In this document: positions 1 to 64,000 of the stretch, piece after piece | Layout of the letters: each line of letters begins with the position of its first letter | How positions within the stretch are numbered: the stretch's first letter is position 1 | Source of the DNA: a virus | Virus record (IMG/VR): IMGVR_UViG_3300048599_000281 | Reading direction: 5' to 3' (one strand) | DNA length: 64,000 nucleotides | Notes under the pieces: model-generated | Database searches by the model: none | The model's input: only the letters and a program-made list of their open reading frames with translations | Told to the model about the DNA's origin: nothing | Program-made: the position numbers and the translations under genes

Positions 1-3000
1 ACGAGGTTCTGCGTATTGGTTCCTACAGCAGTGCCATTCTCAACTTCGGCGTTGTTTGCGGCGAGCTTGTTGATGCGAGGATTGTAGGTATCTCGCTTGT
101 TGTCGATCATGACCCATTGACCGCCACTTGCGCCTACGTTCCTGATCAACAGGAATGCAGGGCGGAATCCGCACCACACAAAGGTGCCGTCTGCGGTTCC
201 ACTGCCAGTGAAGGTGCCGAACTTGCTGAAGCCGTCGACCTCGGTAAAGGCAAACGCGACATATTTTGCGCCGTTACTGTTGACGGAGCTTCCAGTGCCA
301 AGCGTGATGACCGAGGAAGTCGGCGTGGTATTATTCCAGTAGAGCGCGCTCACACTGGGCGCGGCATTCGAATTAAGCGTGATCGCTCCGCCATTGCCGT
401 AACCACGGTGATAAACCATGCCGATCGGATTTACCGAGCCGCGATCCTTGACGATGATGAAATGCGGCACGGCGCTCAGGGCGTGCGAGACGTTCTGGTT
501 GGCGCCGGTGCCGGTATACAGAATTTCATCATAGCCAGGCGTAACACCCTTCTTCCAGGACCACATCACATAGGTCGCCGACAGGGTATTGACCTTGGAA
601 TTGTTTCCAATCAGAGCGCCGTATTTAGACCAGGACAGAACGGTCGCTTCGGCTGCTTCAGCCGAGTTGAGATCGCTGCCCGATCCGATCGTCGGACCAC
701 GGCCTGAATCAATCCAGACGTGACTGGTTGCGCCCGATCGACCCTTAAGCCAGAGCAGATCCGGCTTAATACCGTTCGCCCAATACGTCGACGGCTCGGA
801 CAGATTGGCGCTGCACAACGCCTTGAAATCTGACGTGCCTGAGTAAGCGAATGGACGCTGCCCTGTGTTGATTGAAAATGTAGGAGCGCCAGACACGGCC
901 GTGCCAACGTGTGGCGCAACAAGCGTTCCGGCAAGTCCCGTACCTGTCTTAATAGTCCCTTGCGCCGTGCCGTTCTTGTAGAACTTTAGCGTACCAGCGT
1001 CACAATCCAATTCAACGCCTATAATATCGCCTGTAGTCCACGCAGCGCCTAGCGTGTTCGATGCACCGTTATCGTACCATCCGCCATCGTAACCGTTGTA
1101 GTGCCAAGACGGCTGCCCGGTGTTCCAAGGATGGGTATTCTTGTTAATATTAGAGGTGCATACACCTACAACGTTGTTCGATCCACCTGCGGCTACGCAT
1201 GTAATCTCCCAACGCCACTTTCCCGTTTTCACCCACATCGAGAATGGGTGAACGCTATTTATGCCGTAGGAACCATCCAGCGCGCCGTTTGTAATCGTGG
1301 CGGACGACGGAACGTCCATGACATTTAAGGTAGCGTAATTCCCGCGCACTTCTCCACCAACACCAGTGTCGGTGCCGTAATCGCTAGGCGACTCAAGCAG
1401 GCTATCATTACCGCTGCCCGCGGCGACGCTGAAATTGTTCGGCGTCCAGTTGTTGGAGCCAGCCTGATCCTTACCAAGCGTGGTAGAGGTGGTGTTGCTG
1501 TTGTCGGAGAAATTCAGCCGGAAGCCCACGGTGCCGTAGGTCAGACCTGAAATATCCTTCGGGATCCAGGCGCCGGTCGTGCCGGTTTCTGCAAACGACG
1601 ACGCATCCAGCGCCTGGCCGTCGCAATAGGCCAGCTCGGCGATATAACCGTCGAAATAATTCGACCCGCCATAGTCACGACCAACACTATAGGCCGCCGT
1701 GTTACCGAGCGACGTATTGATGTTGGTAGGCTGAGTGTTGGTGTCAAAGGTGGTGACCTGCGTGCCGTTCACGTACAGCCGAGCTGTCGTGTTGGCGGCG
1801 TCGAGATATGCCACGATATGCACCCAGGCAGTCGTGTCCTTGAAAACCTGCGTGGTGACCAATCGGAAATCGTATGCTGCGCCTCCGACGTTGTAACTCA
1901 TGAACTCCAGGCGATCGTTGGTATCGAAACGAAGCACGGCTTGGTTACCGCCGCCGGCACCGATCGAGAAAATGCCCTGGAACGTACCGAGCTTAGATCG
2001 CTTGACCCAAACCGAGATTGTCGCCTTCTTTTGATCGCCAGCCGCTCCAGGCGTGCGATTCAGATAGGCACTGTCGGCCGAGTTAAATCGCAGCGATCGC
2101 GGCACAATCGAATTCGGATCGGGGCGTCGCTCTTGCTGACCAACCCAGATCGAACCACCATTCCCGGTATAGGAATTGATCGTGAAATAGTCCTTACCCT
2201 TCTTGATCGCCGGATCCGGAAGGTTATGCGCGCAGAGACACTTGAATCCACTAGACGCGGCGTAGTCGAAAACACGCTGGCCAAAATTAAAGCTGTAGTT
2301 CCAGCCACTATGACCGAAGGCGACGGGGAAGAACTCGCCAGAGGTTAGGCCGGTGAAGGCCGTACCCTGCGAAACACCCTGCTTGTAGAAAGTCAGCGTT
2401 CCAGCATCGCGGTCAAACTCAACGTCGATTATGTCGCCTGCGGTCCACGCACCACCATAAGCAACACCTGCTCCACCTCCGCCATTGTTCAGCTTGTTGC
2501 CGCTCGGCATGTAGGCATAAACGTCGGCGCCATTGTAGATTATGTTTGAGCCTTCAACGCCCTTGATACGAGCGGTCGAGCGAACAATACCAACGCCGCA
2601 TCCGGACGTAGCTCCTAACGCCGTCGCCTTGATCGAAAACTTCCATTTGCCATAGGACATGGCAAAGTCACCCGTGACGACAGCAACGTAGGATCCGCCT
2701 CCATACGCCCCATCCAGACCACCATTCGACACGGTGACCACGTCGGTATTGCTGTTGATCCAATTCAGCGTGCAGTAATTGCCGCGGATCTCACCGCCCA
2801 AGCCGGCGTCAGTGCCATAGGGCGTCGGCGTGTCCAATAGGCTGTCGTTACCGATGCCCGCGGTGACACTGAAGTTCGTCGGCGTCAGATTATTGCCGAG
2901 ACCGGAGCTGTCCTTGCCGAGCGTCGTTGAGGTGGTTCCGCTATTATCAGCGAATTTCCAGAAGCCGCTATTATTGGCGTAGGTGCCGGAATAAGCCTTC

Positions 3001-3773
3001 GGAACGATAATTCCGCTCGCAGTATCGGTATCCGTAAAGCTGGCATAGGTCAGCGCCTGACCATCAATGAAATAGACCTCGGTAAGATAGCCTTCGAGCT
3101 GGCTACCCCAACTCGGAACATAGGTTCGACTTGAACCGATCGTAATGTAATAGCCGCTCGTGGCGATGAGGGTCTGCCCGGACGAGAACGAGTTGGTAGA
3201 GCCAGTGTCGAGGACGCCGTTCACCCAGACCTTGCAGCGATCTACCTGCGTCGCCTGATCAGTATCGATGGATAGACAAATGTGATACCAAGCCGTCGGA
3301 TCACGAAACACCCTGTTTGACACATAGGGCGTTGACGGGGCGCCGCCCGGATCCAACTTGATCTTGAGCTTGTCGTCGGTGTCGAAACAAAAGTAATCCC
3401 ATCGCGAGCCGGCGCCATCAAAGTTCAAGAGCACCCGCTCGGTGCCAAACTTCGTCGGCTTCACCCAGCAGGAGAAGGTGAATTTCTTGTTGCCGTTGGT
3501 GGCAAGCGTGCTGAGAACTCGATCAAGACGCGGGCTGTCCGCAGCATTAAACCGCAGCGAGCGAGAAATCTGGTAGGCGCCGCTTGGCCGGCCGAATGCT
3601 GGAATGAAGGGGAAGAAAGCAGGATTCACCTGCTTGCCCTTCTCCATACGCTGCATGGCACGCTCAATCTGCCGCGCACCAGGCAACGCAATCGTTGGCG
3701 CCGGCGCGACGGCAAGAAATGCCGCCAGGCTGAAACCTGCAATCCACGCGATCTTCTTCTGACGGAGCACCAT
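1..3773 (-). CDS. Large tail-fibre-like or secreted protein, C-terminus beyond the window edge; two tandem LamG-like + SPRY-like modules
   Basis: Stop-free minus-strand frame from ATG 3773 to base 1 (about 1257 codons). Absent from the ORF track because no stop lies in the window. GGAG 13 nt upstream. N-terminus MVLRQKKIAWIAGFSLAAFLAVAPAPTIALPG is signal-peptide/TM-like. The block SLRFN(A/S)ADS.. followed later by GKW(K/R)..TL(T/K)FYK(Q/N)G occurs twice. Confidence 0.75.
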   Translation of the reverse strand, partial: MVLRQKKIAWIAGFSLAAFLAVAPAPTIALPGARQIERAMQRMEKGKQVNPAFFPFIPAFGRPSGAYQISRSLRFNAADSPRLDRVLSTLATNGNKKFTFSCWVKPTKFGTERVLLNFDGAGSRWDYFCFDTDDKLKIKLDPGGAPSTPYVSNRVFRDPTAWYHICLSIDTDQATQVDRCKVWVNGVLDTGSTNSFSSGQTLIATSGYYITIGSSRTYVPSWGSQLEGYLTEVYFIDGQALTYASFTDTDTASGIIVPKAYSGTYANNSGFWKFADNSGTTSTTLGKDSSGLGNNLTPTNFSVTAGIGNDSLLDTPTPYGTDAGLGGEIRGNYCTLNWINSNTDVVTVSNGGLDGAYGGGSYVAVVTGDFAMSYGKWKFSIKATALGATSGCGVGIVRSTARIKGVEGSNIIYNGADVYAYMPSGNKLNNGGGGAGVAYGGAWTAGDIIDVEFDRDAGTLTFYKQGVSQGTAFTGLTSGEFFPVAFGHSGWNYSFNFGQRVFDYAASSGFKCLCAHNLPDPAIKKGKDYFTINSYTGNGGSIWVGQQERRPDPNSIVPRSLRFNSADSAYLNRTPGAAGDQKKATISVWVKRSKLGTFQGIFSIGAGGGNQAVLRFDTNDRLEFMSYNVGGAAYDFRLVTTQVFKDTTAWVHIVAYLDAANTTARLYVNGTQVTTFDTNTQPTNINTSLGNTAAYSVGRDYGGSNYFDGYIAELAYCDGQALDASSFAETGTTGAWIPKDISGLTYGTVGFRLNFSDNSNTTSTTLGKDQAGSNNWTPNNFSVAAGSGNDSLLESPSDYGTDTGVGGEVRGNYATLNVMDVPSSATITNGALDGSYGINSVHPFSMWVKTGKWRWEITCVAAGGSNNVVGVCTSNINKNTHPWNTGQPSWHYNGYDGGWYDNGASNTLGAAWTTGDIIGVELDCDAGTLKFYKNGTAQGTIKTGTGLAGTLVAPHVGTAVSGAPTFSINTGQRPFAYSGTSDFKALCSANLSEPSTYWANGIKPDLLWLKGRSGATSHVWIDSGRGPTIGSGSDLNSAEAAEATVLSWSKYGALIGNNSKVNTLSATYVMWSWKKGVTPGYDEILYTGTGANQNVSHALSAVPHFIIVKDRGSVNPIGMVYHRGYGNGGAITLNSNAAPSVSALYWNNTTPTSSVITLGTGSSVNSNGAKYVAFAFTEVDGFSKFGTFTGSGTADGTFVWCGFRPAFLLIRNVGASGGQWVMIDNKRDTYNPRINKLAANNAEVENGTAVGTNTQNL

Positions 3774-3779
3774 CTGAGA

Positions 3780-4427
3780 TCAGGCTCCGGAGACGTTGAG
3801 CGTGTGGCCGATATATTCGAGGTTCGAAGTATCGATCGCGCGGCAGAGCAGATGGTCTTTCTTGCCGGCGGCCTGCGACCAGATGATATTTTGCGCGGAA
3901 AGACCGGTGAATGCGCTGGCGAATGCCAGCGTGTGCGCCGTCGTGAAGCTGATATAGAAGGCGTAGTAGGCCTTCGCGATCAGACTTCCGCCGGTCGGGC
4001 TCGCCGCGGTGAAGTTCGAACCGTTCACGGTGATCGTGCAGGCTTGCTTGTTGCCGTTCCAGGCGGTGTTGTGGGTCAGCGCCTGATCACCGGCGAGCAC
4101 CGTCTTCAGGAAGGTATTCAGCTCGTCGAGCAGCGGCATGTCTTCGGCGCGCGGCGCGATGAACACCGAGGCGTTGCCGGAGAGGTTCAGAAGCGAGCCG
4201 GTCGAGCTGGCGGTCAGCGTGCGCGACAGCGTGGTGCCGGACGAGGTATAGGTGCCGGTGCCAATTTCCCAGTTCGAGCCGTCGATGATGCAGTAGGAAA
4301 CGACATCGCCGTTCGAAACGCCGGCGGCCGCAAAGCTATGGTAGCCGGTCAATGCCGCGCCGAGCGTGAGGGTGCCGATGCTAACCGTAGCAGTCGACAT
4401 CCATGCGCGATTTTTAACTTTGGCCAT
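3780..4427 (-). CDS. Fibre-module structural protein, function unknown
   Basis: 215-aa ORF with AGGTGA 4 nt before the ATG and GC-rich third positions. Lies between fibre genes. Confidence 0.7.
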
Positions 4428-4461
4428 AGGTCACCTTTGAGCTTTGCGGCAGCGTTTGCGA

Positions 4462-4812
4462 TTAGAGCGAGCCGGCGACGCGCTCGTAATGCGCCTTCGC
4501 CTCGCCACCCTTGGTCGCCACCGCGACACCACGACCAGTCTTGAAGTTGCGGAGAGCCCAGCGCTCCTTGCGATCGCCCAGCGACTGAATCAGGATGACG
4601 AGCGGCTTCTCCGGCCGCGGATCCATGTCGGTGCCGGCGACAGCGTCATTCACCGCGAGCTTGGCGCACTGATAGGCGGTCTCGATCCAATACTGATCGA
4701 AGTCCTTCTCCTCGACGCCGAGCGCCTTCAGGATGGCCGGATAGGCGAGATCGGGATCGACAATGAAAGCGCCGCTCTTGTTGCGGCTCATCCATTTGGG
4801 AAGCTTGTTCAT
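4462..4812 (-). CDS. Hypothetical phage protein
   Basis: 116-aa ORF in the late operon with GC-rich third positions and a weak AAGG RBS. Confidence 0.65.
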   Translation of the reverse strand: MNKLPKWMSRNKSGAFIVDPDLAYPAILKALGVEEKDFDQYWIETAYQCAKLAVNDAVAGTDMDPRPEKPLVILIQSLGDRKERWALRNFKTGRGVAVATKGGEAKAHYERVAGSL

Positions 4813-4830
4813 GGCAGGACCTTTTTGAAA

Positions 4831-4845
4831 CGTCAGGACTGACTG
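4831..4845. repeat. AGTCA-N4-TGACT family palindrome, copy 1
   Basis: CGTCAGGACTGACTG in the 34-nt gap between two late genes. Confidence 0.85.
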
Positions 4846-4846
4846 G

Positions 4847-5284
4847 TTACTGAGCGCGGAAGAAGCCTGCGGCGTTGACCTGGAGGGTCACGTCGGAGCC
4901 GTCGGTCACGACCGGGAAGTCATGACAGGTGAGCGGAACGCGGCCGGAGTCTGCGGCCGATTCCTGGTAATAGACGACGGCGTCGGTCAGCGTATTGTTC
5001 GCCGCGCCGCCGAGCGCGTTCCAGGTCTGGTCCGGCAGATCCACATCGACGCGATCGTTGGTGTCATCCACTGTGATCGTGCCGGTGAGACCGGTCTTGC
5101 GGGCATAGTTGGTTGCGTCCGCTTCGGTGCCGCCGTTCGCCAAAATTTCAGCGAGAGTGTCGCGGTCCTTGAAGGTGGAATCGGCTTCGGCCGCCTTGAG
5201 CAGCATGATGCCGAGAGCAGAAGCGCCGTCGCGGACCTTCTCGGCCACGGCGCCTTTGGCGATATTGAAAACAAAGTCAGCCAT
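4847..5284 (-). CDS. Hypothetical virion-module protein
   Basis: 145-aa ORF with coding-like composition, in the late operon. Confidence 0.65.
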   Translation of the reverse strand: MADFVFNIAKGAVAEKVRDGASALGIMLLKAAEADSTFKDRDTLAEILANGGTEADATNYARKTGLTGTITVDDTNDRVDVDLPDQTWNALGGAANNTLTDAVVYYQESAADSGRVPLTCHDFPVVTDGSDVTLQVNAAGFFRAQ

Positions 5285-5296
5285 ATCAGGCTCCTG

Positions 5297-7096
5297 TTAG
5301 CTAGTGACCAAGTTGCGGACCACATGCAGTGACACCGTCACCTTTGTGATTACAGCGTTCGTGCTGTTGACGTAGAACCGCAACACATCGCCCTGGCTGA
5401 GAGACTTGCTCCAGCCGGTCAGGGTGCTGTCTCGCGATTTGATGGCGCCGCTCAGCGTCGGCACGGCCGACGCGACAATGGTGTCCGGGGAGCTGGGCGG
5501 GAAGCTGGCGTAGCTGATGCGCTGAATATCGACAGCCATCGAGCCGACGACATCAGCAAGCATGGTGACGCGATCGATGGTGCAGTCGAACGGCACCTCA
5601 ACGTCGACATACTGGGAAATGCCGATCGGCTGGCCGCCGCCATCGAGGATGGCCGGAATTGCCGCGTAGAGATCCTTGTTTGGCAGATTGCCGGTTCGAT
5701 AGAAAATGATGTCGAATTCGCCGTCGGCGGAGAAGGCATCGCCGGAATTGACGTGCGTGACACTCAGCTTGGAGTGGTTCGCATAATTGACGTTGTCGCC
5801 GGACAGCCTGTAGACGCCGTATTGCTTGAAATTGAAGCGGTTGCGAACCAGCAACGTGCCGCGATCGGTCGGGATATTTCCGTCATCCCAGGTGCCGATG
5901 TAGGAGAAGATGTCGTTGGTGAAATTGTCGATCTTCGCCAGCGAAATCTCGTTCACCGCGTTGAGCGTCAGCGAGTTCATCTTGAACTTGCCGGATCCGG
6001 GATTGTTCGCCGTCACCGTGTCGTTGTTGAAGACATAAGAGAAGCCGCCGAGGCCTGCGGTGCCGACCGAGGCAAGTAGCGCCCAGTGGCTATTGGTGGT
6101 CGTTGGCAGCGTCGGCGGCGCATTGCCGGCACCAGATGTACCGTTGGTATAGACCCAGGTCGAACCCTTATCGATGACGATATCGAATTCCTGGTAGACC
6201 GCGACGGCGCTGTAGTCGCCACACAGATTGAAGCCGACAACTGAGGATTCACCGGCGGAGCTCATGATGCGCCAGCGCGCGCTCGTACCGTCATAAATGA
6301 GCATCGCCGCCTGGTAGCGCCCGATCGAAACAGGGCTATTGGCAAGCTGGAATCGGTTTGCCGCGAGCGAAGACGAGCTCTCTCCGATCAGGCGGATCGG
6401 GAAATCGCCGAAATTGATCAGGATGATCATTCGGCCGGGGGCGCCGCCAGCAAGTCCGGTCAGGTCGCGGGTCGTATCAGAATTGATCCGAAGAATATTG
6501 GCCTTGGAGAAGTTCGGCGGATCGAAATTGTCCTCGTTCTGGATGATCTGCGGCGACGTGATGATGTTGCCGAACAGGATCTGGGAGAGATAGGAAACGC
6601 CGCCGGTCGAGGGGTCGACCGACAGAAGCTTGGTCCAGACGCCGGTCAGCAGATATCGGATCGCGAGCTGATCGTCGCCAAAGGCACCGATCTGAAACAG
6701 ATCGGTGCCATCGCGCTGCAGCACCATACCGGCATTGTCGTTGGCGTCGTTCTTTTCGAGCTTGACCAGGGCGTCGTCGCTCGTGACCGAAAACACCTTG
6801 CGCTGGGCCGCGGAGACCGCGGAGAGCTGCTTGGAGACCTGGCGCACCGAATCTCGGGCGGCGCTGCTCTTGAACCAGGTATAGGCCTGAGCCGAGGCAT
6901 TAGCGCCCTGATAGCCCCGATCGACAGTCACATGGGTGTCGTCGGTGATCTCGATCGCCTCATACCAGCGCCCGTCGGGCGCGAAAATCGTGTCCCCCTC
7001 AACCAGGGACGCCCACAGCGTCCCTGCCCCGACAAATGTCGGGCTGCCATTGGTCACCTGGATGGTGCCATCGGTATAGAGGGTGGTTCCATTCAT
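5297..7096 (-). CDS. Tail fibre protein
   Basis: 599 aa, directly downstream of the J-like gene. Gly/Ser/Thr/Asn-rich beta-type sequence. Confidence 0.7.
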   Translation of the reverse strand: MNGTTLYTDGTIQVTNGSPTFVGAGTLWASLVEGDTIFAPDGRWYEAIEITDDTHVTVDRGYQGANASAQAYTWFKSSAARDSVRQVSKQLSAVSAAQRKVFSVTSDDALVKLEKNDANDNAGMVLQRDGTDLFQIGAFGDDQLAIRYLLTGVWTKLLSVDPSTGGVSYLSQILFGNIITSPQIIQNEDNFDPPNFSKANILRINSDTTRDLTGLAGGAPGRMIILINFGDFPIRLIGESSSSLAANRFQLANSPVSIGRYQAAMLIYDGTSARWRIMSSAGESSVVGFNLCGDYSAVAVYQEFDIVIDKGSTWVYTNGTSGAGNAPPTLPTTTNSHWALLASVGTAGLGGFSYVFNNDTVTANNPGSGKFKMNSLTLNAVNEISLAKIDNFTNDIFSYIGTWDDGNIPTDRGTLLVRNRFNFKQYGVYRLSGDNVNYANHSKLSVTHVNSGDAFSADGEFDIIFYRTGNLPNKDLYAAIPAILDGGGQPIGISQYVDVEVPFDCTIDRVTMLADVVGSMAVDIQRISYASFPPSSPDTIVASAVPTLSGAIKSRDSTLTGWSKSLSQGDVLRFYVNSTNAVITKVTVSLHVVRNLVTS

Positions 7097-7123
7097 AACG
7101 GGGTTCTACGAGCTCCCGAAAGG

Positions 7124-7141
7124 TAAGTCAAGACTGACTGA
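7124..7141. repeat. AGTCA-N4-TGACT family palindrome, copy 2
   Basis: TAAGTCAAGACTGACTGA between the J-like gene and the fibre gene. Confidence 0.9.
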
Positions 7142-7143
7142 TT

Positions 7144-10100
7144 TTACAACCCGCGCGGTTCCAGGAATAGGATATTCGCCTGGTTAAATTTCCAGGTATA
7201 GGTGTAGGGAACAGACATGCCGCCAAATCCACCGTGAACGATCGTAGTGACCACGCGCACAGTGATGGTCTCTCCAACTGGCACCTGCACCATTAGGCCG
7301 CTGACGCTATAAAGCTGGCCGTTTAGAGCTGTAGGAATAGCGTTCGCCCCAGTAAGAGTAGACCTAAGTGTCGTGGTTGCGATCACAGTGCCGAGTTGAT
7401 TGAGAACCTGAAGCGAAACAGAAAAACTCTGACCACTGCCTGAAATACCGTCGTCGGTTCCCAGACCCATAACCACGCTCGCAAAGATCAATACCGAGCT
7501 TTTGTTTGATTGATAGGAAACGCTAGACACAACATCATTGGTCATACTAACCGCCGGTCCGACCGGATTGGCGCCCCAAGTGATGAGCGTCTTGTCGACC
7601 GGCGCCGGCAAAACCGATGCCTTGTTGTAGATCGCGAAATTGGAGTTGATATTGCTCGCGTTCAGATTAGTGATATAGGCCGTGTTGATATTGGCATTGA
7701 CGAAGTCGGCGACGTTCGCCGCGAGCTTGTCGGCTGTAATGACGTTCGCCGCGAGCTTGTCGGTCGTGATCGAGCCGTCGACGATCACATCGGCGTTGAT
7801 CTTCAGGGTATAGGAAACGGTGCCGTCGAGTTTTCGAATGCCCTCAAACAGGAAGCCGCCAGTCGTGTTGTCGATCGTGCCAGTTACGCCAAACTGAACC
7901 TTGACGCCGTCGTAGCTACCCTGGATCGTGTTGATCTGGGAGGTGTGGCCGTTCAGCGAGGTGGTGATGGACGAAATATTCGTAGCCAGCGCATTATCAG
8001 CGGTGACGCGAGCAGTCTGTTCGTTGGCGATCGCCGCCAGAACGCCGTCACCAATCTGCGCACTGAGAAGCTCTCGGGCGCGCGCCTCCGCGAGGTCGGC
8101 CTCAACCCGCGCATACTGTTCCTGAACGAACCGCGCCTGGACATTGTCGAGTTGCACCGACAGCATGTTGTGGATGCGCTGCAGACGGCCATCTTCGTCG
8201 TCGCGATCCTGAACCATCTGCGCCGACATGAGAGCGACAGCTTCGGCAAGATCCTCGACATCGAGCAGACTGGCGGCACCGTTGGTCTCGATGATCGACG
8301 GCAGCACCGCGGCGATCGCCTGCGACACACTCGTGACGGTAACGGAAATCTCCGAGCTGACGTTTAGCCCTTGCTTGCCGAAACGGTCATAGACAGCGAC
8401 GCGGACATAATAGGTGCCGGCATCCAGAGTGAGCACCGCCGTGGTGTCCGGACCGTCATAATCCGGCGCGATCAGCGAGGGGTTGAACCCGCCGGTCGAC
8501 TTGCACCAGATCATGACCCCGGCGAAGTCGTTATCCGTCGGCGGCGTGTAGCTGATTTCGAGGGTGTTGACGCCAGGCTTGATCGAGGGCGTCACCAGAG
8601 CCGGCACGGGATTATCAACCGAGATCGTCGCCGGATCGCTTTCGATGCCGGTTACCCCCTTCACGGTCACGTCGAAACGCAGCGCGCGGCGCGGGCCGCC
8701 GTCATTGACGTTCTTCTCGAAGTCGTAGGTATAGCTCGGCTGCCGCACGATTTCGGTGCGCAGCAGGTGATCAGCGGCGTCATAGACGCGCACCACGTTC
8801 TCGGGCTGATAGACGACAGCGTCGGTCGGAAACACGTTCTCCCAGACGAGCGTCGGTGCGGTGCCTTCAAAGGTCGTGCCGCCGCCCTGCAATTCGAGCA
8901 TGTCGACGACCGGAACCTCGATCGCTTCCCAGCCCTGCACCGTGAAGCCGTATTCGAGCGGCGGCGAAACATTGCCAGCCCGGTTCACAGACTGGATATA
9001 GAAGGTCCACTCGCCGGCGACGGGGTCGACGATATCGATGCTGGGCGTATTCGTCGGCGCAAAGGTCACGAAGCCACGGGGAGAGTCCGCGGTGACCTTG
9101 AAGTCGAGTGCCAGGAAATCGTTGACCGAGGTCCAGGACAGAGACACGCGCGAATGGGTGACGCCGTTCTGAAAATATCGGCTCTCGACGGCATGCGGGT
9201 TCGTCGGCGGCCTGATGATGTTGCTCGGGCGCGTATAGGTCGGCGCATCCAGAATAAGCCCCTGCTCTACCCGAGCGTATTTCGTCGGGTCATGAAACAG
9301 CGCAGTGACCGAGAAGATCTGCTTATCCTCACGCACCGAAAGCACGCGGTAGAGCTTGCCCTGAAGATCGACACCCTGGATGGCAAACTGAGTGCCGCGC
9401 TTTGGCAGGCTTGGAAGTGCGGTCGCAAGATTGACGATGGTATTGCCGCTCGCGAAGCTGTTGATGGTGCGTTTTTCCAGCGAGCCGTCTTCCATCACCA
9501 CGGTGACGTTATAGGTCACGCCGATCGTCGGCGCGAAAGGCGCATCGAGCTTGAGCTGTGTCAGCGAATTGACCGCAACCAGGCGCCCGCCGGCGCGCAC
9601 GCCGCCGGCCTTGTGCGGATCATTGACCAGGATGATCTGACCCGGACGCAGAGCCTGACCGTCTTCCAGGACGTGTCCGTCGAAGGACATATCGAAGGTG
9701 ACGGTTTCAGTTTCGTGTTCTTCAGCATCAAGGATCCAGCGGCCGAAACGGTTCGCCTGGCCGCGACTGGTGCAGCCGTGATGCTGCGCCTCAATCGAAT
9801 TCCAGCCATACCGGGCGAGCTGGTTCTGGTTCTGCACCACCTCCACTGCTGGTGCATAAAAGTCGGCCGGATCGTTCCAGGACACCATCGCAACCGAATG
9901 GCGGGCTTTCAGCGCGGTCTTGGAATAGTGAAAACGTCCATTGACCACGTTGGAAGGAGAGATCACCGTTGCGGGATCCTCCGGAATGTCGGCGGTCGCA
10001 AAGACTTGGCCGAGCGACCAATAGGCCATGCCGCGGAATGCCGTCGTGATGTTCTGCAGGACGCGATAGGCGTCCTCCCGCGTGATGATCTGGGTATTGA

Positions 10101-11163
10101 AGGTGAACCGCGGCTCAAGAATCTCGTCGCCGTTCTCGTCCTTGAAGCCGGACGGAACCAGTTCGTCGCAATACTGACCGATTCGATAGATCGTGAACTT
10201 GTCGACGATGGATAAATCGACAAATTCACCAAGACCGTATCGGTTGTTGAGAAGCAGATCGCGGAAGATATAGGCCGGGTTGTTGGTCCAGCCCTTCTTC
10301 CAGGTGCCGTCCCAGATCCCGTCATAGGTGCGGGTTTCGGGATCGTAGTTCGACGGCACGTCGATGATCAGGCCGCGATAGCGATAGGCGCGCGCCGGCA
10401 CCGACGAGCCGAATTGTCGGCTGTCGATGTTGAAGCTGACCAGAGCGGAGTTCGGATAGATGAACTTGCCGCGGGTGAGGATCGCGTAGCTTTCCCAATA
10501 GGTGTCGTTCTGAAGCTTGACCTCGGTCGAATCTGCCGTCAGTCGACGCACGCGCAGATCCCAGGGCGCGCCGCCTGTGGGAAGCTCGATCAGGTGCTGG
10601 CGCTGATAGGGCGACGTGCATTTTTGGTTGACGATTTCAGTCAGATGCACCTGGGTCCAGGCGCCACCGTTTGCACGAAGATCGATGGCATAGGAAACAT
10701 CGGTGCCGGTGACATCGCCACTGCTCGAATTTTGACTGGCAAGAGCCGGAATGCGAACAACGACTTTTGCCGCATCAGCGTTGAGATCGCTGATCGTGCG
10801 CACCGGCGCCGCCAGCGATTGCTTTACCTGCACCTCGACCGCGACGTTGGTCTCGCTGCCGGCGACGCCTGAGATCGGATCTTGATCCGGCAAGCCAAAA
10901 CGCTGTGTTACGGAGACGCCCTGAAAATTCAGGCTGTTGTCCGTGTTCTTGATCGGCGTCTTGTTGAGGAAAATCGAAGTCAGAATGGTGTCTTCGGTCA
11001 CCGGCTGGAATTCATCGTCAACCAGGCCGACGCATTCACCCTCGCTGATCAGCTCGGTGATATTGGCGATCGCAAGCGAGCGCAGCGTATTGGCGGATTC
11101 GACGCCAGAACTTTGAGGCTGGCTGCTACCCTTGGCGCCTTCGATAAAGAAATGCTTACTCAT
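7144..11163 (-). CDS. Host specificity / central tail tip protein (lambda gpJ-like)
   Basis: About 1339 aa. N-terminus MSKHFFIEGAKGSSQPQ. Follows the M-L-K-I order. Start moved to ATG 11163, which overlaps the upstream stop. Confidence 0.88.
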   Translation of the reverse strand: MSKHFFIEGAKGSSQPQSSGVESANTLRSLAIANITELISEGECVGLVDDEFQPVTEDTILTSIFLNKTPIKNTDNSLNFQGVSVTQRFGLPDQDPISGVAGSETNVAVEVQVKQSLAAPVRTISDLNADAAKVVVRIPALASQNSSSGDVTGTDVSYAIDLRANGGAWTQVHLTEIVNQKCTSPYQRQHLIELPTGGAPWDLRVRRLTADSTEVKLQNDTYWESYAILTRGKFIYPNSALVSFNIDSRQFGSSVPARAYRYRGLIIDVPSNYDPETRTYDGIWDGTWKKGWTNNPAYIFRDLLLNNRYGLGEFVDLSIVDKFTIYRIGQYCDELVPSGFKDENGDEILEPRFTFNTQIITREDAYRVLQNITTAFRGMAYWSLGQVFATADIPEDPATVISPSNVVNGRFHYSKTALKARHSVAMVSWNDPADFYAPAVEVVQNQNQLARYGWNSIEAQHHGCTSRGQANRFGRWILDAEEHETETVTFDMSFDGHVLEDGQALRPGQIILVNDPHKAGGVRAGGRLVAVNSLTQLKLDAPFAPTIGVTYNVTVVMEDGSLEKRTINSFASGNTIVNLATALPSLPKRGTQFAIQGVDLQGKLYRVLSVREDKQIFSVTALFHDPTKYARVEQGLILDAPTYTRPSNIIRPPTNPHAVESRYFQNGVTHSRVSLSWTSVNDFLALDFKVTADSPRGFVTFAPTNTPSIDIVDPVAGEWTFYIQSVNRAGNVSPPLEYGFTVQGWEAIEVPVVDMLELQGGGTTFEGTAPTLVWENVFPTDAVVYQPENVVRVYDAADHLLRTEIVRQPSYTYDFEKNVNDGGPRRALRFDVTVKGVTGIESDPATISVDNPVPALVTPSIKPGVNTLEISYTPPTDNDFAGVMIWCKSTGGFNPSLIAPDYDGPDTTAVLTLDAGTYYVRVAVYDRFGKQGLNVSSEISVTVTSVSQAIAAVLPSIIETNGAASLLDVEDLAEAVALMSAQMVQDRDDEDGRLQRIHNMLSVQLDNVQARFVQEQYARVEADLAEARARELLSAQIGDGVLAAIANEQTARVTADNALATNISSITTSLNGHTSQINTIQGSYDGVKVQFGVTGTIDNTTGGFLFEGIRKLDGTVSYTLKINADVIVDGSITTDKLAANVITADKLAANVADFVNANINTAYITNLNASNINSNFAIYNKASVLPAPVDKTLITWGANPVGPAVSMTNDVVSSVSYQSNKSSVLIFASVVMGLGTDDGISGSGQSFSVSLQVLNQLGTVIATTTLRSTLTGANAIPTALNGQLYSVSGLMVQVPVGETITVRVVTTIVHGGFGGMSVPYTYTWKFNQANILFLEPRGL

Positions 11164-11818
11164 TATAGGCACCCGCATTTTCGATATCGATGCCGGCGGA
11201 GATCGTCACCGACCCAAAGATGCCTTCGCCATAGACAAGAGGCACCGGCCCGCCCTGCTGGATCGAATTGCCAGGTCCCGAGAACGACCAGGAAGCAGCC
11301 TGATCGACGCTTTCAGAAGTCTTCGGAGTTTCGCTGGCGGCTTTCATCATGCCGACACCGGCAAGCGCGAGCCCGACGCCCACCATGGCGAGCGTGCCGT
11401 ATGTGATGCCTGCACCGCCCAAAATCGCTGTGCCGGGAATAGCCATGCTCATACCACTGAGCAATCCCGCTCCCGCCAGACCACCTGAGAAGAAGATAGC
11501 GGCGCCAACCAGTGCCACGCCGATGATCGCCTTGGTGGTGCCGCGGCCTTTTGCCGAGGAGCCGGCGGCGACCGGGATGATGTGGAGATCGGCATTGCCG
11601 AGGTTGAATTTGCAGACCAGGTCGAGATCGAGCGCCATGCCGCCGGTCTTGCGGCCGCGAATGATCTTGTAGGCACCCTCGCGCAGCGACGCGACGAACT
11701 TGCCCGGAAATGCGCAATCCAGCGCGCGCAGAGCCTCGCTCGCAGTGCTCACGTCGAAACGGAAGACGGAGCCGAATTCTTTCTTCAGCTTGCCGTGAAG
11801 GAAGACGTTGCGCATCAT
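11156..11818 (-). CDS. Tail assembly protein (lambda gpI-like)
   Basis: 220 aa from ATGATG at 11818, overlapping the K-like stop. Gly/Ala-rich hydrophobic centre. The track ORF extension to 12091 overlaps K and is rejected. Confidence 0.8.
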   Translation of the reverse strand: MMRNVFLHGKLKKEFGSVFRFDVSTASEALRALDCAFPGKFVASLREGAYKIIRGRKTGGMALDLDLVCKFNLGNADLHIIPVAAGSSAKGRGTTKAIIGVALVGAAIFFSGGLAGAGLLSGMSMAIPGTAILGGAGITYGTLAMVGVGLALAGVGMMKAASETPKTSESVDQAASWSFSGPGNSIQQGGPVPLVYGEGIFGSVTISAGIDIENAGAYNE

Positions 11819-12618
11819 TTCGCCGTTCCCTCGTATCGGATCCAGAGATCGGCGGCGCGCACCCACATTGCGGCCTGCTCGCGACGCGACGCACGGCCCG
11901 GCAGGTGATGCAGAATCTCGCCGCGGTTCAGCAGAACGCCGCCGTGATTGAGCTTGTTCAGCGGATTGCCGCGATGATCGCCAAAGCGCATCAGGAAGAC
12001 ATCGCCCGGCTGGGCTTCGGCGCGGCTGATAATCTTGAAGCCGTATTTCGACAGCCCATCCTGGTAGAGATCGCGATCGGATTCTCGCCACCAGCCGTCG
12101 CCGCGCGCGACATTCGGCAGCTCGATTGGATCAAACGGCCAGTCGATATGCTGCTCGCACAGCTTGTCCTTGCCGAGCCGGTAAGCGTCGCGCATGACCG
12201 CATAGCAGTCGAAGATGCCGTGAATGAAAGGCCGCCCGACAATCGGCGCGATCGGCAATTGATCGCCCCAGCCGATCGTATCGAGGATCACATCTTCATT
12301 GAGTGGAATGATGAACCACGGCACATCTGTCGCGAGCTGCTGCGCCATGTCCTTTTCGGACGGATAGATCGGCCCGTTCGGATGGGAATGAATAATAGCC
12401 TTCAGCGAGCCCGCGGTGATCGCCTTTTCCAGCCGCGGATCCTCGATTCGGAAATCGGCAAGCGGATCCGCGGCCTGATTCTGGCACGCCACATATTTGC
12501 CGCGCGCGACGAAGCCGCAGCTTTCCTTGGGAAACTGCTCTCGCGCATGCGCCTGCGCCGCCGCCAGAACCTTCGACCCTAGATATTGAGCGATGGCGTT
12601 CTGATAGATCGTCGTCAC
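11815..12618 (-). CDS. Tail tip assembly protein (lambda gpK-like), MPN/JAB + NlpC/P60 domains
   Basis: HSHPNG metalloprotease-type motif plus a C-terminal FDCY Cys and downstream His, which is the gpK architecture. Confidence 0.88.
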   Translation of the reverse strand: MTTIYQNAIAQYLGSKVLAAAQAHAREQFPKESCGFVARGKYVACQNQAADPLADFRIEDPRLEKAITAGSLKAIIHSHPNGPIYPSEKDMAQQLATDVPWFIIPLNEDVILDTIGWGDQLPIAPIVGRPFIHGIFDCYAVMRDAYRLGKDKLCEQHIDWPFDPIELPNVARGDGWWRESDRDLYQDGLSKYGFKIISRAEAQPGDVFLMRFGDHRGNPLNKLNHGGVLLNRGEILHHLPGRASRREQAAMWVRAADLWIRYEGTAK

Positions 12619-13349
12619 AGCCGCACCCGTGCGACGCCAGGAAAACCGCCGAATGGCAGCGGCTGTGCGTTATCGAAACGCTTGCGGCAGCCGCTATTGA
12701 GCTGATGGCTGCATTTGTCGTTTGCGGCCGAGGTCGATTGGCCGAGGTCGTCAAAGGCGGCGACACCGGTATAGGGACAGGGGTTAATGGTCGGATAGAC
12801 GTAGCCGTCGAGCGCTGCGAGCGGGTGGGATGGGTCGTATCGGCGATAGCGCATCGAGCACACGTCGCGCAGAACCTGCCGGCCCGGCAGCATTCGACCT
12901 TCCTGATCGATCGCCGCAGACAGCTCCCATTCGGCCGAAACACCGCTCACCTCCTCGGAAAGCCGCTCGATCCGGAACACGTCTGGGCCAAGGTAGGCGC
13001 CGGCATCCGCTTCCGGCTGGCCGTCAAGACATTCCTGAAAGGTGCGAACTCGGCGAATTTCACAGCCGGCAAGGTCGCCCCAGGCGTTGATCATGGCTTG
13101 CATGATGTCGCTCGTGATCGCGAGCTTCATCTTGGGCGTCGGCAGCGAGCCGCCGGCGACGACCTCAAAATCGCTGAACTGGATATCAATCGGGGTATAG
13201 GCGAGACCGCCAAAAGTGACCGGTTCGCTGCCGAGCTTGCCCTGACAGAAATAATGGATCGACCCGCCCACCAGGCTCGTATCGAGCCGGAACAGCTCGA
13301 CATAGGCCGTGAGGCTTGGTTTCTTGGAGATCCGGGTGAGGGTCGACAT
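12615..13349 (-). CDS. Minor tail protein (lambda gpL-like)
   Basis: 244 aa from ATG 13349. C-terminal Cys cluster CSHQLNSGCRKRF. Position between the M-like and K-like genes. Confidence 0.85.
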   Translation of the reverse strand: MSTLTRISKKPSLTAYVELFRLDTSLVGGSIHYFCQGKLGSEPVTFGGLAYTPIDIQFSDFEVVAGGSLPTPKMKLAITSDIMQAMINAWGDLAGCEIRRVRTFQECLDGQPEADAGAYLGPDVFRIERLSEEVSGVSAEWELSAAIDQEGRMLPGRQVLRDVCSMRYRRYDPSHPLAALDGYVYPTINPCPYTGVAAFDDLGQSTSAANDKCSHQLNSGCRKRFDNAQPLPFGGFPGVARVRL

Positions 13350-13359
13350 GGCCAGACAG

Positions 13360-13377
13360 TAAGTCAGGACTGACTGA
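13360..13377. repeat. AGTCA-N4-TGACT family palindrome, copy 3
   Basis: TAAGTCAGGACTGACTGA. It fills most of the 31-nt gap before the L-like ATG, which has no Shine-Dalgarno. Confidence 0.9.
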
Positions 13378-13380
13378 TTA

Positions 13381-13728
13381 TCAAGGCCAAAGCGAGAAGT
13401 CCTCGATGAAGGTCGCCGTGAAGCTGTCCGGATTCTGGCGCTTGCGGCTCCAGTCCTTGCACTTCCATTGCCGGACCGTGTCGTTGGAGAGCGCGTAGAG
13501 GAACGGGATATAGCCACCCTTCCCTTCCATGAACGTCTCCAGTGCCGCGGCCTGAACGATGGTGAGCGCCTCCCAGGTCAGACTGACCTCGCGCTTCAGG
13601 AAATTGATGCCGTCTGGCATTTCCTGGGTATAGCCGTCACCGAAATCGACCGACAGCAGCTTGAGCCGCGGTTTGGTCGAGGTGCCGGGCGACGGATCAT
13701 AAGGTGGCGCGAATGTGTCGAGAGCCAT
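13381..13728 (-). CDS. Minor tail protein (lambda gpM-like)
   Basis: 115 aa, immediately downstream of the tape measure gene. Confidence 0.8.
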   Translation of the reverse strand: MALDTFAPPYDPSPGTSTKPRLKLLSVDFGDGYTQEMPDGINFLKREVSLTWEALTIVQAAALETFMEGKGGYIPFLYALSNDTVRQWKCKDWSRKRQNPDSFTATFIEDFSLWP

Positions 13729-13732
13729 TTTA

Positions 13733-16700
13733 TCACCGCATCTGATTCAGCATGCCGCCTGGGCGCTGCTGCTGCCGGATTTCCTTGGCCGCGCGAGCGC
13801 CCATCACGTTTTCAAGCTGCTTGGTGATCCGATCAGCCAGGTCCTGATTCTGCTCTGGCGTGCCGCCGCCGCCGGAGACGTTGACGTTGTAGTTGTTGGT
13901 GGTGCTCTGACCGCCGCCGAAAGCATGACGAAGCTGGTTCGGCCAGCCGGTGATCTCGCCCTTCATCGCGGTGATTGGCACTTCGCCCGAGCGGAAGCCA
14001 ACCATACCTCCAACGTGCTGCTTGACGGCGTTCTTCCAGGCGGAAGCGGGAAACAGCCGATCGTTGTTGATGAGACCATTGATGACGCCGCCACCGTGAC
14101 GAGTTGGCGTGCCAATGACCGGCACCTTGGTGCCGCCCTGCATATAACTGCCGGTCTTGCCGGCGCCGCCACCCATGCCGGCGAATGCCGAGCCCGCCAG
14201 ATAGCGGATCGCCATGCGAGCCATATCCTTCAGGATCGTCTCGCCGACGCTCGCAAGACTCTGCAGCTCAAACTTGCCCTTCACCACCATTTCGGCGAGC
14301 TTGTCCGTCGTCTGGTCCATCCAGCCGTTAAATGAACGCGCGAGCTGATTGCCGATATCGGCCCATTCCCGCATCTGCTTGGCAACGGGGTGCTCGGCGA
14401 GCGTGAGCGCGCGATAGGCGCGAATTCGGCGCTGAGCCGTCTCCTCGATCTTGGCGCGCTGTTCAGCATCGTCCCCGACAAGCTTCACCATGTCGTAGAT
14501 GCGCTTTACCTCGTGCTGGAAGTTTGCCTCGCGCTGCTGATCCTGCGTCAGCAAGCTCACTTCCATCTGACGAGTCTTTTCCTGCTCGCTCGCAATCGCG
14601 CTGCCGACCTCAAGGTCGGTCAGGGCCTTCTTGCGACCGTTCAGAATTGTAAGATCCTGCTCCTGCTTTTCCGCAGAGATCTTGCCGATCTGATAGGCCT
14701 TTTGAACCGCCGCGATGTATTCGTTGACGGTTGCTGTTTCGCGGAAGAACTGGTTCGACGGCTTGAAGGTGCTTTCGTCAGCGAAGCGACGGCGCAGATC
14801 AGCCTCACGCTCGGCAATGCTACGCCCCTGCGCCGCGGCGGCGCCTTCATTACCTTCGGTTCCCATAATGCGATCGTATTGATCACGAACACGCTTGGTC
14901 TCCAGCTCCTGCTTTTTGACCTGATCGTATTTTTCCGCCTGTTCGATCAGCCGGGCATAGCGCTGCGATTCCGGATCGCGATCGGGACCGTATTCGCCCG
15001 ATGCGATCAGCGCGCGATACTTCGCAACCTCGCCAGTCAGACCCTTCTGGGCGTCCTGTTCCTTCTGGGTATTGGCAATGGTGTCGCGCTGCGCCTGCGA
15101 CAGCTTCTCGTCGGTCACAAGGCGATTGCGCTCGGTCAGAAGCCGATTTGACTCACTGATTAGCGCCCGCTGTTGCGGATCCTGGTTGGAATAGAACTTG
15201 TCGAATTCCGCGCTCGAACCCGAGCCGGTGCGCGGCGCAGTATAGGCCGTGCCGAAGCGCTGCTGCGCCCAGGTCTGCAGGTCGCCAACAGTGTTGAGCT
15301 TGGAGAACACACCCTGGTTGGCGGCGCGCGCCGCATCGAGCGAACGAATGCTCGAAAGCTGCGTGTCCATGCTCTTACTAAGCGTAGCGATCGCGCCATC
15401 CGGGCCAAGGAAATGCGCCAGATAGACATTGGCATCGTTGGTATCGATGCCGGCGCGGTCGAGCTTCTCGACGTTGCGCGACGAATACCAGGCGATCGCC
15501 TCACGCGCGAGCTTCGCATCGGTGCGCAGGCCGTAATTCTTTTCCTGATCGCTCGAAATCAGCTCCGGATGCATTTCCTTGAGGAATTCCATCCAGGTCG
15601 ACTTGATGAATTGGCCAAGGCCAAGCGCGCTGGAATCTGGGTTCTTGGCGAACGGGTTGCCGCTCGATTCCTGACCCACCAGGCGATCCATGAAGGTGCG
15701 GTTGTTGCCGCCCTGCGAGAAGCGCGCTGCAACCGCAACGCTACCGCCGATCAAATCTGCGCCGCCGAGCGCCGCACCCTTCACGCCAAGCCAGGCATTC
15801 TTCAGACCGCCGAGCACGCCGGTCAGGCGCTCGACCTTGCTCGACATATTGTCACCGAGCGCGCTCGACATTGCGTCTTCGGCGCCCTTCGCCTCCTGCT
15901 TAATACCCGCGAGCATCTGCTGGAGAACGCTGGTCGACGAACCGCCGCCGTAGAGGCCGTTCTTCCACTTCACGGCCATCTTGTCGTAGGCCGACATGCC
16001 GCGGCTCTGGGCGTCGACGATCTCCTCCTGAACCTTCTCCATCTGAGAGGTCAGGTCGCTGTTCAGCTTCTTCTGGCCCTGCACCTGCGCCTGGATCTTC
16101 TCCAGCTCGGTGCCGACCCGCTGCAGCTCGTCGATGGTCTTTTTGACTTCTTCGTTATCGACCGGGCCGTACCTCCGGGCCTCGGTGATCGCGTAGATGA
16201 GCTTCTCAACGTCGCCTTTGGCGCCGCCGAGCTCCGCCCGGCTCTGGACGATTTCAGACTTCAGCTCGACGATCTTGAGCCGGCCCTTTTCAAGGAGCTG
16301 ATCCATGTTCGGCAGCTTGGTGATCTGCTGCACGCCGCCGGCACGCTTCTCCTCGGCCTCGCGCGCCTCCAGGAACTGACGCTTCTTGGCGAGCAATTCC
16401 CCGTTGAGCTTTTCGGCCGCACGGATCTGCGATTCGTCAGAGGTCTGGCCAAGGATTTCAGCGTTGCGCAATCCACGCTCGATGATCGCGATCTGGTCGT
16501 CATAGAATCGCAGGTTCGCAGCCTTCTGCTGCTCCTGATAATCCTTGGTGATCTTGACCGTATCCATGTTGGCGGCAGCGGCCGCCGCGATCGCCTGCTT
16601 ATTGAATTCGGCGCGCTTGATCGATGCGGCATCGTAGGCGCGGCGAACGACTTCGCTCTCCGCGTCGATGCTCTCCGTCTTCTTGCGCGCAATCGCGTCG

Positions 16701-18292
16701 CCTTCATATTTCGTGGCATCTTCCATGCCCGCGGCGATCTTGGAGCGCACCTCCTTGATCGTGGCTTCAAGCTGAGGAATGCCGAAGAATTCGCGGTATT
16801 TCTGTTTGATCTTCTCGCCGCCGAAGCTGAAATACTTGTCGACGAAGTCGTTATCCGCCTTCGCGCGAGCTTCCAGCGACCTCAGATAGCCCTCGGCATC
16901 CTTGACCTGCTGACGCGAGGTCGCGCCGAACTGTTCGAGGTTCTGATAGGCATCCTTGGCCTTGTTGGAGAACAGACCGAAAGCGGCCGCGGTCGCGATC
17001 ACCGCGCCGGCGAGCGGCAGTGCAATCGAAGCGATTGTGCCCATCGCGACGCCGGCAAAGCTGATCGCAGCTCCAAGACCACGAACTGCTACTGCGGCGC
17101 CGGCGGCGACACCGCTCATTTGTCCCGTCGCAACCAATGCAGTGCCGATCGCTTGGCTTTGCGCCATTGCGTTCGTCATGCCGATCCATGCAAGGGTGAG
17201 TGTGCGCGCTTCGGTGACAAGCATGCCAATCGCAGCGCTGATGCTCATCAGGCCGCCGATCAGAACCTTGCCGGCGAAAGCAACAGCCAGCACCTGCGCT
17301 GCGAGCAGCAATTCGTTGCGGAAGCGAACGATCCACTCGATGCCGCTGCGGAGCCAGGTAACCGCGGTCGACAACCCCTCCCCGAGCTGCTTGGCGAAAT
17401 TGCTCGCCACCGGGCTCGCCAGGAACTCATTCAGATCCTTGAGCTGACCCTTCAGATTGTCGAAGAAGCCACCGGTGCCTTCTTTGCCGCCCGCCTCCAG
17501 CGCGAGGTTTTGCAGGATCGTCTTCAACTGAGCGATCCGGCCTGCGAAGGTGTTCATTTGTGCCGAAGCGGCGCCACCAAAGGTGCGCTCGAACTCGGCC
17601 TGCAGAGCCTCCAGCGTCGATTTCGACTCGACCGTGCCGGTGCTGATCTTGGAGAGTAAGCTCGCCATCGACAGCCCGGTGGCGCGTGCCATCAATTCAA
17701 CCGCGCGTGGAATGTGTTCGCCGAGCTGCTGGCGAAGTTCTTCCATCTGGATCACGCCCTTACCCGACATCTGGGTGATGGCGATCGTGACCCGGTTGAG
17801 CTGCTCGTCGGTGCCGCCGGCGGCGGCCACCGCGTCGACATAGGATTTCAGCGCACCCTTCATCGGATCAATGCCGGTGGCGCGCATCTTGACGAAGGAA
17901 TTGGTCAGAGCCTGCAAGGACAGCGGCGCCTGAAGCGCAAAATCACGCAGGTATTTGAGCTGGCTCGCCGCATCCTTTACCGGATCGGCCGCGGTCGACA
18001 TGCCTTTCAGGAGCGTGGTGAGACGCTCCATTTCGGAATTCACCTTGACGATATCGCCGATCCAGCCGGTCGTGACCGCGCGCACATTGGAGAAGGCCTG
18101 GTGCGCGAGGCCAAGAACGATCGTGATGTCGCGAAGGGTCGACAGGAAGCCCTGCGACCCTTCGGTGACGCGCCGGACGCGGGTATAAGTGTCCCCGAGA
18201 TTTTGATTGAACTGGCGAACGGATTCACCCGCATGCAACATGCGGGTGGTGAATTCGCCCGTATCCAGCTCAAGCTCAATTCGAATGGACAC
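13733..18292 (-). CDS. Tape measure protein with internal lytic transglycosylase domain
   Basis: GTG start with GGAGGA 10 nt upstream. 1519 aa, coiled-coil and Ala-rich. SLT-type motif GQESSGNPFAKNPDSSALGLGQF. Confidence 0.9.
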   Translation of the reverse strand: MSIRIELELDTGEFTTRMLHAGESVRQFNQNLGDTYTRVRRVTEGSQGFLSTLRDITIVLGLAHQAFSNVRAVTTGWIGDIVKVNSEMERLTTLLKGMSTAADPVKDAASQLKYLRDFALQAPLSLQALTNSFVKMRATGIDPMKGALKSYVDAVAAAGGTDEQLNRVTIAITQMSGKGVIQMEELRQQLGEHIPRAVELMARATGLSMASLLSKISTGTVESKSTLEALQAEFERTFGGAASAQMNTFAGRIAQLKTILQNLALEAGGKEGTGGFFDNLKGQLKDLNEFLASPVASNFAKQLGEGLSTAVTWLRSGIEWIVRFRNELLLAAQVLAVAFAGKVLIGGLMSISAAIGMLVTEARTLTLAWIGMTNAMAQSQAIGTALVATGQMSGVAAGAAVAVRGLGAAISFAGVAMGTIASIALPLAGAVIATAAAFGLFSNKAKDAYQNLEQFGATSRQQVKDAEGYLRSLEARAKADNDFVDKYFSFGGEKIKQKYREFFGIPQLEATIKEVRSKIAAGMEDATKYEGDAIARKKTESIDAESEVVRRAYDAASIKRAEFNKQAIAAAAAANMDTVKITKDYQEQQKAANLRFYDDQIAIIERGLRNAEILGQTSDESQIRAAEKLNGELLAKKRQFLEAREAEEKRAGGVQQITKLPNMDQLLEKGRLKIVELKSEIVQSRAELGGAKGDVEKLIYAITEARRYGPVDNEEVKKTIDELQRVGTELEKIQAQVQGQKKLNSDLTSQMEKVQEEIVDAQSRGMSAYDKMAVKWKNGLYGGGSSTSVLQQMLAGIKQEAKGAEDAMSSALGDNMSSKVERLTGVLGGLKNAWLGVKGAALGGADLIGGSVAVAARFSQGGNNRTFMDRLVGQESSGNPFAKNPDSSALGLGQFIKSTWMEFLKEMHPELISSDQEKNYGLRTDAKLAREAIAWYSSRNVEKLDRAGIDTNDANVYLAHFLGPDGAIATLSKSMDTQLSSIRSLDAARAANQGVFSKLNTVGDLQTWAQQRFGTAYTAPRTGSGSSAEFDKFYSNQDPQQRALISESNRLLTERNRLVTDEKLSQAQRDTIANTQKEQDAQKGLTGEVAKYRALIASGEYGPDRDPESQRYARLIEQAEKYDQVKKQELETKRVRDQYDRIMGTEGNEGAAAAQGRSIAEREADLRRRFADESTFKPSNQFFRETATVNEYIAAVQKAYQIGKISAEKQEQDLTILNGRKKALTDLEVGSAIASEQEKTRQMEVSLLTQDQQREANFQHEVKRIYDMVKLVGDDAEQRAKIEETAQRRIRAYRALTLAEHPVAKQMREWADIGNQLARSFNGWMDQTTDKLAEMVVKGKFELQSLASVGETILKDMARMAIRYLAGSAFAGMGGGAGKTGSYMQGGTKVPVIGTPTRHGGGVINGLINNDRLFPASAWKNAVKQHVGGMVGFRSGEVPITAMKGEITGWPNQLRHAFGGGQSTTNNYNVNVSGGGGTPEQNQDLADRITKQLENVMGARAAKEIRQQQRPGGMLNQMR

Positions 18293-18641
18293 TTGTTCCT
18301 AATCCTCCGGAGAACAATTGCTTCAGTTCAGCGATGCCCGATCTGTGTGTCTCCCTGTCCAGGTCGATCGAGACCGATGCGGATTGCTCGACCCTGGCGA
18401 TCGTCCCCATCTGCTCCTTCAGGTTCTTCATCAGCTCCTGAAAGCCGTCCGAGGACTGGACTTGCGCAAGCATCATGGCCTGCTGGTAATTGTCGTCCGC
18501 ACGCATGCGGTCGATGTTGCGGTTCAGCATCCAGAAGATCCTCAGTGGAAGGTTGAGGACCTTGTCGACATCGCCGAACCCGTAGGTTTTCAGGACGCGG
18601 GAGAAGATGTAGCCGATGTCGATTTCGGTGATTTTCTCCCC
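18276..18641 (-). CDS. T-frame extension of the tail assembly chaperone (GT product via -1 frameshift)
   Basis: The -1 frame is open from 18704 down to its stop at 18276 and reads ..EKITEIDIGYIFSRVLKTYGFGDVDKVLNLPLRIFWMLNRNIDRMRADDNYQQ... There is no independent RBS. Confidence 0.6.
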   Translation of the reverse strand, partial: GEKITEIDIGYIFSRVLKTYGFGDVDKVLNLPLRIFWMLNRNIDRMRADDNYQQAMMLAQVQSSDGFQELMKNLKEQMGTIARVEQSASVSIDLDRETHRSGIAELKQLFSGGLGTSVHSN

Positions 18642-19006
18642 TGCTTGGGGTCCTTGCCGGCGGCTGCCGCAGCCTCCTGCAAAGCCGGACTGTCGGCGCT
18701 GGCTTCACTCGCCTTCTCGACGATCTCGCGCAGCTTGGTGAGCTGCGGCAGCGTGAGCTGCATCAGCCGCTCCTCGGAAATCGTGGGGAACGAGCGCACC
18801 AGCATCTTCGCGACGATCTCGATTTCTTCGAGCGGATCGACGGGTTTGCCGTCGGCGCGGCGCTTCTCGATATCGGAGAGGATCCGCATGTTCTCGATGA
18901 AGTCCTTGAGCGAGAGCTGCTTCATCGCGTGTGTCTTGCCGTCGAGACCGATTTCGACCATCGCCGGCGACACCGTGTCGAGGTCGATGAAATTGGGTTG
19001 GGACAT
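18590..19006 (-). CDS. Tail assembly chaperone (gpG-like)
   Basis: 138 aa between the major tail and tape measure genes. The overlapping -1 frame continues to the tape measure start. Confidence 0.75.
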   Translation of the reverse strand: MSQPNFIDLDTVSPAMVEIGLDGKTHAMKQLSLKDFIENMRILSDIEKRRADGKPVDPLEEIEIVAKMLVRSFPTISEERLMQLTLPQLTKLREIVEKASEASADSPALQEAAAAAGKDPKQGRKSPKSTSATSSPAS

Positions 19007-19020
19007 CTGGGGCCTGTGTG

Positions 19021-19055
19021 AAACGAAAACTGGCGATCCGGGGTCCCGGATCGCC
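19021..19055 (-). terminator. Rho-independent terminator after the major tail gene
   Basis: Minus-strand GGCGATCCGGGACCCCGGATCGCC followed by AGTTTTCGTTT. Confidence 0.8.
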
Positions 19056-19070
19056 AGTCAGTATTGACTG
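19055..19070. repeat. AGTCA-N4-TGACT family palindrome, copy 4
   Basis: CAGTCAGTATTGACTG, directly abutting the terminator hairpin. Confidence 0.9.
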
Positions 19071-19092
19071 AACTTTAGAAGCCCGTCAAGGC

Positions 19093-19956
19093 TTAGCCGA
19101 TGATGTTCTCGTCACCGACGATCGCCAGGATGCGGGTGTCCGAATCCGGATAGCCGGAGAATTCGACGTTGAAGATCCGCTCCTCGTCGAGCTTGTAGGC
19201 GAAGCTCAACTGGCCCGGAGTCATCGCCTTCGGGATCGTGAAGTCTTCCGACTTGTCGGCCGCCGGCAGGCTCTGCGGATGGAACACGAGCTTCTTGGCG
19301 AACGACAGAAGCGACAGGCCGACGCCGTTCTTCAGGTTCACCTTCTTGCGGGTGTCATCGACACCGCTCGCCATATCGACGATGGTGCAGTTGGCGCCGG
19401 TGACGAAGGTCTTGGTCATGGTCACTGCATTGCCCCACACACCGTTCTCGTCGGCGGTGATGGTCACAGCGGCACCCGAAGCCGAAGCCGTGATGCGCGA
19501 GATCAGCGGATCGGTCGACCCATTGAGCTTGTCGCGCAGCGCGGTCGCGGCGGCACTGATCGACGCCGGAATACCCATTTCGTTGGTATTCGGGGCCGGC
19601 GTGGTCTTGAAGGTGAAATCGATGCCGTTGACCGTGACCTTGTCGCCGTTCACGGGCGCCGCGGTCGAGAACGTGATCGTGCCGGTGGCCTTGGCGCCAC
19701 CCTCACCCACGAGCTGCGCGCCCGGCATGATGCGCACCAGGTTCTCCAGCGTGGTTTCCGCGAGCGGAACCTTGGCGCGGCAGGTGCGACCCATGATGAT
19801 TTCGTCGACCTCGGACTCGCCGAACTGATCGACCATGACTTTCTTGGTGGAGGTGACAACCTCGACCTCGACGCCGCCCTTGGTGTAACCCAGGTCGACG
19901 CCATCGAAGGTGACCGAGCACACGCCGAGCTTCACATTTCGCGTATTGGAAGGCAT
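19093..19956 (-). CDS. Major tail protein
   Basis: ATG 19956 preceded by GAGGAG (the track start at 19965 is a TTG inside the RBS). 287 aa. Lies between connector genes and the chaperone and is followed by a strong terminator. Confidence 0.78.
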   Translation of the reverse strand: MPSNTRNVKLGVCSVTFDGVDLGYTKGGVEVEVVTSTKKVMVDQFGESEVDEIIMGRTCRAKVPLAETTLENLVRIMPGAQLVGEGGAKATGTITFSTAAPVNGDKVTVNGIDFTFKTTPAPNTNEMGIPASISAAATALRDKLNGSTDPLISRITASASGAAVTITADENGVWGNAVTMTKTFVTGANCTIVDMASGVDDTRKKVNLKNGVGLSLLSFAKKLVFHPQSLPAADKSEDFTIPKAMTPGQLSFAYKLDEERIFNVEFSGYPDSDTRILAIVGDENIIG

Positions 19957-19963
19957 TCCGGTC

Positions 19964-19974
19964 AACTCCTCATG
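19964..19974 (-). promoter_or_regulatory. Conserved RBS block CATGAGGAGTT (shared with the capsid gene)
   Basis: The identical 11-mer is also at 25502-25512, in both cases just upstream of the start codon. Confidence 0.8.
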
Positions 19975-19985
19975 ATCTGCCAGAA

Positions 19986-20002
19986 ATCAGTCAATTCTGA
20001 CT
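19986..20002. repeat. AGTCA-N4-TGACT family palindrome, copy 5
   Basis: ATCAGTCAATTCTGACT. Confidence 0.9.
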
Positions 20003-20014
20003 ATATGATACCCG
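20003..20014 (-). promoter_or_regulatory. CGGGTATCATAT box (candidate -10 of an internal late promoter)
   Basis: The identical 12-mer is upstream of the capsid gene at 25556-25567. It contains TATCAT. Confidence 0.5.
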
Positions 20015-20047
20015 ACGAAACCACGAAGGAAAAGAACTAAAAGCGTC

Positions 20048-20575
20048 CTATGCCTCATTCTTGGATAGGGCACCGCTCGCAGCGACCCGCACGCGCCGGA
20101 CATTGGCGGGCTGGACGTTGTAATGAGGCCGGCGCGCCGCGTAGAGCCGGCTCTTGGCGATCCGGATGATGCAGGACTTGTCGCCCTGGTTGCCGCCGGC
20201 GACGTGATAGGCGGCATTGTCCTCGGCGATATACATGCCGACATGGCCACCGCCATTGCGCTTGAAGGTCAGAATGTCCCCCAGCATGGGAACGTCGGCT
20301 TTAACCCCAAAATTGGCCCAATTCAGCGCCCAGAGCGGGTTGACCGGCAGTTCCTTGCCGGCGCGCTTGGCGATGATCGCGGCTTCCAGGCCGCACCAGG
20401 GGATCGAGTCGGCGGTATAGACCTTCTCCAGCCCGAGCTCGGCGGCCCAGGACATGATCAGCGGGCTGTTACCAGGCCCCGGCACCTCGGCCGCGCCATA
20501 GATCTTGACGAATTCGAGGACCATCTTCGGGCCGGGTTCGTTGGCGAGCCAGGCGTATTGAGCGGGCAGGTTCAT
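20048..20575 (-). CDS. CHAP/NlpC-type cell-wall peptidase (TIGR02594-like)
   Basis: 175 aa with AAGGAGAAG RBS. Cys motif DSIPWCGLEAAI and His motif GGGHVGMYIAED. Confidence 0.78.
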   Translation of the reverse strand: MNLPAQYAWLANEPGPKMVLEFVKIYGAAEVPGPGNSPLIMSWAAELGLEKVYTADSIPWCGLEAAIIAKRAGKELPVNPLWALNWANFGVKADVPMLGDILTFKRNGGGHVGMYIAEDNAAYHVAGGNQGDKSCIIRIAKSRLYAARRPHYNVQPANVRRVRVAASGALSKNEA

Positions 20576-20598
20576 GGGGCTTCTCCTTGCCCCTATTG

Positions 20599-20616
20599 TA
20601 AGTCAGTTCTGACTGA
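20599..20616. repeat. AGTCA-N4-TGACT family palindrome, copy 6
   Basis: TAAGTCAGTTCTGACTGA. Confidence 0.9.
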
Positions 20617-20620
20617 TGTT

Positions 20621-21010
20621 CTACGGCAAATGCCAGGTCGTGGCGAAGTCGATCGACCACTCGATGCCGAGCCCGTCGGAGCGCTGGTAGATCACCGGCA
20701 GGTTTTTGGGCAGCATTTGCTGGATCAGGGTCTGATTGGACAGCCGGCGCCGGTAAAATGTCAGGGCTGCGGAGACGCCGGCGGCGAGCGCGTCGCCGGC
20801 GGCAAAGGTCTGGGCGCGAATGATCGCCTGGAGATCCGCGCGGTGATAGCCGGGAATGTTCCAGTCGATCGGCACGCCTTCCGGCGGCAGCCGCAGCAGA
20901 ACGCCGGTGCGGCAATCCGCCGGCATTTCATGAGTGAACAGGTTGTCAGCGGCGACCAGGCTGAGCCCCGCCGGCACCAGGATCTCGGTGGCGATCAGGT
21001 CGATATTCAC
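20621..21010 (-). CDS. Tail completion / tail terminator-like protein
   Basis: 129 aa, position between the neck proteins and the tail genes. Confidence 0.55.
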   Translation of the reverse strand: MNIDLIATEILVPAGLSLVAADNLFTHEMPADCRTGVLLRLPPEGVPIDWNIPGYHRADLQAIIRAQTFAAGDALAAGVSAALTFYRRRLSNQTLIQQMLPKNLPVIYQRSDGLGIEWSIDFATTWHLP

Positions 21011-21471
21011 TGGTTCTCTCCTACCGGCTCACCTTTGATGGTTCGCACTGTCACATTGATCATGGCTTCGCGCAGCGACTTGCGCTCGGCGTCGACCGCA
21101 CGCTTGATGAATTTCGACCCGACATAGATGCCGGGGTTTGCCGCGCGCTTGGCGATCGTGTTCTTGCCCGGTTTGAAGCTCTCGTAGTTCTCGTGGATGA
21201 TCGCGACATAGCGCGAGACATCGACGCCGCGGACGATGCCGCCGGCGACCACGCTGATCTGCAGGCGCCCCTTGGAGGAATAGGTCACCTCCTTGCGGAT
21301 CGAATCCTCCAGCTCGTGATCGTCGACCGGCGCGAACAGCTTCGCCATCTTGACGATCTTGTCGGATCGCCGATGCATCAGCTTGCGCGCGTTGTCTGGG
21401 ACCTTTTCGGCGGCATAGCGGAAGCGCGCTTCCAGCTCCTTCACCCCCGTGGCCCGCATCTTCATTTTCAT
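21007..21471 (-). CDS. Head-tail joining protein (HK97 gp10-like)
   Basis: 154 aa. AKLFAPVDDHELEDSI resembles the gp10-family motif. 4-nt overlaps on both sides. Confidence 0.65.
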   Translation of the reverse strand: MKMKMRATGVKELEARFRYAAEKVPDNARKLMHRRSDKIVKMAKLFAPVDDHELEDSIRKEVTYSSKGRLQISVVAGGIVRGVDVSRYVAIIHENYESFKPGKNTIAKRAANPGIYVGSKFIKRAVDAERKSLREAMINVTVRTIKGEPVGENQ

Positions 21472-21812
21472 GGCACGGAGATCCGGAAATCGGCCTCGTT
21501 GTGATCGTGCTCGCCCCGCACGTTATTGCGTGGCTCGATATTGATAGCTTCCAGCCTGAAACCCATGATCTCGAAACGGTCGCCCTGCTCGATCTCGACA
21601 TAGACCGGAAACAGGATCTTGGCGCTGACCACGATCTCCTCGGCATTGCCGCGGGAGGCCGAGGAATCGGTTCGCACCGAGGATTTCTGCACGGTCTTCT
21701 TCAGATGCACGACGCCGCACGGAACCTCGATCGGATCCGCCCAGACGGTCTCGCCATGGATATTGCGCGCGGTCTTGCGCAGCAGCATGCCTGTAGTGTT
21801 TGGGAGAAACAT
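21468..21812 (-). CDS. Head closure / head-tail adaptor-like protein
   Basis: 114 aa, called on position and size. Confidence 0.55.
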   Translation of the reverse strand: MFLPNTTGMLLRKTARNIHGETVWADPIEVPCGVVHLKKTVQKSSVRTDSSASRGNAEEIVVSAKILFPVYVEIEQGDRFEIMGFRLEAINIEPRNNVRGEHDHNEADFRISVP

Positions 21813-22570
21813 CAGGCCGCCTCCAGGAAGGCTTGCGAGTTCGGGTGAAAGAACTGGCCGCGGATCTCCGCGTAATTCAGGGTTTCGGCGCCCGGATGCA
21901 GAGAAACTACAGTGCCGTTATGTGAATGCTCCGGATCCGGATAGCGCACGATCGCCCGGTCAATGCCGTGTTCGGCGAGCGTCATCAGCACCGTTTCGTT
22001 GTAGGTGGCGAGCATGTTCTGGCGCCAGGTCTGGCGAATGAACCGGCGCGATGGCCATGCCCTGCCCGATCGGTCGTGAAAGAAGAAGTGCAGCTCGCTG
22101 GCATTGCCGGCGCGGTAGCGCATCAGGGCTGCTTCCTGCGGCACACTATGCGCGCGGGCGATCAGCGACACGTTGAGCTGGGTCCGCAGCAGGCTCTGTC
22201 GCAGGAAAGCAATGTCGCGCTCGATCTGAATTGAAATCTCACGCGCGAGATAGTCGGCCGTCGCGTTTAGATGCTCGCTGAGCGCTTCCGAAAGCACGTC
22301 GCTTGTCGCTGCGCTGATTTTCTCAAGCGTCGAGTTTTGCGCGAGGTCGGAGAATTGCAGCGCCTCGCTGTCGATCTGGATCTTCTCGCCGTCAATGAAA
22401 GCCGACGCCGTCTCGTAGGCCTGCTGCGTCACCACATTGAGAAGCTGGGGTGAACCGAAATTGCGGTCATCGAGCGCGCGCGCAAAGCCGAAACGAAAGC
22501 TGTCGATCAGCATTCCGTAACGCTGCGCCGCGGCGTCGGCAGAATAGTTGAGCAGCTCGGCGAGGGTCAT
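21812..22570 (-). CDS. Hypothetical virion-module protein
   Basis: 252-aa ORF, translationally coupled on both sides. Confidence 0.65.
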   Translation of the reverse strand: MTLAELLNYSADAAAQRYGMLIDSFRFGFARALDDRNFGSPQLLNVVTQQAYETASAFIDGEKIQIDSEALQFSDLAQNSTLEKISAATSDVLSEALSEHLNATADYLAREISIQIERDIAFLRQSLLRTQLNVSLIARAHSVPQEAALMRYRAGNASELHFFFHDRSGRAWPSRRFIRQTWRQNMLATYNETVLMTLAEHGIDRAIVRYPDPEHSHNGTVVSLHPGAETLNYAEIRGQFFHPNSQAFLEAA

Positions 22571-23361
22571 GCACGCCCGATCCTTGCCGAATAGAGATCG
22601 AGAAAGCCGCCCAGGTGCCGCAGGGTGTCGCGCGACACCACGGTGTCGAGCGCGCGAACGCCCGGCTTGAACATCATCGAGCTTTCGCCGACGGTTTCCG
22701 ACATCAGGCCGGCGCGCGCGCGATCGGCGATCGGGTCGCCGGTCAGGATGGCATTGGCTTCCTGAACTTGCGCGCGGCGGATCGCGGCGATGAAGCGCGC
22801 CGGATAGGCCATGAATTCCTCGACGGTCATATCGACCCAGGTCGCCGAAACGATGCGCGCCGGATCCTCGATGATCACCCGCGACATCGGGTCGTCGGCG
22901 TCATTGGAGGCGATCACATAAGAGAGCCGCTTCAGCCGCTCGAAGGCCTCGATCAGCGCATTCTGGCGCTTTTCGTCGGTGGCGCCGGCAAAGCCCAGCG
23001 CCGCCGGGAGCTCGCTCATGGTGACGAGCGCCTGGGCATAGGTCTGAAACGAGTTCTCCAGCACCGCGAGGCGGCGCGCGCCGCGCACCGCATAGACCTG
23101 CTCGGCTACAAAGGTTCCGGCGGCGGTCGTAATGGTCAGCTCAACCGAGCGTGCGCCGGCTGTCTGGTTGGCGTCGGCCGGCACCGTGAAGGTCGCAGGC
23201 TGACCGGCAGTGGGCAAGGATACCGTGGTGGCAGCCAGCAGCTCCTCGCCCTCCCCGTCAAGCACGCGATAGGCAAGCCCCGTCGGCGTAACAGCCGCAC
23301 CGTTCAGATCCTTCATGTCGAATGAAAGCGGCACCGCGGCGCCGACGGGGTAGAACTTCAT
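22567..23361 (-). CDS. Head-tail connector-like protein with N-terminal beta-rich domain
   Basis: 264 aa, called on position. The C-terminal half is helical, like gp6-type connectors. This is inference. Confidence 0.55.
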   Translation of the reverse strand: MKFYPVGAAVPLSFDMKDLNGAAVTPTGLAYRVLDGEGEELLAATTVSLPTAGQPATFTVPADANQTAGARSVELTITTAAGTFVAEQVYAVRGARRLAVLENSFQTYAQALVTMSELPAALGFAGATDEKRQNALIEAFERLKRLSYVIASNDADDPMSRVIIEDPARIVSATWVDMTVEEFMAYPARFIAAIRRAQVQEANAILTGDPIADRARAGLMSETVGESSMMFKPGVRALDTVVSRDTLRHLGGFLDLYSARIGRA

Positions 23362-23364
23362 CGG

Positions 23365-24261
23365 TTACTCCACTTTCAGCTCGGGCGTCGGGACAAGCTC
23401 CAGCTTCTCCAGCTCCGGAGCTGGCGCGAGGCCGGCGGCCGCCGCTGGCGGCGGCGGCGTCTCGGCGCCGGTCTCGACCGGCGGCGCGGCGTCGTCCGGC
23501 CGGTTTGAAACGACCTCATCGTCCTTTTCGGTCTCCGCGGTCGCTTCCGGATCCGGTTCGGGCTTGTCGATGGACAGGGCGTTCTTACCGTCCTCGCCGA
23601 TCGCGTTGGAAAGACCTTCGGCTGCGGCCTTTTCCGCTGCGGCTTTCTCAGCCGCAGCCTTCTCGACTTTCTCGGCCGCTTCCTTTTCCAGGTTGCGAGC
23701 TTCGCGGTCGATCTGTTCGTCACGCAGGCGCTGGATTTCCAGGCTCTGCTCCAGGGCGACCTCCCGATCGCGCCGCTGCTCGGCGAGCTTCTCCTCGTAG
23801 CGCGCCTTCCAGACTTCCTGCGCCTTGAGGATCTCCCGGATCATGTTGGTGATCTTGCGATCATGCACGTTCCAGTGCTCGGCAACCGTGCGCAGCCCCT
23901 TGATGCCGCCGGCGGTGGCCACGCCTTCGAGCTCCTCCTTGGTCATGATCCGATAGGGCGGCTTGTCGCTCTGCAGCGCCGCAAGCTTCAGCTCGTTCGC
24001 CTTTTCCTTCTCGGTCTGGCGCTGCAAGCCGGCCGAAACCGGCACCTGGACCGAGGCAAGTGCGACGCCGCGCGCCGCGTTGCCGGCCTGCTCGATCGGC
24101 TTGCCGTCTTCGTCGACCAGCTCGCACAGCACCATGGCCGAGATCCGGTTGATCTGGGCGCGCGTCACCGGCTCAACCGAAATCGAGTTCTCGAAAAGCA
24201 CACCGCCGAAATCGGCGTTATAGTTCTCCCAGCCGGAAGCGATGATCTTGATCTTGTTCAC
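23365..24261 (-). CDS. Hypothetical protein with coiled-coil and low-complexity tail
   Basis: 298 aa. AAEKAAAEKAAAE repeats and a Pro/Ala-rich C-terminus. Confidence 0.7.
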   Translation of the reverse strand: MNKIKIIASGWENYNADFGGVLFENSISVEPVTRAQINRISAMVLCELVDEDGKPIEQAGNAARGVALASVQVPVSAGLQRQTEKEKANELKLAALQSDKPPYRIMTKEELEGVATAGGIKGLRTVAEHWNVHDRKITNMIREILKAQEVWKARYEEKLAEQRRDREVALEQSLEIQRLRDEQIDREARNLEKEAAEKVEKAAAEKAAAEKAAAEGLSNAIGEDGKNALSIDKPEPDPEATAETEKDDEVVSNRPDDAAPPVETGAETPPPPAAAAGLAPAPELEKLELVPTPELKVE

Positions 24262-24519
24262 TCAGGAACCTCCAATCACGGATTGAATAACTCCCTCGGC
24301 GTCGGCTTTGACGAGATCGTAGTGACCGCCAATGTCGCGATTGCCGAGAAAGATCGCCGGACTTTCCGCGTCCGGCTTGCGCTGATTCAGGCGCGCCACG
24401 TTCTGCGGCACCCTGAGATCGAAATAGATGTACGGGTAGTTCCGCTTCTCGCAGAAGCACCGCGCTGCCGCGGTGAACCGGCAATGGTCATGCCCGAAAA
24501 TCTCGATCCGAGGTGCCAT
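24262..24519 (-). CDS. Glutaredoxin/NrdH-like small redox-fold protein, non-canonical active site
   Basis: 85 aa. IEIFGHDHCRFTAAARCFC start and later FLGNRDIGGHYDL. CRFT stands in place of CxxC. Confidence 0.65.
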   Translation of the reverse strand: MAPRIEIFGHDHCRFTAAARCFCEKRNYPYIYFDLRVPQNVARLNQRKPDAESPAIFLGNRDIGGHYDLVKADAEGVIQSVIGGS

Positions 24520-24530
24520 CGCGAGCTCGC

Positions 24531-24562
24531 CTAAAGCAAAGGGCGGGGAATGCCCCGCCCTT
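24531..24562 (-). terminator. Rho-independent terminator after the major capsid gene
   Basis: Minus-strand AAGGGCGGGGCATTCCCCGCCCTT followed by TGCTTT. Confidence 0.8.
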
Positions 24563-24567
24563 CACAG

Positions 24568-24585
24568 TAAGTCAGTTCTGACTGA
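24568..24585. repeat. AGTCA-N4-TGACT family palindrome, copy 7
   Basis: TAAGTCAGTTCTGACTGA between the capsid stop and the terminator. Confidence 0.9.
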
Positions 24586-24594
24586 CGATCAAGG

Positions 24595-25497
24595 TTAAAT
24601 GTTGGTGACGCCCTTCAGGCGGGAGACCGAATGGGTCGCCTTCAGCGCCGTGCCGACGTACCACTTCACACGCCAGCGGACCGCGTCCTTGTTCTGGATC
24701 GTGCCGATCTCCTCGACCTTCAGGCCGGCAGCCTCGCCGCCGACGATGCCGTGGAAGCCGTCGGTTTCGTTGAGGCGGAGCGCGTAGATCGACGTGGTCG
24801 CCGAGTTGGAACCCATGACTTCGTCGTTGGTGATGAAGTCATTGATGATGACCGGCACGCCGTCGATCGAGGGGACCGGGCGGCCAAAATTCTCGATCAT
24901 CATCGAGACCGCATCGTTGCCGCCGGCGGCGCGCAGGATCTGCTTGATCGAGCGCCAGGTGCCGGTCCGCATCATGTAGCAGTCCGCGCCGAGCTTCACG
25001 CTGTCCTTCAGCTCGTCGATCATGTCGAGCGTGATGGCCGCGCCGTTGGCGCCTGCGATCAGGGTCTGGCCCGCAGGGACCAGCTTCTTGATGCCGTCGA
25101 ATTCCTTGGCGTTGTCCGCGGAATTGCCGTTCACCAGGGTCCGGCGGAACTTGCGACCCATTGCCTTCGCCTTCTGGGCGAGCTGAATCGCGAGCTGCGG
25201 ATTGGCGTCGGACATGGTCGACAGGATGAACTTGTCCATATCGACATCGCCCGCCATGATGCGCAGCTTGGTCTCGACCTCGCTGAAGGTCGCGGCGCCC
25301 TCGGGCACCGGGTCGTATGGATCCAGGAACTCACCTTCGGAGAGGGTGTTTTCCCGGTTATAGGAATAGGACTTGCCGTTCACGGTCTTGAACGGAAAGA
25401 GCGCGAAAAGCTCATCGCGGTCGATGACCTCCTCGATCACCCCACGTTCCATCAGGTTTTCCGAGAGCTTCTCGGCTTCGGCTTTCAGCAGGGCCAT
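24595..25497 (-). CDS. Major capsid protein
   Basis: ATG 25497 preceded by GAGGAG. 300 aa. Follows the scaffold gene and is followed by a strong terminator. Confidence 0.88.
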   Translation of the reverse strand: MALLKAEAEKLSENLMERGVIEEVIDRDELFALFPFKTVNGKSYSYNRENTLSEGEFLDPYDPVPEGAATFSEVETKLRIMAGDVDMDKFILSTMSDANPQLAIQLAQKAKAMGRKFRRTLVNGNSADNAKEFDGIKKLVPAGQTLIAGANGAAITLDMIDELKDSVKLGADCYMMRTGTWRSIKQILRAAGGNDAVSMMIENFGRPVPSIDGVPVIINDFITNDEVMGSNSATTSIYALRLNETDGFHGIVGGEAAGLKVEEIGTIQNKDAVRWRVKWYVGTALKATHSVSRLKGVTNI

Positions 25498-25501
25498 TAT
25501 A

Positions 25502-25512
25502 AACTCCTCATG
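25502..25512 (-). promoter_or_regulatory. Conserved RBS block CATGAGGAGTT
   Basis: Same 11-mer as at 19964-19974. Confidence 0.8.
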
Positions 25513-25533
25513 GCAACGCCAGGTCAATTTCGG

Positions 25534-25551
25534 TAAGTCAGTTCTGACTTA
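25534..25551. repeat. AGTCA-N4-TGACT family palindrome, copy 8
   Basis: TAAGTCAGTTCTGACTTA (8-bp arms). Confidence 0.9.
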
Positions 25552-25555
25552 TCCA

Positions 25556-25567
25556 ATATGATACCCG
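25556..25567 (-). promoter_or_regulatory. CGGGTATCATAT box (candidate -10 of an internal late promoter)
   Basis: Same 12-mer as at 20003-20014. TTGTCC lies 18 nt upstream of TATCAT. Confidence 0.5.
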
Positions 25568-25590
25568 GCGTTGCGCATTGAGGACAAGAG

Positions 25591-25617
25591 AAAAAATCAG
25601 TAAGGACTGATTTTTTT
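25591..25617 (-). terminator. AT-flanked hairpin after the scaffold gene (weak or bidirectional terminator; variant palindrome)
   Basis: AAAAAATCAGTAAGGACTGATTTTTTT. Confidence 0.55.
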
Positions 25618-25622
25618 ACCCT

Positions 25623-26564
25623 TTAGGCTGGTTTGCGCGATGCAAGCGCGGCCTCGATGCGGCTGCGGCCGCCGCCGGCGGGGACCTCGGTCATGCGATG
25701 ACCTTCGGTCTCGCCCTTTTTGGTCGTGACGCCGGTGCCCGGTTTCATCGTCGAGCGGATCAGCTTGTCCTTGTCGGAGCGCGCGTCGACCAGGCGCTTC
25801 ATCACGTCTTCAAAGCCGAGCGCGTTGCCGCGGCTGTCGACGAGCTTGGTGCGCCCTTCCTGACCCTTCGGCTTGTCATAGCCGATGACGCGACCGCCCT
25901 CGACCTCGAAGTAATTGCCGAAGGTGGCGCGCGCGATATCGCCGGTCAGCACCGTCTGTTCGGCGATGAACTGCGAATTGGCGAAAGCCGAGCCGACGGT
26001 GAGATCGTCGATGGTCTTGAGCGCGACATCGAGCTGGGTCTGAATCTTGGTGCCCTTCTCGCGCTCGGCGGCGAGCTCCTTGTCGTGCTCCTCGCCCATC
26101 ATCTTCTTGACGCGGTCGAAGTCGCCGGCCTTTTCGAGCGCCGCCTTCTCGGCTTCGCGCTTGGCCTTTTCGGCTTCCTCGGCAGCCTTCGCCAGCTCGG
26201 CGAACTTGGCCGGATCCACGCCGTCAAAAGCCTTGAGCTTGGCATTGGCTTCTTCGAGGGCCTTCTCGGTCTCGCCGAGCTTGGTCTTCTTGGCCATGAT
26301 CTCTTTCAGGAACTCGGCTTCCTTGTCGGAGAGCTTGCGGCCGAATTCCTTCTCGGCGTCTTTCAGCGCCGCCTCGACCGCGGCCTTGCGATCGGCCTCG
26401 ACCTTGTCGGCCGCTTCCTTCGCGGCCTTCTCGGCAGCCGCCTTGTCAGCCGTTTCCTTGGCTTCGCGGGCCGCTTTCTGTTCTGCTGTCTCCCCGCTGC
26501 CGCCTTCCTTGTTGGCGTCAAAGCAGATTTGCGGGCCGAATGGCATTCCGTAACGATACTTCAT
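25623..26564 (-). CDS. Scaffolding protein
   Basis: 313 aa, Ala/Glu/Lys-rich coiled-coil, between the portal and capsid genes. Confidence 0.78.
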   Translation of the reverse strand: MKYRYGMPFGPQICFDANKEGGSGETAEQKAAREAKETADKAAAEKAAKEAADKVEADRKAAVEAALKDAEKEFGRKLSDKEAEFLKEIMAKKTKLGETEKALEEANAKLKAFDGVDPAKFAELAKAAEEAEKAKREAEKAALEKAGDFDRVKKMMGEEHDKELAAEREKGTKIQTQLDVALKTIDDLTVGSAFANSQFIAEQTVLTGDIARATFGNYFEVEGGRVIGYDKPKGQEGRTKLVDSRGNALGFEDVMKRLVDARSDKDKLIRSTMKPGTGVTTKKGETEGHRMTEVPAGGGRSRIEAALASRKPA

Positions 26565-26632
26565 CTGGATCAGTCTCTCGTTCCAGTGTGGTAGAGGCCA
26601 GTCTCTCGGCCCCGGTCAGATCGAGCTTTCGC

Positions 26633-28213
26633 TCATTTTCCCGTGTCGGCGGTCACCTGTCCCTGACGCTTCTGCGCCGGGGCCTTTGACGTGGACGGGG
26701 AAACCGGTGGGACTGGCCGCTCGCCGACAGGCAGATTCACCTTCGGGGGCCAGCTTGCGATATCGCTTTCCATCTTGGCGCGGAGCTCCTCGCTCATGCG
26801 CGGAAACATCTTGTCGAGCATCTGGCGCATCTGTTCGCGGCGCGCCTCGTGCGGGGCGTCGACCAGCGCCAGCTTCTCAGCCATGGCGAGTTCGTCGGCG
26901 AGCCCGAGCACGTCGAAGGTGTCCGGGTATTTGACGAGCTCCTTGTCGAGCTCCACCGAATTCCACAGCATCACCAGCCGGTTCAGCTTGTTCTCGGCAT
27001 TCTCCAGGCTCGAAGCCTTGGAGGTCAGCAGCGAGTTCATGCGCTCGAAATCGTAGGCCTTGGCCACACCGGACGAATTGTCGATGCCGACGGCATTGTC
27101 CTGCTTGGTGCGCTCGCCACCCATGCCGATCGAGTGGTAGATTTCGTTGATGATCTTGTTGATCACCACGACGATCACCTGGGCCTGTTTGGGATCCGGC
27201 GACAGATATTCCGGCGCCACGCCGCCCTCGCCGTCGAACAGGAAGACGCGCTTGGTGCCCATTTCGAGCACCTTCTTGTAATCGTCCTCGCCCGGCAGCA
27301 TGCCCTGCGCCGGCATGGCGAGCTGCGAGAAAGTCTGATCCTGAATGATGGCGTCGAGGTTCGACAGGTAATTGGCGATCGCGCGATCGAGATAGGCGAT
27401 GTCGGCGATCAGCGCCGGCGCCGCATAGAGATTCTCACTGACCACGTTCGGCAGCGGGAAACCCGGAATCTCATTGATCGGATTTGGAGCCCGGCCGATC
27501 TCTTTGACCCGCTCGTCATTGCCCTTCTTCTCGATTTCGAACAGGCGCCACTCATCCTTGGTCCAGAGCCGGTAGAGATATTTCACCGTGCCGCTGGCCG
27601 TGATCGGATTCTCGTCGTCGCGCCAGGTTTCGCGCGTCAGCACCCAATTGACGCCGCCGCGCTCATCAAAACCGACATCGAGAATGTCCTGGGGCGGCAC
27701 GATATAGGCGTAGACCTGAGCGCGAGTTTTCTTCTCGTCAGCCTTGGAGATCGCGGTATCGTTCTTGGTGGTATCGGTGAAGACCCAGGGCATCCCCAGG
27801 ATCGAGGCCTTGGTCGAGGCCAGCCGCATGAACTGGTCGATATCGAGCCCGGACAGGGTCGCATTCTTCCAGAAGGTCTTGAGCTGCTCGGGAGCCTCCT
27901 CCTCGACGCGCTTCACCTTCGCCTTGAAGATGTATTTCTGGACGAGATCCACCACCTCGCGGGTGTGGTTGAAGCGATAGGCGCGCGCCAGGCGGTCCTT
28001 GAATTCCTTGTCGCCTTCCTTGAGGTATTGGAAGATATTGCCGGCGTCCTTGGAGAACCATTCTCGGCCGCCGTTATAGGTCGCCTCCAGGAACTCCCAG
28101 TGATCGATCAGCTCGGCATATTGCGGGTGCCGGCGCTTCAGAAAGCGCAGCATGACCTTTTGGTCTTCCGCCGCGGCGGCCTTGGAAGCGCTGGTTTTGG
28201 GGGTCTTGGCCAC
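26633..28213 (-). CDS. Portal protein
   Basis: 526 aa between terL and the scaffold gene. GTG start. Confidence 0.82.
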   Translation of the reverse strand: MAKTPKTSASKAAAAEDQKVMLRFLKRRHPQYAELIDHWEFLEATYNGGREWFSKDAGNIFQYLKEGDKEFKDRLARAYRFNHTREVVDLVQKYIFKAKVKRVEEEAPEQLKTFWKNATLSGLDIDQFMRLASTKASILGMPWVFTDTTKNDTAISKADEKKTRAQVYAYIVPPQDILDVGFDERGGVNWVLTRETWRDDENPITASGTVKYLYRLWTKDEWRLFEIEKKGNDERVKEIGRAPNPINEIPGFPLPNVVSENLYAAPALIADIAYLDRAIANYLSNLDAIIQDQTFSQLAMPAQGMLPGEDDYKKVLEMGTKRVFLFDGEGGVAPEYLSPDPKQAQVIVVVINKIINEIYHSIGMGGERTKQDNAVGIDNSSGVAKAYDFERMNSLLTSKASSLENAENKLNRLVMLWNSVELDKELVKYPDTFDVLGLADELAMAEKLALVDAPHEARREQMRQMLDKMFPRMSEELRAKMESDIASWPPKVNLPVGERPVPPVSPSTSKAPAQKRQGQVTADTGK

Positions 28214-28240
28214 AATCGGGTTCCAGAGTTTCAGTTATAG

Positions 28241-28258
28241 TAAGTCAGCAATGACTGA
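28241..28258. repeat. AGTCA-N4-TGACT family palindrome, copy 9
   Basis: TAAGTCAGCAATGACTGA between terL and the portal gene. Confidence 0.9.
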
Positions 28259-28267
28259 CTTTCAAGG

Positions 28268-29545
28268 TCAAATAGAAGCCCCGCAGACTTTGATCTGCTT
28301 CATCGGGAATTGCAGATCGATGGCGTAGCCGAGCGCGTCACCGCAATGCTCGACGCCTTGCGACTTGTCGACCTCGCTGGAGCCCTTCTTGTAGACGGTC
28401 TGCAGCATGGAATCGATCGTGTGCTTGCACTTGCGGTCGACCCGCATCCGGATGATGCCGTTGGCCGACACCCACATGCGGTTCACCGCGTTGACGCGAT
28501 CGGCGACCTTGGGGTGCTTGCGCCGGTGCTTGTATTTGAAGCCGCGCTCGTGAAGGATCTGCAGGTCGGATTCACCCCTGCCCTTGGTGGAGCGCTGCGC
28601 GCCGGCGGGGTCGGGGAAGAAGATGATGTTCTTCGACCATTTGTAATAGCGCCGCTCAATCTCGTCGGCGGTTTCCGTGGTGTTGGAGCCGAACAGCACG
28701 CATTCGTCGACGATCCAGACCTCGCCATTCGGCTGCGGTTGCATGATGACCGACGACATCGGGTCGATGTTGAAGTCCTGGCCGATCCAGATCGGCAGCT
28801 TCGGATTGAACTTGAAATCACCGACATGCTTGTTGCGGTCGAAGGCGTAATAGACCCGGCCCGCCATGGTTTCGAAGCTCGCTTCGAATTCCTGCCGGAA
28901 CGACTTCTCGTCCATATCGGCGCGCGCCGCCTCGATTTCGCTCGCCGGGATGAAGGGCGAGGTGATCGTCGGAAACTGCCAGGATTTCCACGGGTTGCGC
29001 TTGATGACGCCCTTGGCATTGGTGAAGGTCTCGCCGCGCTGGCCAAGGACGTAGATATCGTAGAGCCAGTTGAACGATTTCGGGGTGCCGATGACGATCG
29101 CCTCGCCCTTGGTCGAGGCCAGCGTCGGGCGCAGAACCTTTGTCCAAGTCTCCGGCTTGATGTCCTGGGCTTCGTCGATGATCAGAAGGTGAATGCCGAC
29201 GCCGCGCAGCGTGTCGGGCTTGTCGGCGCCCTTCAGCTCGATCCGGGTGCCGTTGATCAGCCGGATCGACATGCGGGTTTCGTTGATGCCGTTCGGCTTG
29301 ATCCAGACCTTCGGGATCGCGTCCTTCAGCTCGTCCCAAAGGATCGAGCGCGCCATGCCGTAAGTCGGCGCCACATACCAGATGAGCTGCTTGGGTTTGG
29401 CGGCGCGCTTGCAGATCGAAATCTTGGATAGCTGGGTTTTGCCCCAGCGGCGCCCCGCGACCACCACCTTGAACCGGTGGTTGTCGCTGTAGACTTCGCG
29501 TTGGCCTTTGTGGAGTGAAAGAACGTGACTGGCCGAAGCCGTCAT
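28268..29545 (-). CDS. terL: Terminase large subunit
   Basis: Walker A VVAGRRWGKT and Walker B LLIIDEAQD. 425 aa. Confidence 0.92.
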   Translation of the reverse strand: MTASASHVLSLHKGQREVYSDNHRFKVVVAGRRWGKTQLSKISICKRAAKPKQLIWYVAPTYGMARSILWDELKDAIPKVWIKPNGINETRMSIRLINGTRIELKGADKPDTLRGVGIHLLIIDEAQDIKPETWTKVLRPTLASTKGEAIVIGTPKSFNWLYDIYVLGQRGETFTNAKGVIKRNPWKSWQFPTITSPFIPASEIEAARADMDEKSFRQEFEASFETMAGRVYYAFDRNKHVGDFKFNPKLPIWIGQDFNIDPMSSVIMQPQPNGEVWIVDECVLFGSNTTETADEIERRYYKWSKNIIFFPDPAGAQRSTKGRGESDLQILHERGFKYKHRRKHPKVADRVNAVNRMWVSANGIIRMRVDRKCKHTIDSMLQTVYKKGSSEVDKSQGVEHCGDALGYAIDLQFPMKQIKVCGASI

Positions 29546-30273
29546 TTTCCACCACTCTCGATAATGTCGTCGTCGCCGATATCGTCTTCCTCGGCCGCGG
29601 CCTCCTTGGGAGGATCGGTTTCGCCGAGCGTCTCGCCTTCGTCCTCATCCTCGCGCGATTGCAGCGCCAGGATTTCCTCGTCGGACAGATCCTTGATGCG
29701 CAGTTCCGGCAGCTCGTTCGGATCGATCGCCTCCTCGGCCTTCAGGATCTTGTAGATCAGGTCGGTATTCTCGCGCAGCACGACGGCAAGCTGCCGCAGC
29801 TCCTTCACATCGATCGGCGCGGTGCCGCCGACGATCGCCTGCTGTCGCTTGACCAGGAGACGGAATTGCTGCTCGGCCGCGAGATAGCGATTCTCCCGCG
29901 CGTTCTCGATGCGCTGCCGGCGCTTCTGCTCGAAGCTTTCCTTCGGCGGCTCCGCTGTCGTTGCGGCCGCGGTGGTTGTTGCGACGGTGGTCGCGACCGC
30001 GGCGGTGGTCGCCGCTTTCACGACGGCGCGCTTGGAGCCGCGCTCGATCTTGTAGCCGTCATCCTCGAAGCGCTTCTTGATGTGCTTGTAGATCGCCTGT
30101 GAGGAAATGCCGTATTTCTCACGGATCTCGTTGGCCGAAAGCGTGTCGCATTCGATATGGGTTTCGATCTCCAGCCACTCGGCGGGCGTGAGCCGGCGGC
30201 CGCCGGCGGAAGATCTCTCCTCCTCGGCAGCGGCTTCCTCGGCCGGAACCTCTTTCAGCTCAGTCTCACTCAT
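29542..30273 (-). CDS. terS: Terminase small subunit (putative)
   Basis: 243 aa with a 4-nt overlap onto terL. HTH-like SANEIREKYGISSQAIYKHI. Acidic termini. Confidence 0.72.
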   Translation of the reverse strand: MSETELKEVPAEEAAAEEERSSAGGRRLTPAEWLEIETHIECDTLSANEIREKYGISSQAIYKHIKKRFEDDGYKIERGSKRAVVKAATTAAVATTVATTTAAATTAEPPKESFEQKRRQRIENARENRYLAAEQQFRLLVKRQQAIVGGTAPIDVKELRQLAVVLRENTDLIYKILKAEEAIDPNELPELRIKDLSDEEILALQSREDEDEGETLGETDPPKEAAAEEDDIGDDDIIESGGK

Positions 30274-30278
30274 GGTCT

Positions 30279-30296
30279 ATCAGTCAATACTGACTG
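30279..30296. repeat. AGTCA-N4-TGACT family palindrome, copy 10
   Basis: ATCAGTCAATACTGACTG, ending 5 nt before the terS ATG. No Shine-Dalgarno. Confidence 0.9.
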
Positions 30297-30329
30297 TCCA
30301 TAAAAGTCAAATTTCCCAGAACCTATTCT

Positions 30330-30338
30330 CGTCTATTA
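30330..30338 (+). promoter_or_regulatory. CGTCTATTA box, copy 1
   Basis: 9-mer in the AT-rich 118-bp gap upstream of terS. Other copies at 46510, 46535 (reverse), 47029 and 56774. Confidence 0.6.
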
Positions 30339-30391
30339 CCTTTAGTATTGTTATTTAAGAGACGGAACGATCCCATTTTCCCAGATCCGGA

Positions 30392-30655
30392 TTACAAAGG
30401 ATTGCCGCGGAAGGTTTGATAGCAAGCCTGTGTTGGCGACCAGATGCATTTGTTCCGGATCTTCTCGACCTTCAGATATCCAAATCTCACCAGGCCGCGG
30501 AGTACGCTCTGCGTCGCCTGATGTGTTGGGCTTCCGGTGAAGCGAGAATGGATCGTCTTCAGATCCATGACCTCTCCGGCGTCGAAACCGTCGAGCACGA
30601 TGCCCGCAGCTCGCTTCTGCCGATCGGTATTGGCGAATTCGAAATGCGCGCCCAT
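30392..30655 (-). CDS. Hypothetical protein
   Basis: 87-aa ORF, last gene of the 34.7-30.4 kb operon. Confidence 0.6.
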   Translation of the reverse strand: MGAHFEFANTDRQKRAAGIVLDGFDAGEVMDLKTIHSRFTGSPTHQATQSVLRGLVRFGYLKVEKIRNKCIWSPTQACYQTFRGNPL

Positions 30656-30658
30656 GCG

Positions 30659-31549
30659 TCACCCGCGGAATGGTTCGTTGGGTTTCTGCAGATCGAATGC
30701 GGTGAGCGGTAGCCGCGCCGGCAGCGCCCTGCCCTTGTCCGGGTTCTTCCAGACGCCGTACATCGGGGACGCGAGCGAGACCTGTTGCAGCGACTTGATG
30801 ATGGTGCGCGCATCCATGGCGTTGACCCGCGCCTGGCCTTTGTCGCGGTTGTTGCCGGTCTTCTCCAGCGCGGAATGGCGGTAATAGAAGTCCTTGCAGC
30901 TCTGCAACAGCAGCTCGCGCTCGCGCGCAGGCTTCGCCTCAAGCTCGGCCACGATCGCCTCGAAATCCTGGGGCGAGGCTTCGAAATTGCTGCGGAAGAA
31001 TTTCAGCCCGGCCTCGAACTTGTTGGCGTTCATCGGCTTGACGAAGCGAAAGCCGGCTTTCTGCCCGAACAGGTTGAACTTCGACATCGAGGACTGGATC
31101 TCCATGAAGGTGTTGCCCTCCATGCGCGAGACCAGATTCATCATGCGGTAGCCGGCGCCGATGCCGCGATACATGGTGTCCACGACGAAGCGCGAGATCA
31201 CCCGGAAATTGGCGTTGATATAGCGATAGCGCTCGGTGTTGGAGAGCTTGGTGTCCTGCCCCGATGGCTTGATCTTCGGGAAGACCAGGTGCCGCTCCTT
31301 CAAGAGGCCCTTCGGGTTAGCGGTGACCAGCACTCCGATGGTCTCGTCATAGAGTGTGAGCTTCCAGAAGCGCGGGCCGATCGGTAGGCTCTCCGCCTTG
31401 TAATGAAGATCGTGCAGCAGATTCCAGTCTGCGACTGCACCGCGCTCGACAAACATATCGTCTAGCAGCGGGAAACGCGCTTTCGGCGCGTCCGTTCGCT
31501 TAATCAGCGTCTCGCTATCAAATTCGCAAATAAACGCACCGGTGCTCAT
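30659..31549 (-). CDS. GNAT-like (acyltransferase-fold) protein, function unknown
   Basis: 296 aa. VVDTMYRGIGAGYRMMNLV resembles GNAT motif A. ATGA coupling to the upstream gene. Confidence 0.6.
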   Translation of the reverse strand: MSTGAFICEFDSETLIKRTDAPKARFPLLDDMFVERGAVADWNLLHDLHYKAESLPIGPRFWKLTLYDETIGVLVTANPKGLLKERHLVFPKIKPSGQDTKLSNTERYRYINANFRVISRFVVDTMYRGIGAGYRMMNLVSRMEGNTFMEIQSSMSKFNLFGQKAGFRFVKPMNANKFEAGLKFFRSNFEASPQDFEAIVAELEAKPARERELLLQSCKDFYYRHSALEKTGNNRDKGQARVNAMDARTIIKSLQQVSLASPMYGVWKNPDKGRALPARLPLTAFDLQKPNEPFRG

Positions 31550-32097
31550 TTGCGCGACTTTTCAGTGATTTTGAAATTGGCCGGATTGTCCGGGTCCTGG
31601 ATCGCGATCTCCTCGTAATCCTTGCGGTGGCGCAGCGCTGTGGGTCGGCCGCGGTTGGTGTCGAGCGCCTGCGGCCCGATATCGGTCTGCACCACCAGAT
31701 AGAGGTGAAGGTCGACATCGTCCTTGTGCAGCCGCACCAGGCGCAATTGTAACGCCCGCGGCGGGAAGCCGAGCGCGATCAGACGCCGGCGTTTCTCTAG
31801 TGCGATATCCTCGCAATCGCCAAAGCCATCGACCGGGTAGGTCCACAACTCGTTGTAGCCGTAATGGACCTTATCGCTCATGTAGGTGATCTCGCGGTTC
31901 ACCGCGCGATTGACCTCTAGCATCTGCCCCCAGGTTTTGTTGTTCCAGATCACCTTGCGGCGCTTGTCCTTGGGCGGCGCGCAGTCCTTCGGCCAGGCAA
32001 GGCAGAACTCCATGAAGGAGGTGTTCCAGCTCTTGTCGGCGTAACAGTCAGCACTGACGGTTAGCCACAGGCACAAGGCGAGCGCGATCCGGATCAT
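31546..32097 (-). CDS. Secreted transglutaminase-like cysteine peptidase (BTLCP / Peptidase C93, LapG-like)
   Basis: ATG 32097 in an ATGA overlap. Signal peptide MIRIALALCLWLTVSADCYA. GDCEDIALEKRR (Cys), HLYLVV (His) and ALDTN (Asp). Confidence 0.78.
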   Translation of the reverse strand: MIRIALALCLWLTVSADCYADKSWNTSFMEFCLAWPKDCAPPKDKRRKVIWNNKTWGQMLEVNRAVNREITYMSDKVHYGYNELWTYPVDGFGDCEDIALEKRRRLIALGFPPRALQLRLVRLHKDDVDLHLYLVVQTDIGPQALDTNRGRPTALRHRKDYEEIAIQDPDNPANFKITEKSRK

Positions 32098-32741
32098 GCG
32101 GCGCTCTCGATCTGTACGCGCTCGCGGAACCGTTTGGTGATGGTGAGGGATGGGCCGAGTTCCTCTTTCAGATCGGTATGCGTGGTCGCGACCATGAGCG
32201 TCTTGCCCATGGCGCGCGCGACCTTCTGCATGTTGAAAGCGACGCATTTTGCTGTCGGCCGATCCAGCACGGCGCCGAATTCGTCGGCGATCCAGACATC
32301 GGCTTTCGCGCCGTAGCTCATCAGCATGGCGAGCTTCAGCCGGTAGCGCTGACCGTCGGACAGCTCCGAGGGCTTTCGAATGTAGATCCAGGCGTCGGAA
32401 ATGCCGGCCTTGGCGAGATAGTCGAGCGCGATGGTCGTTGGCTGCTCCGGCGCCATCAGGTCAATGACCGGTCGATCATCGAACACGAGGGAGTTCAGGT
32501 CAGCGACGCCGAGCCCGGCGTTCAGCATCTGCTTGGTCAGATCCTTCAGCAGCAGCGACTTGCCGGACCCGGATTGGCCAGTGATGTAGATGACATCGCC
32601 CTGCTTCACCTCGATTTCAAGGTTGTCGTAGACCACGAATTCCTTGTTGGAGAGGCCAAGCCCAAAGCCCTCGGCAATCTCCAGCACGCGCGGTGTGCGT
32701 TCGATGGAGGAATTGAAACGCCGATCGATGGTGAACTTCAT
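32094..32741 (-). CDS. ABC-type ATPase (stand-alone nucleotide-binding domain)
   Basis: Walker A GQSGSGKS, signature LSDGQRYR, Walker B VWIADEF. Confidence 0.85.
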   Translation of the reverse strand: MKFTIDRRFNSSIERTPRVLEIAEGFGLGLSNKEFVVYDNLEIEVKQGDVIYITGQSGSGKSLLLKDLTKQMLNAGLGVADLNSLVFDDRPVIDLMAPEQPTTIALDYLAKAGISDAWIYIRKPSELSDGQRYRLKLAMLMSYGAKADVWIADEFGAVLDRPTAKCVAFNMQKVARAMGKTLMVATTHTDLKEELGPSLTITKRFRERVQIESAA

Positions 32742-33112
32742 TCGTCATCCTCATCGTCCAGCTCATACCCTCCCAGGGCCGCAAGGTCTGTCGTTCCGTG
32801 ATAGAACAGCTCCTCTGCGCGCTCCTCCGCGAATTGCGCGGCGCAACGCAACATCATCGAGCCAATGGTGACCGGGTGACCCATCGGGAATTGGGTGAAG
32901 CAGATGATGTCGTCGCCCTGCGAGCGATCGAAGGTTGCAAGCAGCAACCCGGTGATGCGGCCCTCGGCGGCGTAGCCCTTGACCACATCGAGCGCGAGCA
33001 TCAGCTTTTCGTCGACCTGCGGCCCCTCGCCGGCCTGGGCCGGCGGCGGCACGAATTCCTTCTTGGTCCGAAGACTGATGATTTTCGGTTTCGATTCGGG
33101 ATCCTCAGACAT
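32738..33112 (-). CDS. Hypothetical acidic-tailed protein
   Basis: ATG 33112 overlaps the ParB-like stop (ATGTCTGA). 124 aa. Confidence 0.65.
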   Translation of the reverse strand: MSEDPESKPKIISLRTKKEFVPPPAQAGEGPQVDEKLMLALDVVKGYAAEGRITGLLLATFDRSQGDDIICFTQFPMGHPVTIGSMMLRCAAQFAEERAEELFYHGTTDLAALGGYELDDEDDE

Positions 33113-33785
33113 GAGCGGCAATGTGATCGAGCAGAGCCTCGACCCCCTTCTTGCCGCTCTCAGCCTCGATCCTGTTCATGAAAGAGCGGATCTGTCGGCT
33201 TTGCTCGACGGTGACGCGCTTGAAGCCGAGCGCGTCGGCGACGGGAGCTGCACTCTTGTCGATCTCGTCCTGGGCCTTCTTGTTGTCGGCCTTCTGGGTT
33301 TCGACCGCCTCGCTGATGTCTTCGATGAAGACTTCATCGGTCATTTCGCCGAAGGCCTCGGGAGACAAGGCGGTCTGCTCGGCTTCGTTCAGCCCCAGCA
33401 TCGACAGGTCGATCTGTTCCTCGGTCAGGGCGGCGAGACGCCTCGCCTCCTCTTGCAGGAGCGACACGTCCCATTCGGTCGAGGTGGTCTTGTTTTCCGA
33501 GATCCGCAGCGCGTCGGCCTGGGCCTTGGTCAGGTCGGTGCGGACCACGACCGGGATTAAGCCGCGCTTGAGATAGAGAAAAGCCAGTCGGCGGCCGTGA
33601 CCGGCGATGACCGTTCCATCCGGCTCGACGTGAACTGGCTGGGCTAGGCCGAGCTTGGCGATCGATTCCGCCAGCCGGCGAATCTGTTCCTCGGGATGCT
33701 TCTTGGCGTTCTTCTCGTAGGGGATCAGCTTCTCGATCGGCCACATCACGACCGGAAGCTTCGACACGTCAATTTCACTCATCAT
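33105..33785 (-). CDS. ParB-like nuclease domain protein 1
   Basis: ParB/Srx-type N-terminal motif VIAGHGRRLA. Start ATGATG overlaps the upstream stop. Confidence 0.82.
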   Translation of the reverse strand: MMSEIDVSKLPVVMWPIEKLIPYEKNAKKHPEEQIRRLAESIAKLGLAQPVHVEPDGTVIAGHGRRLAFLYLKRGLIPVVVRTDLTKAQADALRISENKTTSTEWDVSLLQEEARRLAALTEEQIDLSMLGLNEAEQTALSPEAFGEMTDEVFIEDISEAVETQKADNKKAQDEIDKSAAPVADALGFKRVTVEQSRQIRSFMNRIEAESGKKGVEALLDHIAAHV

Positions 33786-34005
33786 CGTCGTCCTTGGAGA
33801 TCTCCGCCATGATTTCGCTCTCCTTCGGCGTGCGGCGCTCAAAGCTGCCGTCGTCCATCAGGAGAAAGGTCTCGTCGATGCCGACCTCGTCGCTCTTTTC
33901 CTCGAAGAATTCGCCGGCGCCGCAGAAGGCGCAGAGCGGGTGCGGACGGCTTTTCTTGAAGAAGCGGCAGCCGGTGCATTCGTCGTGAGGCGGGCTCCAG
34001 CTCAT
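33775..34005 (-). CDS. Small zinc-ribbon protein
   Basis: 76 aa with CTGC and CAFC pairs and an acidic tail. Confidence 0.62.
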   Translation of the reverse strand: MSWSPPHDECTGCRFFKKSRPHPLCAFCGAGEFFEEKSDEVGIDETFLLMDDGSFERRTPKESEIMAEISKDDDDE

Positions 34006-34670
34006 TCGTCACCCTTGCCGCTCAGCAGCAGGTGACTCAGCGCGTCGCCGGCATTGGTCAGTTCGTCGCTGGTGGTGAAGCCTTCGCGCTTCTGGATCTT
34101 GGCGATCAGCTCGGTGATGCGCTCGGCGTCGGCGACCGGCACCTTGAAGCGCATGATGGTGTGGGTCTTCGGCGCCTTGGTCGCGCGCGGCTCGTCGGGA
34201 ATTTTCTCGTCCTCGAACCCGTCGGGCAGATCCAATTCGTCGAGCGCTATATTTGCTGACGAGAAAATCGCTGAGAGATCGGTTTCGGTGTAGGGAAGAA
34301 TTTCTTGAAGGTTGTCTTTCTTCAGGTCTTCCAGGACCTTAGCCAGAGCGAAGGTGTCGTCGGCGCCGTATCGCGCGTTGTCGGCGAGCGAGATTTTCTT
34401 GGCTGTCGCGTCGTCGATCACGCCAACCGAGAACACCGGCACCGTGGCGTGCCCCGCGGCCTTGGCCTGGTCCCACCGGTGCTCGCCGCCGAGGATCTCG
34501 AAATCAGTATCAGTGGTGAGATCGTAGAGCTCCCGCACCACGATCGGCTTGAACAGCCCGAGCTCCTTGATGGAGGCAGCAAGCTTGGCTTCGTTTTCCG
34601 GACTGGTGAAATTCGGGTTCCAGGGATTCTTGCGAAGTCGGGCGGGGTCGATCGAAAACTGCTTTGTCAC
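34002..34670 (-). CDS. ParB-like nuclease domain protein 2
   Basis: GTG start. ILGGEHRW motif. 222 aa. Confidence 0.82.
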   Translation of the reverse strand: MTKQFSIDPARLRKNPWNPNFTSPENEAKLAASIKELGLFKPIVVRELYDLTTDTDFEILGGEHRWDQAKAAGHATVPVFSVGVIDDATAKKISLADNARYGADDTFALAKVLEDLKKDNLQEILPYTETDLSAIFSSANIALDELDLPDGFEDEKIPDEPRATKAPKTHTIMRFKVPVADAERITELIAKIQKREGFTTSDELTNAGDALSHLLLSGKGDE

Positions 34671-34685
34671 GCGGTCAGCTCATGT

Positions 34686-34703
34686 TAAGTCAGTTCTGAC
34701 TTA
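34686..34703. repeat. AGTCA-N4-TGACT family palindrome, copy 11 (in a divergent intergenic region)
   Basis: TAAGTCAGTTCTGACTTA, centred in the 65-bp gap between divergent operons. Confidence 0.9.
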
Positions 34704-34735
34704 CCAACGAGCCAGACCAAAATCAAGAGCGATCA

Positions 34736-36334
34736 GTGTCCACTGTCATCACCATTGCCCACAACGCCGTCGTTGCGCAGCTTCACGGCGCCGATGATGC
34801 GGTAAAAAATCTGATTTCAGAAAAGCTTAGCTACCTCGTCGAGGGTCACACCTTCATGGCGGCGTTTCAGACGCGCGGCTGGGACGGGCGCTCCTCTTTC
34901 TTCACGCGGAAGAATTGCGGATTTCCAGCCGGCTTCGTTCATCTGGTTCACTCGACGCTGATCCAGGCCGGCTATCTGGTGCGGATCGTCAAGCGCGAGG
35001 CGCCCGCCCCGCTCGGTCCGGAAACTCCGATCGTCGACGCCTTCGGCAACGACAATCCGAAATATGACTATCAGCTCAAGGCGTTGCGCCAGGTCGAAAA
35101 GTTTCAGCGCGGCATCATTCAGGTCGCGACCGGCGGCGGCAAGTCGAAGATCGCAAAGCTCATCACCGCGCGTTACCGGCGCATGACGCTGTTTCTGACC
35201 ACCCGCGGCGTGCTGCTCTATCAGATGCGCGATTCCTTCGTGAAAGATTGCGGCTTCAATGTCGGCATCATCGGCGACGGTGAATGGTCGCCGACTCGCG
35301 GCATCAATTGCGGCATGGTTCAGACTTTCGTCGCACAGCTCGTGGAGCCCGAGCTGGAGAAAGAGACCGCAGATCTGATCGCGGCCGCCTCGACCTCCGG
35401 CATGAAACTTACCTCCAAGCACAAGGAGGAGCTGCGCGCCGAGGCGAAGCGGATCTGCGCGGAGAAGGGCAAGGTTCGCGCGCGCATCATCAAGCTTCTG
35501 GAAATGGTCGAGGTCGTGATCGGCGAGGAAGCGCACGAAGCCGGCGGCAATTCCTATTACGAGATCCTGAAATATTGCAAGAATGCGAATATCCGGGTGG
35601 CGCTCACCGCGACGCCCTTCATGCGCGCCGATGCCGAAGACAACATGCGGCTGATGGCTGCTTTTGGCCCGGTTCTGATCAAGGTGTCCGAGGCCATGCT
35701 GATCGACCGCGGCATCCTGGCCAAGCCCTATTTCAAGTTCGTCGATTCCGTTCCCCATCCCAGCCTGTTCAAGACCTCGCCCTGGCAGCGCGCCTATCAG
35801 TTTGGCTATATCGAGAACACTCACATGCACGCCGACATTCTGCGCGACGCGCTGAATGCCAGAAAATACGGCCTGCCGGTGATGACGCTGATCCAGCGCA
35901 AGAAGCACGGCGAGATCCTGAAGGCGATCTTCGAGAAAAGCGGGCTGAAGGTTCGCTTCATTCAGGGTGAGAACGATCAGGACGAGCGCAAGCGCGCGCT
36001 CGATGCGCTCGGCTCGGGCAAGATCGATGTTCTGATCGGCACCACCATTCTCGATGTCGGCGTCGACGTGCCGGCGGTGGGGCTTGTGCAGCTCGCCGGC
36101 GGTGGCAAGGCCGAGGTTGCCTTGCGGCAGCGGATCGGCCGCGGCATGCGCTCCAAAAAGAACATGCCAAATCTGTGCTTTGTCGCCGATTACTCGGTCG
36201 AGAAGAACCTGAAGCTTCGCGAGCACGCCCAGCAGCGCCGGGCGATCATTCAGGGAACGCCTGGCTTTGCCGAGGGCATTTTGCCGCCCAAGGCCGACTT
36301 TCCCTGGCACCTCCTCGAAAAAAGAGCAGCGTGA
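34736..36334 (+). CDS. Superfamily-2 DEAD/DEAH-type helicase
   Basis: GTG start. Motif I ATGGGKSK, II IGEEAHEA, III TATP, VI QRIGRGMR. Confidence 0.9.
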   Translation: MSTVITIAHNAVVAQLHGADDAVKNLISEKLSYLVEGHTFMAAFQTRGWDGRSSFFTRKNCGFPAGFVHLVHSTLIQAGYLVRIVKREAPAPLGPETPIVDAFGNDNPKYDYQLKALRQVEKFQRGIIQVATGGGKSKIAKLITARYRRMTLFLTTRGVLLYQMRDSFVKDCGFNVGIIGDGEWSPTRGINCGMVQTFVAQLVEPELEKETADLIAAASTSGMKLTSKHKEELRAEAKRICAEKGKVRARIIKLLEMVEVVIGEEAHEAGGNSYYEILKYCKNANIRVALTATPFMRADAEDNMRLMAAFGPVLIKVSEAMLIDRGILAKPYFKFVDSVPHPSLFKTSPWQRAYQFGYIENTHMHADILRDALNARKYGLPVMTLIQRKKHGEILKAIFEKSGLKVRFIQGENDQDERKRALDALGSGKIDVLIGTTILDVGVDVPAVGLVQLAGGGKAEVALRQRIGRGMRSKKNMPNLCFVADYSVEKNLKLREHAQQRRAIIQGTPGFAEGILPPKADFPWHLLEKRAA

Positions 36335-36353
36335 ATTTTGCTATAGTATCGTC

Positions 36354-36548
36354 ATGACTTCTCGACTTGTGGATCCCATCCATTTCTTCGATCAGCATGG
36401 CAATTCGGCGCTGGCCAATGTCGAGCGCGAGCGCAAGCTCAATGCGGCGGTCGCCGAGAACGAAAAGCTGAAGCGGATGCTGCGTCACCAGGCGCAGAAA
36501 CAAGCCCCGCCCGACACGCCACCCGATCAGAAACCCGCCCTTCACTAA
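36354..36548 (+). CDS. Small coiled-coil protein
   Basis: 64 aa from ATG 36354. The longer track ORF start overlaps the helicase. Confidence 0.5.
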   Translation: MTSRLVDPIHFFDQHGNSALANVERERKLNAAVAENEKLKRMLRHQAQKQAPPDTPPDQKPALH

Positions 36549-36551
36549 CCG

Positions 36552-36570
36552 GCGATTTCAATGAAATCGC
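36552..36570 (+). terminator. Intercistronic hairpin (possible attenuator)
   Basis: GCGATTTC-AAT-GAAATCGC, with a T-rich stretch 8 nt later. Confidence 0.4.
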
Positions 36571-36595
36571 ACGGCATTTTCGTGTCTTTGGACAA

Positions 36596-36610
36596 CAGTC
36601 AGGACTAACT
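36596..36610. repeat. AGTCA-N4-TGACT family palindrome, copy 12 (degenerate)
   Basis: CAGTCAGGACTAACT, 3 nt before ATG 36614. Confidence 0.7.
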
Positions 36611-36613
36611 TTC

Positions 36614-37216
36614 ATGCAACTGCCCCGCTATATCGGCCTCTGCGGTAACCCCAAAGCCGGCAAATCACTGGTGCAGGACATTCTGCAGGAGCGCTACGGA
36701 GTGAAGCCGGTCGATGACGGCGCGATTTTGCGCGAGATCGCGATGACCTATCTCGGCGCCAAGAAGTCCGATGTCTACACCCAGGAGGGCAAGGCGTCGC
36801 TCGCCTTCTGGCCGAACGGCGATCCGCACCTCGATCATCGCACCGGCAAGCACATGAATTGGCGTCAGGTGCTGGGCGAGCTCGGCAGTCAGCTCGAAGC
36901 GTTGTTCGGCGATTTCGTAATGGCGCGCACCGCCTGCGCCCGACTGGTTGATCAGCACGGATCCTTCTCGTTCGGCTCGGTGCGCAAGAATCAGGGCGGG
37001 TATTACAAGAACAACGGCGGCATCATTCTTGAGATCATCAACCCGCTCGCCGGCCCATCCGGCAATGACTTCGATGTCTACGATCAGAGCTTGGTGGATT
37101 TTGCGATCAACAACGATGCGCTCGCGCGCGGGCTTGATCACAAGGCGGCGCTGGAAGATCTGAAACAGAAACTTTTTGCCGTCATGGATCGCTTTGAGAC
37201 CAGCAAGGCTGCCTGA
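36614..37216 (+). CDS. P-loop NTPase, dNMP-kinase-like
   Basis: P-loop GNPKAGKS at the N-terminus. 200 aa. Confidence 0.65.
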   Translation: MQLPRYIGLCGNPKAGKSLVQDILQERYGVKPVDDGAILREIAMTYLGAKKSDVYTQEGKASLAFWPNGDPHLDHRTGKHMNWRQVLGELGSQLEALFGDFVMARTACARLVDQHGSFSFGSVRKNQGGYYKNNGGIILEIINPLAGPSGNDFDVYDQSLVDFAINNDALARGLDHKAALEDLKQKLFAVMDRFETSKAA

Positions 37217-37866
37217 TGGTTCAGGTCTGGTTCAATGGCCAGCTTGTCGGATCGCTGAAGCAAATTGATCCGGACGAGCTTGAAAGCCGCGTCAGCTACG
37301 GGGTGACGATCGGCGACGTGCTCTATTCAATCAATGTGACCCGAATGGGCCGGTTCTTGCCGAGAGAGGTGACGCCCTCTCCCGACGTTGCAGATTACGC
37401 AATTGTCGAGACCGATCATTACAGGGACGCGATCAGATATTCCTGGTTCGCGCTCGATCTGGAAGATCGGATGGCGCTTTATGAAGCCCTGTTCGACTCG
37501 CCGGATTTTGAACCGTTCGATGACACTCTCATTATTCCCGTTTCAGGTGATGAGATTGTCGCCGGCAGCATCGTCGCTGACAAGATTGCCGCGAGTATGA
37601 TTGCTGGCAGTCATGCCGGCGGCTTCGTTACTGATAAATTCTGGAACGACGAAGCTGAATCCAAGCCTATAACTCCGGAAACGCTCATCGAAATAATGAA
37701 GAAAATGGAGGCTGCGAGAATTCCGAGTGTCGCTTCGGAGATTATTCGATCCTCTCCCTTCATTCCCATTAAAATCGAAGATTCCGAGCCTCTCTATAAA
37801 ACGCGCTGGCCCACCGCTTTCAACTGGATCAGGTCCAAGTCTCTGATCAAAGCCGATATCGCATGA
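37216..37866 (+). CDS. Hypothetical protein
   Basis: 216-aa ORF, start overlapping the upstream stop. Confidence 0.68.
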   Translation: MVQVWFNGQLVGSLKQIDPDELESRVSYGVTIGDVLYSINVTRMGRFLPREVTPSPDVADYAIVETDHYRDAIRYSWFALDLEDRMALYEALFDSPDFEPFDDTLIIPVSGDEIVAGSIVADKIAASMIAGSHAGGFVTDKFWNDEAESKPITPETLIEIMKKMEAARIPSVASEIIRSSPFIPIKIEDSEPLYKTRWPTAFNWIRSKSLIKADIA

Positions 37867-38342
37867 CCAATATCGCCAAGAAATTCTCTCACAACGCCGC
37901 GACGCGGGACTTCTTCGAGCTGTTCGTCGGCGAGAAGCTCGGCGAGGGCTGCTATCGCACGGTCTATCGGCACAAGCTTGATCGCAATCTGGTCATCAAG
38001 TTCGAAACCGGCGCTCACTGCTTTGCCAATATCCGTGAATGGGAAGTCTGGAATCGCGTCGAATGCACCGATCACGCGCGCTGGTTCGCGCCGTGCAAGT
38101 GGATCTCGGCAAGCGGCGTCGTTCTTATTCAGGATCGCACCAAGAAGATCACCGGCGATGATCTTCCCCATCAGGTTCCAACCTATTTCTCCGACATCAA
38201 GCCGGCGAACTGGGGCCGGTTGAAGAACGGCGAGGTCGTCTGTCACGATTACGGCCAGCATCTTCTGATCGAGCGTGGTCTCACGAAGCGCCTGAAGCGG
38301 GTCACCAAATACGAACGCAGCCGGGGACACTCATCCACATGA
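37863..38342 (+). CDS. Minimal protein-kinase-fold protein
   Basis: G-loop LGEGCYRTVY, VIK lysine, catalytic-loop-like DIKPANWG, DFG-like HDYG. 159 aa. Confidence 0.68.
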   Translation: MTNIAKKFSHNAATRDFFELFVGEKLGEGCYRTVYRHKLDRNLVIKFETGAHCFANIREWEVWNRVECTDHARWFAPCKWISASGVVLIQDRTKKITGDDLPHQVPTYFSDIKPANWGRLKNGEVVCHDYGQHLLIERGLTKRLKRVTKYERSRGHSST

Positions 38343-38857
38343 CCACCATTGCTCTGTGCCGCAAGGCGCGCATCATGGCGTGCGATTCAGCCTGGTCCGA
38401 CGACAATTATCTGTTCGATCGCCAGGTCAAAATCTATCGCAACGCCTTCGACGTGATCTATGGATCTGCCGGCGACTGCACCGATCGCGACTTCCTGAAA
38501 TGGATGGAGACGATTCAGAAGCCGGCCGACTTCCCGATGGTGAAGGACTTCGAGCCCTATGTTCAGGACGGCGGCGACTTCACCGTGCTGATGTCGTTTC
38601 CGACCGGCGAGTGCTATTGGTTCAACAAGTGTAAGGACGACAACGAATCTTCGGCAACGATGGAGTTCTTCGAGATCCAGCGCCCCTTCATCGCGATTGG
38701 CTCCGGCCGGCTCGCCGCGATGGCCTCGATGTTCACTCAGCAGCGCCTGTGCAAGTCGATCGATCCGGTGATCGCGATCGAGGCCGCCTGCGATGTCGAC
38801 CGCAGTTCCTGCAAACCTGTGCATTTCCTCAAGCACCAGGCGCCCCTACCGAAATAG
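38339..38857 (+). CDS. HslV/proteasome-beta-like Ntn hydrolase
   Basis: N-terminal MTTIAL (Thr nucleophile after Met removal), GSAGD, IAIGSGRLAA. 172 aa. Confidence 0.68.
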   Translation: MTTIALCRKARIMACDSAWSDDNYLFDRQVKIYRNAFDVIYGSAGDCTDRDFLKWMETIQKPADFPMVKDFEPYVQDGGDFTVLMSFPTGECYWFNKCKDDNESSATMEFFEIQRPFIAIGSGRLAAMASMFTQQRLCKSIDPVIAIEAACDVDRSSCKPVHFLKHQAPLPK

Positions 38858-38892
38858 GGTCAGATTCCGTTAACCACTAAGCCCTATCCTCC

Positions 38893-38916
38893 GGTATAAC
38901 GATTTCGCTAAATCGT
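38893..38916 (+). promoter_or_regulatory. Candidate parA promoter -10 (GGTATAAC) overlapping the inverted repeat ACGATTTCGCTAAATCGT
   Basis: GCTANAWC-like box followed immediately by a 7-bp-arm palindrome containing a TCGCTA half-site. Confidence 0.5.
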
Positions 38917-38937
38917 GCCGGTGATTCGGAGAGGGCC

Positions 38938-39579
38938 ATGCTGGCAATTGCCTGCCTTTCGCAGAAAGGCGGCGTCGGGAAATCGACGCTCGCGCGACTG
39001 ATCGCACGCACCTACGCCGTCGGGAAATGGCGGGTAAAGATCGCGGATTTCAACGTCAAACAGAAAACCTCGGTGGATTGGGCCGCGACCCGCATGGCGC
39101 AGGGTGTGGAACCGGAGATCCAGGCCGAGGCCTTCACCGATGTCGCCAAGGCGCTCCGGGAGGACTTTGACCTGGTGGTGTTTGACGGCAAGCCGGATTC
39201 GGACATGCAGACGCTCCAGCTCGCGCGCGACGCCTCGCTCGCGGTCATTCCGACCGGCGTCTCGATCGACGACCTGATGCCGCAGGTGCGCTTCGCCAAC
39301 GAATTGAAGATGCGCGGAATTCCGCCCGAGAAGCTCCTGTTCGTGATCAACAAGACCACCGACAGCGCGGCCGCGACCGTCGACGCCAAGAACTTCATCA
39401 TCGCCGGCGGCTACCGTGTCGCGGTGGTGTCGCTGCCGATGAAGACCGCCTATGTGAATGCGCATAATTCCGGCCGCTGCGTCGCCGAGACCGATTTCCC
39501 GACGCTCAATGAGCGCGCCGAACAGCTTGCAGTCGAGATCGTGCGCGAGGCGACCAATCTAGGCAGGGCCGCTGCATGA
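38938..39579 (+). CDS. parA: ParA/Soj-family partition ATPase
   Basis: Deviant Walker A SQKGGVGKST. 213 aa. Confidence 0.9.
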   Translation: MLAIACLSQKGGVGKSTLARLIARTYAVGKWRVKIADFNVKQKTSVDWAATRMAQGVEPEIQAEAFTDVAKALREDFDLVVFDGKPDSDMQTLQLARDASLAVIPTGVSIDDLMPQVRFANELKMRGIPPEKLLFVINKTTDSAAATVDAKNFIIAGGYRVAVVSLPMKTAYVNAHNSGRCVAETDFPTLNERAEQLAVEIVREATNLGRAAA

Positions 39580-39869
39580 CCGAGGAGAAGAAATCGCTGG
39601 TGCCGCCTCCCCCGCCGCGCGGTCCACGCCGCGGGCTCCTGGTCGAGGTGCCCAAGACCGTCACGACACCGGACAACCTGTCGACGCCCAATTCCGGGCT
39701 CCAGGACATGAATTTCAAGGTGCCACCGGACTTTCATCGGGCGTTCAAGACGGCCGCAGTGATGCGCGGCATGAACATGAAAGAGCTGCTAGAAGCCAGC
39801 TTCCAGTGCTGGGTCGAGACCTACGGCGACGATCAGCTCAAGGCGTTTTTGCCGATGCTGAAGAAATAG
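39576..39869 (+). CDS. Ribbon-helix-helix partner protein (ParG-like centromere-binding candidate)
   Basis: 4-nt overlap with parA. C-terminal MNFKVPPDFHRAFKTAAVMRGMNMKELL RHH pattern. Disordered Pro-rich N-terminus. Confidence 0.72.
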   Translation: MTEEKKSLVPPPPPRGPRRGLLVEVPKTVTTPDNLSTPNSGLQDMNFKVPPDFHRAFKTAAVMRGMNMKELLEASFQCWVETYGDDQLKAFLPMLKK

Positions 39870-40026
39870 CCGTGCGAGATTGACGCTCGTGGTAGATTTT
39901 ATTCATGGTAATCTCGCGCTGCGCGAGGACTTGTCCAGCGGCTGAGTTCGGCTAATGATATTTGCAACGCGCTCCGTCGCATCTTCGCCCGTCAGTTCTG
40001 TCTAAAATCCGTTTTCATGATGTTGA

Positions 40027-40263
40027 TCAGTCGTCAGCGTCGGGGTTAAATGTGAGCGTGTAGCCACACCCGGCTAGGCAGCACCAATGCCCCGGATTGC
40101 TGTGGTGTTTGGTCAACTGCCAAAACCCCCGGTCATGTTTGCAACATTTGCCGCAAACGGTGCTGTGGTTATGGTCATATTTAAATGTGCCGGTTCCATT
40201 ACAAACCGCGCAATCAGATTTCGCGTTAGCCCTAGCGTGGTCGAGTGCATCCATCGGATCCAT
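40027..40263 (-). CDS. Cys/His-rich small protein
   Basis: 78 aa. CAVCNGTG zinc-finger-like motif. Visibly lower GC. Confidence 0.55.
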   Translation of the reverse strand: MDPMDALDHARANAKSDCAVCNGTGTFKYDHNHSTVCGKCCKHDRGFWQLTKHHSNPGHWCCLAGCGYTLTFNPDADD

Positions 40264-40278
40264 AACGTTGTACTCGTA

Positions 40279-40449
40279 TTATCGATTTAGGACTGCGCGG
40301 GTGCCCTGGAGAACGGCAAGCCAATATCTCGGTCGTATATCTTCGGCATGGGTGATGGATCTGCGCAGCAGTTCTTCGATGTAATCGAAGTCCTCGGCGT
40401 CGGCGTGTTTGAGCACCAAGGCCAGCCCATCCTTCTGCCATTGCTGCAT
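40279..40449 (-). CDS. Hypothetical small protein
   Basis: 56 aa from ATG 40449 with GGAGAG RBS. The upstream part of the track ORF is a different gene in another frame. Confidence 0.55.
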   Translation of the reverse strand: MQQWQKDGLALVLKHADAEDFDYIEELLRRSITHAEDIRPRYWLAVLQGTRAVLNR

Positions 40450-40478
40450 CGCAGTCTCTCCGTGGCGTTGTACGGCGG

Positions 40479-40613
40479 CTAATAGGTCGCGTTCAGCAGT
40501 GGCAGCGAAAAGAACCCGGCGGCGACCAGGATCACCACCACAATCACCAGAATGAAAAACGCCACAACACGCACGATGCGCGTGCCGATCAGCCATTTCA
40601 AAATCTCAATCAC
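40479..40613 (-). CDS. Small single-pass membrane protein
   Basis: GTG 40613 with AGGAG 7 nt upstream. VIEILKWLIGTRIVRVVAFFILVIVVVILVAAGFFSLPLLNATY. Below the ORF-track size cutoff. Confidence 0.45.
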   Translation of the reverse strand: MIEILKWLIGTRIVRVVAFFILVIVVVILVAAGFFSLPLLNATY

Positions 40614-40641
40614 CGCAATGCTCCTGTTCAGCGATGCGACT

Positions 40642-40650
40642 GATATAGCG
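40642..40650 (-). promoter_or_regulatory. -10-like box CGCTATATC
   Basis: Matches the alphaproteobacterial sigma-70-type GCTANAWC. 28 nt upstream of GTG 40613. Confidence 0.55.
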
Positions 40651-40669
40651 CTCGCTCGATAGGAGCTGC

Positions 40670-41050
40670 TCAGGCAGCGTTCGGCCGGAACAGCTTCGCG
40701 CCCTGGATCATCGGCTTGTAGTCGCGCGCCTCGTCGACGAAATCATGCGCCGTCTTCAAGGGCTCGTTGCTTTCCTCGTCGATCGCCTGCAGCGCCAACT
40801 GCCAGAAATACGAGCTGATCGCCGGGAAATTGAAGCCGTTGTGGCCATCGATCTCCTTGAGCCCGCGATAGATCACTTCCATCGACTCGGTGATGTTCTT
40901 GCTGAGCAGAGTCAGCGGGCGGATCCGCTCTTTCAGAACCCCGCTCGTGGTGAAGAAGCCATCGGAGAACTCGATCCAGTTCTTCTCAACCCTGGTAACC
41001 TGCCCGATCTTCATGTCGAACACGACCCAGTCATTGACCTTGTAGTTCAT
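40670..41050 (-). CDS. Hypothetical protein
   Basis: 126 aa from ATG 41050 with GGAG 9 nt upstream. Confidence 0.68.
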   Translation of the reverse strand: MNYKVNDWVVFDMKIGQVTRVEKNWIEFSDGFFTTSGVLKERIRPLTLLSKNITESMEVIYRGLKEIDGHNGFNFPAISSYFWQLALQAIDEESNEPLKTAHDFVDEARDYKPMIQGAKLFRPNAA

Positions 41051-41211
41051 CGCCTTTACTCCAGATTCATTGTCGGAATGACCGGGTGAGGCGGCGACAG
41101 CACACGCCGCTCTTTTCGTCTCACTGGGGCAAAGGCCAGTCTCTTGACGCTCACCCGGTCGAACCTCGACGAGGTCGTCGAAGCGCACACAGCACTCGCT
41201 TCGAAGATTAT

Positions 41212-41220
41212 GATATAGCG
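41212..41220 (-). promoter_or_regulatory. -10-like box CGCTATATC
   Basis: About 160 nt upstream of ATG 41050. The long leader has hairpin potential. Confidence 0.5.
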
Positions 41221-41253
41221 CGCTGTCGCTCGGGCTCGATCGCCGTCAGAGGG

Positions 41254-41721
41254 TTATGCGTCGACCCGTGACAGCAGGTAGCTGAGCATCCGGCGCCGCT
41301 GGTCTGCCTCATAGTCAGTCAGCAGCTCGTGGATCTTCAGGATCCCCTTCAGCTCATGATCGTCGGCCCGGATCGCCATGTGAACGTGCTCCGACGGCGC
41401 CAGCGTCACCGGCTCGGTCTGCACGATCTCATCGACAGGCAGCAGCTCATAGACCTCGTTGAAGGCGTCATCCTTCATGGCGCGCAACCACCCGTTCTGC
41501 TCCTCGACGATCCAGTCGCCAAAGAAAGCCTTGGAGCCAGACTTGGCGATCGTGAAATAGGGGTTCTGCCCGCCCTGGTAATAGAGCTTGCCCGTATTAA
41601 ACAGGGTGGAGATCCAGCCCCGTTCAGAAAAGCCAAAACGATGCGCACGAGCCAACGTCTCCGGCAGATGTGGCAAGCGCTGTCGGCGCCAACGATAGTC
41701 GTTAGGGGTTCCAAGAGCCAT
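41254..41721 (-). CDS. Hypothetical protein
   Basis: 155 aa from ATG 41721 with AAGGTG 6 nt upstream. Confidence 0.68.
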   Translation of the reverse strand: MALGTPNDYRWRRQRLPHLPETLARAHRFGFSERGWISTLFNTGKLYYQGGQNPYFTIAKSGSKAFFGDWIVEEQNGWLRAMKDDAFNEVYELLPVDEIVQTEPVTLAPSEHVHMAIRADDHELKGILKIHELLTDYEADQRRRMLSYLLSRVDA

Positions 41722-41737
41722 CAGAAGCACCTTTTCA

Positions 41738-41754
41738 ATCAGTCAGAACTGACG
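41738..41754. repeat. AGTCA-N4-TGACT family palindrome, copy 13
   Basis: ATCAGTCAGAACTGACG. Confidence 0.85.
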
Positions 41755-41757
41755 TTC

Positions 41758-41766
41758 AATATAGCG
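41758..41766 (-). promoter_or_regulatory. -10-like box CGCTATATT
   Basis: 3 nt upstream (in the sense direction) of palindrome copy 13. Confidence 0.55.
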
Positions 41767-42027
41767 CGGAAATCGACGGATGACAGATCCGGCAAGGACT
41801 GGAGAATTCCCGATCGGGCGCGGTCTCAGGACAGCGGACACCAGATGTCGATCCGCGAGCACCCGCAAGAAAGCCCCGTGGAATATAGGCCGGCAAGGAG
41901 TGGCGTAATCGGGTTGGCGACACAGGCGGCATAGGGATCGCGGGCGAAAAATCCCTCTAGGACTTCAGTGTCATTTTTATCACAGTCAAGCGCGGGATCG
42001 ATCGATGTGCGAAATTTATTTTCAGCG
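41767..42027 (-). ncRNA. Candidate non-coding transcript between two leftward promoter-like units
   Basis: About 260 nt with no credible ORF. A promoter-like unit (box + palindrome) lies at 42028-42059 and the next unit at 41738-41766. Confidence 0.25.
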
Positions 42028-42047
42028 ATCAGTCAGTAATGACTTGA
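42028..42047. repeat. AGTCA-N4-TGACT family palindrome, copy 14
   Basis: ATCAGTCAGTAATGACTTGA. Confidence 0.85.
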
Positions 42048-42051
42048 CGTG

Positions 42052-42059
42052 TAATAGCG
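42052..42059 (-). promoter_or_regulatory. -10-like box CGCTATTA
   Basis: Same box-plus-palindrome arrangement as at 41758, 55749 and 63724. Confidence 0.45.
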
Positions 42060-42124
42060 GAGCTCTAAGCTGCATCTATCGACGTTGAATCAACAACGCG
42101 ATGCAACACAAGAGAGATACGACA

Positions 42125-42730
42125 ATGTCTAAGAAGCAAGACGCATACAACGCGACTCGTGAAGCTGCATTCGATTCGCGCGTCGAATACGAGACTGCAA
42201 AGAACGCGAACAACGCGAACATGCAGAAGACGCTCGCAGACATGCGCAAGCTTTTCGCGAACGACAAGATTGCTAGCATCATGCTCGCGTGCAACGTCGA
42301 TGCGAATTTCATCAATCGCAACGAGCGCAACAACGCACGCTACAACGTGTATGCAGCAGAGAAAGTCGCGAACGTCGCGCGCTATCTCGCGAAAGTCGCG
42401 TCGCTGAATCACTACTCTCTCGCAATCATCAAGACAGCGCACGCGCTTGAACGCGCTTCGCTCAAGATGACGCACAAAGACGCTGCACGCGCTTGCACGA
42501 ATGACAGCAAGCTTTCTGACAAGACGCGCGAAGCTATCGTGTCGAAGTGCTGCTACGCTAAGACAGTCGCAGCGAATACAACGTCGACTCAGTCGTCGTC
42601 GTCAATCAACGCTTTGCAGACATTCAATGTCTTGAGCGAAGCGCGCGATGAAAATAACAACGTCGTCTATACGCTGAATCGCGAAAGCGATGCGACAAAG
42701 CAGATTCTCTCTGCGCTCGAATTGCAATAA
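42125..42730 (+). CDS. Gly/Pro/Trp-free protein, paralogue of 45342..46220
   Basis: 201 aa from ATG 42125 (GG-free RBS AAGAGAGA). Aligns with the 45342..46220 product, e.g. IMLACNV..ARYNVYAAEKVANVARYL vs VMIACTV..SRYNVYAIGKLADLVRGL, and TQSSSSINALQTF vs TQASSTMQALETL. Confidence 0.7.
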   Translation: MSKKQDAYNATREAAFDSRVEYETAKNANNANMQKTLADMRKLFANDKIASIMLACNVDANFINRNERNNARYNVYAAEKVANVARYLAKVASLNHYSLAIIKTAHALERASLKMTHKDAARACTNDSKLSDKTREAIVSKCCYAKTVAANTTSTQSSSSINALQTFNVLSEARDENNNVVYTLNRESDATKQILSALELQ

Positions 42731-42739
42731 CGCGACAAC

Positions 42740-42765
42740 GTGAAGCGCGCGAAAGCGCGCTTCAC
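42740..42765 (+). other. Intercistronic GG/CC-free hairpin
   Basis: GTGAAGCGCGC-GAAA-GCGCGCTTCAC, an 11-bp perfect stem with no T-run. Confidence 0.7.
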
Positions 42766-42798
42766 TCTCGCAAGATGCAAACACAAGAGAGATTGCAA

Positions 42799-43032
42799 AT
42801 GTCGAACAAGTCAAAGACTCTCACGTTGATTCGCGACGTGTCGCGCAAGATGAAAGCGAACACGCGCGAAGCGTCGCTTCTTTTGTCGCTCGATTATGAC
42901 GAATGCGAAGCGCAAGAATATCGTCGCGCTTGCGAGCGCGAGCAAACGAGCGACACAATGTCTGACGACTCGATTGCGTTTCATGCGCAGATGATTCGCT
43001 ATCATCGCAATCGCGCAAAGCTAGTGTTCTGA
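42799..43032 (+). CDS. Small Gly/Pro/Trp-free protein
   Basis: 77 aa from ATG 42799. Its leader ATGCAAACACAAGAGAGATTGCAAATG is nearly identical to that of the preceding gene. Confidence 0.6.
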   Translation: MSNKSKTLTLIRDVSRKMKANTREASLLLSLDYDECEAQEYRRACEREQTSDTMSDDSIAFHAQMIRYHRNRAKLVF

Positions 43033-43036
43033 CAAA

Positions 43037-43072
43037 ACCGCCACAGTGGCTCGATAGACTCACTGTGGCGGT
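43037..43072. terminator. Hairpin between convergent units (T-run only on the minus-strand side)
   Basis: ACCGCCACAGTG-N12-CACTGTGGCGGT. The minus-strand reading is followed by TTTTGTC. Confidence 0.6.
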
Positions 43073-43360
43073 CCAGCCACACGGCGCCTCCCGCGGCATA
43101 TCCGCCACACTGCCTCATCGCCGCCACGTCATCCAATAGCCACGTCACTGCCCAGCCACATGGCTTCCCGACCACATGGCATTTCCGCCATGTGTCCCTC
43201 GGGCCATGTGGCTTTTCCGTATGGGGCAGTGCCCCATGGGATCCCGCGGCGGCTCGGGGCGCCAAGGGGCCATTCGGCCAGTCCCATGGACCCTACCGGT
43301 TCCTAAAATCGCCGGCGCCCCACACCATGAGCGCCGACGCCTTTAGTCGCCTTTGTTCCT
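43073..43360. repeat. Noncoding array A: GCCAC(A/G)(C/T)(G) and CCATGG-type words
   Basis: GCCACACGG, GCCACACTG, GCCACGTCA x2 and CCACATGG x2 at roughly 16-26 bp spacing, then inverted CCATGTG x2 and CCCATGG x2. Ends with GGTTCCTA words. Confidence 0.8.
43281..43305 (+). repeat. 25-bp direct repeat GTCCCATGGACCCTACCGGTTCCTA, copy 1
   Basis: Identical to 45222-45246. Confidence 0.9.
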
Positions 43361-43670
43361 AAGCCGCTCGACTGAGCCCGATATATTCGCCATTCGGCTT
43401 GCCCCACTCTCTCCAGGGCAGACAGACATTCGGCAGCTTCTGCAGGCGTCGGTAATATTCCCGCAGGATCCGCGTCACCATCCGGGCCTCGGTGAGCGTG
43501 CGGCACTTGATCGGCGCTTCGAACAGGAACAGCGGCATCCACGCCACCCGCTTCAGACGGAGCGAGTATTCGTGGATCAGCACCGCGCCATCGATCACGA
43601 ACTCGATGGCGTCGCCGTTGGCGTTGAACTTGGTGGGACGGGCCTTTGCCTTGATCTTGAGCTTAGACAT
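43359..43670 (-). CDS. Hypothetical protein
   Basis: 103-aa ORF, overlapping the upstream gene by 8 nt. Confidence 0.62.
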   Translation of the reverse strand: MSKLKIKAKARPTKFNANGDAIEFVIDGAVLIHEYSLRLKRVAWMPLFLFEAPIKCRTLTEARMVTRILREYYRRLQKLPNVCLPWREWGKPNGEYIGLSRAA

Positions 43671-43842
43671 CGAGCCCCTCCACTGCGCAATAGGCGCCGA
43701 TGATCACCATGCCGTGCGGGCGTGGTGCGTAGGGCGCGATTTCGACTGCCTCGGCGCAGAGCTCCGAAGCGACGTGCTGGCGCATGGCGACGGGCTCACA
43801 GGTGCCGCCGAACATGCAGAGGATGACGAACAGGGTTTCCAT
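43663..43842 (-). CDS. Hypothetical small protein
   Basis: 59 aa from ATG 43842, 5 nt after the upstream stop. Confidence 0.5.
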   Translation of the reverse strand: METLFVILCMFGGTCEPVAMRQHVASELCAEAVEIAPYAPRPHGMVIIGAYCAVEGLDV

Positions 43843-43847
43843 GTGCG

Positions 43848-43943
43848 TCAGTCCAGCATCATGACGGCGGTGAGAGCTGCGGCGCCGGCGAGCAAGGTCG
43901 ACCCGAGGAACCAGCAGATATCGATGGTGAAGAATTTGAGCAT
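43848..43943 (-). CDS. Tiny membrane peptide
   Basis: MLKFFTIDICWFLGSTLLAGAAALTAVMMLD. Leader GATGCAAACACGGAGAGCACAAATG. Confidence 0.4.
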   Translation of the reverse strand: MLKFFTIDICWFLGSTLLAGAAALTAVMMLD

Positions 43944-43993
43944 TTGTGCTCTCCGTGTTTGCATCACACAGACAGCATGACAGCGCCGGCGTC

Positions 43994-44006
43994 GGATTGC
44001 GGGTGG
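43994..44006 (-). promoter_or_regulatory. CCWACCGCAWTCC-type upstream box (CCACCCGCAATCC)
   Basis: 29 nt upstream of the ATGCAAAC leader. Confidence 0.5.
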
Positions 44007-44166
44007 TCTCGGTAGGCACGTTGAGGCCTGGTGAGATCGGACCTGGCCTGCGGCCGACAGAGGCCTAAGCCCCATGGACCTCCCTTCTTCCTGTACTTCC
44101 CGCCACGGAGTAGTCAGCTCCGTGCAGGTTACGGGGACGGATCAGAAGCGCGCTACGCGCCGCGGT

Positions 44167-44340
44167 TCAAAGCGACTTCATGGCTTCACCATTTTTCATG
44201 CGTTCAAATCTTCGACGCACCTTCTCCAGCGCGTCGCTGTATTCCTTCTGCTTCGCCTCGGTCTCACCCGCGCCATCGATGGCGACATCGGCGAGTTCAA
44301 GCACCTTGCGGAGCGCCTCGGCATCGACGAGGATCTTCAT
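44167..44340 (-). CDS. Hypothetical small protein
   Basis: 57 aa from ATG 44340 (ATGA overlap, GGAG RBS). Confidence 0.55.
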   Translation of the reverse strand: MKILVDAEALRKVLELADVAIDGAGETEAKQKEYSDALEKVRRRFERMKNGEAMKSL

Positions 44341-44513
44341 GGCGTCTGCTCCATTGCCGCCTTGGTGTGTTTCAGGGCGGTGAGAATTCGGGATCGGGTC
44401 TTCGGCAACCCGACGGCATCCTTCAGCGCGCAGCGGAGAGCTTCCCGTGCCGGAGCATAGGCTCCGCATTTCAGGAGCTCGCGCGCGATGGTGAGATTCA
44501 GTTCGAGGAGCAT
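44337..44513 (-). CDS. Hypothetical small protein
   Basis: 58 aa, MLLELNLTIARELLKCGAYAPAREALRC.. TGATG and ATGA overlaps on both ends. Below the track cutoff. Confidence 0.5.
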   Translation of the reverse strand: MLLELNLTIARELLKCGAYAPAREALRCALKDAVGLPKTRSRILTALKHTKAAMEQTP

Positions 44514-44671
44514 CAGCGTGCCTTGGCGGCGATCGTGACGCGCCCCTCGTCGATCACCTCGATCATCAGACGGCAGGACTCTTTTGCTTCGGGTGAAATC
44601 GTGCCGTCGAAATTCTTATCCTCGGCGAGCCCGAGTTCCAGAATGTCGCGAATATGGATCAGATCGAGCAT
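44513..44671 (-). CDS. Hypothetical small protein
   Basis: 52 aa from ATG 44671 with GAGGG 5 nt upstream. Confidence 0.55.
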   Translation of the reverse strand: MLDLIHIRDILELGLAEDKNFDGTISPEAKESCRLMIEVIDEGRVTIAAKAR

Positions 44672-44688
44672 TGCGCCCTCGTTGTTTG

Positions 44689-44719
44689 CATCACGCTGTG
44701 ACTGTTGCACAGCGTGATG
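44689..44719 (-). other. 12-bp-stem hairpin in a 5' leader
   Basis: CATCACGCTGTG-N7-CACAGCGTGATG. The 3' arm runs into the GATGCAAAC leader. Confidence 0.7.
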
Positions 44720-44720
44720 C

Positions 44721-44733
44721 GGAATGCGGTAGG
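44721..44733 (-). promoter_or_regulatory. CCWACCGCAWTCC-type upstream box (CCTACCGCATTCC)
   Basis: 29 nt upstream of the ATGCAAAC leader. Confidence 0.5.
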
Positions 44734-44837
44734 CGCTGCTAGGCAGCTTTGCGCCGCGGGTTCTGCGCATGAGCAAGCGCCAGAGCACTCGTCTTGAAGC
44801 AGCCCACCCACGGACCGGTGGACGAGGAGCTCCAATA

Positions 44838-44972
44838 TCAGCCCTGACCCTTGGGACCCCGCTTCCAAGCGATCACGTAGCCGTCGTGACAGCCCTCATG
44901 AGAATTCGCCGAGGCGTCGCCGAGGATCGAGTTGGCACGCCAGGGTTTTGTCTTCGGCATGATCCAAGCCAT
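44838..44972 (-). CDS. Possible small ORF
   Basis: 44 aa, MAWIMPKTKPWRANSILGD.., with GGAGAAG 6 nt upstream. Confidence 0.35.
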   Translation of the reverse strand: MAWIMPKTKPWRANSILGDASANSHEGCHDGYVIAWKRGPKGQG

Positions 44973-45036
44973 GTTCGTCTTCTCCGTTGGTTACGTTGCG
45001 TCGTCGCAACGCAATCAGAGCAGCACGCTCCGGCGT

Positions 45037-45049
45037 GGATTGCGGTTGG
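45037..45049 (-). promoter_or_regulatory. CCWACCGCAWTCC-type box (CCAACCGCAATCC)
   Basis: Here it lies 12 nt downstream of the -10-like box at 45062. Confidence 0.45.
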
Positions 45050-45061
45050 TCTGTTGCGGGA

Positions 45062-45070
45062 GATATAGCG
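45062..45070 (-). promoter_or_regulatory. -10-like box CGCTATATC
   Basis: At the left edge of array B. Confidence 0.5.
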
Positions 45071-45300
45071 CCTAAAATCTCAGGCCACGGACTTCTCACC
45101 AAGGGCTTCGCCCCATGGAGAACCACGGTGCGCTCAACCCACGGCCGGGCCATGGCGCAAACCCCTTGGTTCGAACCCCGTGGGTCAGGCAGCCGAGGAT
45201 CGTCCCGGTGCCATGCACCGGGTCCCATGGACCCTACCGGTTCCTAGGCCTGACGCGCGTGGTTCCTAAAATCCTGGTCCCATGGCGCAGCTCGCACAGT
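45071..45300. repeat. Noncoding array B: CCATGG x4 plus CCACGG/CCGTGG/CCTTGG/CCAAGG words
   Basis: Dense CC-NN-GG hexamers. Contains the 25-bp block and a duplicated GGTTCCTA. Confidence 0.8.
45222..45246 (+). repeat. 25-bp direct repeat GTCCCATGGACCCTACCGGTTCCTA, copy 2
   Basis: Identical to 43281-43305. GGTTCCTAAAATC follows after a 14-bp insertion. Confidence 0.9.
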
Positions 45301-45325
45301 GAAAAGGGGCGCCGAAGCGCCCCTT
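45301..45325 (-). terminator. Rho-independent terminator after 45342..46220
   Basis: Minus-strand AAGGGGCGC-TTCG-GCGCCCCTT followed by TTC. Confidence 0.85.
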
Positions 45326-45341
45326 CCCTTTGTGTCGGCGA

Positions 45342-46220
45342 TCAGGCCGAGGTCGCCGCCATCATGCGCGCTTCCAGATGCGCCACCGCGGGGTGGTCCG
45401 TCAGCGTGAAGGTCGGGTTGCGAACCGAACCCTCGCGCTTGACGAGGCCCAGGGTCTCCAGAGCCTGCATCGTGGACGAGGCTTGCGTGGGCGCGGTCGA
45501 GGCGCTCACGGTGTGCCGATGCAGCGCCGAGCGCAGCGACACGTCCGCGACCTTGATCTTGTCCGAAGCCGCAGCCTTCGCCAGCTCGCCCGTGAAAGCG
45601 AGACCGGCCTTGCGGAACTGGAACAAGGACTTCAGACAGGCGCGGTTGATGGCGTTCTGGACCGAGCCATCGGTCAGACCGCGGACGAGATCGGCGAGCT
45701 TGCCGATCGCGTAGACGTTGTAGCGGGAACCCTCGTGATAGGTGCGATTGAGGGTCTCCGGGGTGACGGTACAGGCGATCATCACGCGAGCGGCGCGCCG
45801 CGTCACCATCGCCTCGCGAGCGGACTTGAGGGTGCGCTGGATATTGTGTCCATCGCCCTTCTTCGCCTTCTCGAACTCCACGCGCTCGTCGACCGCCTTG
45901 GCGATCTTGCCGACGACCACGTCCGCATCCGCATCGCTGATCGCGTTGATCTGCTGGCTGAACGGGGTGGAAGCCTGCGGATCTTCGACCGCGAGCACCG
46001 TCTGCGCCTCGATGTTGCTCGGCGCCGTCGGCACATGGACCGGTTCGGCTTCGAGGCTGAGGCTCTCGATCGCCGCAACGTCGTCGGCGTCGATCAGCAT
46101 CGGCGACGGGTCCATCTGGGCTTCGGTCGGGGCGGTGGTCTCGGTCATGGCGAACTCGGTCGCGGGCTTCTCGCTCGCCACCTCGACGTTCTTCGCCTTC
46201 TTGTCCTTACGCTTGCTCAT
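45342..46220 (-). CDS. Phage protein of unknown function (family with 42125..42730 and probably 57527..58219)
   Basis: 292 aa from ATG 46220 (GGAG 6 nt upstream); the track start at 46244 lies inside the conserved leader. Acidic N-terminal half and a conserved C-terminal half. Confidence 0.78.
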   Translation of the reverse strand: MSKRKDKKAKNVEVASEKPATEFAMTETTAPTEAQMDPSPMLIDADDVAAIESLSLEAEPVHVPTAPSNIEAQTVLAVEDPQASTPFSQQINAISDADADVVVGKIAKAVDERVEFEKAKKGDGHNIQRTLKSAREAMVTRRAARVMIACTVTPETLNRTYHEGSRYNVYAIGKLADLVRGLTDGSVQNAINRACLKSLFQFRKAGLAFTGELAKAAASDKIKVADVSLRSALHRHTVSASTAPTQASSTMQALETLGLVKREGSVRNPTFTLTDHPAVAHLEARMMAATSA

Positions 46221-46289
46221 TTCGATCTCCGTTGCTGTTTGCATCCGTCACGTTGTTGTGACGATTGCGACAGTCGCAGATCGCGGTGC

Positions 46290-46302
46290 GGAATGCGGTA
46301 GG
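46290..46302 (-). promoter_or_regulatory. CCWACCGCAWTCC-type upstream box (CCTACCGCATTCC)
   Basis: 45 nt upstream of the ATGCAAAC leader at 46237-46244. The hairpin CGTCAC-N6-GTGACG lies between them. Confidence 0.5.
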
Positions 46303-46399
46303 CAAATGCATAGGCGCACAGGCAGCTCGTGCGCGCTCGCGCGTTCTTTATACATGCGCACAACCGAGCTTTTAGGCAGGTGTGGGGTTGTGGCGGCGC

Positions 46400-46700
46400 G
46401 GGAGTGGAGCTGGTGTGGACTTCCTCGGTCGGGCCATGGCGAACCAAGGAGAACCAAGGAATGCCTCGGAGAGGCCATGGTCTCCCAGCCGGAGAGATCC
46501 GCCATGTTTCGTCTATTATAGGCCTAGTTATACCTAATAGACGAAAATAGGCTTTTTGGTCGAAATGGGAAAATGGGGTGTCGAGTGTTCCATGGCTCCG
46601 GCTCGGGAAAGGGGTTCGCCATGGGACAGCCTGGCGGCGGCGATCGCCAAGGTTCCTGCCGAAGCATGGCTCGCGCCGGTTCCTAGATTCCTGAACTGAT
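46400..46700. repeat. Noncoding array C: CCATGG x4, CCAAGG x3, GGTTCCT words
   Basis: Same word set as arrays A and B, interrupted by the 46507-46546 inverted repeat. Confidence 0.75.
46507..46546. repeat. Perfect 12-bp inverted repeat TTTCGTCTATTA-N16-TAATAGACGAAA
   Basis: Contains two CGTCTATTA boxes in opposite orientation. Confidence 0.9.
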
Positions 46701-46769
46701 GGGTGAAAGGGCGAGGCCGACACAAACGGGCCGGCCTCGCAAGGTGCGGACCGCAGCAAGTGCGGCCGT

Positions 46770-46830
46770 GATGCAAACGACACCGCGGAGATCGGTGAGA
46801 GCGTGTCTAAGCGCAAACCCCTAGACGCAG
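46770..46830 (+). pseudogene. Degenerate inverted copy of the leader and first codons of the 46220 gene
   Basis: GATGCAAACGACACCGCGGAGATCGGTGAGAGCGTGTCTAAGCGCAAA resembles GATGCAAACAGCAACGGAGATCGAAATGAGCAAGCGTAAG. The downstream ORF 46803..47192 has atypical third-position composition. Confidence 0.3.
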
Positions 46831-47028
46831 CGTCGCAAGCGAGAGATAGCGCGTGTCGATGTGGATCGCAATCGGCGGTCATAGGGCAGATCGTCAGGGG
46901 TGAGGATGGTGGGGCGCCAACCCGTCGTCTCACCTGTCTTCTTCCCCACGATCGTCTTTCTGTCTCCCCTATGCGTCTCCCCTGCCCTCGTCTCTCTATG
47001 GCGTCTCATGCTCTTAAGAGCCTGGTAG

Positions 47029-47037
47029 CGTCTATTA
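47029..47037 (+). promoter_or_regulatory. CGTCTATTA box, copy 4
   Basis: GCGTCTATTAGGT, in a tract with repeated CGTCTC words. Confidence 0.6.
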
Positions 47038-47125
47038 GGTGCTCTGGTGAGCATCGTCTCCGATATACGTTTTCCCTTATAGAAAGCGCAGATCCCGATC
47101 AGCTTCAGATTATAGATTTCGCGGT

Positions 47126-47138
47126 GTCGCTAAATCGC
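47126..47138 (+). promoter_or_regulatory. Isolated TCGCTA-type site GTCGCTAAATCGC
   Basis: Same half-site as the 56.6-kb array and the parA operator. Confidence 0.5.
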
Positions 47139-47233
47139 TCGGGGCTATCTTTCTGCGGGGTCTGTTTGCTTGTGCGGGGTGAGCACTCTTAAGTCTATCG
47201 GTGGTGTTTGTGCTGTCGGGAGTATGAGAATTT

Positions 47234-47496
47234 TGGTTGTCTTTTGGGTCGAAAATTATTTTGGGCGTTGGTTGTGCAACTAAGAGTCAACCAAACGACA
47301 ACCAGTCAGCACTGAATTGGTAATCGGGTATTGCCCGCAGAGCGATTTGGTTGTTATTTTGGTTGCATTGGGCCTGGAGAGAGCGGCGGGCTTGTGGGTG
47401 AAAATAGTGGCCTGGTGGGGTTGGACTACCAGGCCTGGTGGGGAGAGACCTCTGTGCGGTGGACCTGGTTGTTACTGGTTGTCTTGATGACAACCG
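47234..47496. repeat. TGGTTGT / ACAACCA word cluster
   Basis: At least 8 copies in both orientations (47234, 47269, about 47290-47303, 47348, 47359, 47466, 47476, 47490). The last ones fall inside the lipoprotein signal-peptide codons. Confidence 0.65.
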
Positions 47497-47780
47497 GCTG
47501 CGTGACGAATGAGAGCGGCTTGCGGTGGGCGACGGCGCCGGGTGAGCAGGTCCAGGTCAACGGCACGAACTATTGGGTGGCCTGGGTTGCCAGAGAGGGC
47601 GGCTATGATCTGCGCAGCGGCTACAAGGAGATCGTGAGCACACTGGATGAGATTGCGGACAAGGCCAATGCGGTGACGGCAGCGAAGCAAGTCGGGGCGA
47701 AGCTGTGCGGCCGGCCGATTGCGATCGAGACCGAGGACAAGGCTGGCCGGCTGTATTCGTTTCGGATCCGGTGCGCCTGA
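47454..47780 (+). CDS. Lipoprotein (candidate lysogeny-expressed moron)
   Basis: GTG 47454 with GGAGAG 6 nt upstream. VRWTWLLLVVLMTTGC has a lipobox Cys. Rightward gene in a leftward region. Confidence 0.68.
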   Translation: MRWTWLLLVVLMTTGCVTNESGLRWATAPGEQVQVNGTNYWVAWVAREGGYDLRSGYKEIVSTLDEIADKANAVTAAKQVGAKLCGRPIAIETEDKAGRLYSFRIRCA

Positions 47781-47879
47781 TCCATTCAAAAAGTCCTCTA
47801 TCTCGTGGGTTGTGTGAAATTGAAATAACCCGTATCGGTTGAATCGGCGTTAGCCGAGACAGTCGGTCGGGGTTCTACA

Positions 47880-48137
47880 TTGATTTTCGGTAGTTTCGAT
47901 TTTTGCAGCTACGGGCCGCGCGAGCCGCTTTGCATTACCCGGCGCAACGCCGAACCCTGGTGGAGCGGACCCCAGGAGATCGACGGCGTCCATATCTTCT
48001 ACGACCGCGGCGCCGGGCGGGTCGGATCAGTCACCATTGACGATCCGCATAACGAGGCCTCGATCAAGACTGCGGCGAAATATCTGGGCGTGCCGGTGTG
48101 GTGGATGCGCCGGAAGATCCGTCAGTTTGCGGACTAG
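47880..48137 (+). CDS. Hypothetical protein (start uncertain)
   Basis: 85-aa ORF with a TTG start and GC-rich third positions. Confidence 0.5.
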   Translation: MIFGSFDFCSYGPREPLCITRRNAEPWWSGPQEIDGVHIFYDRGAGRVGSVTIDDPHNEASIKTAAKYLGVPVWWMRRKIRQFAD

Positions 48138-48583
48138 TCCTCTCCCGGCAGCATAATGGTGATCACGGGCTCGGCGGCGGCGCCAGGGCCGCACAGCGCC
48201 TTGAGGCTGACCAGGCGGTGGGTTGCGCGCGACATGCCGCTATTACCCTTGAGGGGCACGTCCTCATTGGATTGCCAGTCACCGCGGTCGGGCATGGCGA
48301 CATAGAGTTGGTAGTCGATCTGGCTGAGATCATTTGAGGCCGTGCGGGCGATTCCCGCTTTCAGCATCCAGACGATATCCCAGAGCCGGCCGCGCACGTC
48401 CTGGCCCGGCACTGCGCCTTCCGGCACCTCGACATAGCGCGCCCAGACGGTGCTGGTCACGGCGACGGGGAATTTGAAGCCCGCTTCCCTGGCGGTGTCG
48501 CTGACATCGATCAGGACGCCGTCCTCGATCGCCTGGCGCCGGGTATAGGATGAAATCAGGTCCCAGCCGTCTTTCTCGCTCAT
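48134..48583 (-). CDS. Conserved hypothetical protein
   Basis: 149 aa, YTRRQAIEDGVLIDVSDTAREAGFKFPVAVT... I recall similar proteins in plasmid and prophage accessory regions. Not searched. Confidence 0.7.
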   Translation of the reverse strand: MSEKDGWDLISSYTRRQAIEDGVLIDVSDTAREAGFKFPVAVTSTVWARYVEVPEGAVPGQDVRGRLWDIVWMLKAGIARTASNDLSQIDYQLYVAMPDRGDWQSNEDVPLKGNSGMSRATHRLVSLKALCGPGAAAEPVITIMLPGED

Positions 48584-48780
48584 TTGGAGCGCTCCTTCTC
48601 AATCAAATAGTCCAGCAATTGAATCGTCACGTCCTTGCCAGACTGAGCCTGGCGCCGAAGATCCGCAAGATGACGAAGGTTATAGGCGCGCATGACCTCG
48701 TCGATCGCTTCGTTCGTGCTGCATCCATGCCTGGCGCGATAAGCGCGCACCCCGGCGGCGTCGGGTTTTGCAAGTGCCAT
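48580..48780 (-). CDS. Hypothetical small protein
   Basis: 66 aa with 4-nt overlaps. Confidence 0.58.
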   Translation of the reverse strand: MALAKPDAAGVRAYRARHGCSTNEAIDEVMRAYNLRHLADLRRQAQSGKDVTIQLLDYLIEKERSK

Positions 48781-49034
48781 CAGAATATTCCCCAGTTTGC
48801 CGGCCGCGCCTCTTGCGGCTGCTCCGGCATGTCTCGGCTCAGCTTCACGATCTCCTCGGCGATGTTGTCAAACATCTGATAGCCGACATCTTCCTCGTCG
48901 ACCCCGTAGGCCCGGCAGAGCATCTTGGCGTTCCAGAATTTGACGCTACGCGGGCACTTGGCTTTCATCCAAAGGTTCATGGCGATCTCGCCGGCTTCGG
49001 ACAGCTCGCTGTCTCGGGTGATATCGCCTTTCAT
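48780..49034 (-). CDS. Hypothetical small protein
   Basis: 84 aa. Confidence 0.6.
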   Translation of the reverse strand: MKGDITRDSELSEAGEIAMNLWMKAKCPRSVKFWNAKMLCRAYGVDEEDVGYQMFDNIAEEIVKLSRDMPEQPQEARPANWGIF

Positions 49035-49047
49035 TGGTCACACTTGG

Positions 49048-49317
49048 TCACGATTTCGCCGCGTCCGACTCGTTTTCGCCAGATTGCGCCTTGGTTACGT
49101 CACCAAGCGCGATGATGCGCGCTCTGTCGGGCGGCACGACCAGGTTAAGGGTGCCGCCGTTGTCCCATTTGACGCCGATCGTCCAGGTGTCGAACACCCA
49201 TACTGGGTCGTGCCAGACAGTGCCTTGGGTGCCCGGTGCGATCGGATTCGGATCGTTTGGCATGGCGATCAGCTCCACGCGATCGCCGCGCTTGAAGGTG
49301 CAGAGCGGTTTCAGCAT
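49048..49317 (-). CDS. DUF4314-like small protein
   Basis: 89 aa from ATG 49317. GDRVELIAMPNDPNPIAPGTQGTV...VKWDNGGTLNLV pattern (family recalled, not searched). Confidence 0.65.
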   Translation of the reverse strand: MLKPLCTFKRGDRVELIAMPNDPNPIAPGTQGTVWHDPVWVFDTWTIGVKWDNGGTLNLVVPPDRARIIALGDVTKAQSGENESDAAKS

Positions 49318-49430
49318 CGCACGCAATCCCCTACCCGCCCGATCCGATAGAACGGCACCCAGACCTGGTCCGAGGGGCGCAGAAAATACATCCACAGCCA
49401 GCCGGCGATCGGAAAAGCTTTGATCTTCAC
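49311..49430 (-). CDS. Possible tiny ORF
   Basis: GTG 49430, 2 nt after the upstream stop. 39 aa. Overlaps the next ATG. Confidence 0.3.
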   Translation of the reverse strand: MKIKAFPIAGWLWMYFLRPSDQVWVPFYRIGRVGDCVRC

Positions 49431-49432
49431 GG

Positions 49433-49660
49433 TCACCACCCCTTTCCGCAGTGTGATTCCTCGATTTCGATGCCCGCCTGAAACATTGGGCCATCATAGG
49501 CGCCGCCGCCGGATCCCGGATCGAGCAGCATGATAATGGCGTCATCAACACCCTCGATTGCGCCCTCAAACCCCTTCTCGGTAGCGAATTCCTGCGCCTT
49601 CTTGAGCAGGAGCGCCTCGTCAAAGACGTTGATCTCCATCACCAGCTTGAAATTGGCCAT
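49433..49660 (-). CDS. Hypothetical small protein
   Basis: 75 aa from ATG 49660 (TAATG overlap). Confidence 0.58.
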   Translation of the reverse strand: MANFKLVMEINVFDEALLLKKAQEFATEKGFEGAIEGVDDAIIMLLDPGSGGGAYDGPMFQAGIEIEESHCGKGW

Positions 49661-49908
49661 TAGGATTCTCCCGTGATCGGTGGTGATTCCAGCTCGCGAA
49701 CCAGCTCGGTCACCACCTCCTGGAGATACTCGGTGACGTGGCTGATACAGAGCGGCGCGCCGTCGCGAACGTGGATCTTTGCTTCCACATTCTCCTCGTA
49801 GCAGCGCCGGATCTCCTTCTCGGCGGTGACGCAGCAATGGCGCATCGAGCCGCGAATGATCAGCGGGTTGCGCGCGCCGCGCTGCACGGTGACGGTGAGC
49901 GTGCTCAT
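49660..49908 (-). CDS. Hypothetical small protein
   Basis: 82 aa from ATG 49908 (ATGA overlap). Confidence 0.58.
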   Translation of the reverse strand: MSTLTVTVQRGARNPLIIRGSMRHCCVTAEKEIRRCYEENVEAKIHVRDGAPLCISHVTEYLQEVVTELVRELESPPITGES

Positions 49909-50264
49909 GGAAACACCGCTTTCCACTGTCTGCCGGCGTTCAAATAGCCTTCGAGAAAGTCGTCCAATTGCGGTTGGGTGAGATTCCAAAGGCAATAGCC
50001 ATCATCGTCATCATCGCTGACCGGAAGGAACGGATGGCCCTTGCGAAAATGCTCGTGGTCTTCATCTTGGAGCTTGGGCAGCTTCTCAAGCTGATCGCGC
50101 GGAATCGCGTACATGCACCATCCATCGCCTGGATGATCGCCATATCGGAGCACATACGAGGTGATGCCGCGCTTTCTTAGCTGGTCCTCAATATCGCTTT
50201 GATAGGCGATGCCCGTTGACTTGAACATGCAGTTCAAGGCGTCGGGCTGAAAGGTGCTGTTCAT
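49905..50264 (-). CDS. Hypothetical protein
   Basis: 119 aa from ATG 50264 (ATGA overlap, GGGGTGGAA RBS). Confidence 0.62.
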   Translation of the reverse strand: MNSTFQPDALNCMFKSTGIAYQSDIEDQLRKRGITSYVLRYGDHPGDGWCMYAIPRDQLEKLPKLQDEDHEHFRKGHPFLPVSDDDDDGYCLWNLTQPQLDDFLEGYLNAGRQWKAVFP

Positions 50265-50473
50265 TTCCACCCCTGGCGTTTCATGAAGGCCTCGCGGTGG
50301 TAAGCGACCGTGTGCGGGTCGGTGTTCACCGGGTAATTGACGCGGGACAGCGCGAAGCGCTCCCTGCCCTGTTCGAACCACCGGTAGAAGATCTCCGCGA
50401 AAATCTCGTTGTTGCCGCGCACGCGCGGCACGATCTTCACGGTGAGGCTGTTGACGACGGCGGCGTGGATCAT
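50261..50473 (-). CDS. Hypothetical small protein
   Basis: 70 aa with ATGA overlaps at both ends. Confidence 0.58.
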   Translation of the reverse strand: MIHAAVVNSLTVKIVPRVRGNNEIFAEIFYRWFEQGRERFALSRVNYPVNTDPHTVAYHREAFMKRQGWK

Positions 50474-50784
50474 GCGACACCCGCGATCTGATTGCCGTCC
50501 TTGTCATAGATGGTGTCGAGGAAATCCTGGTGATCGTCGATTTCCTCTTGGAGCTGTTTATGGGAGAGCGGATTGCCATTCTCGTCGGTCGGCTGCGTCA
50601 TTTCGACGATGGTCCAGCCAGGCTCGCCGGTCTTTAGATGCATTCCGTCGAACAGCCGCTCTGCGTAGCGAACAGCGGTTGCTTCGGTCTCAAACGGCCC
50701 TTCAAAAGAAAAGCCATCCTGAACTCGTCCGGTGGCGACGGCATAGCGGATCTTCGGTTTAAGCTGGTCACTCACAGTTTGCAT
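50470..50784 (-). CDS. Hypothetical protein
   Basis: 104 aa, the first gene after the promoter-like unit at 50810-50851. Starts with ATGCAAAC. Confidence 0.62.
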   Translation of the reverse strand: MQTVSDQLKPKIRYAVATGRVQDGFSFEGPFETEATAVRYAERLFDGMHLKTGEPGWTIVEMTQPTDENGNPLSHKQLQEEIDDHQDFLDTIYDKDGNQIAGVA

Positions 50785-50809
50785 CGCGAGCCTCTTTTCT
50801 GTTCGCTCT

Positions 50810-50818
50810 GATATAGCG
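50810..50818 (-). promoter_or_regulatory. -10-like box CGCTATATC
   Basis: 25 nt upstream of ATG 50784. Confidence 0.55.
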
Positions 50819-50838
50819 ATCAGAACACAGCGCTCAGA

Positions 50839-50851
50839 GGATTGCGGTTGG
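50839..50851 (-). promoter_or_regulatory. CCWACCGCAWTCC-type upstream box (CCAACCGCAATCC)
   Basis: 20 nt upstream of the -10-like box. Confidence 0.5.
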
Positions 50852-50968
50852 CACCTGACGGGAGTTGCGTTTCAATTCTAAGCGTCACTGACGCTCGGGG
50901 CGAGCTCGATGCTGTCGCGCTATGTCGCAGTGCGTTCCCGTCGCTGTGCGACGTTCTCTGCGCGACTG

Positions 50969-51277
50969 TCAGCGATAGGAATCGATCAGCTTTGCTCGAC
51001 GCTGCACAGGCAGCTCGTCATTGGCGGCCGCGCGGCTCAGCTCCTTCATCTGAAGAAGGGTGCAATTGGAGGTCGACACCAGCACGCCTTGGATCCAGCC
51101 AAGCCAGCGCATCACCTTGTTGTTCGACATGCCTCGGTGCATCTGCGAGACCATCCAGCGCAGGTGGGATAGGCTAAGTCCGTCGCCGCCTATGTCCTGG
51201 CGGATCACCGAACAGACCGGCTCCAGATAGACCTGGTCGATGGTCTTGGCCGCGGCCAATGCCTGGTTGAGGGTCAT
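50969..51277 (-). CDS. Hypothetical protein
   Basis: 102 aa. Confidence 0.58.
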   Translation of the reverse strand: MTLNQALAAAKTIDQVYLEPVCSVIRQDIGGDGLSLSHLRWMVSQMHRGMSNNKVMRWLGWIQGVLVSTSNCTLLQMKELSRAAANDELPVQRRAKLIDSYR

Positions 51278-51576
51278 TTGCGTTTCCGCAGTGTTGCAAG
51301 GATTGAGGAAATCTCAGGCTTGATGCGGCGCGCGGTGACCTCGGTGAGGTTCATATAGGCCTGGAAGCCGATCACCTCGTCCACCGGCACGATCAGCCAG
51401 AAATCCATGCCAGTCTCGCTCCTGGCATAGATGACGCCCTTCTCGATCTGAATGTCGTCCACCGAGAAGCTGTTGCCGTTGGCGAGGATTAGATCGATTC
51501 GCCCAATCAGCCGCTGACTGGCGGCTGGATTGAGAGTTTTCAGGTCTTCGAGGATGACCTTTTCACCGATCTTCAT
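51274..51576 (-). CDS. Hypothetical protein
   Basis: 100 aa from ATG 51576 with GAGGG 6 nt upstream. Confidence 0.58.
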   Translation of the reverse strand: MKIGEKVILEDLKTLNPAASQRLIGRIDLILANGNSFSVDDIQIEKGVIYARSETGMDFWLIVPVDEVIGFQAYMNLTEVTARRIKPEISSILATLRKRK

Positions 51577-51847
51577 CGTCGCCCTCGTCGTCAATGTCGG
51601 CTTCGGCCAGATCGGCGGTGGTCTTTTCGTCCCAGGGGCCGTGAATGGTCATCGCCGGCGACAGGCTCACGCCCGGCAGACTGGGGTTCTTGAAATCGAG
51701 CCCGCTGATCGGAACCTCACCGTCTTGCGGCGTGAGCTCCAGGCAATCCATGTTCAGCTTCTTGGCGATCTCCATCGCCTCCTTCTCGCTCTCCGCCTTG
51801 ATATAGGCGGTGCCGCAGATTTTCAGTTCCACCTGGTAGAGGTTCAT
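51563..51847 (-). CDS. Hypothetical acidic-tailed protein
   Basis: 94 aa from ATG 51847. Confidence 0.58.
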   Translation of the reverse strand: MNLYQVELKICGTAYIKAESEKEAMEIAKKLNMDCLELTPQDGEVPISGLDFKNPSLPGVSLSPAMTIHGPWDEKTTADLAEADIDDEGDDEDR

Positions 51848-51849
51848 GA

Positions 51850-52134
51850 TCACGCCTCGTGCCTGTTCTTGGACACGTCGGCCACTACATCGTCCGGCGC
51901 CGGAATGATTTTCGGATTCAGCGTGCGCACCTGATTGCAGGTAACACCTTCCTCGACCCGATAGATGATGAACCGCCCGAATTGCGACGGCCGACATCGG
52001 ATGCGAATGCCTTCCTCTAGTTGCTTGAAATGGAAATCAGTGCCGAAAGCACGACGGGCCGCCTTCAATGTTGCAGCCATTTCGCGGCTGTTGGAAAGCA
52101 GCGTGAACTCCACGCGATCCTTGGACATGCTCAT
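51850..52134 (-). CDS. Hypothetical protein
   Basis: 94 aa from ATG 52134 with AAGGA 7 nt upstream. Confidence 0.58.
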   Translation of the reverse strand: MSMSKDRVEFTLLSNSREMAATLKAARRAFGTDFHFKQLEEGIRIRCRPSQFGRFIIYRVEEGVTCNQVRTLNPKIIPAPDDVVADVSKNRHEA

Positions 52135-52262
52135 GATCGTTCCTTTCTGCGACATGCGCACTTGTTGGCTTTGCGCCGCTTGTCAGCGACGACACGGGGT
52201 CGGTATTTGGGCTTGCGAAGATCGGCCGCGATCGCATTGCGGCGCCGCGGCTTCTTGGTCAT
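52131..52262 (-). CDS. Small basic peptide, possibly ArfA-like
   Basis: 43 aa, MTKKPRRRNAIAADLRKPKYRPRVVADKRRKANKCACRRKERS. AGGTGGG RBS and ATGA overlap with the next gene. Resemblance to the ArfA core (N-A-x-x-A-L-x-x-P-x-F/Y-R-x-R-V) is from memory only. Confidence 0.4.
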   Translation of the reverse strand: MTKKPRRRNAIAADLRKPKYRPRVVADKRRKANKCACRRKERS

Positions 52263-52338
52263 CGCCGCACCCACCTGATGCGCTTCTTGCGATCACGGCT
52301 GCGGCCGCCCGAGCGATAGACCTGCTTCCAACAGCGTC

Positions 52339-52593
52339 TCATAGGAACGGCCCCTCGATCGCCTGAATATCGGACAGCGGAATGAACACGTCAGGCTGAG
52401 CGGATTTAGCGACACCCATTTGTTGCGCCAGATCGATAGCGATCAGCGGCTGGCCTGGCTTGTTGTGCAGACAGCGAAAGGCGCCGTGAAATACGCCGAC
52501 CGCGGTGTAAACACGGATGAAATAGCCCTGCCCTTCCAGGTCGGCTTCCATATTCTCGGTGATGGCGTTGAACTGATCCTGAGTCATTGCCAT
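52339..52593 (-). CDS. Hypothetical small protein
   Basis: 84 aa from ATG 52593. Confidence 0.58.
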   Translation of the reverse strand: MAMTQDQFNAITENMEADLEGQGYFIRVYTAVGVFHGAFRCLHNKPGQPLIAIDLAQQMGVAKSAQPDVFIPLSDIQAIEGPFL

Positions 52594-52907
52594 GTCTCCG
52601 AGTGATCTGAAAGCCCGAGCTCCGTGTTCAGCGGCGCATCGCAATCGAACAAGATATATTCGGCGCCAAGCTCCCTCGCCTTCTTCATGCAGAGCGCAAG
52701 GTCTTCCGGTAGATCGGGTGAGCCGCCATCCTCGTCGGCATAAACGAACCAGCCGTAAGGCGTAATGCCGACCCAGGCCTCGGGGCGAGTAACGGTCTCG
52801 CGCGTCCAGGCTTTGGCGTCGAGCCAGTCGCCCGTTTCCTTCGTGATGTGTCCGCTCGACAGATCGAGGAACACGCGCAGCGGGTGTTTGAGAGGATGCT
52901 GGGTCAT
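52584..52907 (-). CDS. Hypothetical protein
   Basis: 107 aa from ATG 52907 (ATGA overlap). Confidence 0.62.
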   Translation of the reverse strand: MTQHPLKHPLRVFLDLSSGHITKETGDWLDAKAWTRETVTRPEAWVGITPYGWFVYADEDGGSPDLPEDLALCMKKARELGAEYILFDCDAPLNTELGLSDHSETWQ

Positions 52908-53110
52908 TCGGCATCCCCGAGATTTTTCAGCACCGCCACGGCAGCGTCGGTTTTCATCAGCCGTTCGCGCTGATCGGGAGACAAAATCTCCCACGCCGCG
53001 CGCAAGAGATCCTCCAGATCGCCGATCTGGTGCTCCGGTTCGCTGGTGTCCTTGCCGTGCTGTGCGGCGGCGATAAACAGGTCTTCGAGGCGATCGTCTG
53101 GCTGGGTCAT
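52904..53110 (-). CDS. Hypothetical small protein
   Basis: 68 aa from ATG 53110 (ATGA overlap). Confidence 0.55.
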   Translation of the reverse strand: MTQPDDRLEDLFIAAAQHGKDTSEPEHQIGDLEDLLRAAWEILSPDQRERLMKTDAAVAVLKNLGDAE

Positions 53111-53544
53111 TTGAACCCCAGCTTCATGCTGCGCGCGCCGAAATTGATGATGACCTGCTTGGCGCCCTTGTCGATCGCCTCCTTGATGGGCTTCGCCCAT
53201 TCCAGCGTCTCGGCGAAATCGTCACCGCCGACGAGATCGCGGGCGGTGTCGTACCAATCTTCGTCGTTCTTCGGGTGACAGCCCTTCGCGTAGGCGCAGT
53301 AGCGCTGCCAGTATTTCGTGTTGATATCGGTCGCCGGATCCGCCGGGTCGCCAGGCGTGCCGTTCGACATCAGGTAGACACCCTGGTCATGGACCAGCAG
53401 GATCGACGGCTCGATCACGGGCTTCGTAATCGCCTCGCCAGTTTTGATGTCGAAATCGACGGTCTGCGGATTCTGTGCCGGCGCCGCGATCGAATGCTCG
53501 ACCACGCGCTTCACGTCTTCCGCATTGAAAATTAGCTTTGCCAT
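53107..53544 (-). CDS. DUF3085-like protein
   Basis: 145 aa. LLVHDQGVYLMSNG and GGDDFAE patterns (family recalled, not searched). Confidence 0.65.
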   Translation of the reverse strand: MAKLIFNAEDVKRVVEHSIAAPAQNPQTVDFDIKTGEAITKPVIEPSILLVHDQGVYLMSNGTPGDPADPATDINTKYWQRYCAYAKGCHPKNDEDWYDTARDLVGGDDFAETLEWAKPIKEAIDKGAKQVIINFGARSMKLGFK

Positions 53545-53557
53545 GTCACTCTCCCAA

Positions 53558-53767
53558 TCAGGAAAATTCGACGATGAAACGTACGGTGGTCGGATCGATG
53601 CCGGCTTTCCACGCCTTGTTGGCGCTTTCAGTCACCGCTTCGCCAATCACGTCCTGTGGAAGATCATCGGTGATATTCCGCAACCCAGTGTGCCGAAGTA
53701 ATTCATCGGCTTCGGCGACCTTCGGGCGGTTCGGATAATTCGTCGGATAGACAAGAACCTGCGGCAT
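53558..53767 (-). CDS. Hypothetical small protein
   Basis: 69 aa from ATG 53767. Leader GATGCAAACAAACGAGAGGG. Confidence 0.55.
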   Translation of the reverse strand: MPQVLVYPTNYPNRPKVAEADELLRHTGLRNITDDLPQDVIGEAVTESANKAWKAGIDPTTVRFIVEFS

Positions 53768-53801
53768 TGTTGAACCCTCTCGTTTGTTTGCATCTGCTTT
53801 T

Positions 53802-53809
53802 TCATAGCG
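53802..53809 (-). promoter_or_regulatory. -10-like box CGCTATGA
   Basis: 8 nt upstream of the ATGCAAAC leader. Confidence 0.5.
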
Positions 53810-53820
53810 AGACGCGCAGC

Positions 53821-53833
53821 GGATTGCGGTTGG
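53821..53833 (-). promoter_or_regulatory. CCWACCGCAWTCC-type upstream box (CCAACCGCAATCC)
   Basis: 11 nt upstream of the -10-like box. Confidence 0.55.
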
Positions 53834-53834
53834 T

Positions 53835-54083
53835 TCAACCTGGAGGTTGTTCGGGGCCGGTCGCAGCGAGGTAACGCTCGACAAAGGCGGGATCGACCGA
53901 GAGCAACGCCGACAGCACGCACCGCTTCATGCGGAGTTGCTCCTCGGGCTTCATGCGCTCCCAGGTCGGATAGAGGTGCTGCTCGTGTTCACGGTGCGGA
54001 AAGGCGCGAAAATACTCTCGCCGCACCGTCTTGCAGAAAACGATGGTCGCAACCTCGATCTGCTGCGGGGTGAAGCTACGCAA
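53835..54083 (-). CDS. Hypothetical protein (start uncertain)
   Basis: Frame open to 54161, but a TTG at 54083 overlaps the upstream stop. 82 aa. Confidence 0.45.
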   Translation of the reverse strand: MRSFTPQQIEVATIVFCKTVRREYFRAFPHREHEQHLYPTWERMKPEEQLRMKRCVLSALLSVDPAFVERYLAATGPEQPPG

Positions 54084-54477
54084 CCGCGGCCGCCATTCGA
54101 TCGAGCTGGGCCTGGGTGACGAGCGTGCGTCGGCGATTGGCTCGGGTCTGCGCTCGGTCACGCATCTTCTGAATGGCGGCGGCGCGCGCAGCGATTCTAC
54201 CGAGCGACTTGTCGATGGAGGCCTGGACGTGCGGCGGCATCGCGAAATTGTCAGGCAGGAGCTGGATCAGCTCCGCGAGCGCGGAATCGGTGCGAAACAG
54301 CTCGGCGACCTTCTGGGTCAGGTCTTCAGTCTCGGCCGCCAGTGAGCGCCTGACCTCGGTGAGTTCGATTTCGCGATCCGCAGCTTCCTGCCGACGCTCC
54401 TCCAGCTCGTTTCGGAGTTCAGCGATCCGATGGTCTTTGGAGATCGTTTGATCTGCCAGATGCCTTGTAAAACTCAT
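54076..54477 (-). CDS. Coiled-coil hypothetical protein
   Basis: 133 aa. Confidence 0.62.
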   Translation of the reverse strand: MSFTRHLADQTISKDHRIAELRNELEERRQEAADREIELTEVRRSLAAETEDLTQKVAELFRTDSALAELIQLLPDNFAMPPHVQASIDKSLGRIAARAAAIQKMRDRAQTRANRRRTLVTQAQLDRMAAAVA

Positions 54478-54483
54478 GGTATT

Positions 54484-55716
54484 TTAGCCTTTCACATTGA
54501 CGAGGGTGCGCAGCCTGGTCTGAACCGAGATCAGATCGTCCTGGGCTGCGATGACTGCGGAAACGTCTTTGTAGGCGGCGGGACTTTCATCCAGGACCTC
54601 GCTGTCGCGGCGGCACTCGATGCCTTCGACCGCACGACAATGATCCTCCAGGGTGATCGTTTTCATCGCATCGCCGCGGCTCATGGCTCGCCCTGCCCCG
54701 TGACTGCACGAGGTGAACGAGTCGCGATTGCCCTTGCCCTTCACGATGAAGGAGCCGGTGCCCATCGAACCTGGAATGATGCCGTATTCGTCGAGCCGGG
54801 CGCGCGTCGCGCCCTTGCGGGTCACCCAGACATTCTTGTCGAAGTGATTTTCCTTCGCCGCGAAATTGTGGTGGCAATCGAAGCGCCAATGCACGGCGGC
54901 GCCGAGCACATCGATCACGGCGTCCATCATGGCGTTGCGGTTCGCTTTCGCGAAATCCTGCGCCCAGAGCATCGCCTCGATGTAGAGGCTAAAGTCCTTC
55001 TCGCCTTCCGGCAGAAAGGCGAGATTTGGATCCGGCAATTCAACGTGCCATTTCTCCATGTGCGCTTTCGCACGCCGCGTGAAGATGTTGGCAATTCGAG
55101 CGCCCGGCCCGCGCGAGCCGGAATGCAGCATCAGCCAGACGTTGTTGGCTTCGTCGGCCTGGACCTCGATGAAATGGTTGCCAGTGCCGAGCGTGCCGAT
55201 GTGACGCTCGGTATTCTTGATATCCAGCTCGGGCGTTTTGGCGAGAATGTCGCCCCATCGATACGACAACGATGCTCCAGGAACCGTGTCGCCGGCGAGC
55301 CGCCATCTGTTTTCAATTCGCTCGGGCACCTTGCCCCAGGCGCCGCGATCGTTCGGACCGCCATTGTCAGTGCGGCCGTGTGGCACCGCCTTCTCGATCA
55401 GATTGCGAGCACGGGCGACGCCGAACTCCTCCAGATCGTCGATGGTCATGTCGAGCTTCACCGACTGCATGCCACAGCCGATATCGACGCCGATCGCCGC
55501 CGGCACGATCGCGCCTTGTGTTGCGATCACGGATCCGATGGTCGAGCCCATGCCCCAGTGAACGTCGGGCATCGCAGCGACATGCTTGAAGATGAAAGGC
55601 AGCTTGGCGACGTTGAGAAGCTGTTGCCTGGCTTCGTCTTCGATATGAACGCCATTAACCCAGGCTTTGATGCCCGCGCCGCGCTCCTGGTCGAAATACT
55701 GGTAGTTCTGCGCCAT
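54484..55716 (-). CDS. rtcB: RNA-splicing ligase RtcB (3'-phosphate/5'-hydroxyl RNA ligase)
   Basis: 410 aa. MPDVHWGMG, GVDIGCGM, GTGNHFIE, HSGSRGPG and SCSHGAGR motifs. Confidence 0.95.
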   Translation of the reverse strand: MAQNYQYFDQERGAGIKAWVNGVHIEDEARQQLLNVAKLPFIFKHVAAMPDVHWGMGSTIGSVIATQGAIVPAAIGVDIGCGMQSVKLDMTIDDLEEFGVARARNLIEKAVPHGRTDNGGPNDRGAWGKVPERIENRWRLAGDTVPGASLSYRWGDILAKTPELDIKNTERHIGTLGTGNHFIEVQADEANNVWLMLHSGSRGPGARIANIFTRRAKAHMEKWHVELPDPNLAFLPEGEKDFSLYIEAMLWAQDFAKANRNAMMDAVIDVLGAAVHWRFDCHHNFAAKENHFDKNVWVTRKGATRARLDEYGIIPGSMGTGSFIVKGKGNRDSFTSCSHGAGRAMSRGDAMKTITLEDHCRAVEGIECRRDSEVLDESPAAYKDVSAVIAAQDDLISVQTRLRTLVNVKG

Positions 55717-55726
55717 CGCCCCTCGC

Positions 55727-55743
55727 TAAGTCAGTGTTGACTG
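55727..55743. repeat. AGTCA-N4-TGACT family palindrome, copy 15
   Basis: TAAGTCAGTGTTGACTG between the -10-like box and the rtcB RBS. Confidence 0.9.
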
Positions 55744-55748
55744 TCGCT

Positions 55749-55757
55749 GATATAGCG
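55749..55757 (-). promoter_or_regulatory. -10-like box CGCTATATC (rtcB promoter candidate)
   Basis: 5 nt upstream of palindrome copy 15. Confidence 0.6.
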
Positions 55758-55792
55758 ACTTTTGCGAGGAGCACGATCGGCACAGGCCGGGA

Positions 55793-56062
55793 CTAAGCGT
55801 CCAGGCGAGCGGGCATTATTGAGTCGTCGGGCGTGTGCCGCTCGGCGAGCGCGAGAAGCCCTTCCATCACCGCGGGATATTTCAGCGCCGCGGCAAATGC
55901 GATCAGCGCGGTGCCCTGCTCGATCTGTCGGGTCGTCATGTTCTCCGGATCAATGTCGGACGTGTTGAAGACCTGAAAACTGCCGTCGGCCTTCAAAATT
56001 ACGCCGGCATCACCCTTTGCCACCGGGTTCGGCAGCAAATTTTCCCGAGAAAACAAACCCAT
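55793..56062 (-). CDS. Hypothetical protein
   Basis: 89 aa with AAGGAA RBS. Confidence 0.6.
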   Translation of the reverse strand: MGLFSRENLLPNPVAKGDAGVILKADGSFQVFNTSDIDPENMTTRQIEQGTALIAFAAALKYPAVMEGLLALAERHTPDDSIMPARLDA

Positions 56063-56101
56063 CGCTTATTCCTTGTGTGCGTAGTGACAGAGACTCGCGA
56101 C

Positions 56102-56110
56102 AATATAGCG
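56102..56110 (-). promoter_or_regulatory. -10-like box CGCTATATT
   Basis: 39 nt upstream of ATG 56062. Confidence 0.55.
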
Positions 56111-56344
56111 CGGTCTGACGCGGCGCGATATTCGGTCAATGCTTACTGATGAAATCCCGCTCGCGAAACAGCGCCGCGCGCCGGGCCAGGTGTCATAATC
56201 GGTAAAGCATCCTTCTCACTGATTTTGCTTGGGAATATTTTGGCGTTTCACGACGGGCCGGAAGTTCACCAGATTTGTTAATCTTTTCATTGACGGATAG
56301 GAATTAGATCGTGCAGGATGAAAAAAGTCCTATCGACACGGAAA

Positions 56345-56373
56345 TTGATAACGGTCAATGTACGGCATTACAT
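56345..56373 (+). promoter_or_regulatory. Sigma-70-type promoter candidate TTGATA-N17-TTACAT
   Basis: In an AT-rich gap, 43 nt upstream of ATG 56417. Confidence 0.45.
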
Positions 56374-56416
56374 CGCTGAGTTGTGATGCGGGTTGTGGAA
56401 AAGGTTGGAATGGAAA

Positions 56417-56623
56417 ATGGGCGAAATTTCAAAAGAACGCTTTGAGGAATTGGTGTCAGAAATGACTGACCGCCTGCTGGGAGAGGTGAAACGGTTTGCA
56501 GAGGAAAAGCAGCTCGGGTCGTTCTCGACCGACGCGCTCCATCAAATGTCGACGCCGCTGACCGAGATCACGGGTGAACTCCTGATGTTCGGATCCGATG
56601 TCTGGCCCTTTTCCACGATTTAG
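56417..56623 (+). CDS. Hypothetical small protein
   Basis: 68 aa from ATG 56417. Rightward gene facing the repeat array. Confidence 0.5.
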   Translation: MGEISKERFEELVSEMTDRLLGEVKRFAEEKQLGSFSTDALHQMSTPLTEITGELLMFGSDVWPFSTI

Positions 56624-56773
56624 CGAGGTCGCTAAAACCAGCTTTAGCAACGTCGCCAATTAGCGACCATGCTAATTGGCGATGCCGCTAATTGGCGATG
56701 TCGCTAAAACGCGAATGATCGAAATCGCTATTGAGCGAGGTCGCTCTTTGGCGGCGTCGCTAATTGGCGAAGT

Positions 56774-56782
56774 CGTCTATTA
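56774..56782 (+). promoter_or_regulatory. CGTCTATTA box, copy 5
   Basis: Embedded in the array as GTCGTCTATTAGCGG. Confidence 0.55.
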
Positions 56783-56851
56783 GCGGGGTCGCTATTCAGC
56801 GATGTCGCCAAGTCGCTCTTTCGTGGATAGCGACCTCGTGCTTTGGCGAAG

Positions 56852-56881
56852 TCGCTATGCCGCGTTTTCGCGGCATAGCGA
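56852..56881. repeat. Perfect 13-bp-stem palindrome TCGCTATGCCGCG-TTTT-CGCGGCATAGCGA
   Basis: Its left arm is repeated: the 20-bp direct repeat CGCTATGCCGCGTTTTCGCG lies at 56853-56872 and 56893-56912. Confidence 0.9.
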
Positions 56882-56894
56882 AAGAGCGATACCG

Positions 56895-57092
56895 CTATGC
56901 CGCGTTTTCGCGATCCAGCTTTGCATTGAGTTTTGCGAGGCTTTTGTTGCGGGGATTGTGAATCTGGATCGTCGCCGGGCCTTGCTGCGCTCGCACGCCG
57001 GCGCCACCGCAGGCCTGGCAGTTCCACCATTCACGCACGCCTTGTTGCAGCGTGAAATGCGAGCAGGCGCCGTGGCAGAGCGAGCAGATCAT
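56895..57092 (-). CDS. Small Cys-rich (zinc-ribbon-like) protein
   Basis: 65 aa, MICSLCHGACSH..WNCQACGG. GC-rich third positions and no clear RBS. The stop lies inside the second 20-bp repeat. Confidence 0.45.
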   Translation of the reverse strand: MICSLCHGACSHFTLQQGVREWWNCQACGGAGVRAQQGPATIQIHNPRNKSLAKLNAKLDRENAA

Positions 57093-57106
57093 GGCGATTG
57101 GGCGAT

Positions 57107-57121
57107 GTCGCTATTTCGCTA
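57107..57121 (+). promoter_or_regulatory. Two direct TCGCTA half-sites (GTCGCTATTTCGCTA)
   Basis: In the 26-nt gap between two small genes. Confidence 0.5.
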
Positions 57122-57364
57122 CGGATTTTTTCGAATGGCGTCGGCGATCGCGACACAGGCGCGGTCCCAGGGCGTTCCGCGCTCACATCGCTGCTCCAGC
57201 GCGACGGTCGCGCACCGCTCTCGCTCCAACATGATCGCGTGATCGAGATAGGCGCCGGCCTGACAGACGCCATTGACCGGATCATCACCAGCGACCGTTG
57301 CTCCGCATTTCGGGCACGGATCGGGCTTTTCGTTTTCACAAGGGCAGCCTCTTAAGTCGCTCAT
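57119..57364 (-). CDS. Hypothetical small Cys-containing protein
   Basis: 81 aa. Confidence 0.6.
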   Translation of the reverse strand: MSDLRGCPCENEKPDPCPKCGATVAGDDPVNGVCQAGAYLDHAIMLERERCATVALEQRCERGTPWDRACVAIADAIRKNP

Positions 57365-57380
57365 TGGCGATTCCTTGCAA

Positions 57381-57396
57381 ATCAGTTAACACTGAT
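57381..57396. repeat. Variant palindrome ATCAGT-TAAC-ACTGAT, copy 16
   Basis: 16 nt upstream of ATG 57364. Confidence 0.75.
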
Positions 57397-57435
57397 CCAT
57401 CAACGGGTTACCGCGATGTTTCATGTGAAGCTAAA

Positions 57436-57460
57436 TCGCGAAATAGCGACCTCGCTAAAT
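57436..57460 (+). promoter_or_regulatory. TCGCTA-type sites (TCGCGAAATAGCGACCTCGCTAAAT)
   Basis: Between the terminator at 57463-57498 and the palindrome at 57381. Confidence 0.5.
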
Positions 57461-57462
57461 CT

Positions 57463-57498
57463 CTACAAAATATCGGCGGGCCACTGGGACCCGCCGAT
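57463..57498 (-). terminator. Rho-independent terminator after 57527..58219
   Basis: Minus-strand ATCGGCGGG-N9-CCCGCCGAT followed by ATTTTGT. Confidence 0.8.
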
Positions 57499-57526
57499 GA
57501 ATGCTAGGCTTCAATCGTCGCTGCGA

Positions 57527-58219
57527 TCAGGCAGCGGCGATCCCGCGCAGCGCAGCAGCGACCTGGGAGTTCGGATTGCGCTCCAGGGTCTGCTTCGTGC
57601 GGGTCGCGATCTTGACCGTGTCGAACAGGTTCATGATCTGCCCCGCCTGCGAGCGCGCCGTGCCCTCGCTGTAGGAGGCTCCGGACCGCTTCGACGCGGC
57701 GCGCAGCGCAGCGACGAGATCGGCCTGGGTCACGGTGCCGGCCTTTTCGAGCGCCTCGAAGCAGACCATCGCGTAGACCGACGGTTTCTTGCCGGCGGCG
57801 ATGCTCTGGAACAGGTTCTCGAACTTCTCGGCGATCTTCTTCTGCTTGGGCAGAAGCGCGATCACCGCGGCCTTGTTGGCTTCCGGATCGACGGTCGAGC
57901 CGATGGTCAGCTCGAAATGCTTGGCGTCGATCGCGTTCAGATCGCGCGGCGTGCGCGGCGCGCCAGCCTTGCGGGTCTTCTCGGCAGCCGGGGCTTCCGG
58001 GGTCGCTTCGGGCTCGATGCCGCTGGCCGAGACCGGTGCGGCTTCGTAGTGCTCCGATTTCGCCTCGACCAGCTCGACCGCGGCCTCGTCGGCCGGATCC
58101 AGCTCGACGATCGCCGGATCGCTGGTGAAGCTCTCCAGGTCGAGTTCGGCGAGCTGAGCATCCACCGCGGCGATCTCCGCAGCAGACGGCGTCTCGGTAT
58201 TCACAGTGCGCTTGTCCAT
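57527..58219 (-). CDS. Phage protein, probable third member of the 42125/45342 family
   Basis: 230 aa from ATG 58219 (AAGGAG RBS). Acidic N-terminal half. C-terminal SEGTARSQAGQIMNLFDTVKIATR..RNPNS resembles STAPTQASSTMQALETLGLVKR..RNPT. Confidence 0.68.
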   Translation of the reverse strand: MDKRTVNTETPSAAEIAAVDAQLAELDLESFTSDPAIVELDPADEAAVELVEAKSEHYEAAPVSASGIEPEATPEAPAAEKTRKAGAPRTPRDLNAIDAKHFELTIGSTVDPEANKAAVIALLPKQKKIAEKFENLFQSIAAGKKPSVYAMVCFEALEKAGTVTQADLVAALRAASKRSGASYSEGTARSQAGQIMNLFDTVKIATRTKQTLERNPNSQVAAALRGIAAA

Positions 58220-58276
58220 CAGACACTCCTTCTCTGTTTGAGGAATGATCGCATTCGCGCTCTCATTCGATGTTTC

Positions 58277-58285
58277 AGACATAGC
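58277..58285 (-). promoter_or_regulatory. -10-like box CGCTATGTC
   Basis: The degenerate upstream box CCAACCGACTTCC lies 11 nt further upstream (58297-58309). Confidence 0.5.
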
Positions 58286-58322
58286 GAGTTGCCCTGCGGA
58301 AGTCGGTTGGGACGTTGCGTTT

Positions 58323-58796
58323 TTACGAGGAAACAGGTGAGGCGAGCAGCTTGTTGATCGCCTTGATGCCGAGCGGAGTGACGCGGCAGTCGTGATAGTC
58401 GCCGTTGGTCAGGCCGCGCACGCCGAGTTTCTCCACCGCGCTGCGCAACCGTCTGAGACCGCTGCGGCTGCCAAAATCAATTCCAGTGCCAAGCTCGTCG
58501 ATTGTGCGAAGAACCTGGATTTCGGAAGGGGAAAGATTACTGATGTCGGGCTCGATCGGCTGAATATCGGCGACGGTCAGCATCACAGCGGGGTGTTTGC
58601 TGCTGGCGATGTTCAGCACCACGTTTTGACCGGCGGCGATCGCCAGGCGCTCCTCCATCGAGGGAGCCCAGACCGATGTGAATTGACCGTCGACAGCGCG
58701 AACGGACAGATCGCTACATTCGCCGTCACGTTCCTCGTCCCAGTTCCTGGGCTTTTTCAGCGTCAGATTGGCGCCGTGAAACTTGATGGACTTCAT
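58323..58796 (-). CDS. Hypothetical protein
   Basis: 157 aa. Confidence 0.62.
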   Translation of the reverse strand: MKSIKFHGANLTLKKPRNWDEERDGECSDLSVRAVDGQFTSVWAPSMEERLAIAAGQNVVLNIASSKHPAVMLTVADIQPIEPDISNLSPSEIQVLRTIDELGTGIDFGSRSGLRRLRSAVEKLGVRGLTNGDYHDCRVTPLGIKAINKLLASPVSS

Positions 58797-59056
58797 GTGA
58801 GCTCCGGTTCGTCGTGACAGAGGGGCAGGGGAATGAAATCGCCGTCGCGGAAATAGCTGATGTCGGCGCGTAAGGCGTCGATCTTACCCTCCAGTTCGGC
58901 CTTATCCTGCTGTGCCTTGATCTTGTAGGCGCAGTCCGCGCAATGCCCGGCGCGCTTGTCGCCGATGAATGTCTCCTCGCAGACGCGGCACTTGTTCATG
59001 TAGCTGCCAGGAGCCCACCAGCCGCATTTCGGGCGGTCATCGGTTTTCCAGGTCAT
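58793..59056 (-). CDS. Small Cys-rich protein
   Basis: 87 aa with CRVC and CADC pairs. Confidence 0.6.
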   Translation of the reverse strand: MTWKTDDRPKCGWWAPGSYMNKCRVCEETFIGDKRAGHCADCAYKIKAQQDKAELEGKIDALRADISYFRDGDFIPLPLCHDEPELT

Positions 59057-59301
59057 GCTTTACCCTCGCAGATATAGCCGGCGAGACCCGCGACCAGGAT
59101 CACCACCCGTGAAACGAGCCAGGTCACAAGCATCGCGCCGAGCTGCACCGAGCCTGCAAGCAGCGCGAGAACCGGCACCTGAAACGCGCGCACGAAGCTC
59201 AGTGGCGCGAACCAGAGGGAGGCGCGGAGCGCCAGCCCTGCGGATTGTTGCCAGCTCGCGTTGCGCTTGAAGGTGACGGGGATAACGTCGGTGCTCTGCA
59301 A
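59053..59301 (-). CDS. Small membrane protein
   Basis: TTG 59301 with AGGTGG 5 nt upstream. 82 aa with two hydrophobic segments. The 228-aa track ORF extension is rejected. Confidence 0.5.
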   Translation of the reverse strand: MQSTDVIPVTFKRNASWQQSAGLALRASLWFAPLSFVRAFQVPVLALLAGSVQLGAMLVTWLVSRVVILVAGLAGYICEGKA

Positions 59302-59312
59302 GGGCGCCACCT

Positions 59313-59594
59313 TCAGTTTGCGCCGAGACGCTGCGCCCGGCGCCGGCGCTTCTGATAGGTGTCGACCAGAATCCAGATGACCAAACCGATGGCGCCGATG
59401 AAAATCACCGCGGCGAGCACGACCAGGATCCAGTAGCCGGCGAACAGGAAGAACTTGACCAGCAGCACGATCCACCAGGCGAGCAGATAGCCCCAGGACC
59501 ACATATCGACCGGATTGAAGGTTGCTCCCAGGAAATAGGCGTGGGTGAGGGCGCCGCAGCCGAAATAGCAAGCGAATTGAGTGAGGCGATTCAT
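59313..59594 (-). CDS. Membrane protein (tandem paralogue A)
   Basis: 93 aa, GALTHAYFLGATFNPVDMWSWGYLLAWWIVLL. Confidence 0.62.
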   Translation of the reverse strand: MNRLTQFACYFGCGALTHAYFLGATFNPVDMWSWGYLLAWWIVLLVKFFLFAGYWILVVLAAVIFIGAIGLVIWILVDTYQKRRRRAQRLGAN

Positions 59595-59603
59595 GATTGC
59601 TCC

Positions 59604-59816
59604 TTATTTGCCGAAGGACGAGAAGATGGCGTTGAAGGTGATCTTGCCGATCATGAGCAGGCCGATCACAAGCAAGACGATGCCGAGCAGCACGAAAGGC
59701 CAGCCGAGCAGCACGATCCAGGTCGCGACGCTGCTCCAATAGAAGGTCGACCCGATCAGCAATGCGTGAAACATTGCGCCGATGGTCAGATAGATTGCGG
59801 CACCGATGATTGGCAT
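59604..59816 (-). CDS. Membrane protein (tandem paralogue B)
   Basis: 70 aa from ATG 59816, GAMFHALLIGSTFYWSSVATWIVLLGWPFVLL. Confidence 0.58.
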   Translation of the reverse strand: MPIIGAAIYLTIGAMFHALLIGSTFYWSSVATWIVLLGWPFVLLGIVLLVIGLLMIGKITFNAIFSSFGK

Positions 59817-59824
59817 GTTCGCTC

Positions 59825-60382
59825 CTATGCTGCGGCCGCGAGTGCGGTCGGCAGTTGAAACCAGCCCCAGTCGAGGCCCTTGAAGAAGCACTGCATCATG
59901 CGATCCACGTCGTATTCGGCGGCGTGGGCCTTGGTGTCGTCGTATGGAACGCCGCAGGCGAAGCAGAGCGCGGAGAGGGAAGGGACGTTGCCGATGCCGG
60001 TCGCCCAGCGGCCGTTGACCATCGTGTCGAAGGTCGGTTTGGTCAGCGGCGCCAGCTCGACACGTTTCAGCTCGGAATTGACGAAGGGCAGATCGAAGGC
60101 GTCGCCGTTGTGCCAGACGGTCAGATCGGCACCTTCCAGGCTCGCGCGATAGTTCGGCGCGACAGCGTCCCAGGCGGGCTCGTGCTGGAGATCCTCGATG
60201 GAGATCTTGTGGACGCGCTGCGCCTCGGCCGCGATCGAGCGATGCGGGTTGATGCGCTTGAAATAGGAGCCGACCTGGCGCCGCGAGGACAGGCTGTAGA
60301 GACCCGTATAGACCTCGATGATGCGGTGATCCTTCGGATCGAGCCCGGTGGTTTCGATGTCACTCCCGGCTATAATGGTCAT
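59825..60382 (-). CDS. DEDDh 3'-5' exonuclease (DnaQ/epsilon-like)
   Basis: Exo I DIETTG, Exo II HNGDAFDLPF, Exo III HAAEYDV. Confidence 0.88.
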   Translation of the reverse strand: MTIIAGSDIETTGLDPKDHRIIEVYTGLYSLSSRRQVGSYFKRINPHRSIAAEAQRVHKISIEDLQHEPAWDAVAPNYRASLEGADLTVWHNGDAFDLPFVNSELKRVELAPLTKPTFDTMVNGRWATGIGNVPSLSALCFACGVPYDDTKAHAAEYDVDRMMQCFFKGLDWGWFQLPTALAAAA

Positions 60383-60975
60383 TGACGGCGCTCTCCGAGA
60401 GGAATGGTTAGAATTTCGCTATCGCTCCATCCGTTGCTTCGTCGCCGATTCAATGTTTTCTGACTAATCCCGAGCTTTCGGGACCATTGTGATACGGTTA
60501 GTTTTTCGCCATCAAGCTCCAGGAATACATTGCGCCTCGTGTTCTCGGCTTGATCACGCCGAGTGGCCCAAATGCAATTGTCGGGATTGTAGCCTTCATT
60601 AACGCGCTTCCGTTCAAGCGACGTTCCTTGCGGTCGAGGACCCATATCTGCAACAAATGCGGAGAAATCATTCCATCGTTCGCAAACCTTAATTCCGCGA
60701 CCCGCGTAGTTGGGATGATTTGCACATCGCGCCCTCATACCGCTCCAGAGAGAGTAAAGGGGGTGCTTGCTCATTCCGTGCTTTGTCATTCGTCTCCGCA
60801 AGGAGTCGAGATTGAAGCAGCCGCAAGATTTTGAATTGCCGCTTTTAACAATTCCTGCGACTTGCACGATTTCGTTGCCGCAGTCGCATTTCCAACGCCA
60901 CTGTCGTCCTTCAACTCGCGCAATAGCGACGAGTCGTCCGAAACGCTGACCGGTGATGTTTATCGCGGGCGGCAT
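60379..60975 (-). CDS. Phage DNA-binding protein of a homing-endonuclease-associated family
   Basis: 198 aa. GQRFGRLVAI..CDCG..SCGC zinc-ribbon-like N-terminus and an HTH-like C-terminus. Visibly lower GC. Confidence 0.7.
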   Translation of the reverse strand: MPPAINITGQRFGRLVAIARVEGRQWRWKCDCGNEIVQVAGIVKSGNSKSCGCFNLDSLRRRMTKHGMSKHPLYSLWSGMRARCANHPNYAGRGIKVCERWNDFSAFVADMGPRPQGTSLERKRVNEGYNPDNCIWATRRDQAENTRRNVFLELDGEKLTVSQWSRKLGISQKTLNRRRSNGWSDSEILTIPLGERRQ

Positions 60976-61206
60976 TTATGACGCCTTCCGGTCTTCGATC
61001 CGAATGCCGCTTTTCCAGTCGGCAGGGCGCTTTGCGGTCTTGGAGCGCTCGACGAGCACCTTCTTCTTGCCGACGGAGCGCCAGCCCTTGGTCGAGTGAA
61101 GCGCCAAGCCGGTGATTTCGCTTCTGCGCATCCACACCCAAGCGACCGGGTTGAAGACCACGACGCTCAGGATCCGGAGCCGATTGGTGACGATTTTGCC
61201 TGCCAT
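60976..61206 (-). CDS. Hypothetical small protein
   Basis: 76 aa with GC-rich third positions. Confidence 0.55.
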   Translation of the reverse strand: MAGKIVTNRLRILSVVVFNPVAWVWMRRSEITGLALHSTKGWRSVGKKKVLVERSKTAKRPADWKSGIRIEDRKAS

Positions 61207-61216
61207 TTTGTATTCC

Positions 61217-61231
61217 CGTCAGAACTGACTG
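61217..61231. repeat. AGTCA-N4-TGACT family palindrome, copy 17
   Basis: CGTCAGAACTGACTG. Confidence 0.85.
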
Positions 61232-61411
61232 TTAACCCTGCCGATGCGAAGCGGCCGAGATTGCGGTGATAGTGAAGAAGGCGATCACGACCGAGGTCGC
61301 GACCAGTGCAGATTTCCAGAAGCCGAGCCCGACAAGGTCGCCGATCGCGCCGCAGATTGCAGCGATGAAGGACGTGAACGCGATGGCGATGCAGGCGATG
61401 AAATAGAGCAT
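61232..61411 (-). CDS. Small membrane protein
   Basis: 59 aa, MLYFIACIAIAFTSFIAAICGAIGDLVGLGFWKSALVATSVVIAFFTI.. GGGAGA RBS. Below the track cutoff. Confidence 0.45.
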   Translation of the reverse strand: MLYFIACIAIAFTSFIAAICGAIGDLVGLGFWKSALVATSVVIAFFTITAISAASHRQG

Positions 61412-61424
61412 CAGGTCTCCCTGT

Positions 61425-61604
61425 TCAGTGGATGACGATCATGATGAACAGCAGCCACCAGATCCACGCCGGCGCCTTCGACATCATCAGGTGATGTTCG
61501 ATGAAGTCCCGCAGGGTGAGCTCCTTCGGAAACCGAACGAAGAAGATCGCCAGGGCCGCGAGCAGCAGGATCAGAATAATGATGCCAGTCACAGATGCCT
61601 CCAT
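61425..61604 (-). CDS. Small membrane protein
   Basis: 59 aa from ATG 61604, MEASVTGIIILILLLAALAIFFV... Confidence 0.5.
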   Translation of the reverse strand: MEASVTGIIILILLLAALAIFFVRFPKELTLRDFIEHHLMMSKAPAWIWWLLFIMIVIH

Positions 61605-62116
61605 GTCTTGCGCTCGCGAATGTCCGTGATCGTTTTTCTCGTGATCTGTAGAGATATAGCGAGTTGAGCGAGGCTGTCTTCCGGTGCAGCCCGGATTTTC
61701 AGCACGTCCCCCGCGGTGAGCTTCGCATTGGCATTGGAGGAGCCGCGGGAGGCCTTCAGGCCGGTGCCGTGCGCGTGCTTCTCCTGATCCGAGCGCGACG
61801 CCCATTCGAGATTGGTCTTGGCGTTGTTCGCCTTGACGCCATCGATGTGATTGACCTCGGGCAGATTCAGCGGGTTCGGCAGGAAGGCGATGCCAATCAC
61901 CCTGTTCACCAGAACCGATTTGGAGATCCGCTCGAAGGTGAGGGTGAAATAAACCCGGCCCGTCGCCTTGTGCGTGGAAAACTGGATTCGCTTATAGACG
62001 CGCTGGTTCCTAACCGTCTTGGCGTGACGATAGACCGAGCCGTCCTCACGGGGCACGATGTGACGCGCCTCGATCGCGCGCTTGATCCAGGCGTCTTTAT
62101 CCCAGGTATCATTCAT
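61589..62116 (-). CDS. HNH homing endonuclease
   Basis: VNHIDGVKANNAKTNLEWASRSDQEKHA HNH motif. 175 aa. Confidence 0.85.
   Translation of the reverse strand: MNDTWDKDAWIKRAIEARHIVPREDGSVYRHAKTVRNQRVYKRIQFSTHKATGRVYFTLTFERISKSVLVNRVIGIAFLPNPLNLPEVNHIDGVKANNAKTNLEWASRSDQEKHAHGTGLKASRGSSNANAKLTAGDVLKIRAAPEDSLAQLAISLQITRKTITDIRERKTWRHL
61653..61661 (-). promoter_or_regulatory. -10-like box CGCTATATC (inside the HNH gene 3' end)
   Basis: 48 nt upstream of ATG 61604. Confidence 0.4.
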
Positions 62117-62640
62117 GATGACGCCCGAGCAAAACTGCCAAAGTGTTTCAAAGCTGCGGCGTCGTAAGCAGCCACAGCTTCATTTTCAGTCGCAAAGCTA
62201 CCTAGAAAGATATGTTTTTGGTTTACTGTGATTTGAGCGAGATATCGGTCTTTTCGCCGGCGAACGCCTTTTTTGCCACTAGAATTATTTGTAGGTCTAT
62301 TTTTATTCGCCGCACTCTGCGATCCGGTCGCAATCCGAAGATTGCCCCATTTGTTGTTCGATGGGTTTGTATCTTCATGGTCGACAATTCTAGTCGGCCA
62401 TTTGCCGGTTACGATCGCCCAGACGATTCTATGACCTAAACAAGGAGATCCATCGATCGATATTATGAGATATCCATCAGGTCGAATTGTTCCCGCTACA
62501 TCACCCGCTTTTGCGGCTTTACAGCCGCCACGATCGATACGCCAGCGTAGTTCTCCTGTGAGAGGGTTATAGGAAAGCAACTCCTTCAATCTTTCGACCG
62601 AGGGTTCTTTTCTTACTCTCTTTCGACCAATACTGGTCAC
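62113..62640 (-). CDS. HNH endonuclease with C-terminal AP2-type DNA-binding domain
   Basis: GTG start. HRIVWAI..VDHEDTNPSNNKWGNLRIAT plus YLAQITVNQKHIFLGSFATENEAVAAYDAAA. AT-richer than its surroundings. Confidence 0.85.
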   Translation of the reverse strand: MTSIGRKRVRKEPSVERLKELLSYNPLTGELRWRIDRGGCKAAKAGDVAGTIRPDGYLIISIDGSPCLGHRIVWAIVTGKWPTRIVDHEDTNPSNNKWGNLRIATGSQSAANKNRPTNNSSGKKGVRRRKDRYLAQITVNQKHIFLGSFATENEAVAAYDAAALKHFGSFARASS

Positions 62641-62801
62641 TGCGACAAAGCCATGCCAAGCAGCATCAGAAAGCCGATCCCGGCTACTGTCATCGACGCC
62701 GTAAGATGAGCGCGCCAGGGATAGAACTGGCTGATGTCGCCGGCGAGCGGAATCGCACTTACAAAACCAAAGATGAAAAGCCCAAAGCCTAGAGCGATCA
62801 T
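62637..62801 (-). CDS. Small membrane protein
   Basis: 54 aa, MIALGFGLFIFGFVSAIPLAGD.. ATGA and GTGA overlaps. Below the track cutoff. Confidence 0.45.
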   Translation of the reverse strand: MIALGFGLFIFGFVSAIPLAGDISQFYPWRAHLTASMTVAGIGFLMLLGMALSQ

Positions 62802-63004
62802 TTCAGCCCTTCACGCGCCTGAATGAGAATATTGGTGATCTCGTAGGGCACGAGACCCTGGATCGTGTCGATCTGATAGCGAAGGATCTGGTCGAGCGTC
62901 TGCTTGGTGATCTGAGCCCGGCTGTAGGCGTCCCAGGCATGCTCCAGCGATTCAATCGCTTTGCGCGCCAGTTCGTCCGACAGCTCGGGCCAGGATCGCT
63001 CCAT
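62798..63004 (-). CDS. Hypothetical small protein
   Basis: 68 aa. Confidence 0.6.
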   Translation of the reverse strand: MERSWPELSDELARKAIESLEHAWDAYSRAQITKQTLDQILRYQIDTIQGLVPYEITNILIQAREGLK

Positions 63005-63687
63005 CAGTGAACCGTGATGCCTCGCTCGGCCGCCAATTCCCGGAAGCGCGAGAGCCAGATAGTCTTGGCGATCTCCGGGGACCAGTATTGGAAGTCGAAA
63101 TGCCGCGGCTTTTCCTTCGCGCGGTCATAGACCTTCTTGTCGTAATGAACCGCGTCCTCTTTCGAGGCGATATTCTGCGCCACCTCGGTATGACCGAGAA
63201 TCTCGTCGGCGATACGAACTTCCTTCGGCCACGGATAGACCAGGCTGAAGCGCTCGGCGATCGCCCGCGCGATTCGATCCTCGATCTTGAGATACATGGT
63301 GCCGTAACAGGGCAGGGCCTTCATCGGCCGGATCAGGTCGCCGATGATCGATTCCGGCGAATCGTGCATCAGCGCTTCCAGCGCGAATTTCCTGGGCGTC
63401 AGGTAGGAGGCGTGAATCTCGTGCTCATTGATGGTCATGCCCATGATGGACTGGCCATTGAAGCGGTAGACGCGGGACCCGCCGACTGCCAGGTCCTCGA
63501 TAAAGACCTCCTCGGGGCGTGGGTCGCAGGGGAAGAAGATGCGGCCGGAATGAGTGAAGGTGTAATGGCCGAGCCGATCCGGATAGCCTGGCGAATGAAC
63601 GCCCTCCAACAGGTCTTCGAGCGACGAATCCTTGATCGCCTGATCGATCATCTTCGGGGTCAGTTCCAGTGTGATCTTGTCCAGCAT
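63004..63687 (-). CDS. HD-domain phosphohydrolase (5'-nucleotidase-like)
   Basis: 227 aa. NEHEIHASYL and LMHDSPESIIGD motifs. Confidence 0.78.
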   Translation of the reverse strand: MLDKITLELTPKMIDQAIKDSSLEDLLEGVHSPGYPDRLGHYTFTHSGRIFFPCDPRPEEVFIEDLAVGGSRVYRFNGQSIMGMTINEHEIHASYLTPRKFALEALMHDSPESIIGDLIRPMKALPCYGTMYLKIEDRIARAIAERFSLVYPWPKEVRIADEILGHTEVAQNIASKEDAVHYDKKVYDRAKEKPRHFDFQYWSPEIAKTIWLSRFRELAAERGITVH

Positions 63688-63696
63688 GAAAGCTCC

Positions 63697-63737
63697 GCGC
63701 GCTATAAGTCAGTGTTGACTGACAATATAGCGCGCGC
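63697..63737. repeat. About 41-bp near-perfect palindrome containing palindrome copy 18 and two opposed GCTATA boxes
   Basis: GCGCGCTATAAGTCAGTGTTGACTGACAATATAGCGCGCGC. The core TAAGTCAGTGTTGACTGA is at 63705-63722. Confidence 0.9.
63724..63732 (-). promoter_or_regulatory. -10-like box CGCTATATT
   Basis: Abuts palindrome copy 18. GGAG RBS and ATG 63687 lie downstream. Confidence 0.55.
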
Positions 63738-63757
63738 AGCGAGGGGCTTGATTGCGA

Positions 63758-64000
63758 CTAGGCCCGCTTGAGATTCTTGGCCAGGCTCTCGCGGTCCATC
63801 TTGAGCTTCTTGGCGATGGCCCGGATCGACAGGCCTTTGCCGCCCTTATGCAGCTTCACCGCCTGGGCGAGCTTCTTGGCGTAGGCCGTATTGGGCGTCA
63901 TATTGGGCGCCGAATTGATCGCGGAGGCGAGATCGCCGCGCTTGGCGGCTTCGACAGCGAGATTCTTGGCGTTCTTCTTGACCTCGACGACCGAGACTGA
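63758..64000 (-). CDS. HTH-containing protein, N-terminus beyond the window edge
   Basis: Stop-free minus-strand frame from base 64000 to TAG 63758-63760. ..GGKGLSIRAIAKKLKMDRESLAKNLKRA. Not in the ORF track. The listed plus-strand ORF 63752..64000 is its shadow. Confidence 0.6.
   Translation of the reverse strand, partial: SVSVVEVKKNAKNLAVEAAKRGDLASAINSAPNMTPNTAYAKKLAQAVKLHKGGKGLSIRAIAKKLKMDRESLAKNLKRA

Follow-up and report, generated by a model that had tools for sequence, protein, structure and literature searches.

A repeated intergenic palindrome in an SSU5-superfamily phage-plasmid is a candidate operator for a ParA-adjacent ribbon-helix-helix protein

Control of operators that are scattered over a large plasmid and overlap promoters by one repressor is known from the KorA and KorB regulons of RK2, and both regulators are helix-turn-helix (HTH) proteins with palindromes of 12–13 bp. 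One repressor with many scattered operators over promoters is also seen with C1 of P1, whose annotated operators are, however, asymmetric 17-mers read by a monomer. Homologues of C1, KorA, or KorB were not seen in the DNA analyzed here. Among ribbon-helix-helix (RHH) proteins, which act as repressors (PMC3413123), omega of pSM19035 is a ParA partner and multi-promoter repressor that binds with one dimer per 7-bp WATCACW unit; its sites overlap promoters, and two abutting units, direct or inverted, give high affinity (PMC9499535). Omega units form arrays of 7–10 at three promoters (copy number, partition, and toxin–antitoxin). ParG of TP228 (OF operator, parH centromere), the RHH partner of a ParA-type ATPase, reads short boxes, direct or inverted, at fixed spacing, its operator boxes are placed shortly past the −10, and its specificity is set by ribbon positions 2, 4, and 6, which contact bases (PMC3413123). 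These are ACTC boxes of 4 bp, separated by AT-rich spacers of 4 bp and arrayed 8–12 at a time at one locus, and control by ParG of genes outside its own operon is not known. The late promoters of P1, finally, consist of AAGTNACTT, 4 nt, and TAnnnT, the dyad being centered 9 bp before the −10 (PMC10695390).

The stretch of 64,000 nt analyzed here (IMGVR_UViG_3300048599_000281; the window) belongs to an SSU5-superfamily phage-plasmid. The original prediction had noted about 20 copies of the palindrome AGTCA-N4-TGACT, and the repeat is real: the pattern (AGTCANNNNTGACT) has 13 exact matches against 0.03 expected from dinucleotide shuffles, the control that had been proposed, and 23 matches with at most one mismatch against about 1 expected. 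A description of this palindrome element was not found in the literature. A scan with a position weight matrix (PWM) gave 18 strong copies (score >20), which are located individually below, and five of them have one mismatch (4831, 32046, 36597, 41741, and 61217). All but 32046 of these five had been recognized before; the sites given earlier are real, several coordinates being off by 1–3 nt because flanks were included, and the longer consensus T[AC]AGTCAG-NN-CTGACT[TG]A is confirmed. The variant ATCAGT-N4-ACTGAT also holds, with two exact matches, and with five at no more than one mismatch against 0.04 expected; the exact ones are ATCAGTAAGGACTGAT (25596–25611, no strand assigned), which is flanked by terminator-like A and T runs after gene 25623–26564, and ATCAGTTAACACTGAT (57381–57396, no strand assigned), which is preceded by TTGCAA. 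On a codon-usage-trained gene map, 17 of the 18 strong copies are fully intergenic, with 11.6% expected (binomial p = 2e-15). The claim that copies occupy gene gaps and avoid confident coding sequence therefore stands except for the copy at 32046–32059 (minus strand), which lies within codons 13–17, at the 5′ end, of predicted gene 31546–32097 and may be a chance or relic copy. Between 1 and 36.7 kb, a copy is present in 12 of 16 intergenic gaps that measure 20 nt or more, compared with 4 of 25 in the remaining window.

The copies take two fixed placements, either in the spacer of TTGAnn-N17-TACnnT promoters or just downstream of a −10-like box (GCTATAT or TATCAT), where the palindrome approximately coincides with the predicted transcript start. 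Of 23 copies, 6 have TAnnnT directly after the palindrome when read along transcription and none when read in reverse (background 0.3%), and four of the six have TTG at −35, so that the earlier view of late-region copies as lacking a promoter box was wrong. Three of four strict sigma-70 matches in 18.5–36.7 kb coincide with copies, and 7 of the 18 strong copies have no recognizable promoter boxes. Four minus-strand copies represent the spacer class. The first, at 7126–7139, lies between TTGTAA (7144–7149) and TACCTT (7120–7125) upstream of gene 5297–7096; the second, at 13362–13375, fills the 17-nt spacer between TTGATA (13379–13384) and TACTGT (13356–13361), and the minor tail protein L gene starts with an ATG 6 nt past this −10. 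The third, at 24570–24583 between TTGATC (24587–24592) and TACTGT (24564–24569), directly follows the stop of the capsid gene, and past TACTGT come a terminator stem (24541–24560) and a T-run, a layout matched in B1VFA, N1_15, and SSU5. The fourth, at 28243–28256 in the terL/portal junction, has TTGAAA (28260–28265), 17 nt, and TACTAT (28237–28242), and this promoter was independently picked up by the strict sigma-70 scan. At 20601–20614 (minus), the palindrome is followed by TACAAT (20595–20600) and by the Shine–Dalgarno sequence (SD) and ATG of gene 20048–20575, with a weak −35. A perfect 18-mer, TAAGTCAGTTCTGACTTA (34688–34701, no strand assigned), occupies the 65-bp divergent region between a ParB-like gene (minus) and a helicase gene (plus), with −10-like hexamers on both sides (TAACAT, 34682–34687, minus; TACCAA, 34702–34707, plus).

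Downstream of −10-like boxes, the minus-strand copy at 19989–20002 lies 2 nt past GGGTATCAT (with TATCAT at 20005–20010) and upstream of gene 19093–19956, with an orthologous layout at 66350 of B1VFA and in N1_15, and that at 25536–25549 (minus) lies 8 nt past the promoter TTGTCC (25582–25587)-N18-TATCAT (25558–25563), upstream of the major capsid gene 24595–25497. The GCTATAT boxes that had been described are indeed found 4–7 nt upstream of three copies: 41741–41754 (minus; box 41759–41765, 4 nt), 55729–55742 (minus; box 55750–55756, 7 nt; the SD and ATG that follow belong to the RtcB gene 54484–55716), and 63707–63720 (no strand assigned), which has face-to-face GCGCTATA boxes at 63701–63707 (plus) and 63725–63731 (minus) and lies upstream of the HD-domain gene 63004–63687. 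At the copy 42031–42044 (no strand assigned), in the 470-bp non-coding region 41656–42124 and 290 nt from the copy at 41741, the box reads GCTATTA instead. Only three or four of nine intergenic GCTATAT boxes have a palindrome, and the palindrome is therefore an add-on to the promoter and not a part of it. The other minus-strand copies are found at 4831–4844, between a stop codon and gene 4462–4812 without clear promoter boxes; at 19056–19069, where the center overlaps the −10 of a predicted TTGACG-N18-AATACT promoter and a terminator stem (19028–19059) follows; at 30282–30295, 8 nt upstream of the terS-like gene 29542–30273 and downstream of a small winged-helix (wHTH) gene; and at 61217–61230, 10 nt upstream of gene 60976–61206. 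On the plus strand, the copy at 36597–36610 lies 3 nt upstream of gene 36614–37216, the first in a run that ends with parA and an RHH gene, and it has an orthologous site at 47837 of B1VFA.

The search of related phages, which had also been suggested, gave altered half-sites at the same junctions in related clades. B1VFA has 31 exact AGTAA-N4-TTACT (half-site AGTAAG), SSU5 about 19 copies with this half-site, and RHph_N1_15 changed half-sites, all with the geometry and junctions of the window; the RHEph10 group uses AATCAA in the same geometry and at the same junctions. The AGTCAG form itself occurs also in IMG/VR relatives of 38–70% GC. In the lytic-looking nickie and BUCTxx99, the generalized motif has 0 and 1 copies, a ParA homologue is missing, and at the terL/portal junction of nickie TTGCAC-N17-TACCAT is kept without the palindrome. 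The phage family lives as plasmids (PMC12509600, PMC5537653) and accounts for 955 records in PLSDB.

A dimeric DNA-binding regulator that acts on all units, one of two options in the original prediction, is supported by the position in the promoter core, the switches of half-sites between clades, and the independence of the half-sites. We infer from the sequences that the palindrome is a DNA operator, that the RHH protein encoded next to parA is its likeliest reader, and that it represses lytic units, and we give this reading a probability of roughly 0.55. The operator would consist of two abutting inverted 7-bp units, AGTCAGN and NCTGACT, often extended by TA or TC, each read separately by one protein subunit. 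The palindrome fills the 17-bp spacer at junctions of structural genes and in the divergent region of helicase and ParB, its last TA being the first two bases of the −10, and at early and accessory genes as well as capsid and tail genes it covers the predicted transcript start, 2–8 nt downstream of the −10-like box (GCTATAT/TATCAT). In either placement, a bound protein would exclude or trap RNA polymerase, which makes coordinated repression the most likely function: many lytic transcription units could be held silent together during the plasmid-prophage life. The leading candidate reader is the 97-aa protein encoded at 39576–39869 (plus), immediately after the gene of its putative partner, a ParA-type ATPase (38938–39579, plus); it is of the ParG/omega type, would bind as a dimer of dimers, and may serve as a global repressor like omega or ParG. 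Its rank-1 PDB match is omega and that of the orthologue profile is ParG, and these similarities are borderline, with E about 0.1–0.2 and Pfam below gathering scores, while Pfam ParG matches the N1_15 orthologue at 1e-3. All four AGTCAG loci and the AATCAA/AGTCAA clade have D-N-K at ribbon positions 2/4/6; the AGTAAG clade has G-T-N there. The predicted base-contacting residues thus appear to change together with the half-site core, a co-variation from three clades, because the ParA-adjacent RHH protein of SSU5 is not alignable with the others; the clades of the window and RHEph10 have identical ribbon residues, yet their heptads differ at positions 2 and 6. The likeness to omega extends to the abutting inverted pair of 7-bp units over promoters, and the RHEph10-clade unit AATCAAT matches WATCACW at 6/7 positions. 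In contrast to the omega and ParG arrays of 7–12 units, genomes of the window type have about 20–40 isolated sites, mostly at phage structural and early promoters; each site has two units only, and no array of units was found near the par operon of the window. The copy at the par operon fits autoregulation and is awkward for a simple repressor that keeps lytic genes off.

An activator would be compatible as well with the exact phasing to the −10 and with the many copies that have no −35. As with P1 Lpa, an activator bound to the palindrome about 20 bp upstream of the start could recruit RNA polymerase to promoters with a poor −35, and as a dual switch it could shut off early promoters from a site past the −10. 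The second candidate reader would be the 87-aa wHTH protein (phrog_900; 30392–30655, minus) encoded directly upstream of the terS-like gene; the wHTH family is conserved across all clades, with matches to MarR/LexA-type DNA-binding domains. P1 too is a phage-plasmid with many scattered transcription units (PMC10695390), and the likeness goes further: a small palindrome replaces or accompanies the −35 upstream of TAnnnT, its center in the window being, with strict phasing, 7.5 bp before this hexamer; the outer letters AAGT...ACTT are common to both; and the order wHTH, palindrome, terS, terL, with the candidate regulator gene just upstream of the packaging genes, parallels lpa, LPpac, pacA. An activator would also agree with the lack of a −35 at most SSU5 copies and with the copies in 12 of 16 late-region gaps. 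The P1 box, however, has 9 bp and a 4-nt gap, compared with 14–18 bp abutting the −10 in the window, and copies occur also at early genes and downstream of −10 boxes, the latter being a position from which no activator can act. A good TTG −35 at 17 nt accompanies about 40% of the spacer-type copies, whose promoters should therefore need no activator. An Lpa homologue was not found, nickie and BUCTxx99 retain the wHTH gene and junction promoters without the palindrome, and the wHTH recognition helix is not cleanly sorted by palindrome type, so we consider such an activator unlikely.

A prophage repressor of the CI/Xre HTH type, encoded outside the window beside repC, could instead silence lytic promoters genome-wide as a dimer on the 14-bp dyad, analogous to C1 in P1. 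Dyads of 14–18 bp with half-site centers ~9–10 bp apart over core promoters are a standard HTH operator layout, and in 16 repC loci of the viral collection, all with a detected homologue, an Xre-type gene lies on the strand opposite to repC and ~1 kb away from it. In B1VFA it has palindrome copies on both sides, in RHph_N1_15, isolated as a phage, it carries a frameshift, and the recognition helix differs among lineages in a way that roughly follows the dominant half-site. The match between helix and motif is noisy, however, with small counts per locus, and the homologue is absent from the window and from SSU5, although SSU5 has the same architecture. The co-occurrence of the palindrome with ParA/RHH is explained no better than by an RHH reader, and this alternative seems quite doubtful.

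The RNA 5′ stem-loop that the earlier reader had preferred, as a transcript stabilizer or processing site, is most improbable. The palindrome is self-complementary, promoters with an upstream box have their predicted start at or within its first bases, and the symmetric C-to-A/G-to-T change between clades preserves arm complementarity, but the hairpins are weak (mean −4.2 kcal/mol in the window and −2.9 in two sister clades, compared with a 5th percentile of −5.7 for random 18-mers and −21 to −22 for true terminators in the window). In the folding check that had been proposed, leaders starting at the palindrome showed no advantage over shuffles; in one-mismatch copies the loss of pairing is not compensated, and that at 36597 is unable to fold as RNA. 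The arms vary independently, since in every clade the symmetric fraction matches the expectation for independence (28% against 30% in the RHEph10 clade, where two positions fail to pair at 28 of 71 sites), and non-pairing hybrids are frequent. Spacer-class palindromes lie upstream of the predicted transcript start, normal −10-to-start distances would put the start inside the left arm, and no Rfam family matched the palindrome. The independent half-sites and weak hairpins therefore led us to reject a stem-loop.

Dispersed centromere-like sites for plasmid partition only, without a role in transcription, are very improbable as well. The palindrome does co-occur with the ParA/RHH module, and RHH ParB proteins bind such units (PMC9499535), but partition alone would not require the fixed phasing to −35/−10 or the clear orientation bias, and the activation of ParA by omega takes four or more contiguous units (PMC9499535), compared with two per site here.

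The enrichment claimed in the original prediction for the palindrome AGTCA-N4-TGACT, whose 18-mer version in the window is TAAGTCAGTTCTGACTTA, was borne out by dinucleotide-preserving shuffles of the 64 kb: AGTCANNNNTGACT has 13 exact matches against 0.03 expected, and when one mismatch is allowed the count rises to 23, with about 1 expected. With a symmetric weight matrix, 18 copies score above 20 and stand apart as strong from a few weak ones, and on a gene map trained on codon usage (99 genes, 87% of the window) 17 of these 18 are fully intergenic (11.6% expected, p=2e-15), so that the predicted restriction to gene junctions held as well, with coordinates right to within 1–3 nt. Among intergenic gaps 20 nt or longer, 12 of 16 carry a copy in the structural half (1-36.7 kb) and 4 of 25 in the remainder of the window. 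The variants ATCAGT-N4-ACTGAT are also real (25596 and 57381), and in both a TCAG and a CTGA are still offset by 10 bp; the one at 25596-25611, flanked by A5 and T6 runs and lying directly after the gene 25623-26564, looks like a weak bidirectional terminator and not like an operator.

Many copies are built into recognizable promoters, in two arrangements. Six copies, at 7126, 13362, 20601, 24570, 28243 and 34688, are directly abutted on their 3′ side, read in the local gene direction, by TACTGT, TACTAT, TACAAT, TACCTT or TAACAT, and in four cases TTGATA, TTGATC, TTGAAA or TTGTAA lies 3–4 bases 5′ of the palindrome, which therefore fills a promoter spacer of 17–18 bp, its flanking TA opening the −10 hexamer. 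Read forward, 6 of 23 copies are followed by TAnnnT, and read in reverse 0 of 23, on a background of 0.3%. In five others (19989, 25536, 41741, 55729, 63707), a GCTATAT or GGGTATCAT box lies 2–8 nt upstream and a Shine-Dalgarno sequence and a start codon follow, and thus the palindrome covers the predicted transcript start; copies downstream of −10 boxes occur at the genes for RtcB, an HD-domain protein and other early-region proteins. An independent strict sigma-70 scan of 18.5-36.7 kb yielded no more than four sites. Three of them fall on copies, with the palindrome occupying the spacer (28243), following the −10 by 8 nt (25536) or containing the −10 (19056). For 7 of the 18 copies (4831, 19056, 30282, 32046, 36597, 42031, 61217), no promoter boxes could be named with confidence. 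The GCTATAT boxes themselves are mostly intergenic, and as only 3 or 4 of nine intergenic boxes are followed by the palindrome, it represents an add-on to some promoters and not a part of the promoter. On the minus strand of 40643-63731, 8 of 12 such boxes are intergenic and five of these have no palindrome, and the counterparts in the relative B1VFA have a common upstream GCAyTCC, 12 nt off. This promoter class may be read by a sigma-70-family factor that relatives encode between cobS and dnaE (B1VFA_132, and EVB78_082 of RHph_N1_15, hereafter N1_15); no sigma gene was found in the window. At 63707, GCGCGCTATA and TATAGCGCGC face each other on the flanks, giving a 41-bp extended palindrome (63696-63736) with −10-like boxes on both strands; transcription from the rightward box would be antisense to an HTH-like open reading frame of 47 aa (63758-63901, minus strand).

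The original prediction had favored an RNA 5′ stem-loop or processing site, a reading that five lines of evidence contradict. Mean hairpin energies of the palindromes are −4.2 kcal/mol in the window and −2.9 kcal/mol in both B1VFA and N1_15, while random 18-mers of the window have a mean of −1.8 and a 5th percentile of −5.7 kcal/mol, and two terminators that adjoin copies reach −21.5 and −22.3 kcal/mol. Leaders starting at the palindrome fold no better than shuffles (z −1.1 to +0.9), pairs lost in imperfect copies are not restored by compensatory changes, copy 36597 does not fold, and neither Rfam at gathering thresholds nor a tRNA scan gave a match in the whole window. The two arms also combine as if chosen independently. 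The 71 sites of the RHEph10 clade are drawn from AATCA, AGTCA and AGTAA halves, and 28% are self-complementary against 30% under independence, with two of five positions non-pairing in 28 of the 71; the corresponding figures are 81 against 67% for the window, 89 against 78% for B1VFA, 32 against 25% for the Salmonella phage SSU5 and 73 against 64% for the IMG/VR loci. Finally, copies in promoter spacers are upstream of the predicted start, and where the box lies upstream, a normal −10-to-start distance places the start within the left arm. The weak hairpins, the leaders, the uncompensated losses, the independent arms and the positions together indicate selection on sequence and not on structure, and the independence of the arms suggests that each half is recognized separately, as multimeric DNA-binding proteins do. 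Dyads of 14–18 bp that overlap the core promoter are also seen in operators of lambda/434/P22-type HTH repressors. Judged from sequence, the palindrome is most probably a protein-binding DNA operator in promoter cores, a reading to which we assign a probability of roughly 80%.

The distribution among relatives shows that such an element is not peculiar to the window, whose DNA is only distantly like that of the Rhizobium phages B1VFA, V1VFA-S, RHph_X66 and RHEph10. Its large terminase (terL, 28268-29545) shares 62–67% identity with theirs and 56% with that of SSU5, which places the window in the SSU5 superfamily of phage-plasmids; the best IMG/VR locus is about 77% identical, and megablast of the window against plasmids returned trivial matches only. 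Related terminases are present on 955 plasmid-deposited records, among them 116–117 kb plasmids of Methylobacterium, Pararhizobium, Shinella and Sinorhizobium and ~110-kb Acinetobacter elements, with Klebsiella, Escherichia, Acinetobacter, Yersinia, Salmonella and soil alphaproteobacteria as hosts. B1VFA and V1VFA-S carry repC, parA and parB and have ~94% identity to a Rhizobium plasmid (PMC12509600), and pLM21S1 is an RHEph10-related RepC-type plasmid prophage (PMC5537653). Annotation with Pfam and PHROGs further gave a terS-like gene (29542-30273), a helicase (34736-36334, plus strand), ParA (38938-39579), RtcB (54484-55716, minus strand, among many small minus-strand genes), tail genes and two ParB-N-domain proteins, and capsid (24595-25497) and portal (26633-28213) were assigned by homology to the annotated genes of relatives.

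The search of related phages that had been proposed yielded palindromes at the same positions with clade-specific letters. In an unbiased count of 5-mer inverted repeats, the sequence differed from one related clade to the next: AGTAA-N4-TTACT occurs 31 times exactly in B1VFA (0.03 expected; consensus TAAGTAAG-NN-CTTACTTA), where AGTCA-N4-TGACT is absent, SSU5 has about 19 copies of TA-RGTAAG-NN-CTTACY-TA, and N1_15, a member of the RHEph10 clade, has AATCAA-NN-TTGAYT. A pattern scan of IMG/VR found the AGTCAG form in 84 loci of 38–70% GC, many of them on 107–118 kb contigs that have terminase, portal, capsid, ParB-like and helicase genes in common with the window. An internal 4-nt periodicity recurs in the 18-mers, as (TCAG)2-NN-(CTGA)2 in the window, (TAAG)2-NN-(CTTA)2 in B1VFA and (TCAA)2-TA-(TTGA)2 in N1_15. 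Hybrids of a B1VFA-type AGTAA half and a window-type TGACT half occur in B1VFA at 94115 and 94718 (44115 and 44718 of locus L002), beside an Xre-type gene, and a similar hybrid, AGTCAG..CTTACT, lies in a TTGAAA...TATGAT spacer at SSU5 3545.

At the terL/portal junction, the palindrome of the respective clade forms the spacer between TTGCAA and TACAAT in B1VFA, TTGACG and TACCAT in N1_15, and TTGAAA and TACTAT in the window. After the capsid gene, four clades have the same layout of stop codon, palindrome, TAnnnT and, 3–5 nt on, a strong terminator stem (window 24533-24592, minus strand; B1VFA 60131; 15256 of L094, an N1_15 locus; SSU5 5472). In the window, TTGATC, the palindrome and TACTGT are followed 3 nt later by the stem and a T-run, and a transcript from this promoter-like unit would begin inside the stem and so escape termination, which fits a restart promoter. 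In the divergent region between the helicase and ParB genes, all three alphaproteobacterial clades have a −10-like hexamer beside the palindrome on the helicase side; in the window such hexamers are on both sides (34682-34687, 34702-34707), and the copy would therefore be upstream of both transcript starts. Terminase, portal, capsid and gene order assign the Pseudomonas phage nickie and the Stenotrophomonas phage BUCTxx99 to the same family, but the pattern RRTMA-N4-TKAYY occurs 0 times in nickie and once in BUCTxx99 (50 kb each) against 16–37 times in four palindrome-bearing genomes, a non-uniform comparison, as 4.5 occurrences are expected by chance in SSU5 with the degenerate pattern alone. 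No common motif was found in these two phages. At its terL/portal junction, nickie keeps TTGCAC-N17-TACCAT with a spacer unrelated to the palindrome. Both phages lack a homologue of the ParA present in all Rhizobium members, the ParA/ribbon-helix-helix (RHH) module is missing, and the nickie annotation contains no repC; the element thus tracks the plasmid-prophage clades, although few independent lineages are compared.

What a protein bound at the palindrome would do is less clear-cut, and the balance tips slightly towards repression. A protein in the spacer or over the start would block RNA polymerase, which would give a single mechanism for both arrangements. We count in favor of repression the good TTG −35 at the right distance in ~40% of the spacer copies, the promoter kept without a palindrome in the lytic-looking nickie, and the association with plasmid-prophage clades. 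Its rival is an activator at the spacer copies that resembles Lpa of phage P1, which binds 11 late promoters composed of AAGTNACTT, 4 nt and TAnnnT (PMC10695390). The strict phasing of palindrome and −10, the lack of a −35 at many SSU5 copies and the general likeness to the P1 promoters speak for such an activator. The dyad centre is close to that of P1, 7.5 as compared with 9 bp before the −10, but in P1 the palindromic box, centred near −22, stands in place of the −35, and ~40% of the spacer copies have a TTG there. No homologue of P1 Lpa came up below E=1 in tblastn searches of the window, B1VFA, SSU5 and the IMG/VR loci, and an activator cannot work from the copies past −10 boxes at early-region genes; the Lpa promoters are restricted to late genes and the site is always upstream of the start, and the palindrome violates both rules. 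A dual switch is possible. Next to terS, the window has a direct repeat, TCTGGGAAA[AT]T (twice), with an AT-rich core (30296-30391), and relatives have long inverted repeats (12–17 bp arms) around an AT-rich core, which at the end/start junction of the SSU5 record (L092 and L088) contains AAGTGACTT, the sequence of the P1 late '−22 box'; this region upstream of terS may function as a packaging site or as the promoter of terS.

As the protein that reads the palindrome, we tentatively propose, at somewhat less than even odds, the putative RHH protein beside ParA (97 aa, 39576-39869, plus strand), whose gene overlaps the end of parA. Against all PDB entries, its best two matches were to the omega repressor of pSM19035 (1irq; 2bnw, 2bnz, 2cax; E 0.14–0.23), in an alignment that spans the whole RHH domain, and a profile of six orthologues ranked ParG of TP228 first (E 0.1). 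Below the Pfam gathering scores, the window protein matched RHH_10 and Omega_Repress, and the N1_15 orthologue RHH_10 and ParG (~1e-3), so that the similarities to omega and ParG are borderline. An HMM search gave eight matches, two of which (loci L014 and L059) cover the N-terminal region only, and ParA lies within 1.5 kb in seven of the eight, the exception being L017. Omega binds with one dimer per 7-bp WATCACW unit at sites that overlap promoters, and its minimal high-affinity site consists of two abutting units, direct or inverted (PMC9499535); the window 14-mer is exactly two abutting inverted 7-bp units, and AATCAAT of the RHEph10 clade agrees with the omega unit at 6 of 7 positions. 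ParG, in turn, binds short boxes with fixed spacing in either orientation, including its own operator just past the −10, and contacts bases with ribbon positions 2, 4 and 6, and RHH proteins are repressors (PMC3413123). At these ParG-aligned positions, four AGTCAG loci and N1_15, which have a TCA core in common, encode D-N-K, and B1VFA with its TAA core encodes G-T-N, a correlation across three clades, the RHH protein next to ParA in SSU5 not being alignable. All copies consist of two 7-bp units at invariant spacing, and one RHH dimer per unit would explain why the half-sites combine near the independence expectation in each clade. The gene run that closes with parA and the RHH gene has copy 36597 only 3 nt ahead of its first gene, and the orthologue of this copy in B1VFA (47837) follows a GCTATAA box, an arrangement that fits the autoregulation typical of RHH ParB sites, which overlap the promoter of their own par operon. 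In contrast to the arrays of RHH ParB proteins, however, every copy has two units, and no array of at least four contiguous units was found near the par operon (36.3-42.1 kb).

Among the other candidate readers is an Xre/CI-type HTH protein. In each of the 16 repC loci retrieved from the viral collection, its gene lies ~1 kb from repC and on the other strand, and in B1VFA palindrome copies flank it on both sides. Rhizobium-type relatives have it beside repC, but a homologue is absent from the window and SSU5. A further candidate is a winged-helix protein of 87 aa (30392-30655, minus strand; phrog_900, 'unknown function'). It is encoded directly upstream of terS in every clade examined, its profile matches the DNA-binding domains of MarR, LexA and AspA (E 4e-5), and its position mirrors the P1 order lpa, LPpac, pacA; however, it is also present in the palindrome-less nickie and BUCTxx99, and its recognition helix does not group cleanly with the type of palindrome. 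The annotated SSU5 regulators (SSU5_054, 116, 121 and others) have no counterparts in other clades, and when B1VFA proteins were screened for presence or absence in N1_15 and nickie, ~50 lineage-specific ones remained, too many to single out a reader. Host CtrA (TTAA-N7-TTAA), CcrM (GANTC), alphaproteobacterial LexA (GTTC-N7-GTTC) and sigma-54 were rejected, as their sites do not match the palindrome and a host factor leaves unexplained both the differing motifs within one host genus and the one motif across 38–70% GC.

The palindrome is thus a genuine regulatory site that occurs across the family and has apparently not been described before. We found no description of a repeated palindrome in the literature on B1VFA, SSU5/pHCM2, pLM21S1 and phage-plasmids, the papers on B1VFA and V1VFA-S and on pLM21S1 leave it unmentioned (PMC12509600, PMC5537653), and no published account of phage-gene silencing during the plasmid life of SSU5-type elements was found. 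Operators that a plasmid or phage regulator binds in many copies are known as a kind; new are the specific element, its spread over the SSU5 superfamily and its clade-specific specificities, as well as the possible link from partition to phage silencing. In its full form, this link would mean that the RHH partner of ParA is both a partition protein and a genome-wide lytic silencer acting on two-unit operators in 20–40 promoters, and that co-changes of ribbon and operators set mutually blind 'immunity' groups, which we regard as rather unlikely. If true, one RHH protein would run plasmid partition and lysogeny maintenance, and three ribbon residues and all operators would change together to give the groups AGTCAG, AGTAAG and AATCAA; if the RHH reading holds, the partition machinery would double as a lysogeny switch. 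A clade-specific operator at most promoters would allow transcription units and groups of cross-immunity to be predicted from the sequence and, being easily recognized, would give a direct experimental handle on SSU5-type phage-plasmids, which are common; phage-plasmids as a class spread resistance genes (PMC9600943).

Some further observations concern the plasmid functions and the less characterized genes. In N1_15, the Xre/CI gene (49938-50000 of L094 continued in 1-213 of L098) has a 1-nt deletion in a C run compared with five intact relatives (L103-L107), which splits the HTH from the N-terminus and is either a sequencing error or the mark of a repressor-defective, lytic-growing isolate. 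Next to repC, AATCAG-NN-GTGATT occurs in clades whose palindromes otherwise differ (N1_15 at 49099 of L094, and loci L100, L101, L102 and L106), on one strand inside a TTGACA-N17-GATAAC promoter directed away from repC. This promoter may drive a counter-transcript of the kind that repABC replicons have. The proteins encoded at 42125-42730 (plus strand) and 45342-46220 (minus strand) are paralogues that both match B1VFA_058, and the protein encoded at 57527-58219 (minus strand; phrog_5235) is conserved as B1VFA_012 and SSU5_087; none of the three has a Pfam match. Between 46221 and 47486, 1.27 kb without a convincing open reading frame and without a match in the tRNA and Rfam scans contain a weak palindrome copy (47304) and short repeats of the TTGGTTG/CAACCAA type; possible identities of this stretch are an origin, an iteron region and an RNA gene.

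What the first reader, a model, noticed from the sequence alone, without database searches (positions are those of the whole stretch)
42061..43037. 977-bp tract with zero GG and zero CC dinucleotides, encoding two Gly/Pro/Trp-free proteins
Reading every 10-mer block and junction from 42061 to 43037, I find no GG and no CC. Upstream, 41998-42058 is also free, so the GG at 42059-60 is the only one across about 1040 bp. The tract is about half G+C, carried entirely by CG/GC steps. A random sequence of that composition would give on the order of 100 or more GG+CC occurrences.

The rule holds across codons, codon junctions, both 5' leaders, the ribosome-binding sites (AAGAGAGA instead of GGAG) and an 11-bp-stem intercistronic hairpin. 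That points to a nucleic-acid-level constraint rather than a codon-level one. As a consequence, both ORF products contain no Gly, Pro or Trp.

The larger ORF is a clearly diverged paralogue of the normally composed gene 45342..46220. Gly positions there often align with Asn, Glu or Asp here. The tract is the only rightward unit inside the leftward early region. It starts at a divergent control region and ends at a hairpin, and is immediately followed by a GG/CC-dense repeat array. It also carries 11 GANTC sites by my count.

Hypotheses:
(a) A safe harbour from a GG/CC-dependent DNA-targeting activity. A single rule, no GG on either strand, would remove CC-type or NGG-type CRISPR PAMs and many GC-rich restriction, BREX or Dnd motifs.
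(b) An mRNA made immune to a GG- or GGA-recognising factor, such as a RegB-like GGAG endoribonuclease or a CsrA-type binder.
(c) The end state of CC-context cytosine deamination.
(d) A recoded or synthetic insert.

I know of no described natural element with this property.
Basis: partly seen in the sequence, partly recalled or inferred. Interest (0 to 1): 0.95.

Follow-up and report, generated by a model that had tools for sequence, protein, structure and literature searches.

The report
Conserved GG/CC-free phage-plasmid operon
A roughly 1-kb gene cassette of a phage-plasmid has no GG or CC dinucleotide on either strand, and dozens of distant relatives (including isolated Rhizobium phages) keep the same property, which suggests the cassette is built to escape an unidentified activity that recognises that dinucleotide.

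Summary
Window 42061-43037 has 0 GG/CC, against 130±9 expected; the next longest gap in the 64 kb is 64 bp. It is natural. An independent contig is 100% identical, and the property is conserved at the DNA level across a family of about 115-120-kb RHEph10-like phage-plasmids. Relatives include Rhizobium phages V1VFA-S and RHEph10, Sinorhizobium pLM21S1, Methylobacterium pAMS5a, Faunimonas and a marine contig. Twelve strict tracts total 14,010 bp with no GG or CC.

The rule holds within codons, at codon junctions (45 expected, 0 found), in leaders, in a remodelled AGAGAGA ribosome-binding site, in hairpins and in regulatory DNA. The Gly/Pro/Trp-free proteins are therefore a consequence of the nucleotide rule.

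There is one tract per genome. Its edge is a conserved 40-bp element (window 41928-41967), and the operon inside lies in either orientation. It encodes a winged-helix-like paralogue of a normally composed neighbouring gene, plus variable small ORFs. Some lineages have relaxed the rule.

My best reading (about 0.4) is selection for a target-free expression cassette, invisible to a duplex-level activity that depends on the GG·CC step. That agent is unidentified. RNA-level immunity, protein exclusion and mutational origin are the rivals. I found no description in the literature.

The parts
41928..41967 (+). Conserved bipartite 40-bp element GGCAT-N23-YCTARGACWTCR (here GGCATAGGGATCGCGGGCGAAAAATCCCTCTAGGACTTCA). 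It marks the ParA-proximal edge of the depleted zone and points into it.
   Evidence: Found with at most 4 mismatches in 21 of 22 related loci, once per locus, always at the tract edge. ORF1 is sense to it in 11 loci and antisense in 10. A scan of viral contigs with the element alone found 20 loci, 18 of them with a depleted first kilobase downstream.
41961..43037 (.). Whole GG/CC-depleted zone, counted from the element. Only three GG positions lie in it (41994, 41995, 42059).
42061..43037 (.).
42031..42044 (.). Operator-like palindrome AGTCAGTAATGACT overlapping the -35 box. It is a variant of the AGTCAG-N3-CTGAC(T) site found at about 15 mostly intergenic places in the window, including 41741-41753.
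   Evidence: (expected by chance 0.24) and direct reading.
42043..42071 (+). Sigma-70-like promoter of the operon: CTTGAC (42043-42048), 17-nt spacer, TAAGCT (42066-42071). The only GG near the tract (42059-60) lies in the spacer.
   Evidence: Direct reading. The consensus scan did not list it (8 of 12 matches), so this is an inference.
42110..42117 (+). GG-free ribosome-binding site AAGAGAGA of ORF1. An AGAGAGA or AGAAAGA leader is conserved in all relatives.
   Evidence: Pairing with the CUUUCU 3' tail of 16S rRNA is my inference.
42125..42730 (+). ORF1, 201 aa, free of Gly, Pro and Trp, pI 9.2. Helical N-terminal half plus a C-terminal winged-helix-like domain (motif TSTQSSSSINALQ). It is the short-form paralogue of 45342-46244.
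42740..42765 (+). Intercistronic hairpin with an 11-bp GG/CC-free stem.
   Evidence: -30.8 kcal/mol, z -5.45.
42785..42792 (+). Second AAGAGAGA ribosome-binding site. The leader is nearly identical to that of ORF1.
42799..43032 (+). ORF2, 77 aa, free of Gly, Pro and Trp. It is a lineage-specific accessory gene; relatives carry other small Gly/Pro/Trp-free ORFs at this position.
   Evidence: with no family matches.
43037..43072 (.). Inverted repeat CCGCCACAGTG...CACTGTGGCGG, the first unit of the repeat array. The tract ends at its base. It has no T-run, so it is not a canonical terminator.
   Evidence: The same palindrome, CCGCCACTGTGGCGG, lies in the array upstream of ORF1 in L002.
43038..43310 (.). 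GG/CC-hyperdense repeat array (CCGCCAC, GCCACATGG and CCATGG units), iteron-like, on the paralogue side of the cassette.
   Evidence: Top 0.4% of GG/CC density. Its end, 43266-43305, is repeated at 45207-45246.
45085..45250 (.). Second repeat array, downstream of the long paralogue. It closes with the same 40-nt sequence as the first array.
   Evidence: D2, D3, I1.
45342..46244 (-). Long-form paralogue, 300 aa, of normal composition (136 GG/CC; 11 Gly, 13 Pro). It serves as the internal control.
   Evidence: Among 66 long-form cluster representatives, none is free of Gly, Pro and Trp (median 25).

Best explanation
Shown: the tract is a natural gene cassette kept free of the GG·CC step by selection. 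It comprises a promoter with an operator, ORF1 (a winged-helix-like DNA-binding protein), variable small ORFs, hairpins and adjoining regulatory DNA. It belongs to the maintenance/immunity region of an RHEph10-like phage-plasmid. The rule is on nucleic acid, is the same on both strands, is absolute, and occurs once per genome. The Gly/Pro/Trp-free proteins, the loss of the preferred codons GCC, ACC, TCC and CGG, and the AGAGAGA ribosome-binding site all follow from it.

Inferred: an activity that recognises the GG·CC dinucleotide in duplex nucleic acid makes each occurrence inside this unit costly. It could cut, modify or block, and it could be encoded by the host or by the phage family. Each occurrence would interrupt the template or its expression. 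The cassette has evolved to present no target, so its regulator and accessory genes can be expressed whenever that activity is present. The rest of the genome either need not be expressed or intact at that moment, or is protected in some other way.

The agent is not identified, and the reason only this unit needs immunity is not shown.
For: 1. Reality and strength of the rule. The window tract has 0 GG/CC against 130±9 expected. At codon junctions 0 are found against 45 expected. Non-coding parts are free as well.

2. Conservation under sequence turnover. Twelve strict tracts total 14,010 bp with no GG or CC, from loci whose ORF1 proteins are only 25-66% identical. Even at conserved residues only 35-67% of codons are the same. 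Of 80 close homologues, 53 have zero Gly, Pro and Trp. Among 50%-identity cluster representatives, 36 of 84 short forms have none, against 0 of 66 long-form paralogues.

3. Selection rather than decay. CG and GC odds are 1.73 and 1.85, so G+C is kept up by the permitted steps. No other k-mer is excluded in this way.

4. Duplex-level symmetry. Both GG and CC are absent in every strict tract. The few exceptions in near-strict tracts follow the coding strand in the same proportion as in fully relaxed genes, so they show no extra strand bias.

5. Coverage beyond the ORF1 mRNA. In loci where the element is antisense to ORF1, the 70-135 bp between the operon's end and the element are free. About 330 bp beyond an intrinsic terminator are free in V1VFA-S and pLM21S1. 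Between 190 and 400 bp upstream of the proximal promoters are free.

6. Fixed edge. The tract edge sits at a conserved 40-bp DNA element whatever the operon's orientation. A scan with the element alone confirms this independently.

7. Uniqueness. There is one tract in the whole 117.7-kb pAMS5a.

8. Dependence on something that can be lost. Several lineages have relaxed the DNA rule while the protein remains almost free of Gly, Pro and Trp (L002, L012 and L020; partly L013 and L017).

9. Precedent within these genomes. They remove targets completely elsewhere: CTCGAG 0 against 34 and 107 expected, GTAC 0 against 114, CCCGGG 0 against 22.
Against: No enzyme or binding protein with GG·CC specificity was found in the window, in pAMS5a or in the M. 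oryzae plasmid.

A DNA-cutting agent would also destroy the rest of the genome, which carries about 140-190 GG/CC per kb. Why a 1-kb immune island would pay off is therefore unexplained.

CRISPR types with CC or NGG PAMs are, to my knowledge, uncommon in Rhizobiales. No host data were available to check this.

In L014 the accessory gene next to the element has normal composition while the ORF1 unit stays strictly free. The constraint therefore follows genes or transcription units, which an RNA-level rule would explain just as well.

The family carries RNA-repair genes (RtcB and PNKP), which hints that RNA-cleaving defences matter to it.
Confidence: 0.4

Rival explanations
1. RNA-level immunity. 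The transcripts of the cassette lack the motif cut or modified by an RNA-targeting enzyme of very short specificity, such as an mRNA-interferase-type RNase or an mRNA-modifying enzyme. They would then survive and be translated when all other mRNAs are inactivated. Absence of both GG and CC would follow if both strands are transcribed, with convergent promoters in the loci where the element points against ORF1.
For: The rule covers 5' leaders, ribosome-binding sites and intercistronic hairpins. In L014 a gene that has become a separate transcription unit is relaxed while the ORF1 unit stays strict. The conserved element contains TAAGAC/TAGGAC, a -10-like hexamer; separately, the window's own proximal promoter 100 bp downstream (CTTGAC-N17-TAAGCT, 42043-42071) has a similar -10. 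If the element is a promoter, the tract could be one long transcript. The phage family encodes RtcB and PNKP RNA repair and, in some members, tRNAs. From my own knowledge, ACA-less and GCU-less mRNAs escaping MazF and MqsR are precedents, as is the GA-specific mRNA ADP-ribosyltransferase CmdT.
Against: It needs two motifs, or transcription of both strands across the whole tract, in the sense-orientation loci as well. Exceptions in near-strict tracts show no bias beyond codon preference. The tract continues past intrinsic terminators and upstream of the proximal promoters. GG/CC is avoided even inside stable stems. No RNase toxin was identified.
Confidence: 0.2
2. A cis-acting physical or regulatory property of the DNA. 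The cassette must stay free of a protein that binds or spreads over GG/CC-containing DNA, for example the long paralogue or another factor nucleating on the GG/CC-hyperdense arrays. Alternatively it must avoid R-loop or G-tract structures, or GG oxidation sinks. Either way its regulator would stay expressed while neighbouring DNA is occupied.
For: The paralogue-side flank is an iteron-like array in the top 0.1-1.5% of GG/CC density in W, L029, L031 and L010. ORF1 and its paralogue are winged-helix-like DNA binders lying next to such arrays. The effect would be strand-symmetric and independent of orientation.
Against: Cooperative binding or structural effects depend on density and would not demand exactly zero over 0.8-1.6 kb at the price of three amino acids. 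Other maintenance genes (parA, repC) have normal composition. There is no direct evidence for such a protein. Selection from oxidative damage would be far too weak.
Confidence: 0.15
3. A polar process that starts at the 40-bp element. Candidates are the first-injected genome end (as in the T5 first-step-transfer region or the T7 leading region), entry of an exonuclease up to a Chi-like array, or a primer transcript. Such a process would need a GG/CC-free runway up to the repeat array.
For: The layout is fixed: element, then free tract, then dense array, in both operon orientations. B1VFA and V1VFA-S have fixed termini with 3.6-3.9-kb direct terminal repeats (PMC12509600). From my own knowledge, the T5 first-step-transfer DNA lacks EcoRI sites.
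Against: L014, and in part L001, L018 and L046, have ordinary or raised GG/CC directly after the element while ORF1 further in stays strictly free. The runway is therefore not continuous. In the deposited records the element is 7-44 kb from the record start, and there is no evidence that it is a terminus.
Confidence: 0.08
4. End state of a mutational process. Candidates are a CC-context cytosine deaminase acting on both strands of a constantly transcribed unit, or a RIP-like process acting on the duplicated gene.
For: G+C is lower in tracts (45-53%) than in flanks (55-67%). The gene is one of a paralogue pair. TC, CT and GA are mildly raised, with odds of 1.15-1.27.
Against: The largest enrichments are CG and GC (1.73 and 1.85), which are not deamination products. 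The ORFs are intact and under purifying selection across hundreds of clusters. ORF2 and the other accessory genes and the non-coding DNA are not duplicates, yet they are equally free. Zero in 14 kb requires removal of every new site. Synonymous turnover has occurred without any GG or CC appearing.
Confidence: 0.05
5. A constraint at the level of protein or tRNA. The products must be made without tRNA-Gly, tRNA-Pro and tRNA-Trp, for example during anticodon-nuclease attack, or must lack these residues for stability. The DNA pattern would then be secondary.
For: Relaxed lineages keep proteins almost free of Gly, Pro and Trp although their DNA has 53-71 GG/CC per gene. tRNA-repair genes are present in the family, and V1VFA-S carries a tRNA-Trp next to the cassette.
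Against: This cannot explain the absence at codon junctions (0 against 45 expected), in GCC, ACC, TCC and CGG codons, in leaders, in ribosome-binding sites, in hairpins and in hundreds of base pairs of non-coding DNA. The composition of the relaxed proteins fits slow amino-acid drift after the DNA rule was lost; Gly and Pro are creeping back in P0043, P0060 and P0073.
Confidence: 0.03
6. An assembly artefact, a vector fragment or a synthetic recoded insert.
For: None beyond the oddity of the sequence.
Against: An independent contig is 100% identical. Homologous free tracts occur in isolated phages and in complete plasmids from different laboratories and in many metagenomes.
Confidence: 0.005

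Closest known systems
Avoidance of restriction sites and CRISPR PAMs in phage genomes (for example CC-PAM depletion in Pseudomonas phages targeted by type I-F, PMC12174588)
   Same: A short sequence needed by a DNA-targeting activity is removed by selection on both strands. The same genomes do this completely for some 4-6-bp sites.
   Different: Known cases are genome-wide and, for dinucleotides, only statistical (8.27% against 8.74% CC). Here the loss is total, confined to one unit of about 1 kb, costs three amino acids, and has no known cognate enzyme.
Site-free leading DNA of phage T5 (first-step-transfer region without EcoRI sites) and the early-entering, early-expressed 0.3/ocr region of T7 (from my own knowledge)
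   Same: One small part of the genome is kept free of targets because it must work before the rest is protected. It carries early or protective genes.
   Different: In those phages one 6-bp site is missing, and the region is at the physical end that enters first. Here a dinucleotide is missing, the position relative to the termini is unknown, and the free zone is not always continuous from the element (L014).
Motif-free mRNAs that escape mRNA interferases: ACA-less messages under MazF, and the few GCU-less E. coli genes under MqsR (from my own knowledge)
   Same: A whole transcription unit, including leaders, lacks a very short motif and so stays expressible while other messages are destroyed.
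   Different: Those cases concern one strand and one 3-nt motif. Natural examples are short genes that may lack the motif by chance. There is no conserved family-wide recoding and no loss of amino acids.
CpG and UpA suppression in vertebrate RNA viruses, evading ZAP and RNase L (from my own knowledge)
   Same: Avoidance at the dinucleotide level, driven by an antiviral sensor or nuclease with dinucleotide specificity.
   Different: That suppression is genome-wide, partial and at RNA level in eukaryotic hosts. This case is bacterial, local, absolute and strand-symmetric.
Anti-defence or immunity operons made of an HTH regulator plus variable small genes (acr-aca loci, leading-region islands of plasmids)
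   Same: A conserved DNA-binding regulator is followed by small, fast-changing accessory ORFs, with an operator-controlled promoter.
   Different: There is no sequence or profile similarity to any known Acr, Aca or defence family. The regulator comes first in the operon. No such locus is known to be free of a dinucleotide.

Membership tests
Motif (restriction-site or PAM) avoidance | The motif is significantly under-represented given base composition, on both strands | tested here: met
   0 against 130±9 expected. 14,010 bp in 12 loci without GG or CC.
Motif (restriction-site or PAM) avoidance | The avoidance extends over the whole genome exposed to the enzyme | tested here: not met
   Only one tract in the 117.7-kb pAMS5a and one in the 64-kb window. 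The rest carries 137-190 GG/CC per kb.
Motif (restriction-site or PAM) avoidance | A cognate enzyme with that specificity exists in the host or in the element | not testable with these tools
   No host genomes or CRISPR/R-M typing were at hand. No candidate appears in the phage-plasmid annotations.
Motif-free mRNA escaping an mRNA interferase | The motif is absent from the whole transcript, including untranslated parts | tested here: met
   Leaders, ribosome-binding sites and the intercistronic hairpin are free.
Motif-free mRNA escaping an mRNA interferase | The constraint is limited to the transcribed strand and to the transcribed region | tested here: not met
   Both GG and CC are absent. 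The tract runs past terminators, upstream of the proximal promoters, and up to a DNA element in either orientation. Transcript maps are lacking, so this remains provisional.
Motif-free mRNA escaping an mRNA interferase | A cognate endoribonuclease toxin is present | tested here: inconclusive
   None was recognised among the window ORFs tested with Pfam, PHROGs, PADLOC and NCBIfam. Only part of the genome was scanned, and host genomes were not available.
Site-free first-entering region (T5 first-step-transfer or T7 early type) | Located at the genome end that enters the cell first | not testable with these tools
   Direct terminal repeats are reported for B1VFA and V1VFA-S, but their position is not given. 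Read data are needed.
Site-free first-entering region (T5 first-step-transfer or T7 early type) | An uninterrupted target-free stretch from the entry point | tested here: not met
   L014 has 32 GG/CC in the first 500 bp after the element, then 0 in the next 500 bp.
Winged-helix (ArsR/MarR/TubR-like) DNA-binding proteins | A helix-turn-helix followed by a beta-hairpin wing, with structural similarity to solved members | tested here: inconclusive
   The AF2 model has pLDDT 95, with helices at 133-140 and 150-166 and strands at 170-174 and 180-184. Foldseek hits to wHTH regulators are weak (E 0.17-1, TM 0.3-0.6 on the target). There are no Pfam or PDB sequence hits.
Iteron-plasmid Rep initiators (RepA/RepE/Pi, RepC) | Sequence or profile similarity to Rep families, with two winged-helix domains | tested here: not met
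   There are no Pfam or NCBIfam hits. RepC is encoded elsewhere in relatives (pAMS5a 1173-2360). Only one WH-like domain is predicted.
Acr-Aca anti-defence operon | Similarity to known Aca or Acr families, or to defence-related profiles | tested here: not met
   No matches in Pfam, PHROGs, PADLOC or NCBIfam. Only the architecture is similar.
Deaminase- or RIP-type mutational footprint | Excess of the mutation products, A+T drift, and decay of the coding sequence | tested here: not met
   CG and GC are the most enriched steps (1.73 and 1.85). The ORFs are intact and conserved in 421 clusters.

The most novel reading that the evidence does not exclude
Alphaproteobacteria or their RHEph10-like phage-plasmids harbour an undescribed nucleic-acid-targeting activity whose recognition element is just the GG·CC dinucleotide. 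It could be a nuclease, a modifying enzyme or a blocking protein. This cassette would be its negative image: an immunity or regulatory operon recoded by natural selection to contain no target, which forces its proteins to be built from a 17-amino-acid alphabet.
Probability: 0.5. Interest if true: 0.95.

Novelty: categorically new. Interest (0 to 1): 0.9.

Why it matters
If the reading is right, three things follow.

1. It would be the first natural operon recoded to exclude a dinucleotide completely. It would show that functional, well-folded proteins (pLDDT 95) can evolve and persist for long periods without Gly, Pro or Trp.

2. It points to an unknown agent with dinucleotide specificity, and it gives a ready assay for finding that agent: add GG/CC back and see what breaks. 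Such an agent would be a new kind of defence or shut-off system, and possibly a new enzyme tool.

3. It offers a general search principle. Local, absolute k-mer voids in mobile elements could serve as footprints of unidentified targeting systems.

It also defines conserved cis elements of a widespread but almost unstudied group of phage-plasmids in rhizobia and methylobacteria. These are the 40-bp element, the AGTCAG-N3-CTGAC operator-like sites and the GG-free ribosome-binding site.

Tried and rejected
- Near-identical DNA in the phage and plasmid collections: none. Protein-level searches were needed to find relatives.
- Pfam, PHROGs, PADLOC, NCBIfam and PDB sequence searches for ORF1, ORF2, the paralogue and their neighbours: no hits. 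Foldseek against viral models found only uncharacterised proteins.
- Rfam on the window region and on five relatives: only tRNAs. There are no tRNAs in the window.
- GANTC enrichment: not supported once composition is allowed for.
- Stronger avoidance of GG than of CC in the mRNA: a first test gave p=0.023. With more loci, and with the two orientation classes separated, the bias simply follows the coding strand as it does in relaxed genes. I dropped this idea.
- Gene-content comparison of a strict genome (pAMS5a) with a relaxed one (M. oryzae plasmid), to find the agent: the two are too divergent to single out a gene. The two methyltransferase-domain genes unique to the relaxed plasmid are generic class-I SAM methyltransferases, not recognisable DNA methyltransferases.
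- GC skew of pAMS5a: it follows gene orientation and does not place an origin at the cassette.
- An upstream tRNA-like stretch in V1VFA-S: not a tRNA.
- My first placement of the element in the window, at 42063, was wrong. The true copy is at 41928-41967.
- Literature searches on GG/CC-free tracts, on these phages and on PAM depletion: no description of the phenomenon.
Full report
**1. The observation**

Window 42061-43037 (977 bp, 51.6% G+C) contains no GG and no CC. The gap between GG/CC positions runs from 42059 to 43038 (979 bp). The next longest gap in the 64,000-bp window is 64 bp and lies directly upstream. The mean gap is 7.3 bp, so a gap of this size has a geometric expectation of about 1e-59.

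Shuffling confirms this. Mononucleotide shuffles give 130±9 GG/CC, minimum 98. Shuffling codon order while keeping every codon gives 32.4 junction GG/CC for ORF1 and 12.7 for ORF2; none of 20,000 shuffles reached zero. Re-encoding the two proteins with the phage's own codon usage gives 57 and 25. The non-coding stretches are free too: 41996-42124 has 1 against 11.8 expected, and 42731-42798 has 0 against 9.5.

The rule is therefore on the nucleic acid. The absence of Gly (GGN), Pro (CCN) and Trp (TGG) follows from it. So does the absence of GCC, ACC, TCC and CGG, which make up 40%, 58%, 23% and 17% of Ala, Thr, Ser and Arg codons elsewhere in the window.

The normally composed paralogue at 45342-46244 is 33% identical to ORF1 (E 2e-25). 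It carries 136 GG/CC, 11 Gly and 13 Pro. An independently assembled JGI contig is 100% identical to window 41688-43412.

**2. Context**

The window is part of a tailed phage that also carries plasmid-maintenance genes:
- portal protein, 26633-28213
- DEAD-box helicase, 34736-36334
- ParA, 38938-39579, followed by a small ribbon-helix-helix protein
- RtcB, 54484-55716

Relatives are replicons or contigs of about 107-122 kb: Faunimonas pinastri, Methylobacterium sp. AMS5 plasmid pAMS5a, a Methylobacterium oryzae plasmid, Sinorhizobium sp. LM21 pLM21S1, and the isolated Rhizobium phages RHEph10, V1VFA-S, B1VFA and RHph_X66. The literature describes these as phage-plasmids carrying parA, parB and repC (PMC5537653; PMC12509600). 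None of those papers mentions a GG/CC-free tract.

**3. Conservation**

ORF1 has 80 close homologues (41-100% identity), and 53 of them have zero Gly, Pro and Trp. A profile search of 1.84 billion cluster representatives finds 421 clusters. Among the best 150, 36 of 84 short-form representatives (262 aa or fewer) have none of the three residues and 48 have at most two. None of the 66 long-form (paralogue-type) representatives is free; their median is 25.

The same holds at the DNA level. Strictly free tracts of 681-1,590 bp occur in many loci:

| Locus | Strictly free tract (bp) |
|---|---|
| L005 | 951 |
| L007 | 830 |
| pAMS5a | 1,531 |
| L014 | 750 |
| L015 | 1,373 |
| L021 | 1,590 |
| L022 | 942 |
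| L024 | ≥1,294 |
| L026 (marine TARA contig) | ≥1,179 |

Tracts also occur where ORF1 is too diverged for my first search:

| Genome | Tract |
|---|---|
| V1VFA-S | 1,279 bp over gp039 and gp038 |
| pLM21S1 | 1,334 bp |
| RHEph10 | about 1.2 kb with four exceptions |

Twelve strict tracts sum to 14,010 bp without a single GG or CC. No other k-mer is excluded in this way, and CG and GC are enriched 1.73- and 1.85-fold. Their ORF1 proteins are only 25-66% identical, and only 35-67% of codons at conserved residues are the same. Synonymous sites have therefore turned over without ever fixing a GG or CC. pAMS5a has exactly one such tract in 117,697 bp.

Some lineages have relaxed the rule:
- a few exceptions: L001, L008, L009, L010, L018, L023
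- intermediate: L013, L017
- fully relaxed: the M. oryzae-type clade (L002, L012, L020), with 53-71 GG/CC per gene but still only 0-2 Gly and 0-1 Pro

This fits loss of the DNA rule followed by slow amino-acid drift.

**4. Anatomy**

The tract is a cassette. It holds a promoter (in the window CTTGAC-N17-TAAGCT, 42043-42071) that overlaps an operator-like palindrome (42031-42044). The ribosome-binding site is a GG-free AGAGAGA or AGAAAGA in every relative. ORF1 follows, then zero to three further Gly/Pro/Trp-free ORFs that differ between lineages; ORF2 of the window has no homologue in the other loci. The cassette also contains GG/CC-free hairpins and terminators.

ORF1 folds with high confidence (pLDDT 95) into a helical N-terminal half and a C-terminal winged-helix-like domain. 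Its similarity to solved wHTH regulators is weak. No family library names it.

The palindrome AGTCAG-N3-CTGAC(T) occurs at about 15 mostly intergenic places in the window, against 0.24 expected. That pattern suggests a regulator that acts across the whole genome.

On the paralogue side the cassette abuts an iteron-like array that ranks among the most GG/CC-dense DNA of the genome.

**5. A fixed edge, a reversible content**

A 40-bp bipartite element, GGCAT-N23-YCTARGACWTCR, occurs once per locus. It is always at the ParA-proximal edge of the depleted zone and points into it. In the window it lies at 41928-41967. Downstream of it, strict loci have 0-3 GG/CC in the first kilobase. Density then returns to 50-130 per 500 bp, and the 300 bp upstream hold 35-63.

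ORF1 is sense to the element in 11 loci and antisense in 10. Where it is antisense, the 70-135 bp between the operon's end and the element are also free. In V1VFA-S and pLM21S1 the free zone continues about 330 bp past an intrinsic terminator.

As an independent test I scanned viral contigs for the element alone. This returned 20 loci, and 18 of them have a strongly depleted first kilobase.

The zone is not always continuous, however. In L014 the accessory gene next to the element has its own promoter and normal composition (32 GG/CC in the 500 bp next to the element), while the ORF1 unit further in remains perfectly free. The constraint therefore follows individual genes or transcription units.

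**6. What it most likely is**

The facts to explain are these:
- absolute, strand-symmetric exclusion of one dinucleotide step
- maintained by strong selection, strong enough to forgo three amino acids, the preferred codons and the canonical Shine-Dalgarno sequence
- confined to one unit per genome
- independent of the unit's orientation
- extending into regulatory DNA that is probably untranscribed
- capable of being lost

A per-site effect on duplex nucleic acid fits these best. Some activity that needs GG·CC makes every occurrence in this unit costly, and the unit has become target-free. These genomes do remove targets completely elsewhere: CTCGAG, CAGCTG, CCCGGG and GGGCCC are absent from the rest of the window, and CTCGAG and GTAC from pAMS5a.

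I put this reading at about 0.4, because the agent is unknown and the reason for a local island is unexplained. The rivals are listed in the table.

| Rival | Weight | Main reason for the weight |
|---|---|---|
| RNA-level immunity | 0.2 | Supported by L014 and by the family's RtcB/PNKP RNA-repair genes. Weakened by strand symmetry, which persists in the exceptions, and by coverage outside the operon. |
| Exclusion of a protein that binds the flanking arrays, or another structural property | 0.15 | Such effects depend on density and would not demand exactly zero. |
| A polar runway from the element | 0.08 | Contradicted by L014. |
| Mutational end state | 0.05 | Contradicted by CG/GC enrichment and intact, conserved ORFs. 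|
| tRNA- or protein-level cause | 0.03 | Contradicted by the codon-junction and non-coding evidence. |
| Artefact or synthetic insert | <0.01 | Refuted by conservation and the identical independent contig. |

**7. Comparison with what is known, and novelty**

The logic resembles four known phenomena:
- avoidance of restriction sites and PAMs, though the nearest published dinucleotide case is a 0.5-percentage-point, genome-wide CC depletion (PMC12174588)
- the site-free first-entering DNA of T5 and T7
- motif-free mRNAs under MazF and MqsR
- CpG suppression against ZAP

None of these is local, absolute, strand-symmetric and conserved across a family, and none reshapes protein composition. Six literature searches found no description of the phenomenon.

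I rate the phenomenon as categorically new. The general principle of target avoidance does have precedents, and the mechanism remains inferred.

Noticed in passing
whole window outside 41996-43037; also pAMS5a (L028, L032, L033): Some restriction-type palindromes are missing from the whole genome. In the window: CTCGAG 0 (34 expected), CAGCTG 0 (19), CCCGGG 0 (22), GGGCCC 0 (20), GTAC 22 (64). In pAMS5a: CTCGAG 0 (107), GTAC 0 (114), GGATCC 1 (56), CCCGGG 2 (65), TGGCCA 2 (22). This implies strong restriction pressure that differs between lineages.
   Followed up: partly
window 13362, 19056, 20601, 24570, 25536, 32046, 34688, 41741, 55729, 63707 and others: The palindrome AGTCAG-N3-CTGAC(T) occurs about 15 times, mostly between genes, against 0.24 expected. 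It looks like the operator set of a regulator acting across the genome, as with the scattered operators of the P1 C1 repressor. A variant overlaps the cassette promoter at 42031-42044.
   Followed up: partly
window 41928-41967; L029 10875-10914; L031 13607-13646; L030 13666-13705; many others: A 40-bp bipartite element, GGCAT-N23-YCTARGACWTCR, occurs once per genome. It is more conserved than the neighbouring proteins and is kept even in relaxed lineages. Whether it is a promoter, a terminus or pac site, or a protein-binding site is unknown.
   Followed up: partly
L030 (RHEph10, NC_034248.1 99105-99785, gp097): The deposited annotation places gp097 on the wrong strand. The real gene is the Gly/Pro/Trp-poor ORF1 homologue on the opposite strand, preceded by the family's GAAAGAGAGA leader.
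   Followed up: yes
window 54484-55716; L001 321-1631 and 18708-19169: An RtcB RNA ligase is found in the window and in F. pinastri (L001), which also carries a HAD/PNKP-type end-healing enzyme. Together they would form an RNA (tRNA) repair pair. V1VFA-S also carries tRNA-Met, tRNA-Asn and tRNA-Trp right next to its cassette.
   Followed up: no
window 43266-43305 and 45207-45246: Both repeat arrays, one after the cassette and one after the long paralogue, end with the same 40-nt sequence (85% identical, same strand), ...CCCATGGACCCTACCGGTTCCTA.
   Followed up: no
window 42125-43032 compared with L001, L007, L010, L028: The operon is inverted relative to its flanks (ParA on one side, the paralogue on the other) in about half of the lineages, while the 40-bp element stays in place. 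The closest relative of the window's ORF1 (L001, 62% identity) has the opposite orientation, so inversion happened more than once.
   Followed up: partly
window 46245-47330: About 1.1 kb upstream of the long paralogue has no convincing ORF. A similar 1.2-kb gap lies upstream of V1VFAS_035 in V1VFA-S.
   Followed up: no
window 42110-42117 and 42785-42792; all relatives: The ribosome-binding sites are GG-free purine runs (AAGAGAGA, AGAAAGA). They could pair with the CUUUCU 3' end of 16S rRNA instead of the CCUCC core; this is my inference. Both leaders in the window are near-duplicates: GATGCAA(A)CACAAGAGAGAT..CAAATGTC.
   Followed up: no
L034 7593-10309 and L035 47505-49297 (M. oryzae plasmid): The relaxed plasmid carries a TcmP/DUF5131 pair, a HEPN/Toprim-associated protein and two generic SAM methyltransferases next to repC. 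The TcmP/DUF5131 pair also has homologues in strict pAMS5a, so none of these explains the relaxation.
   Followed up: partly
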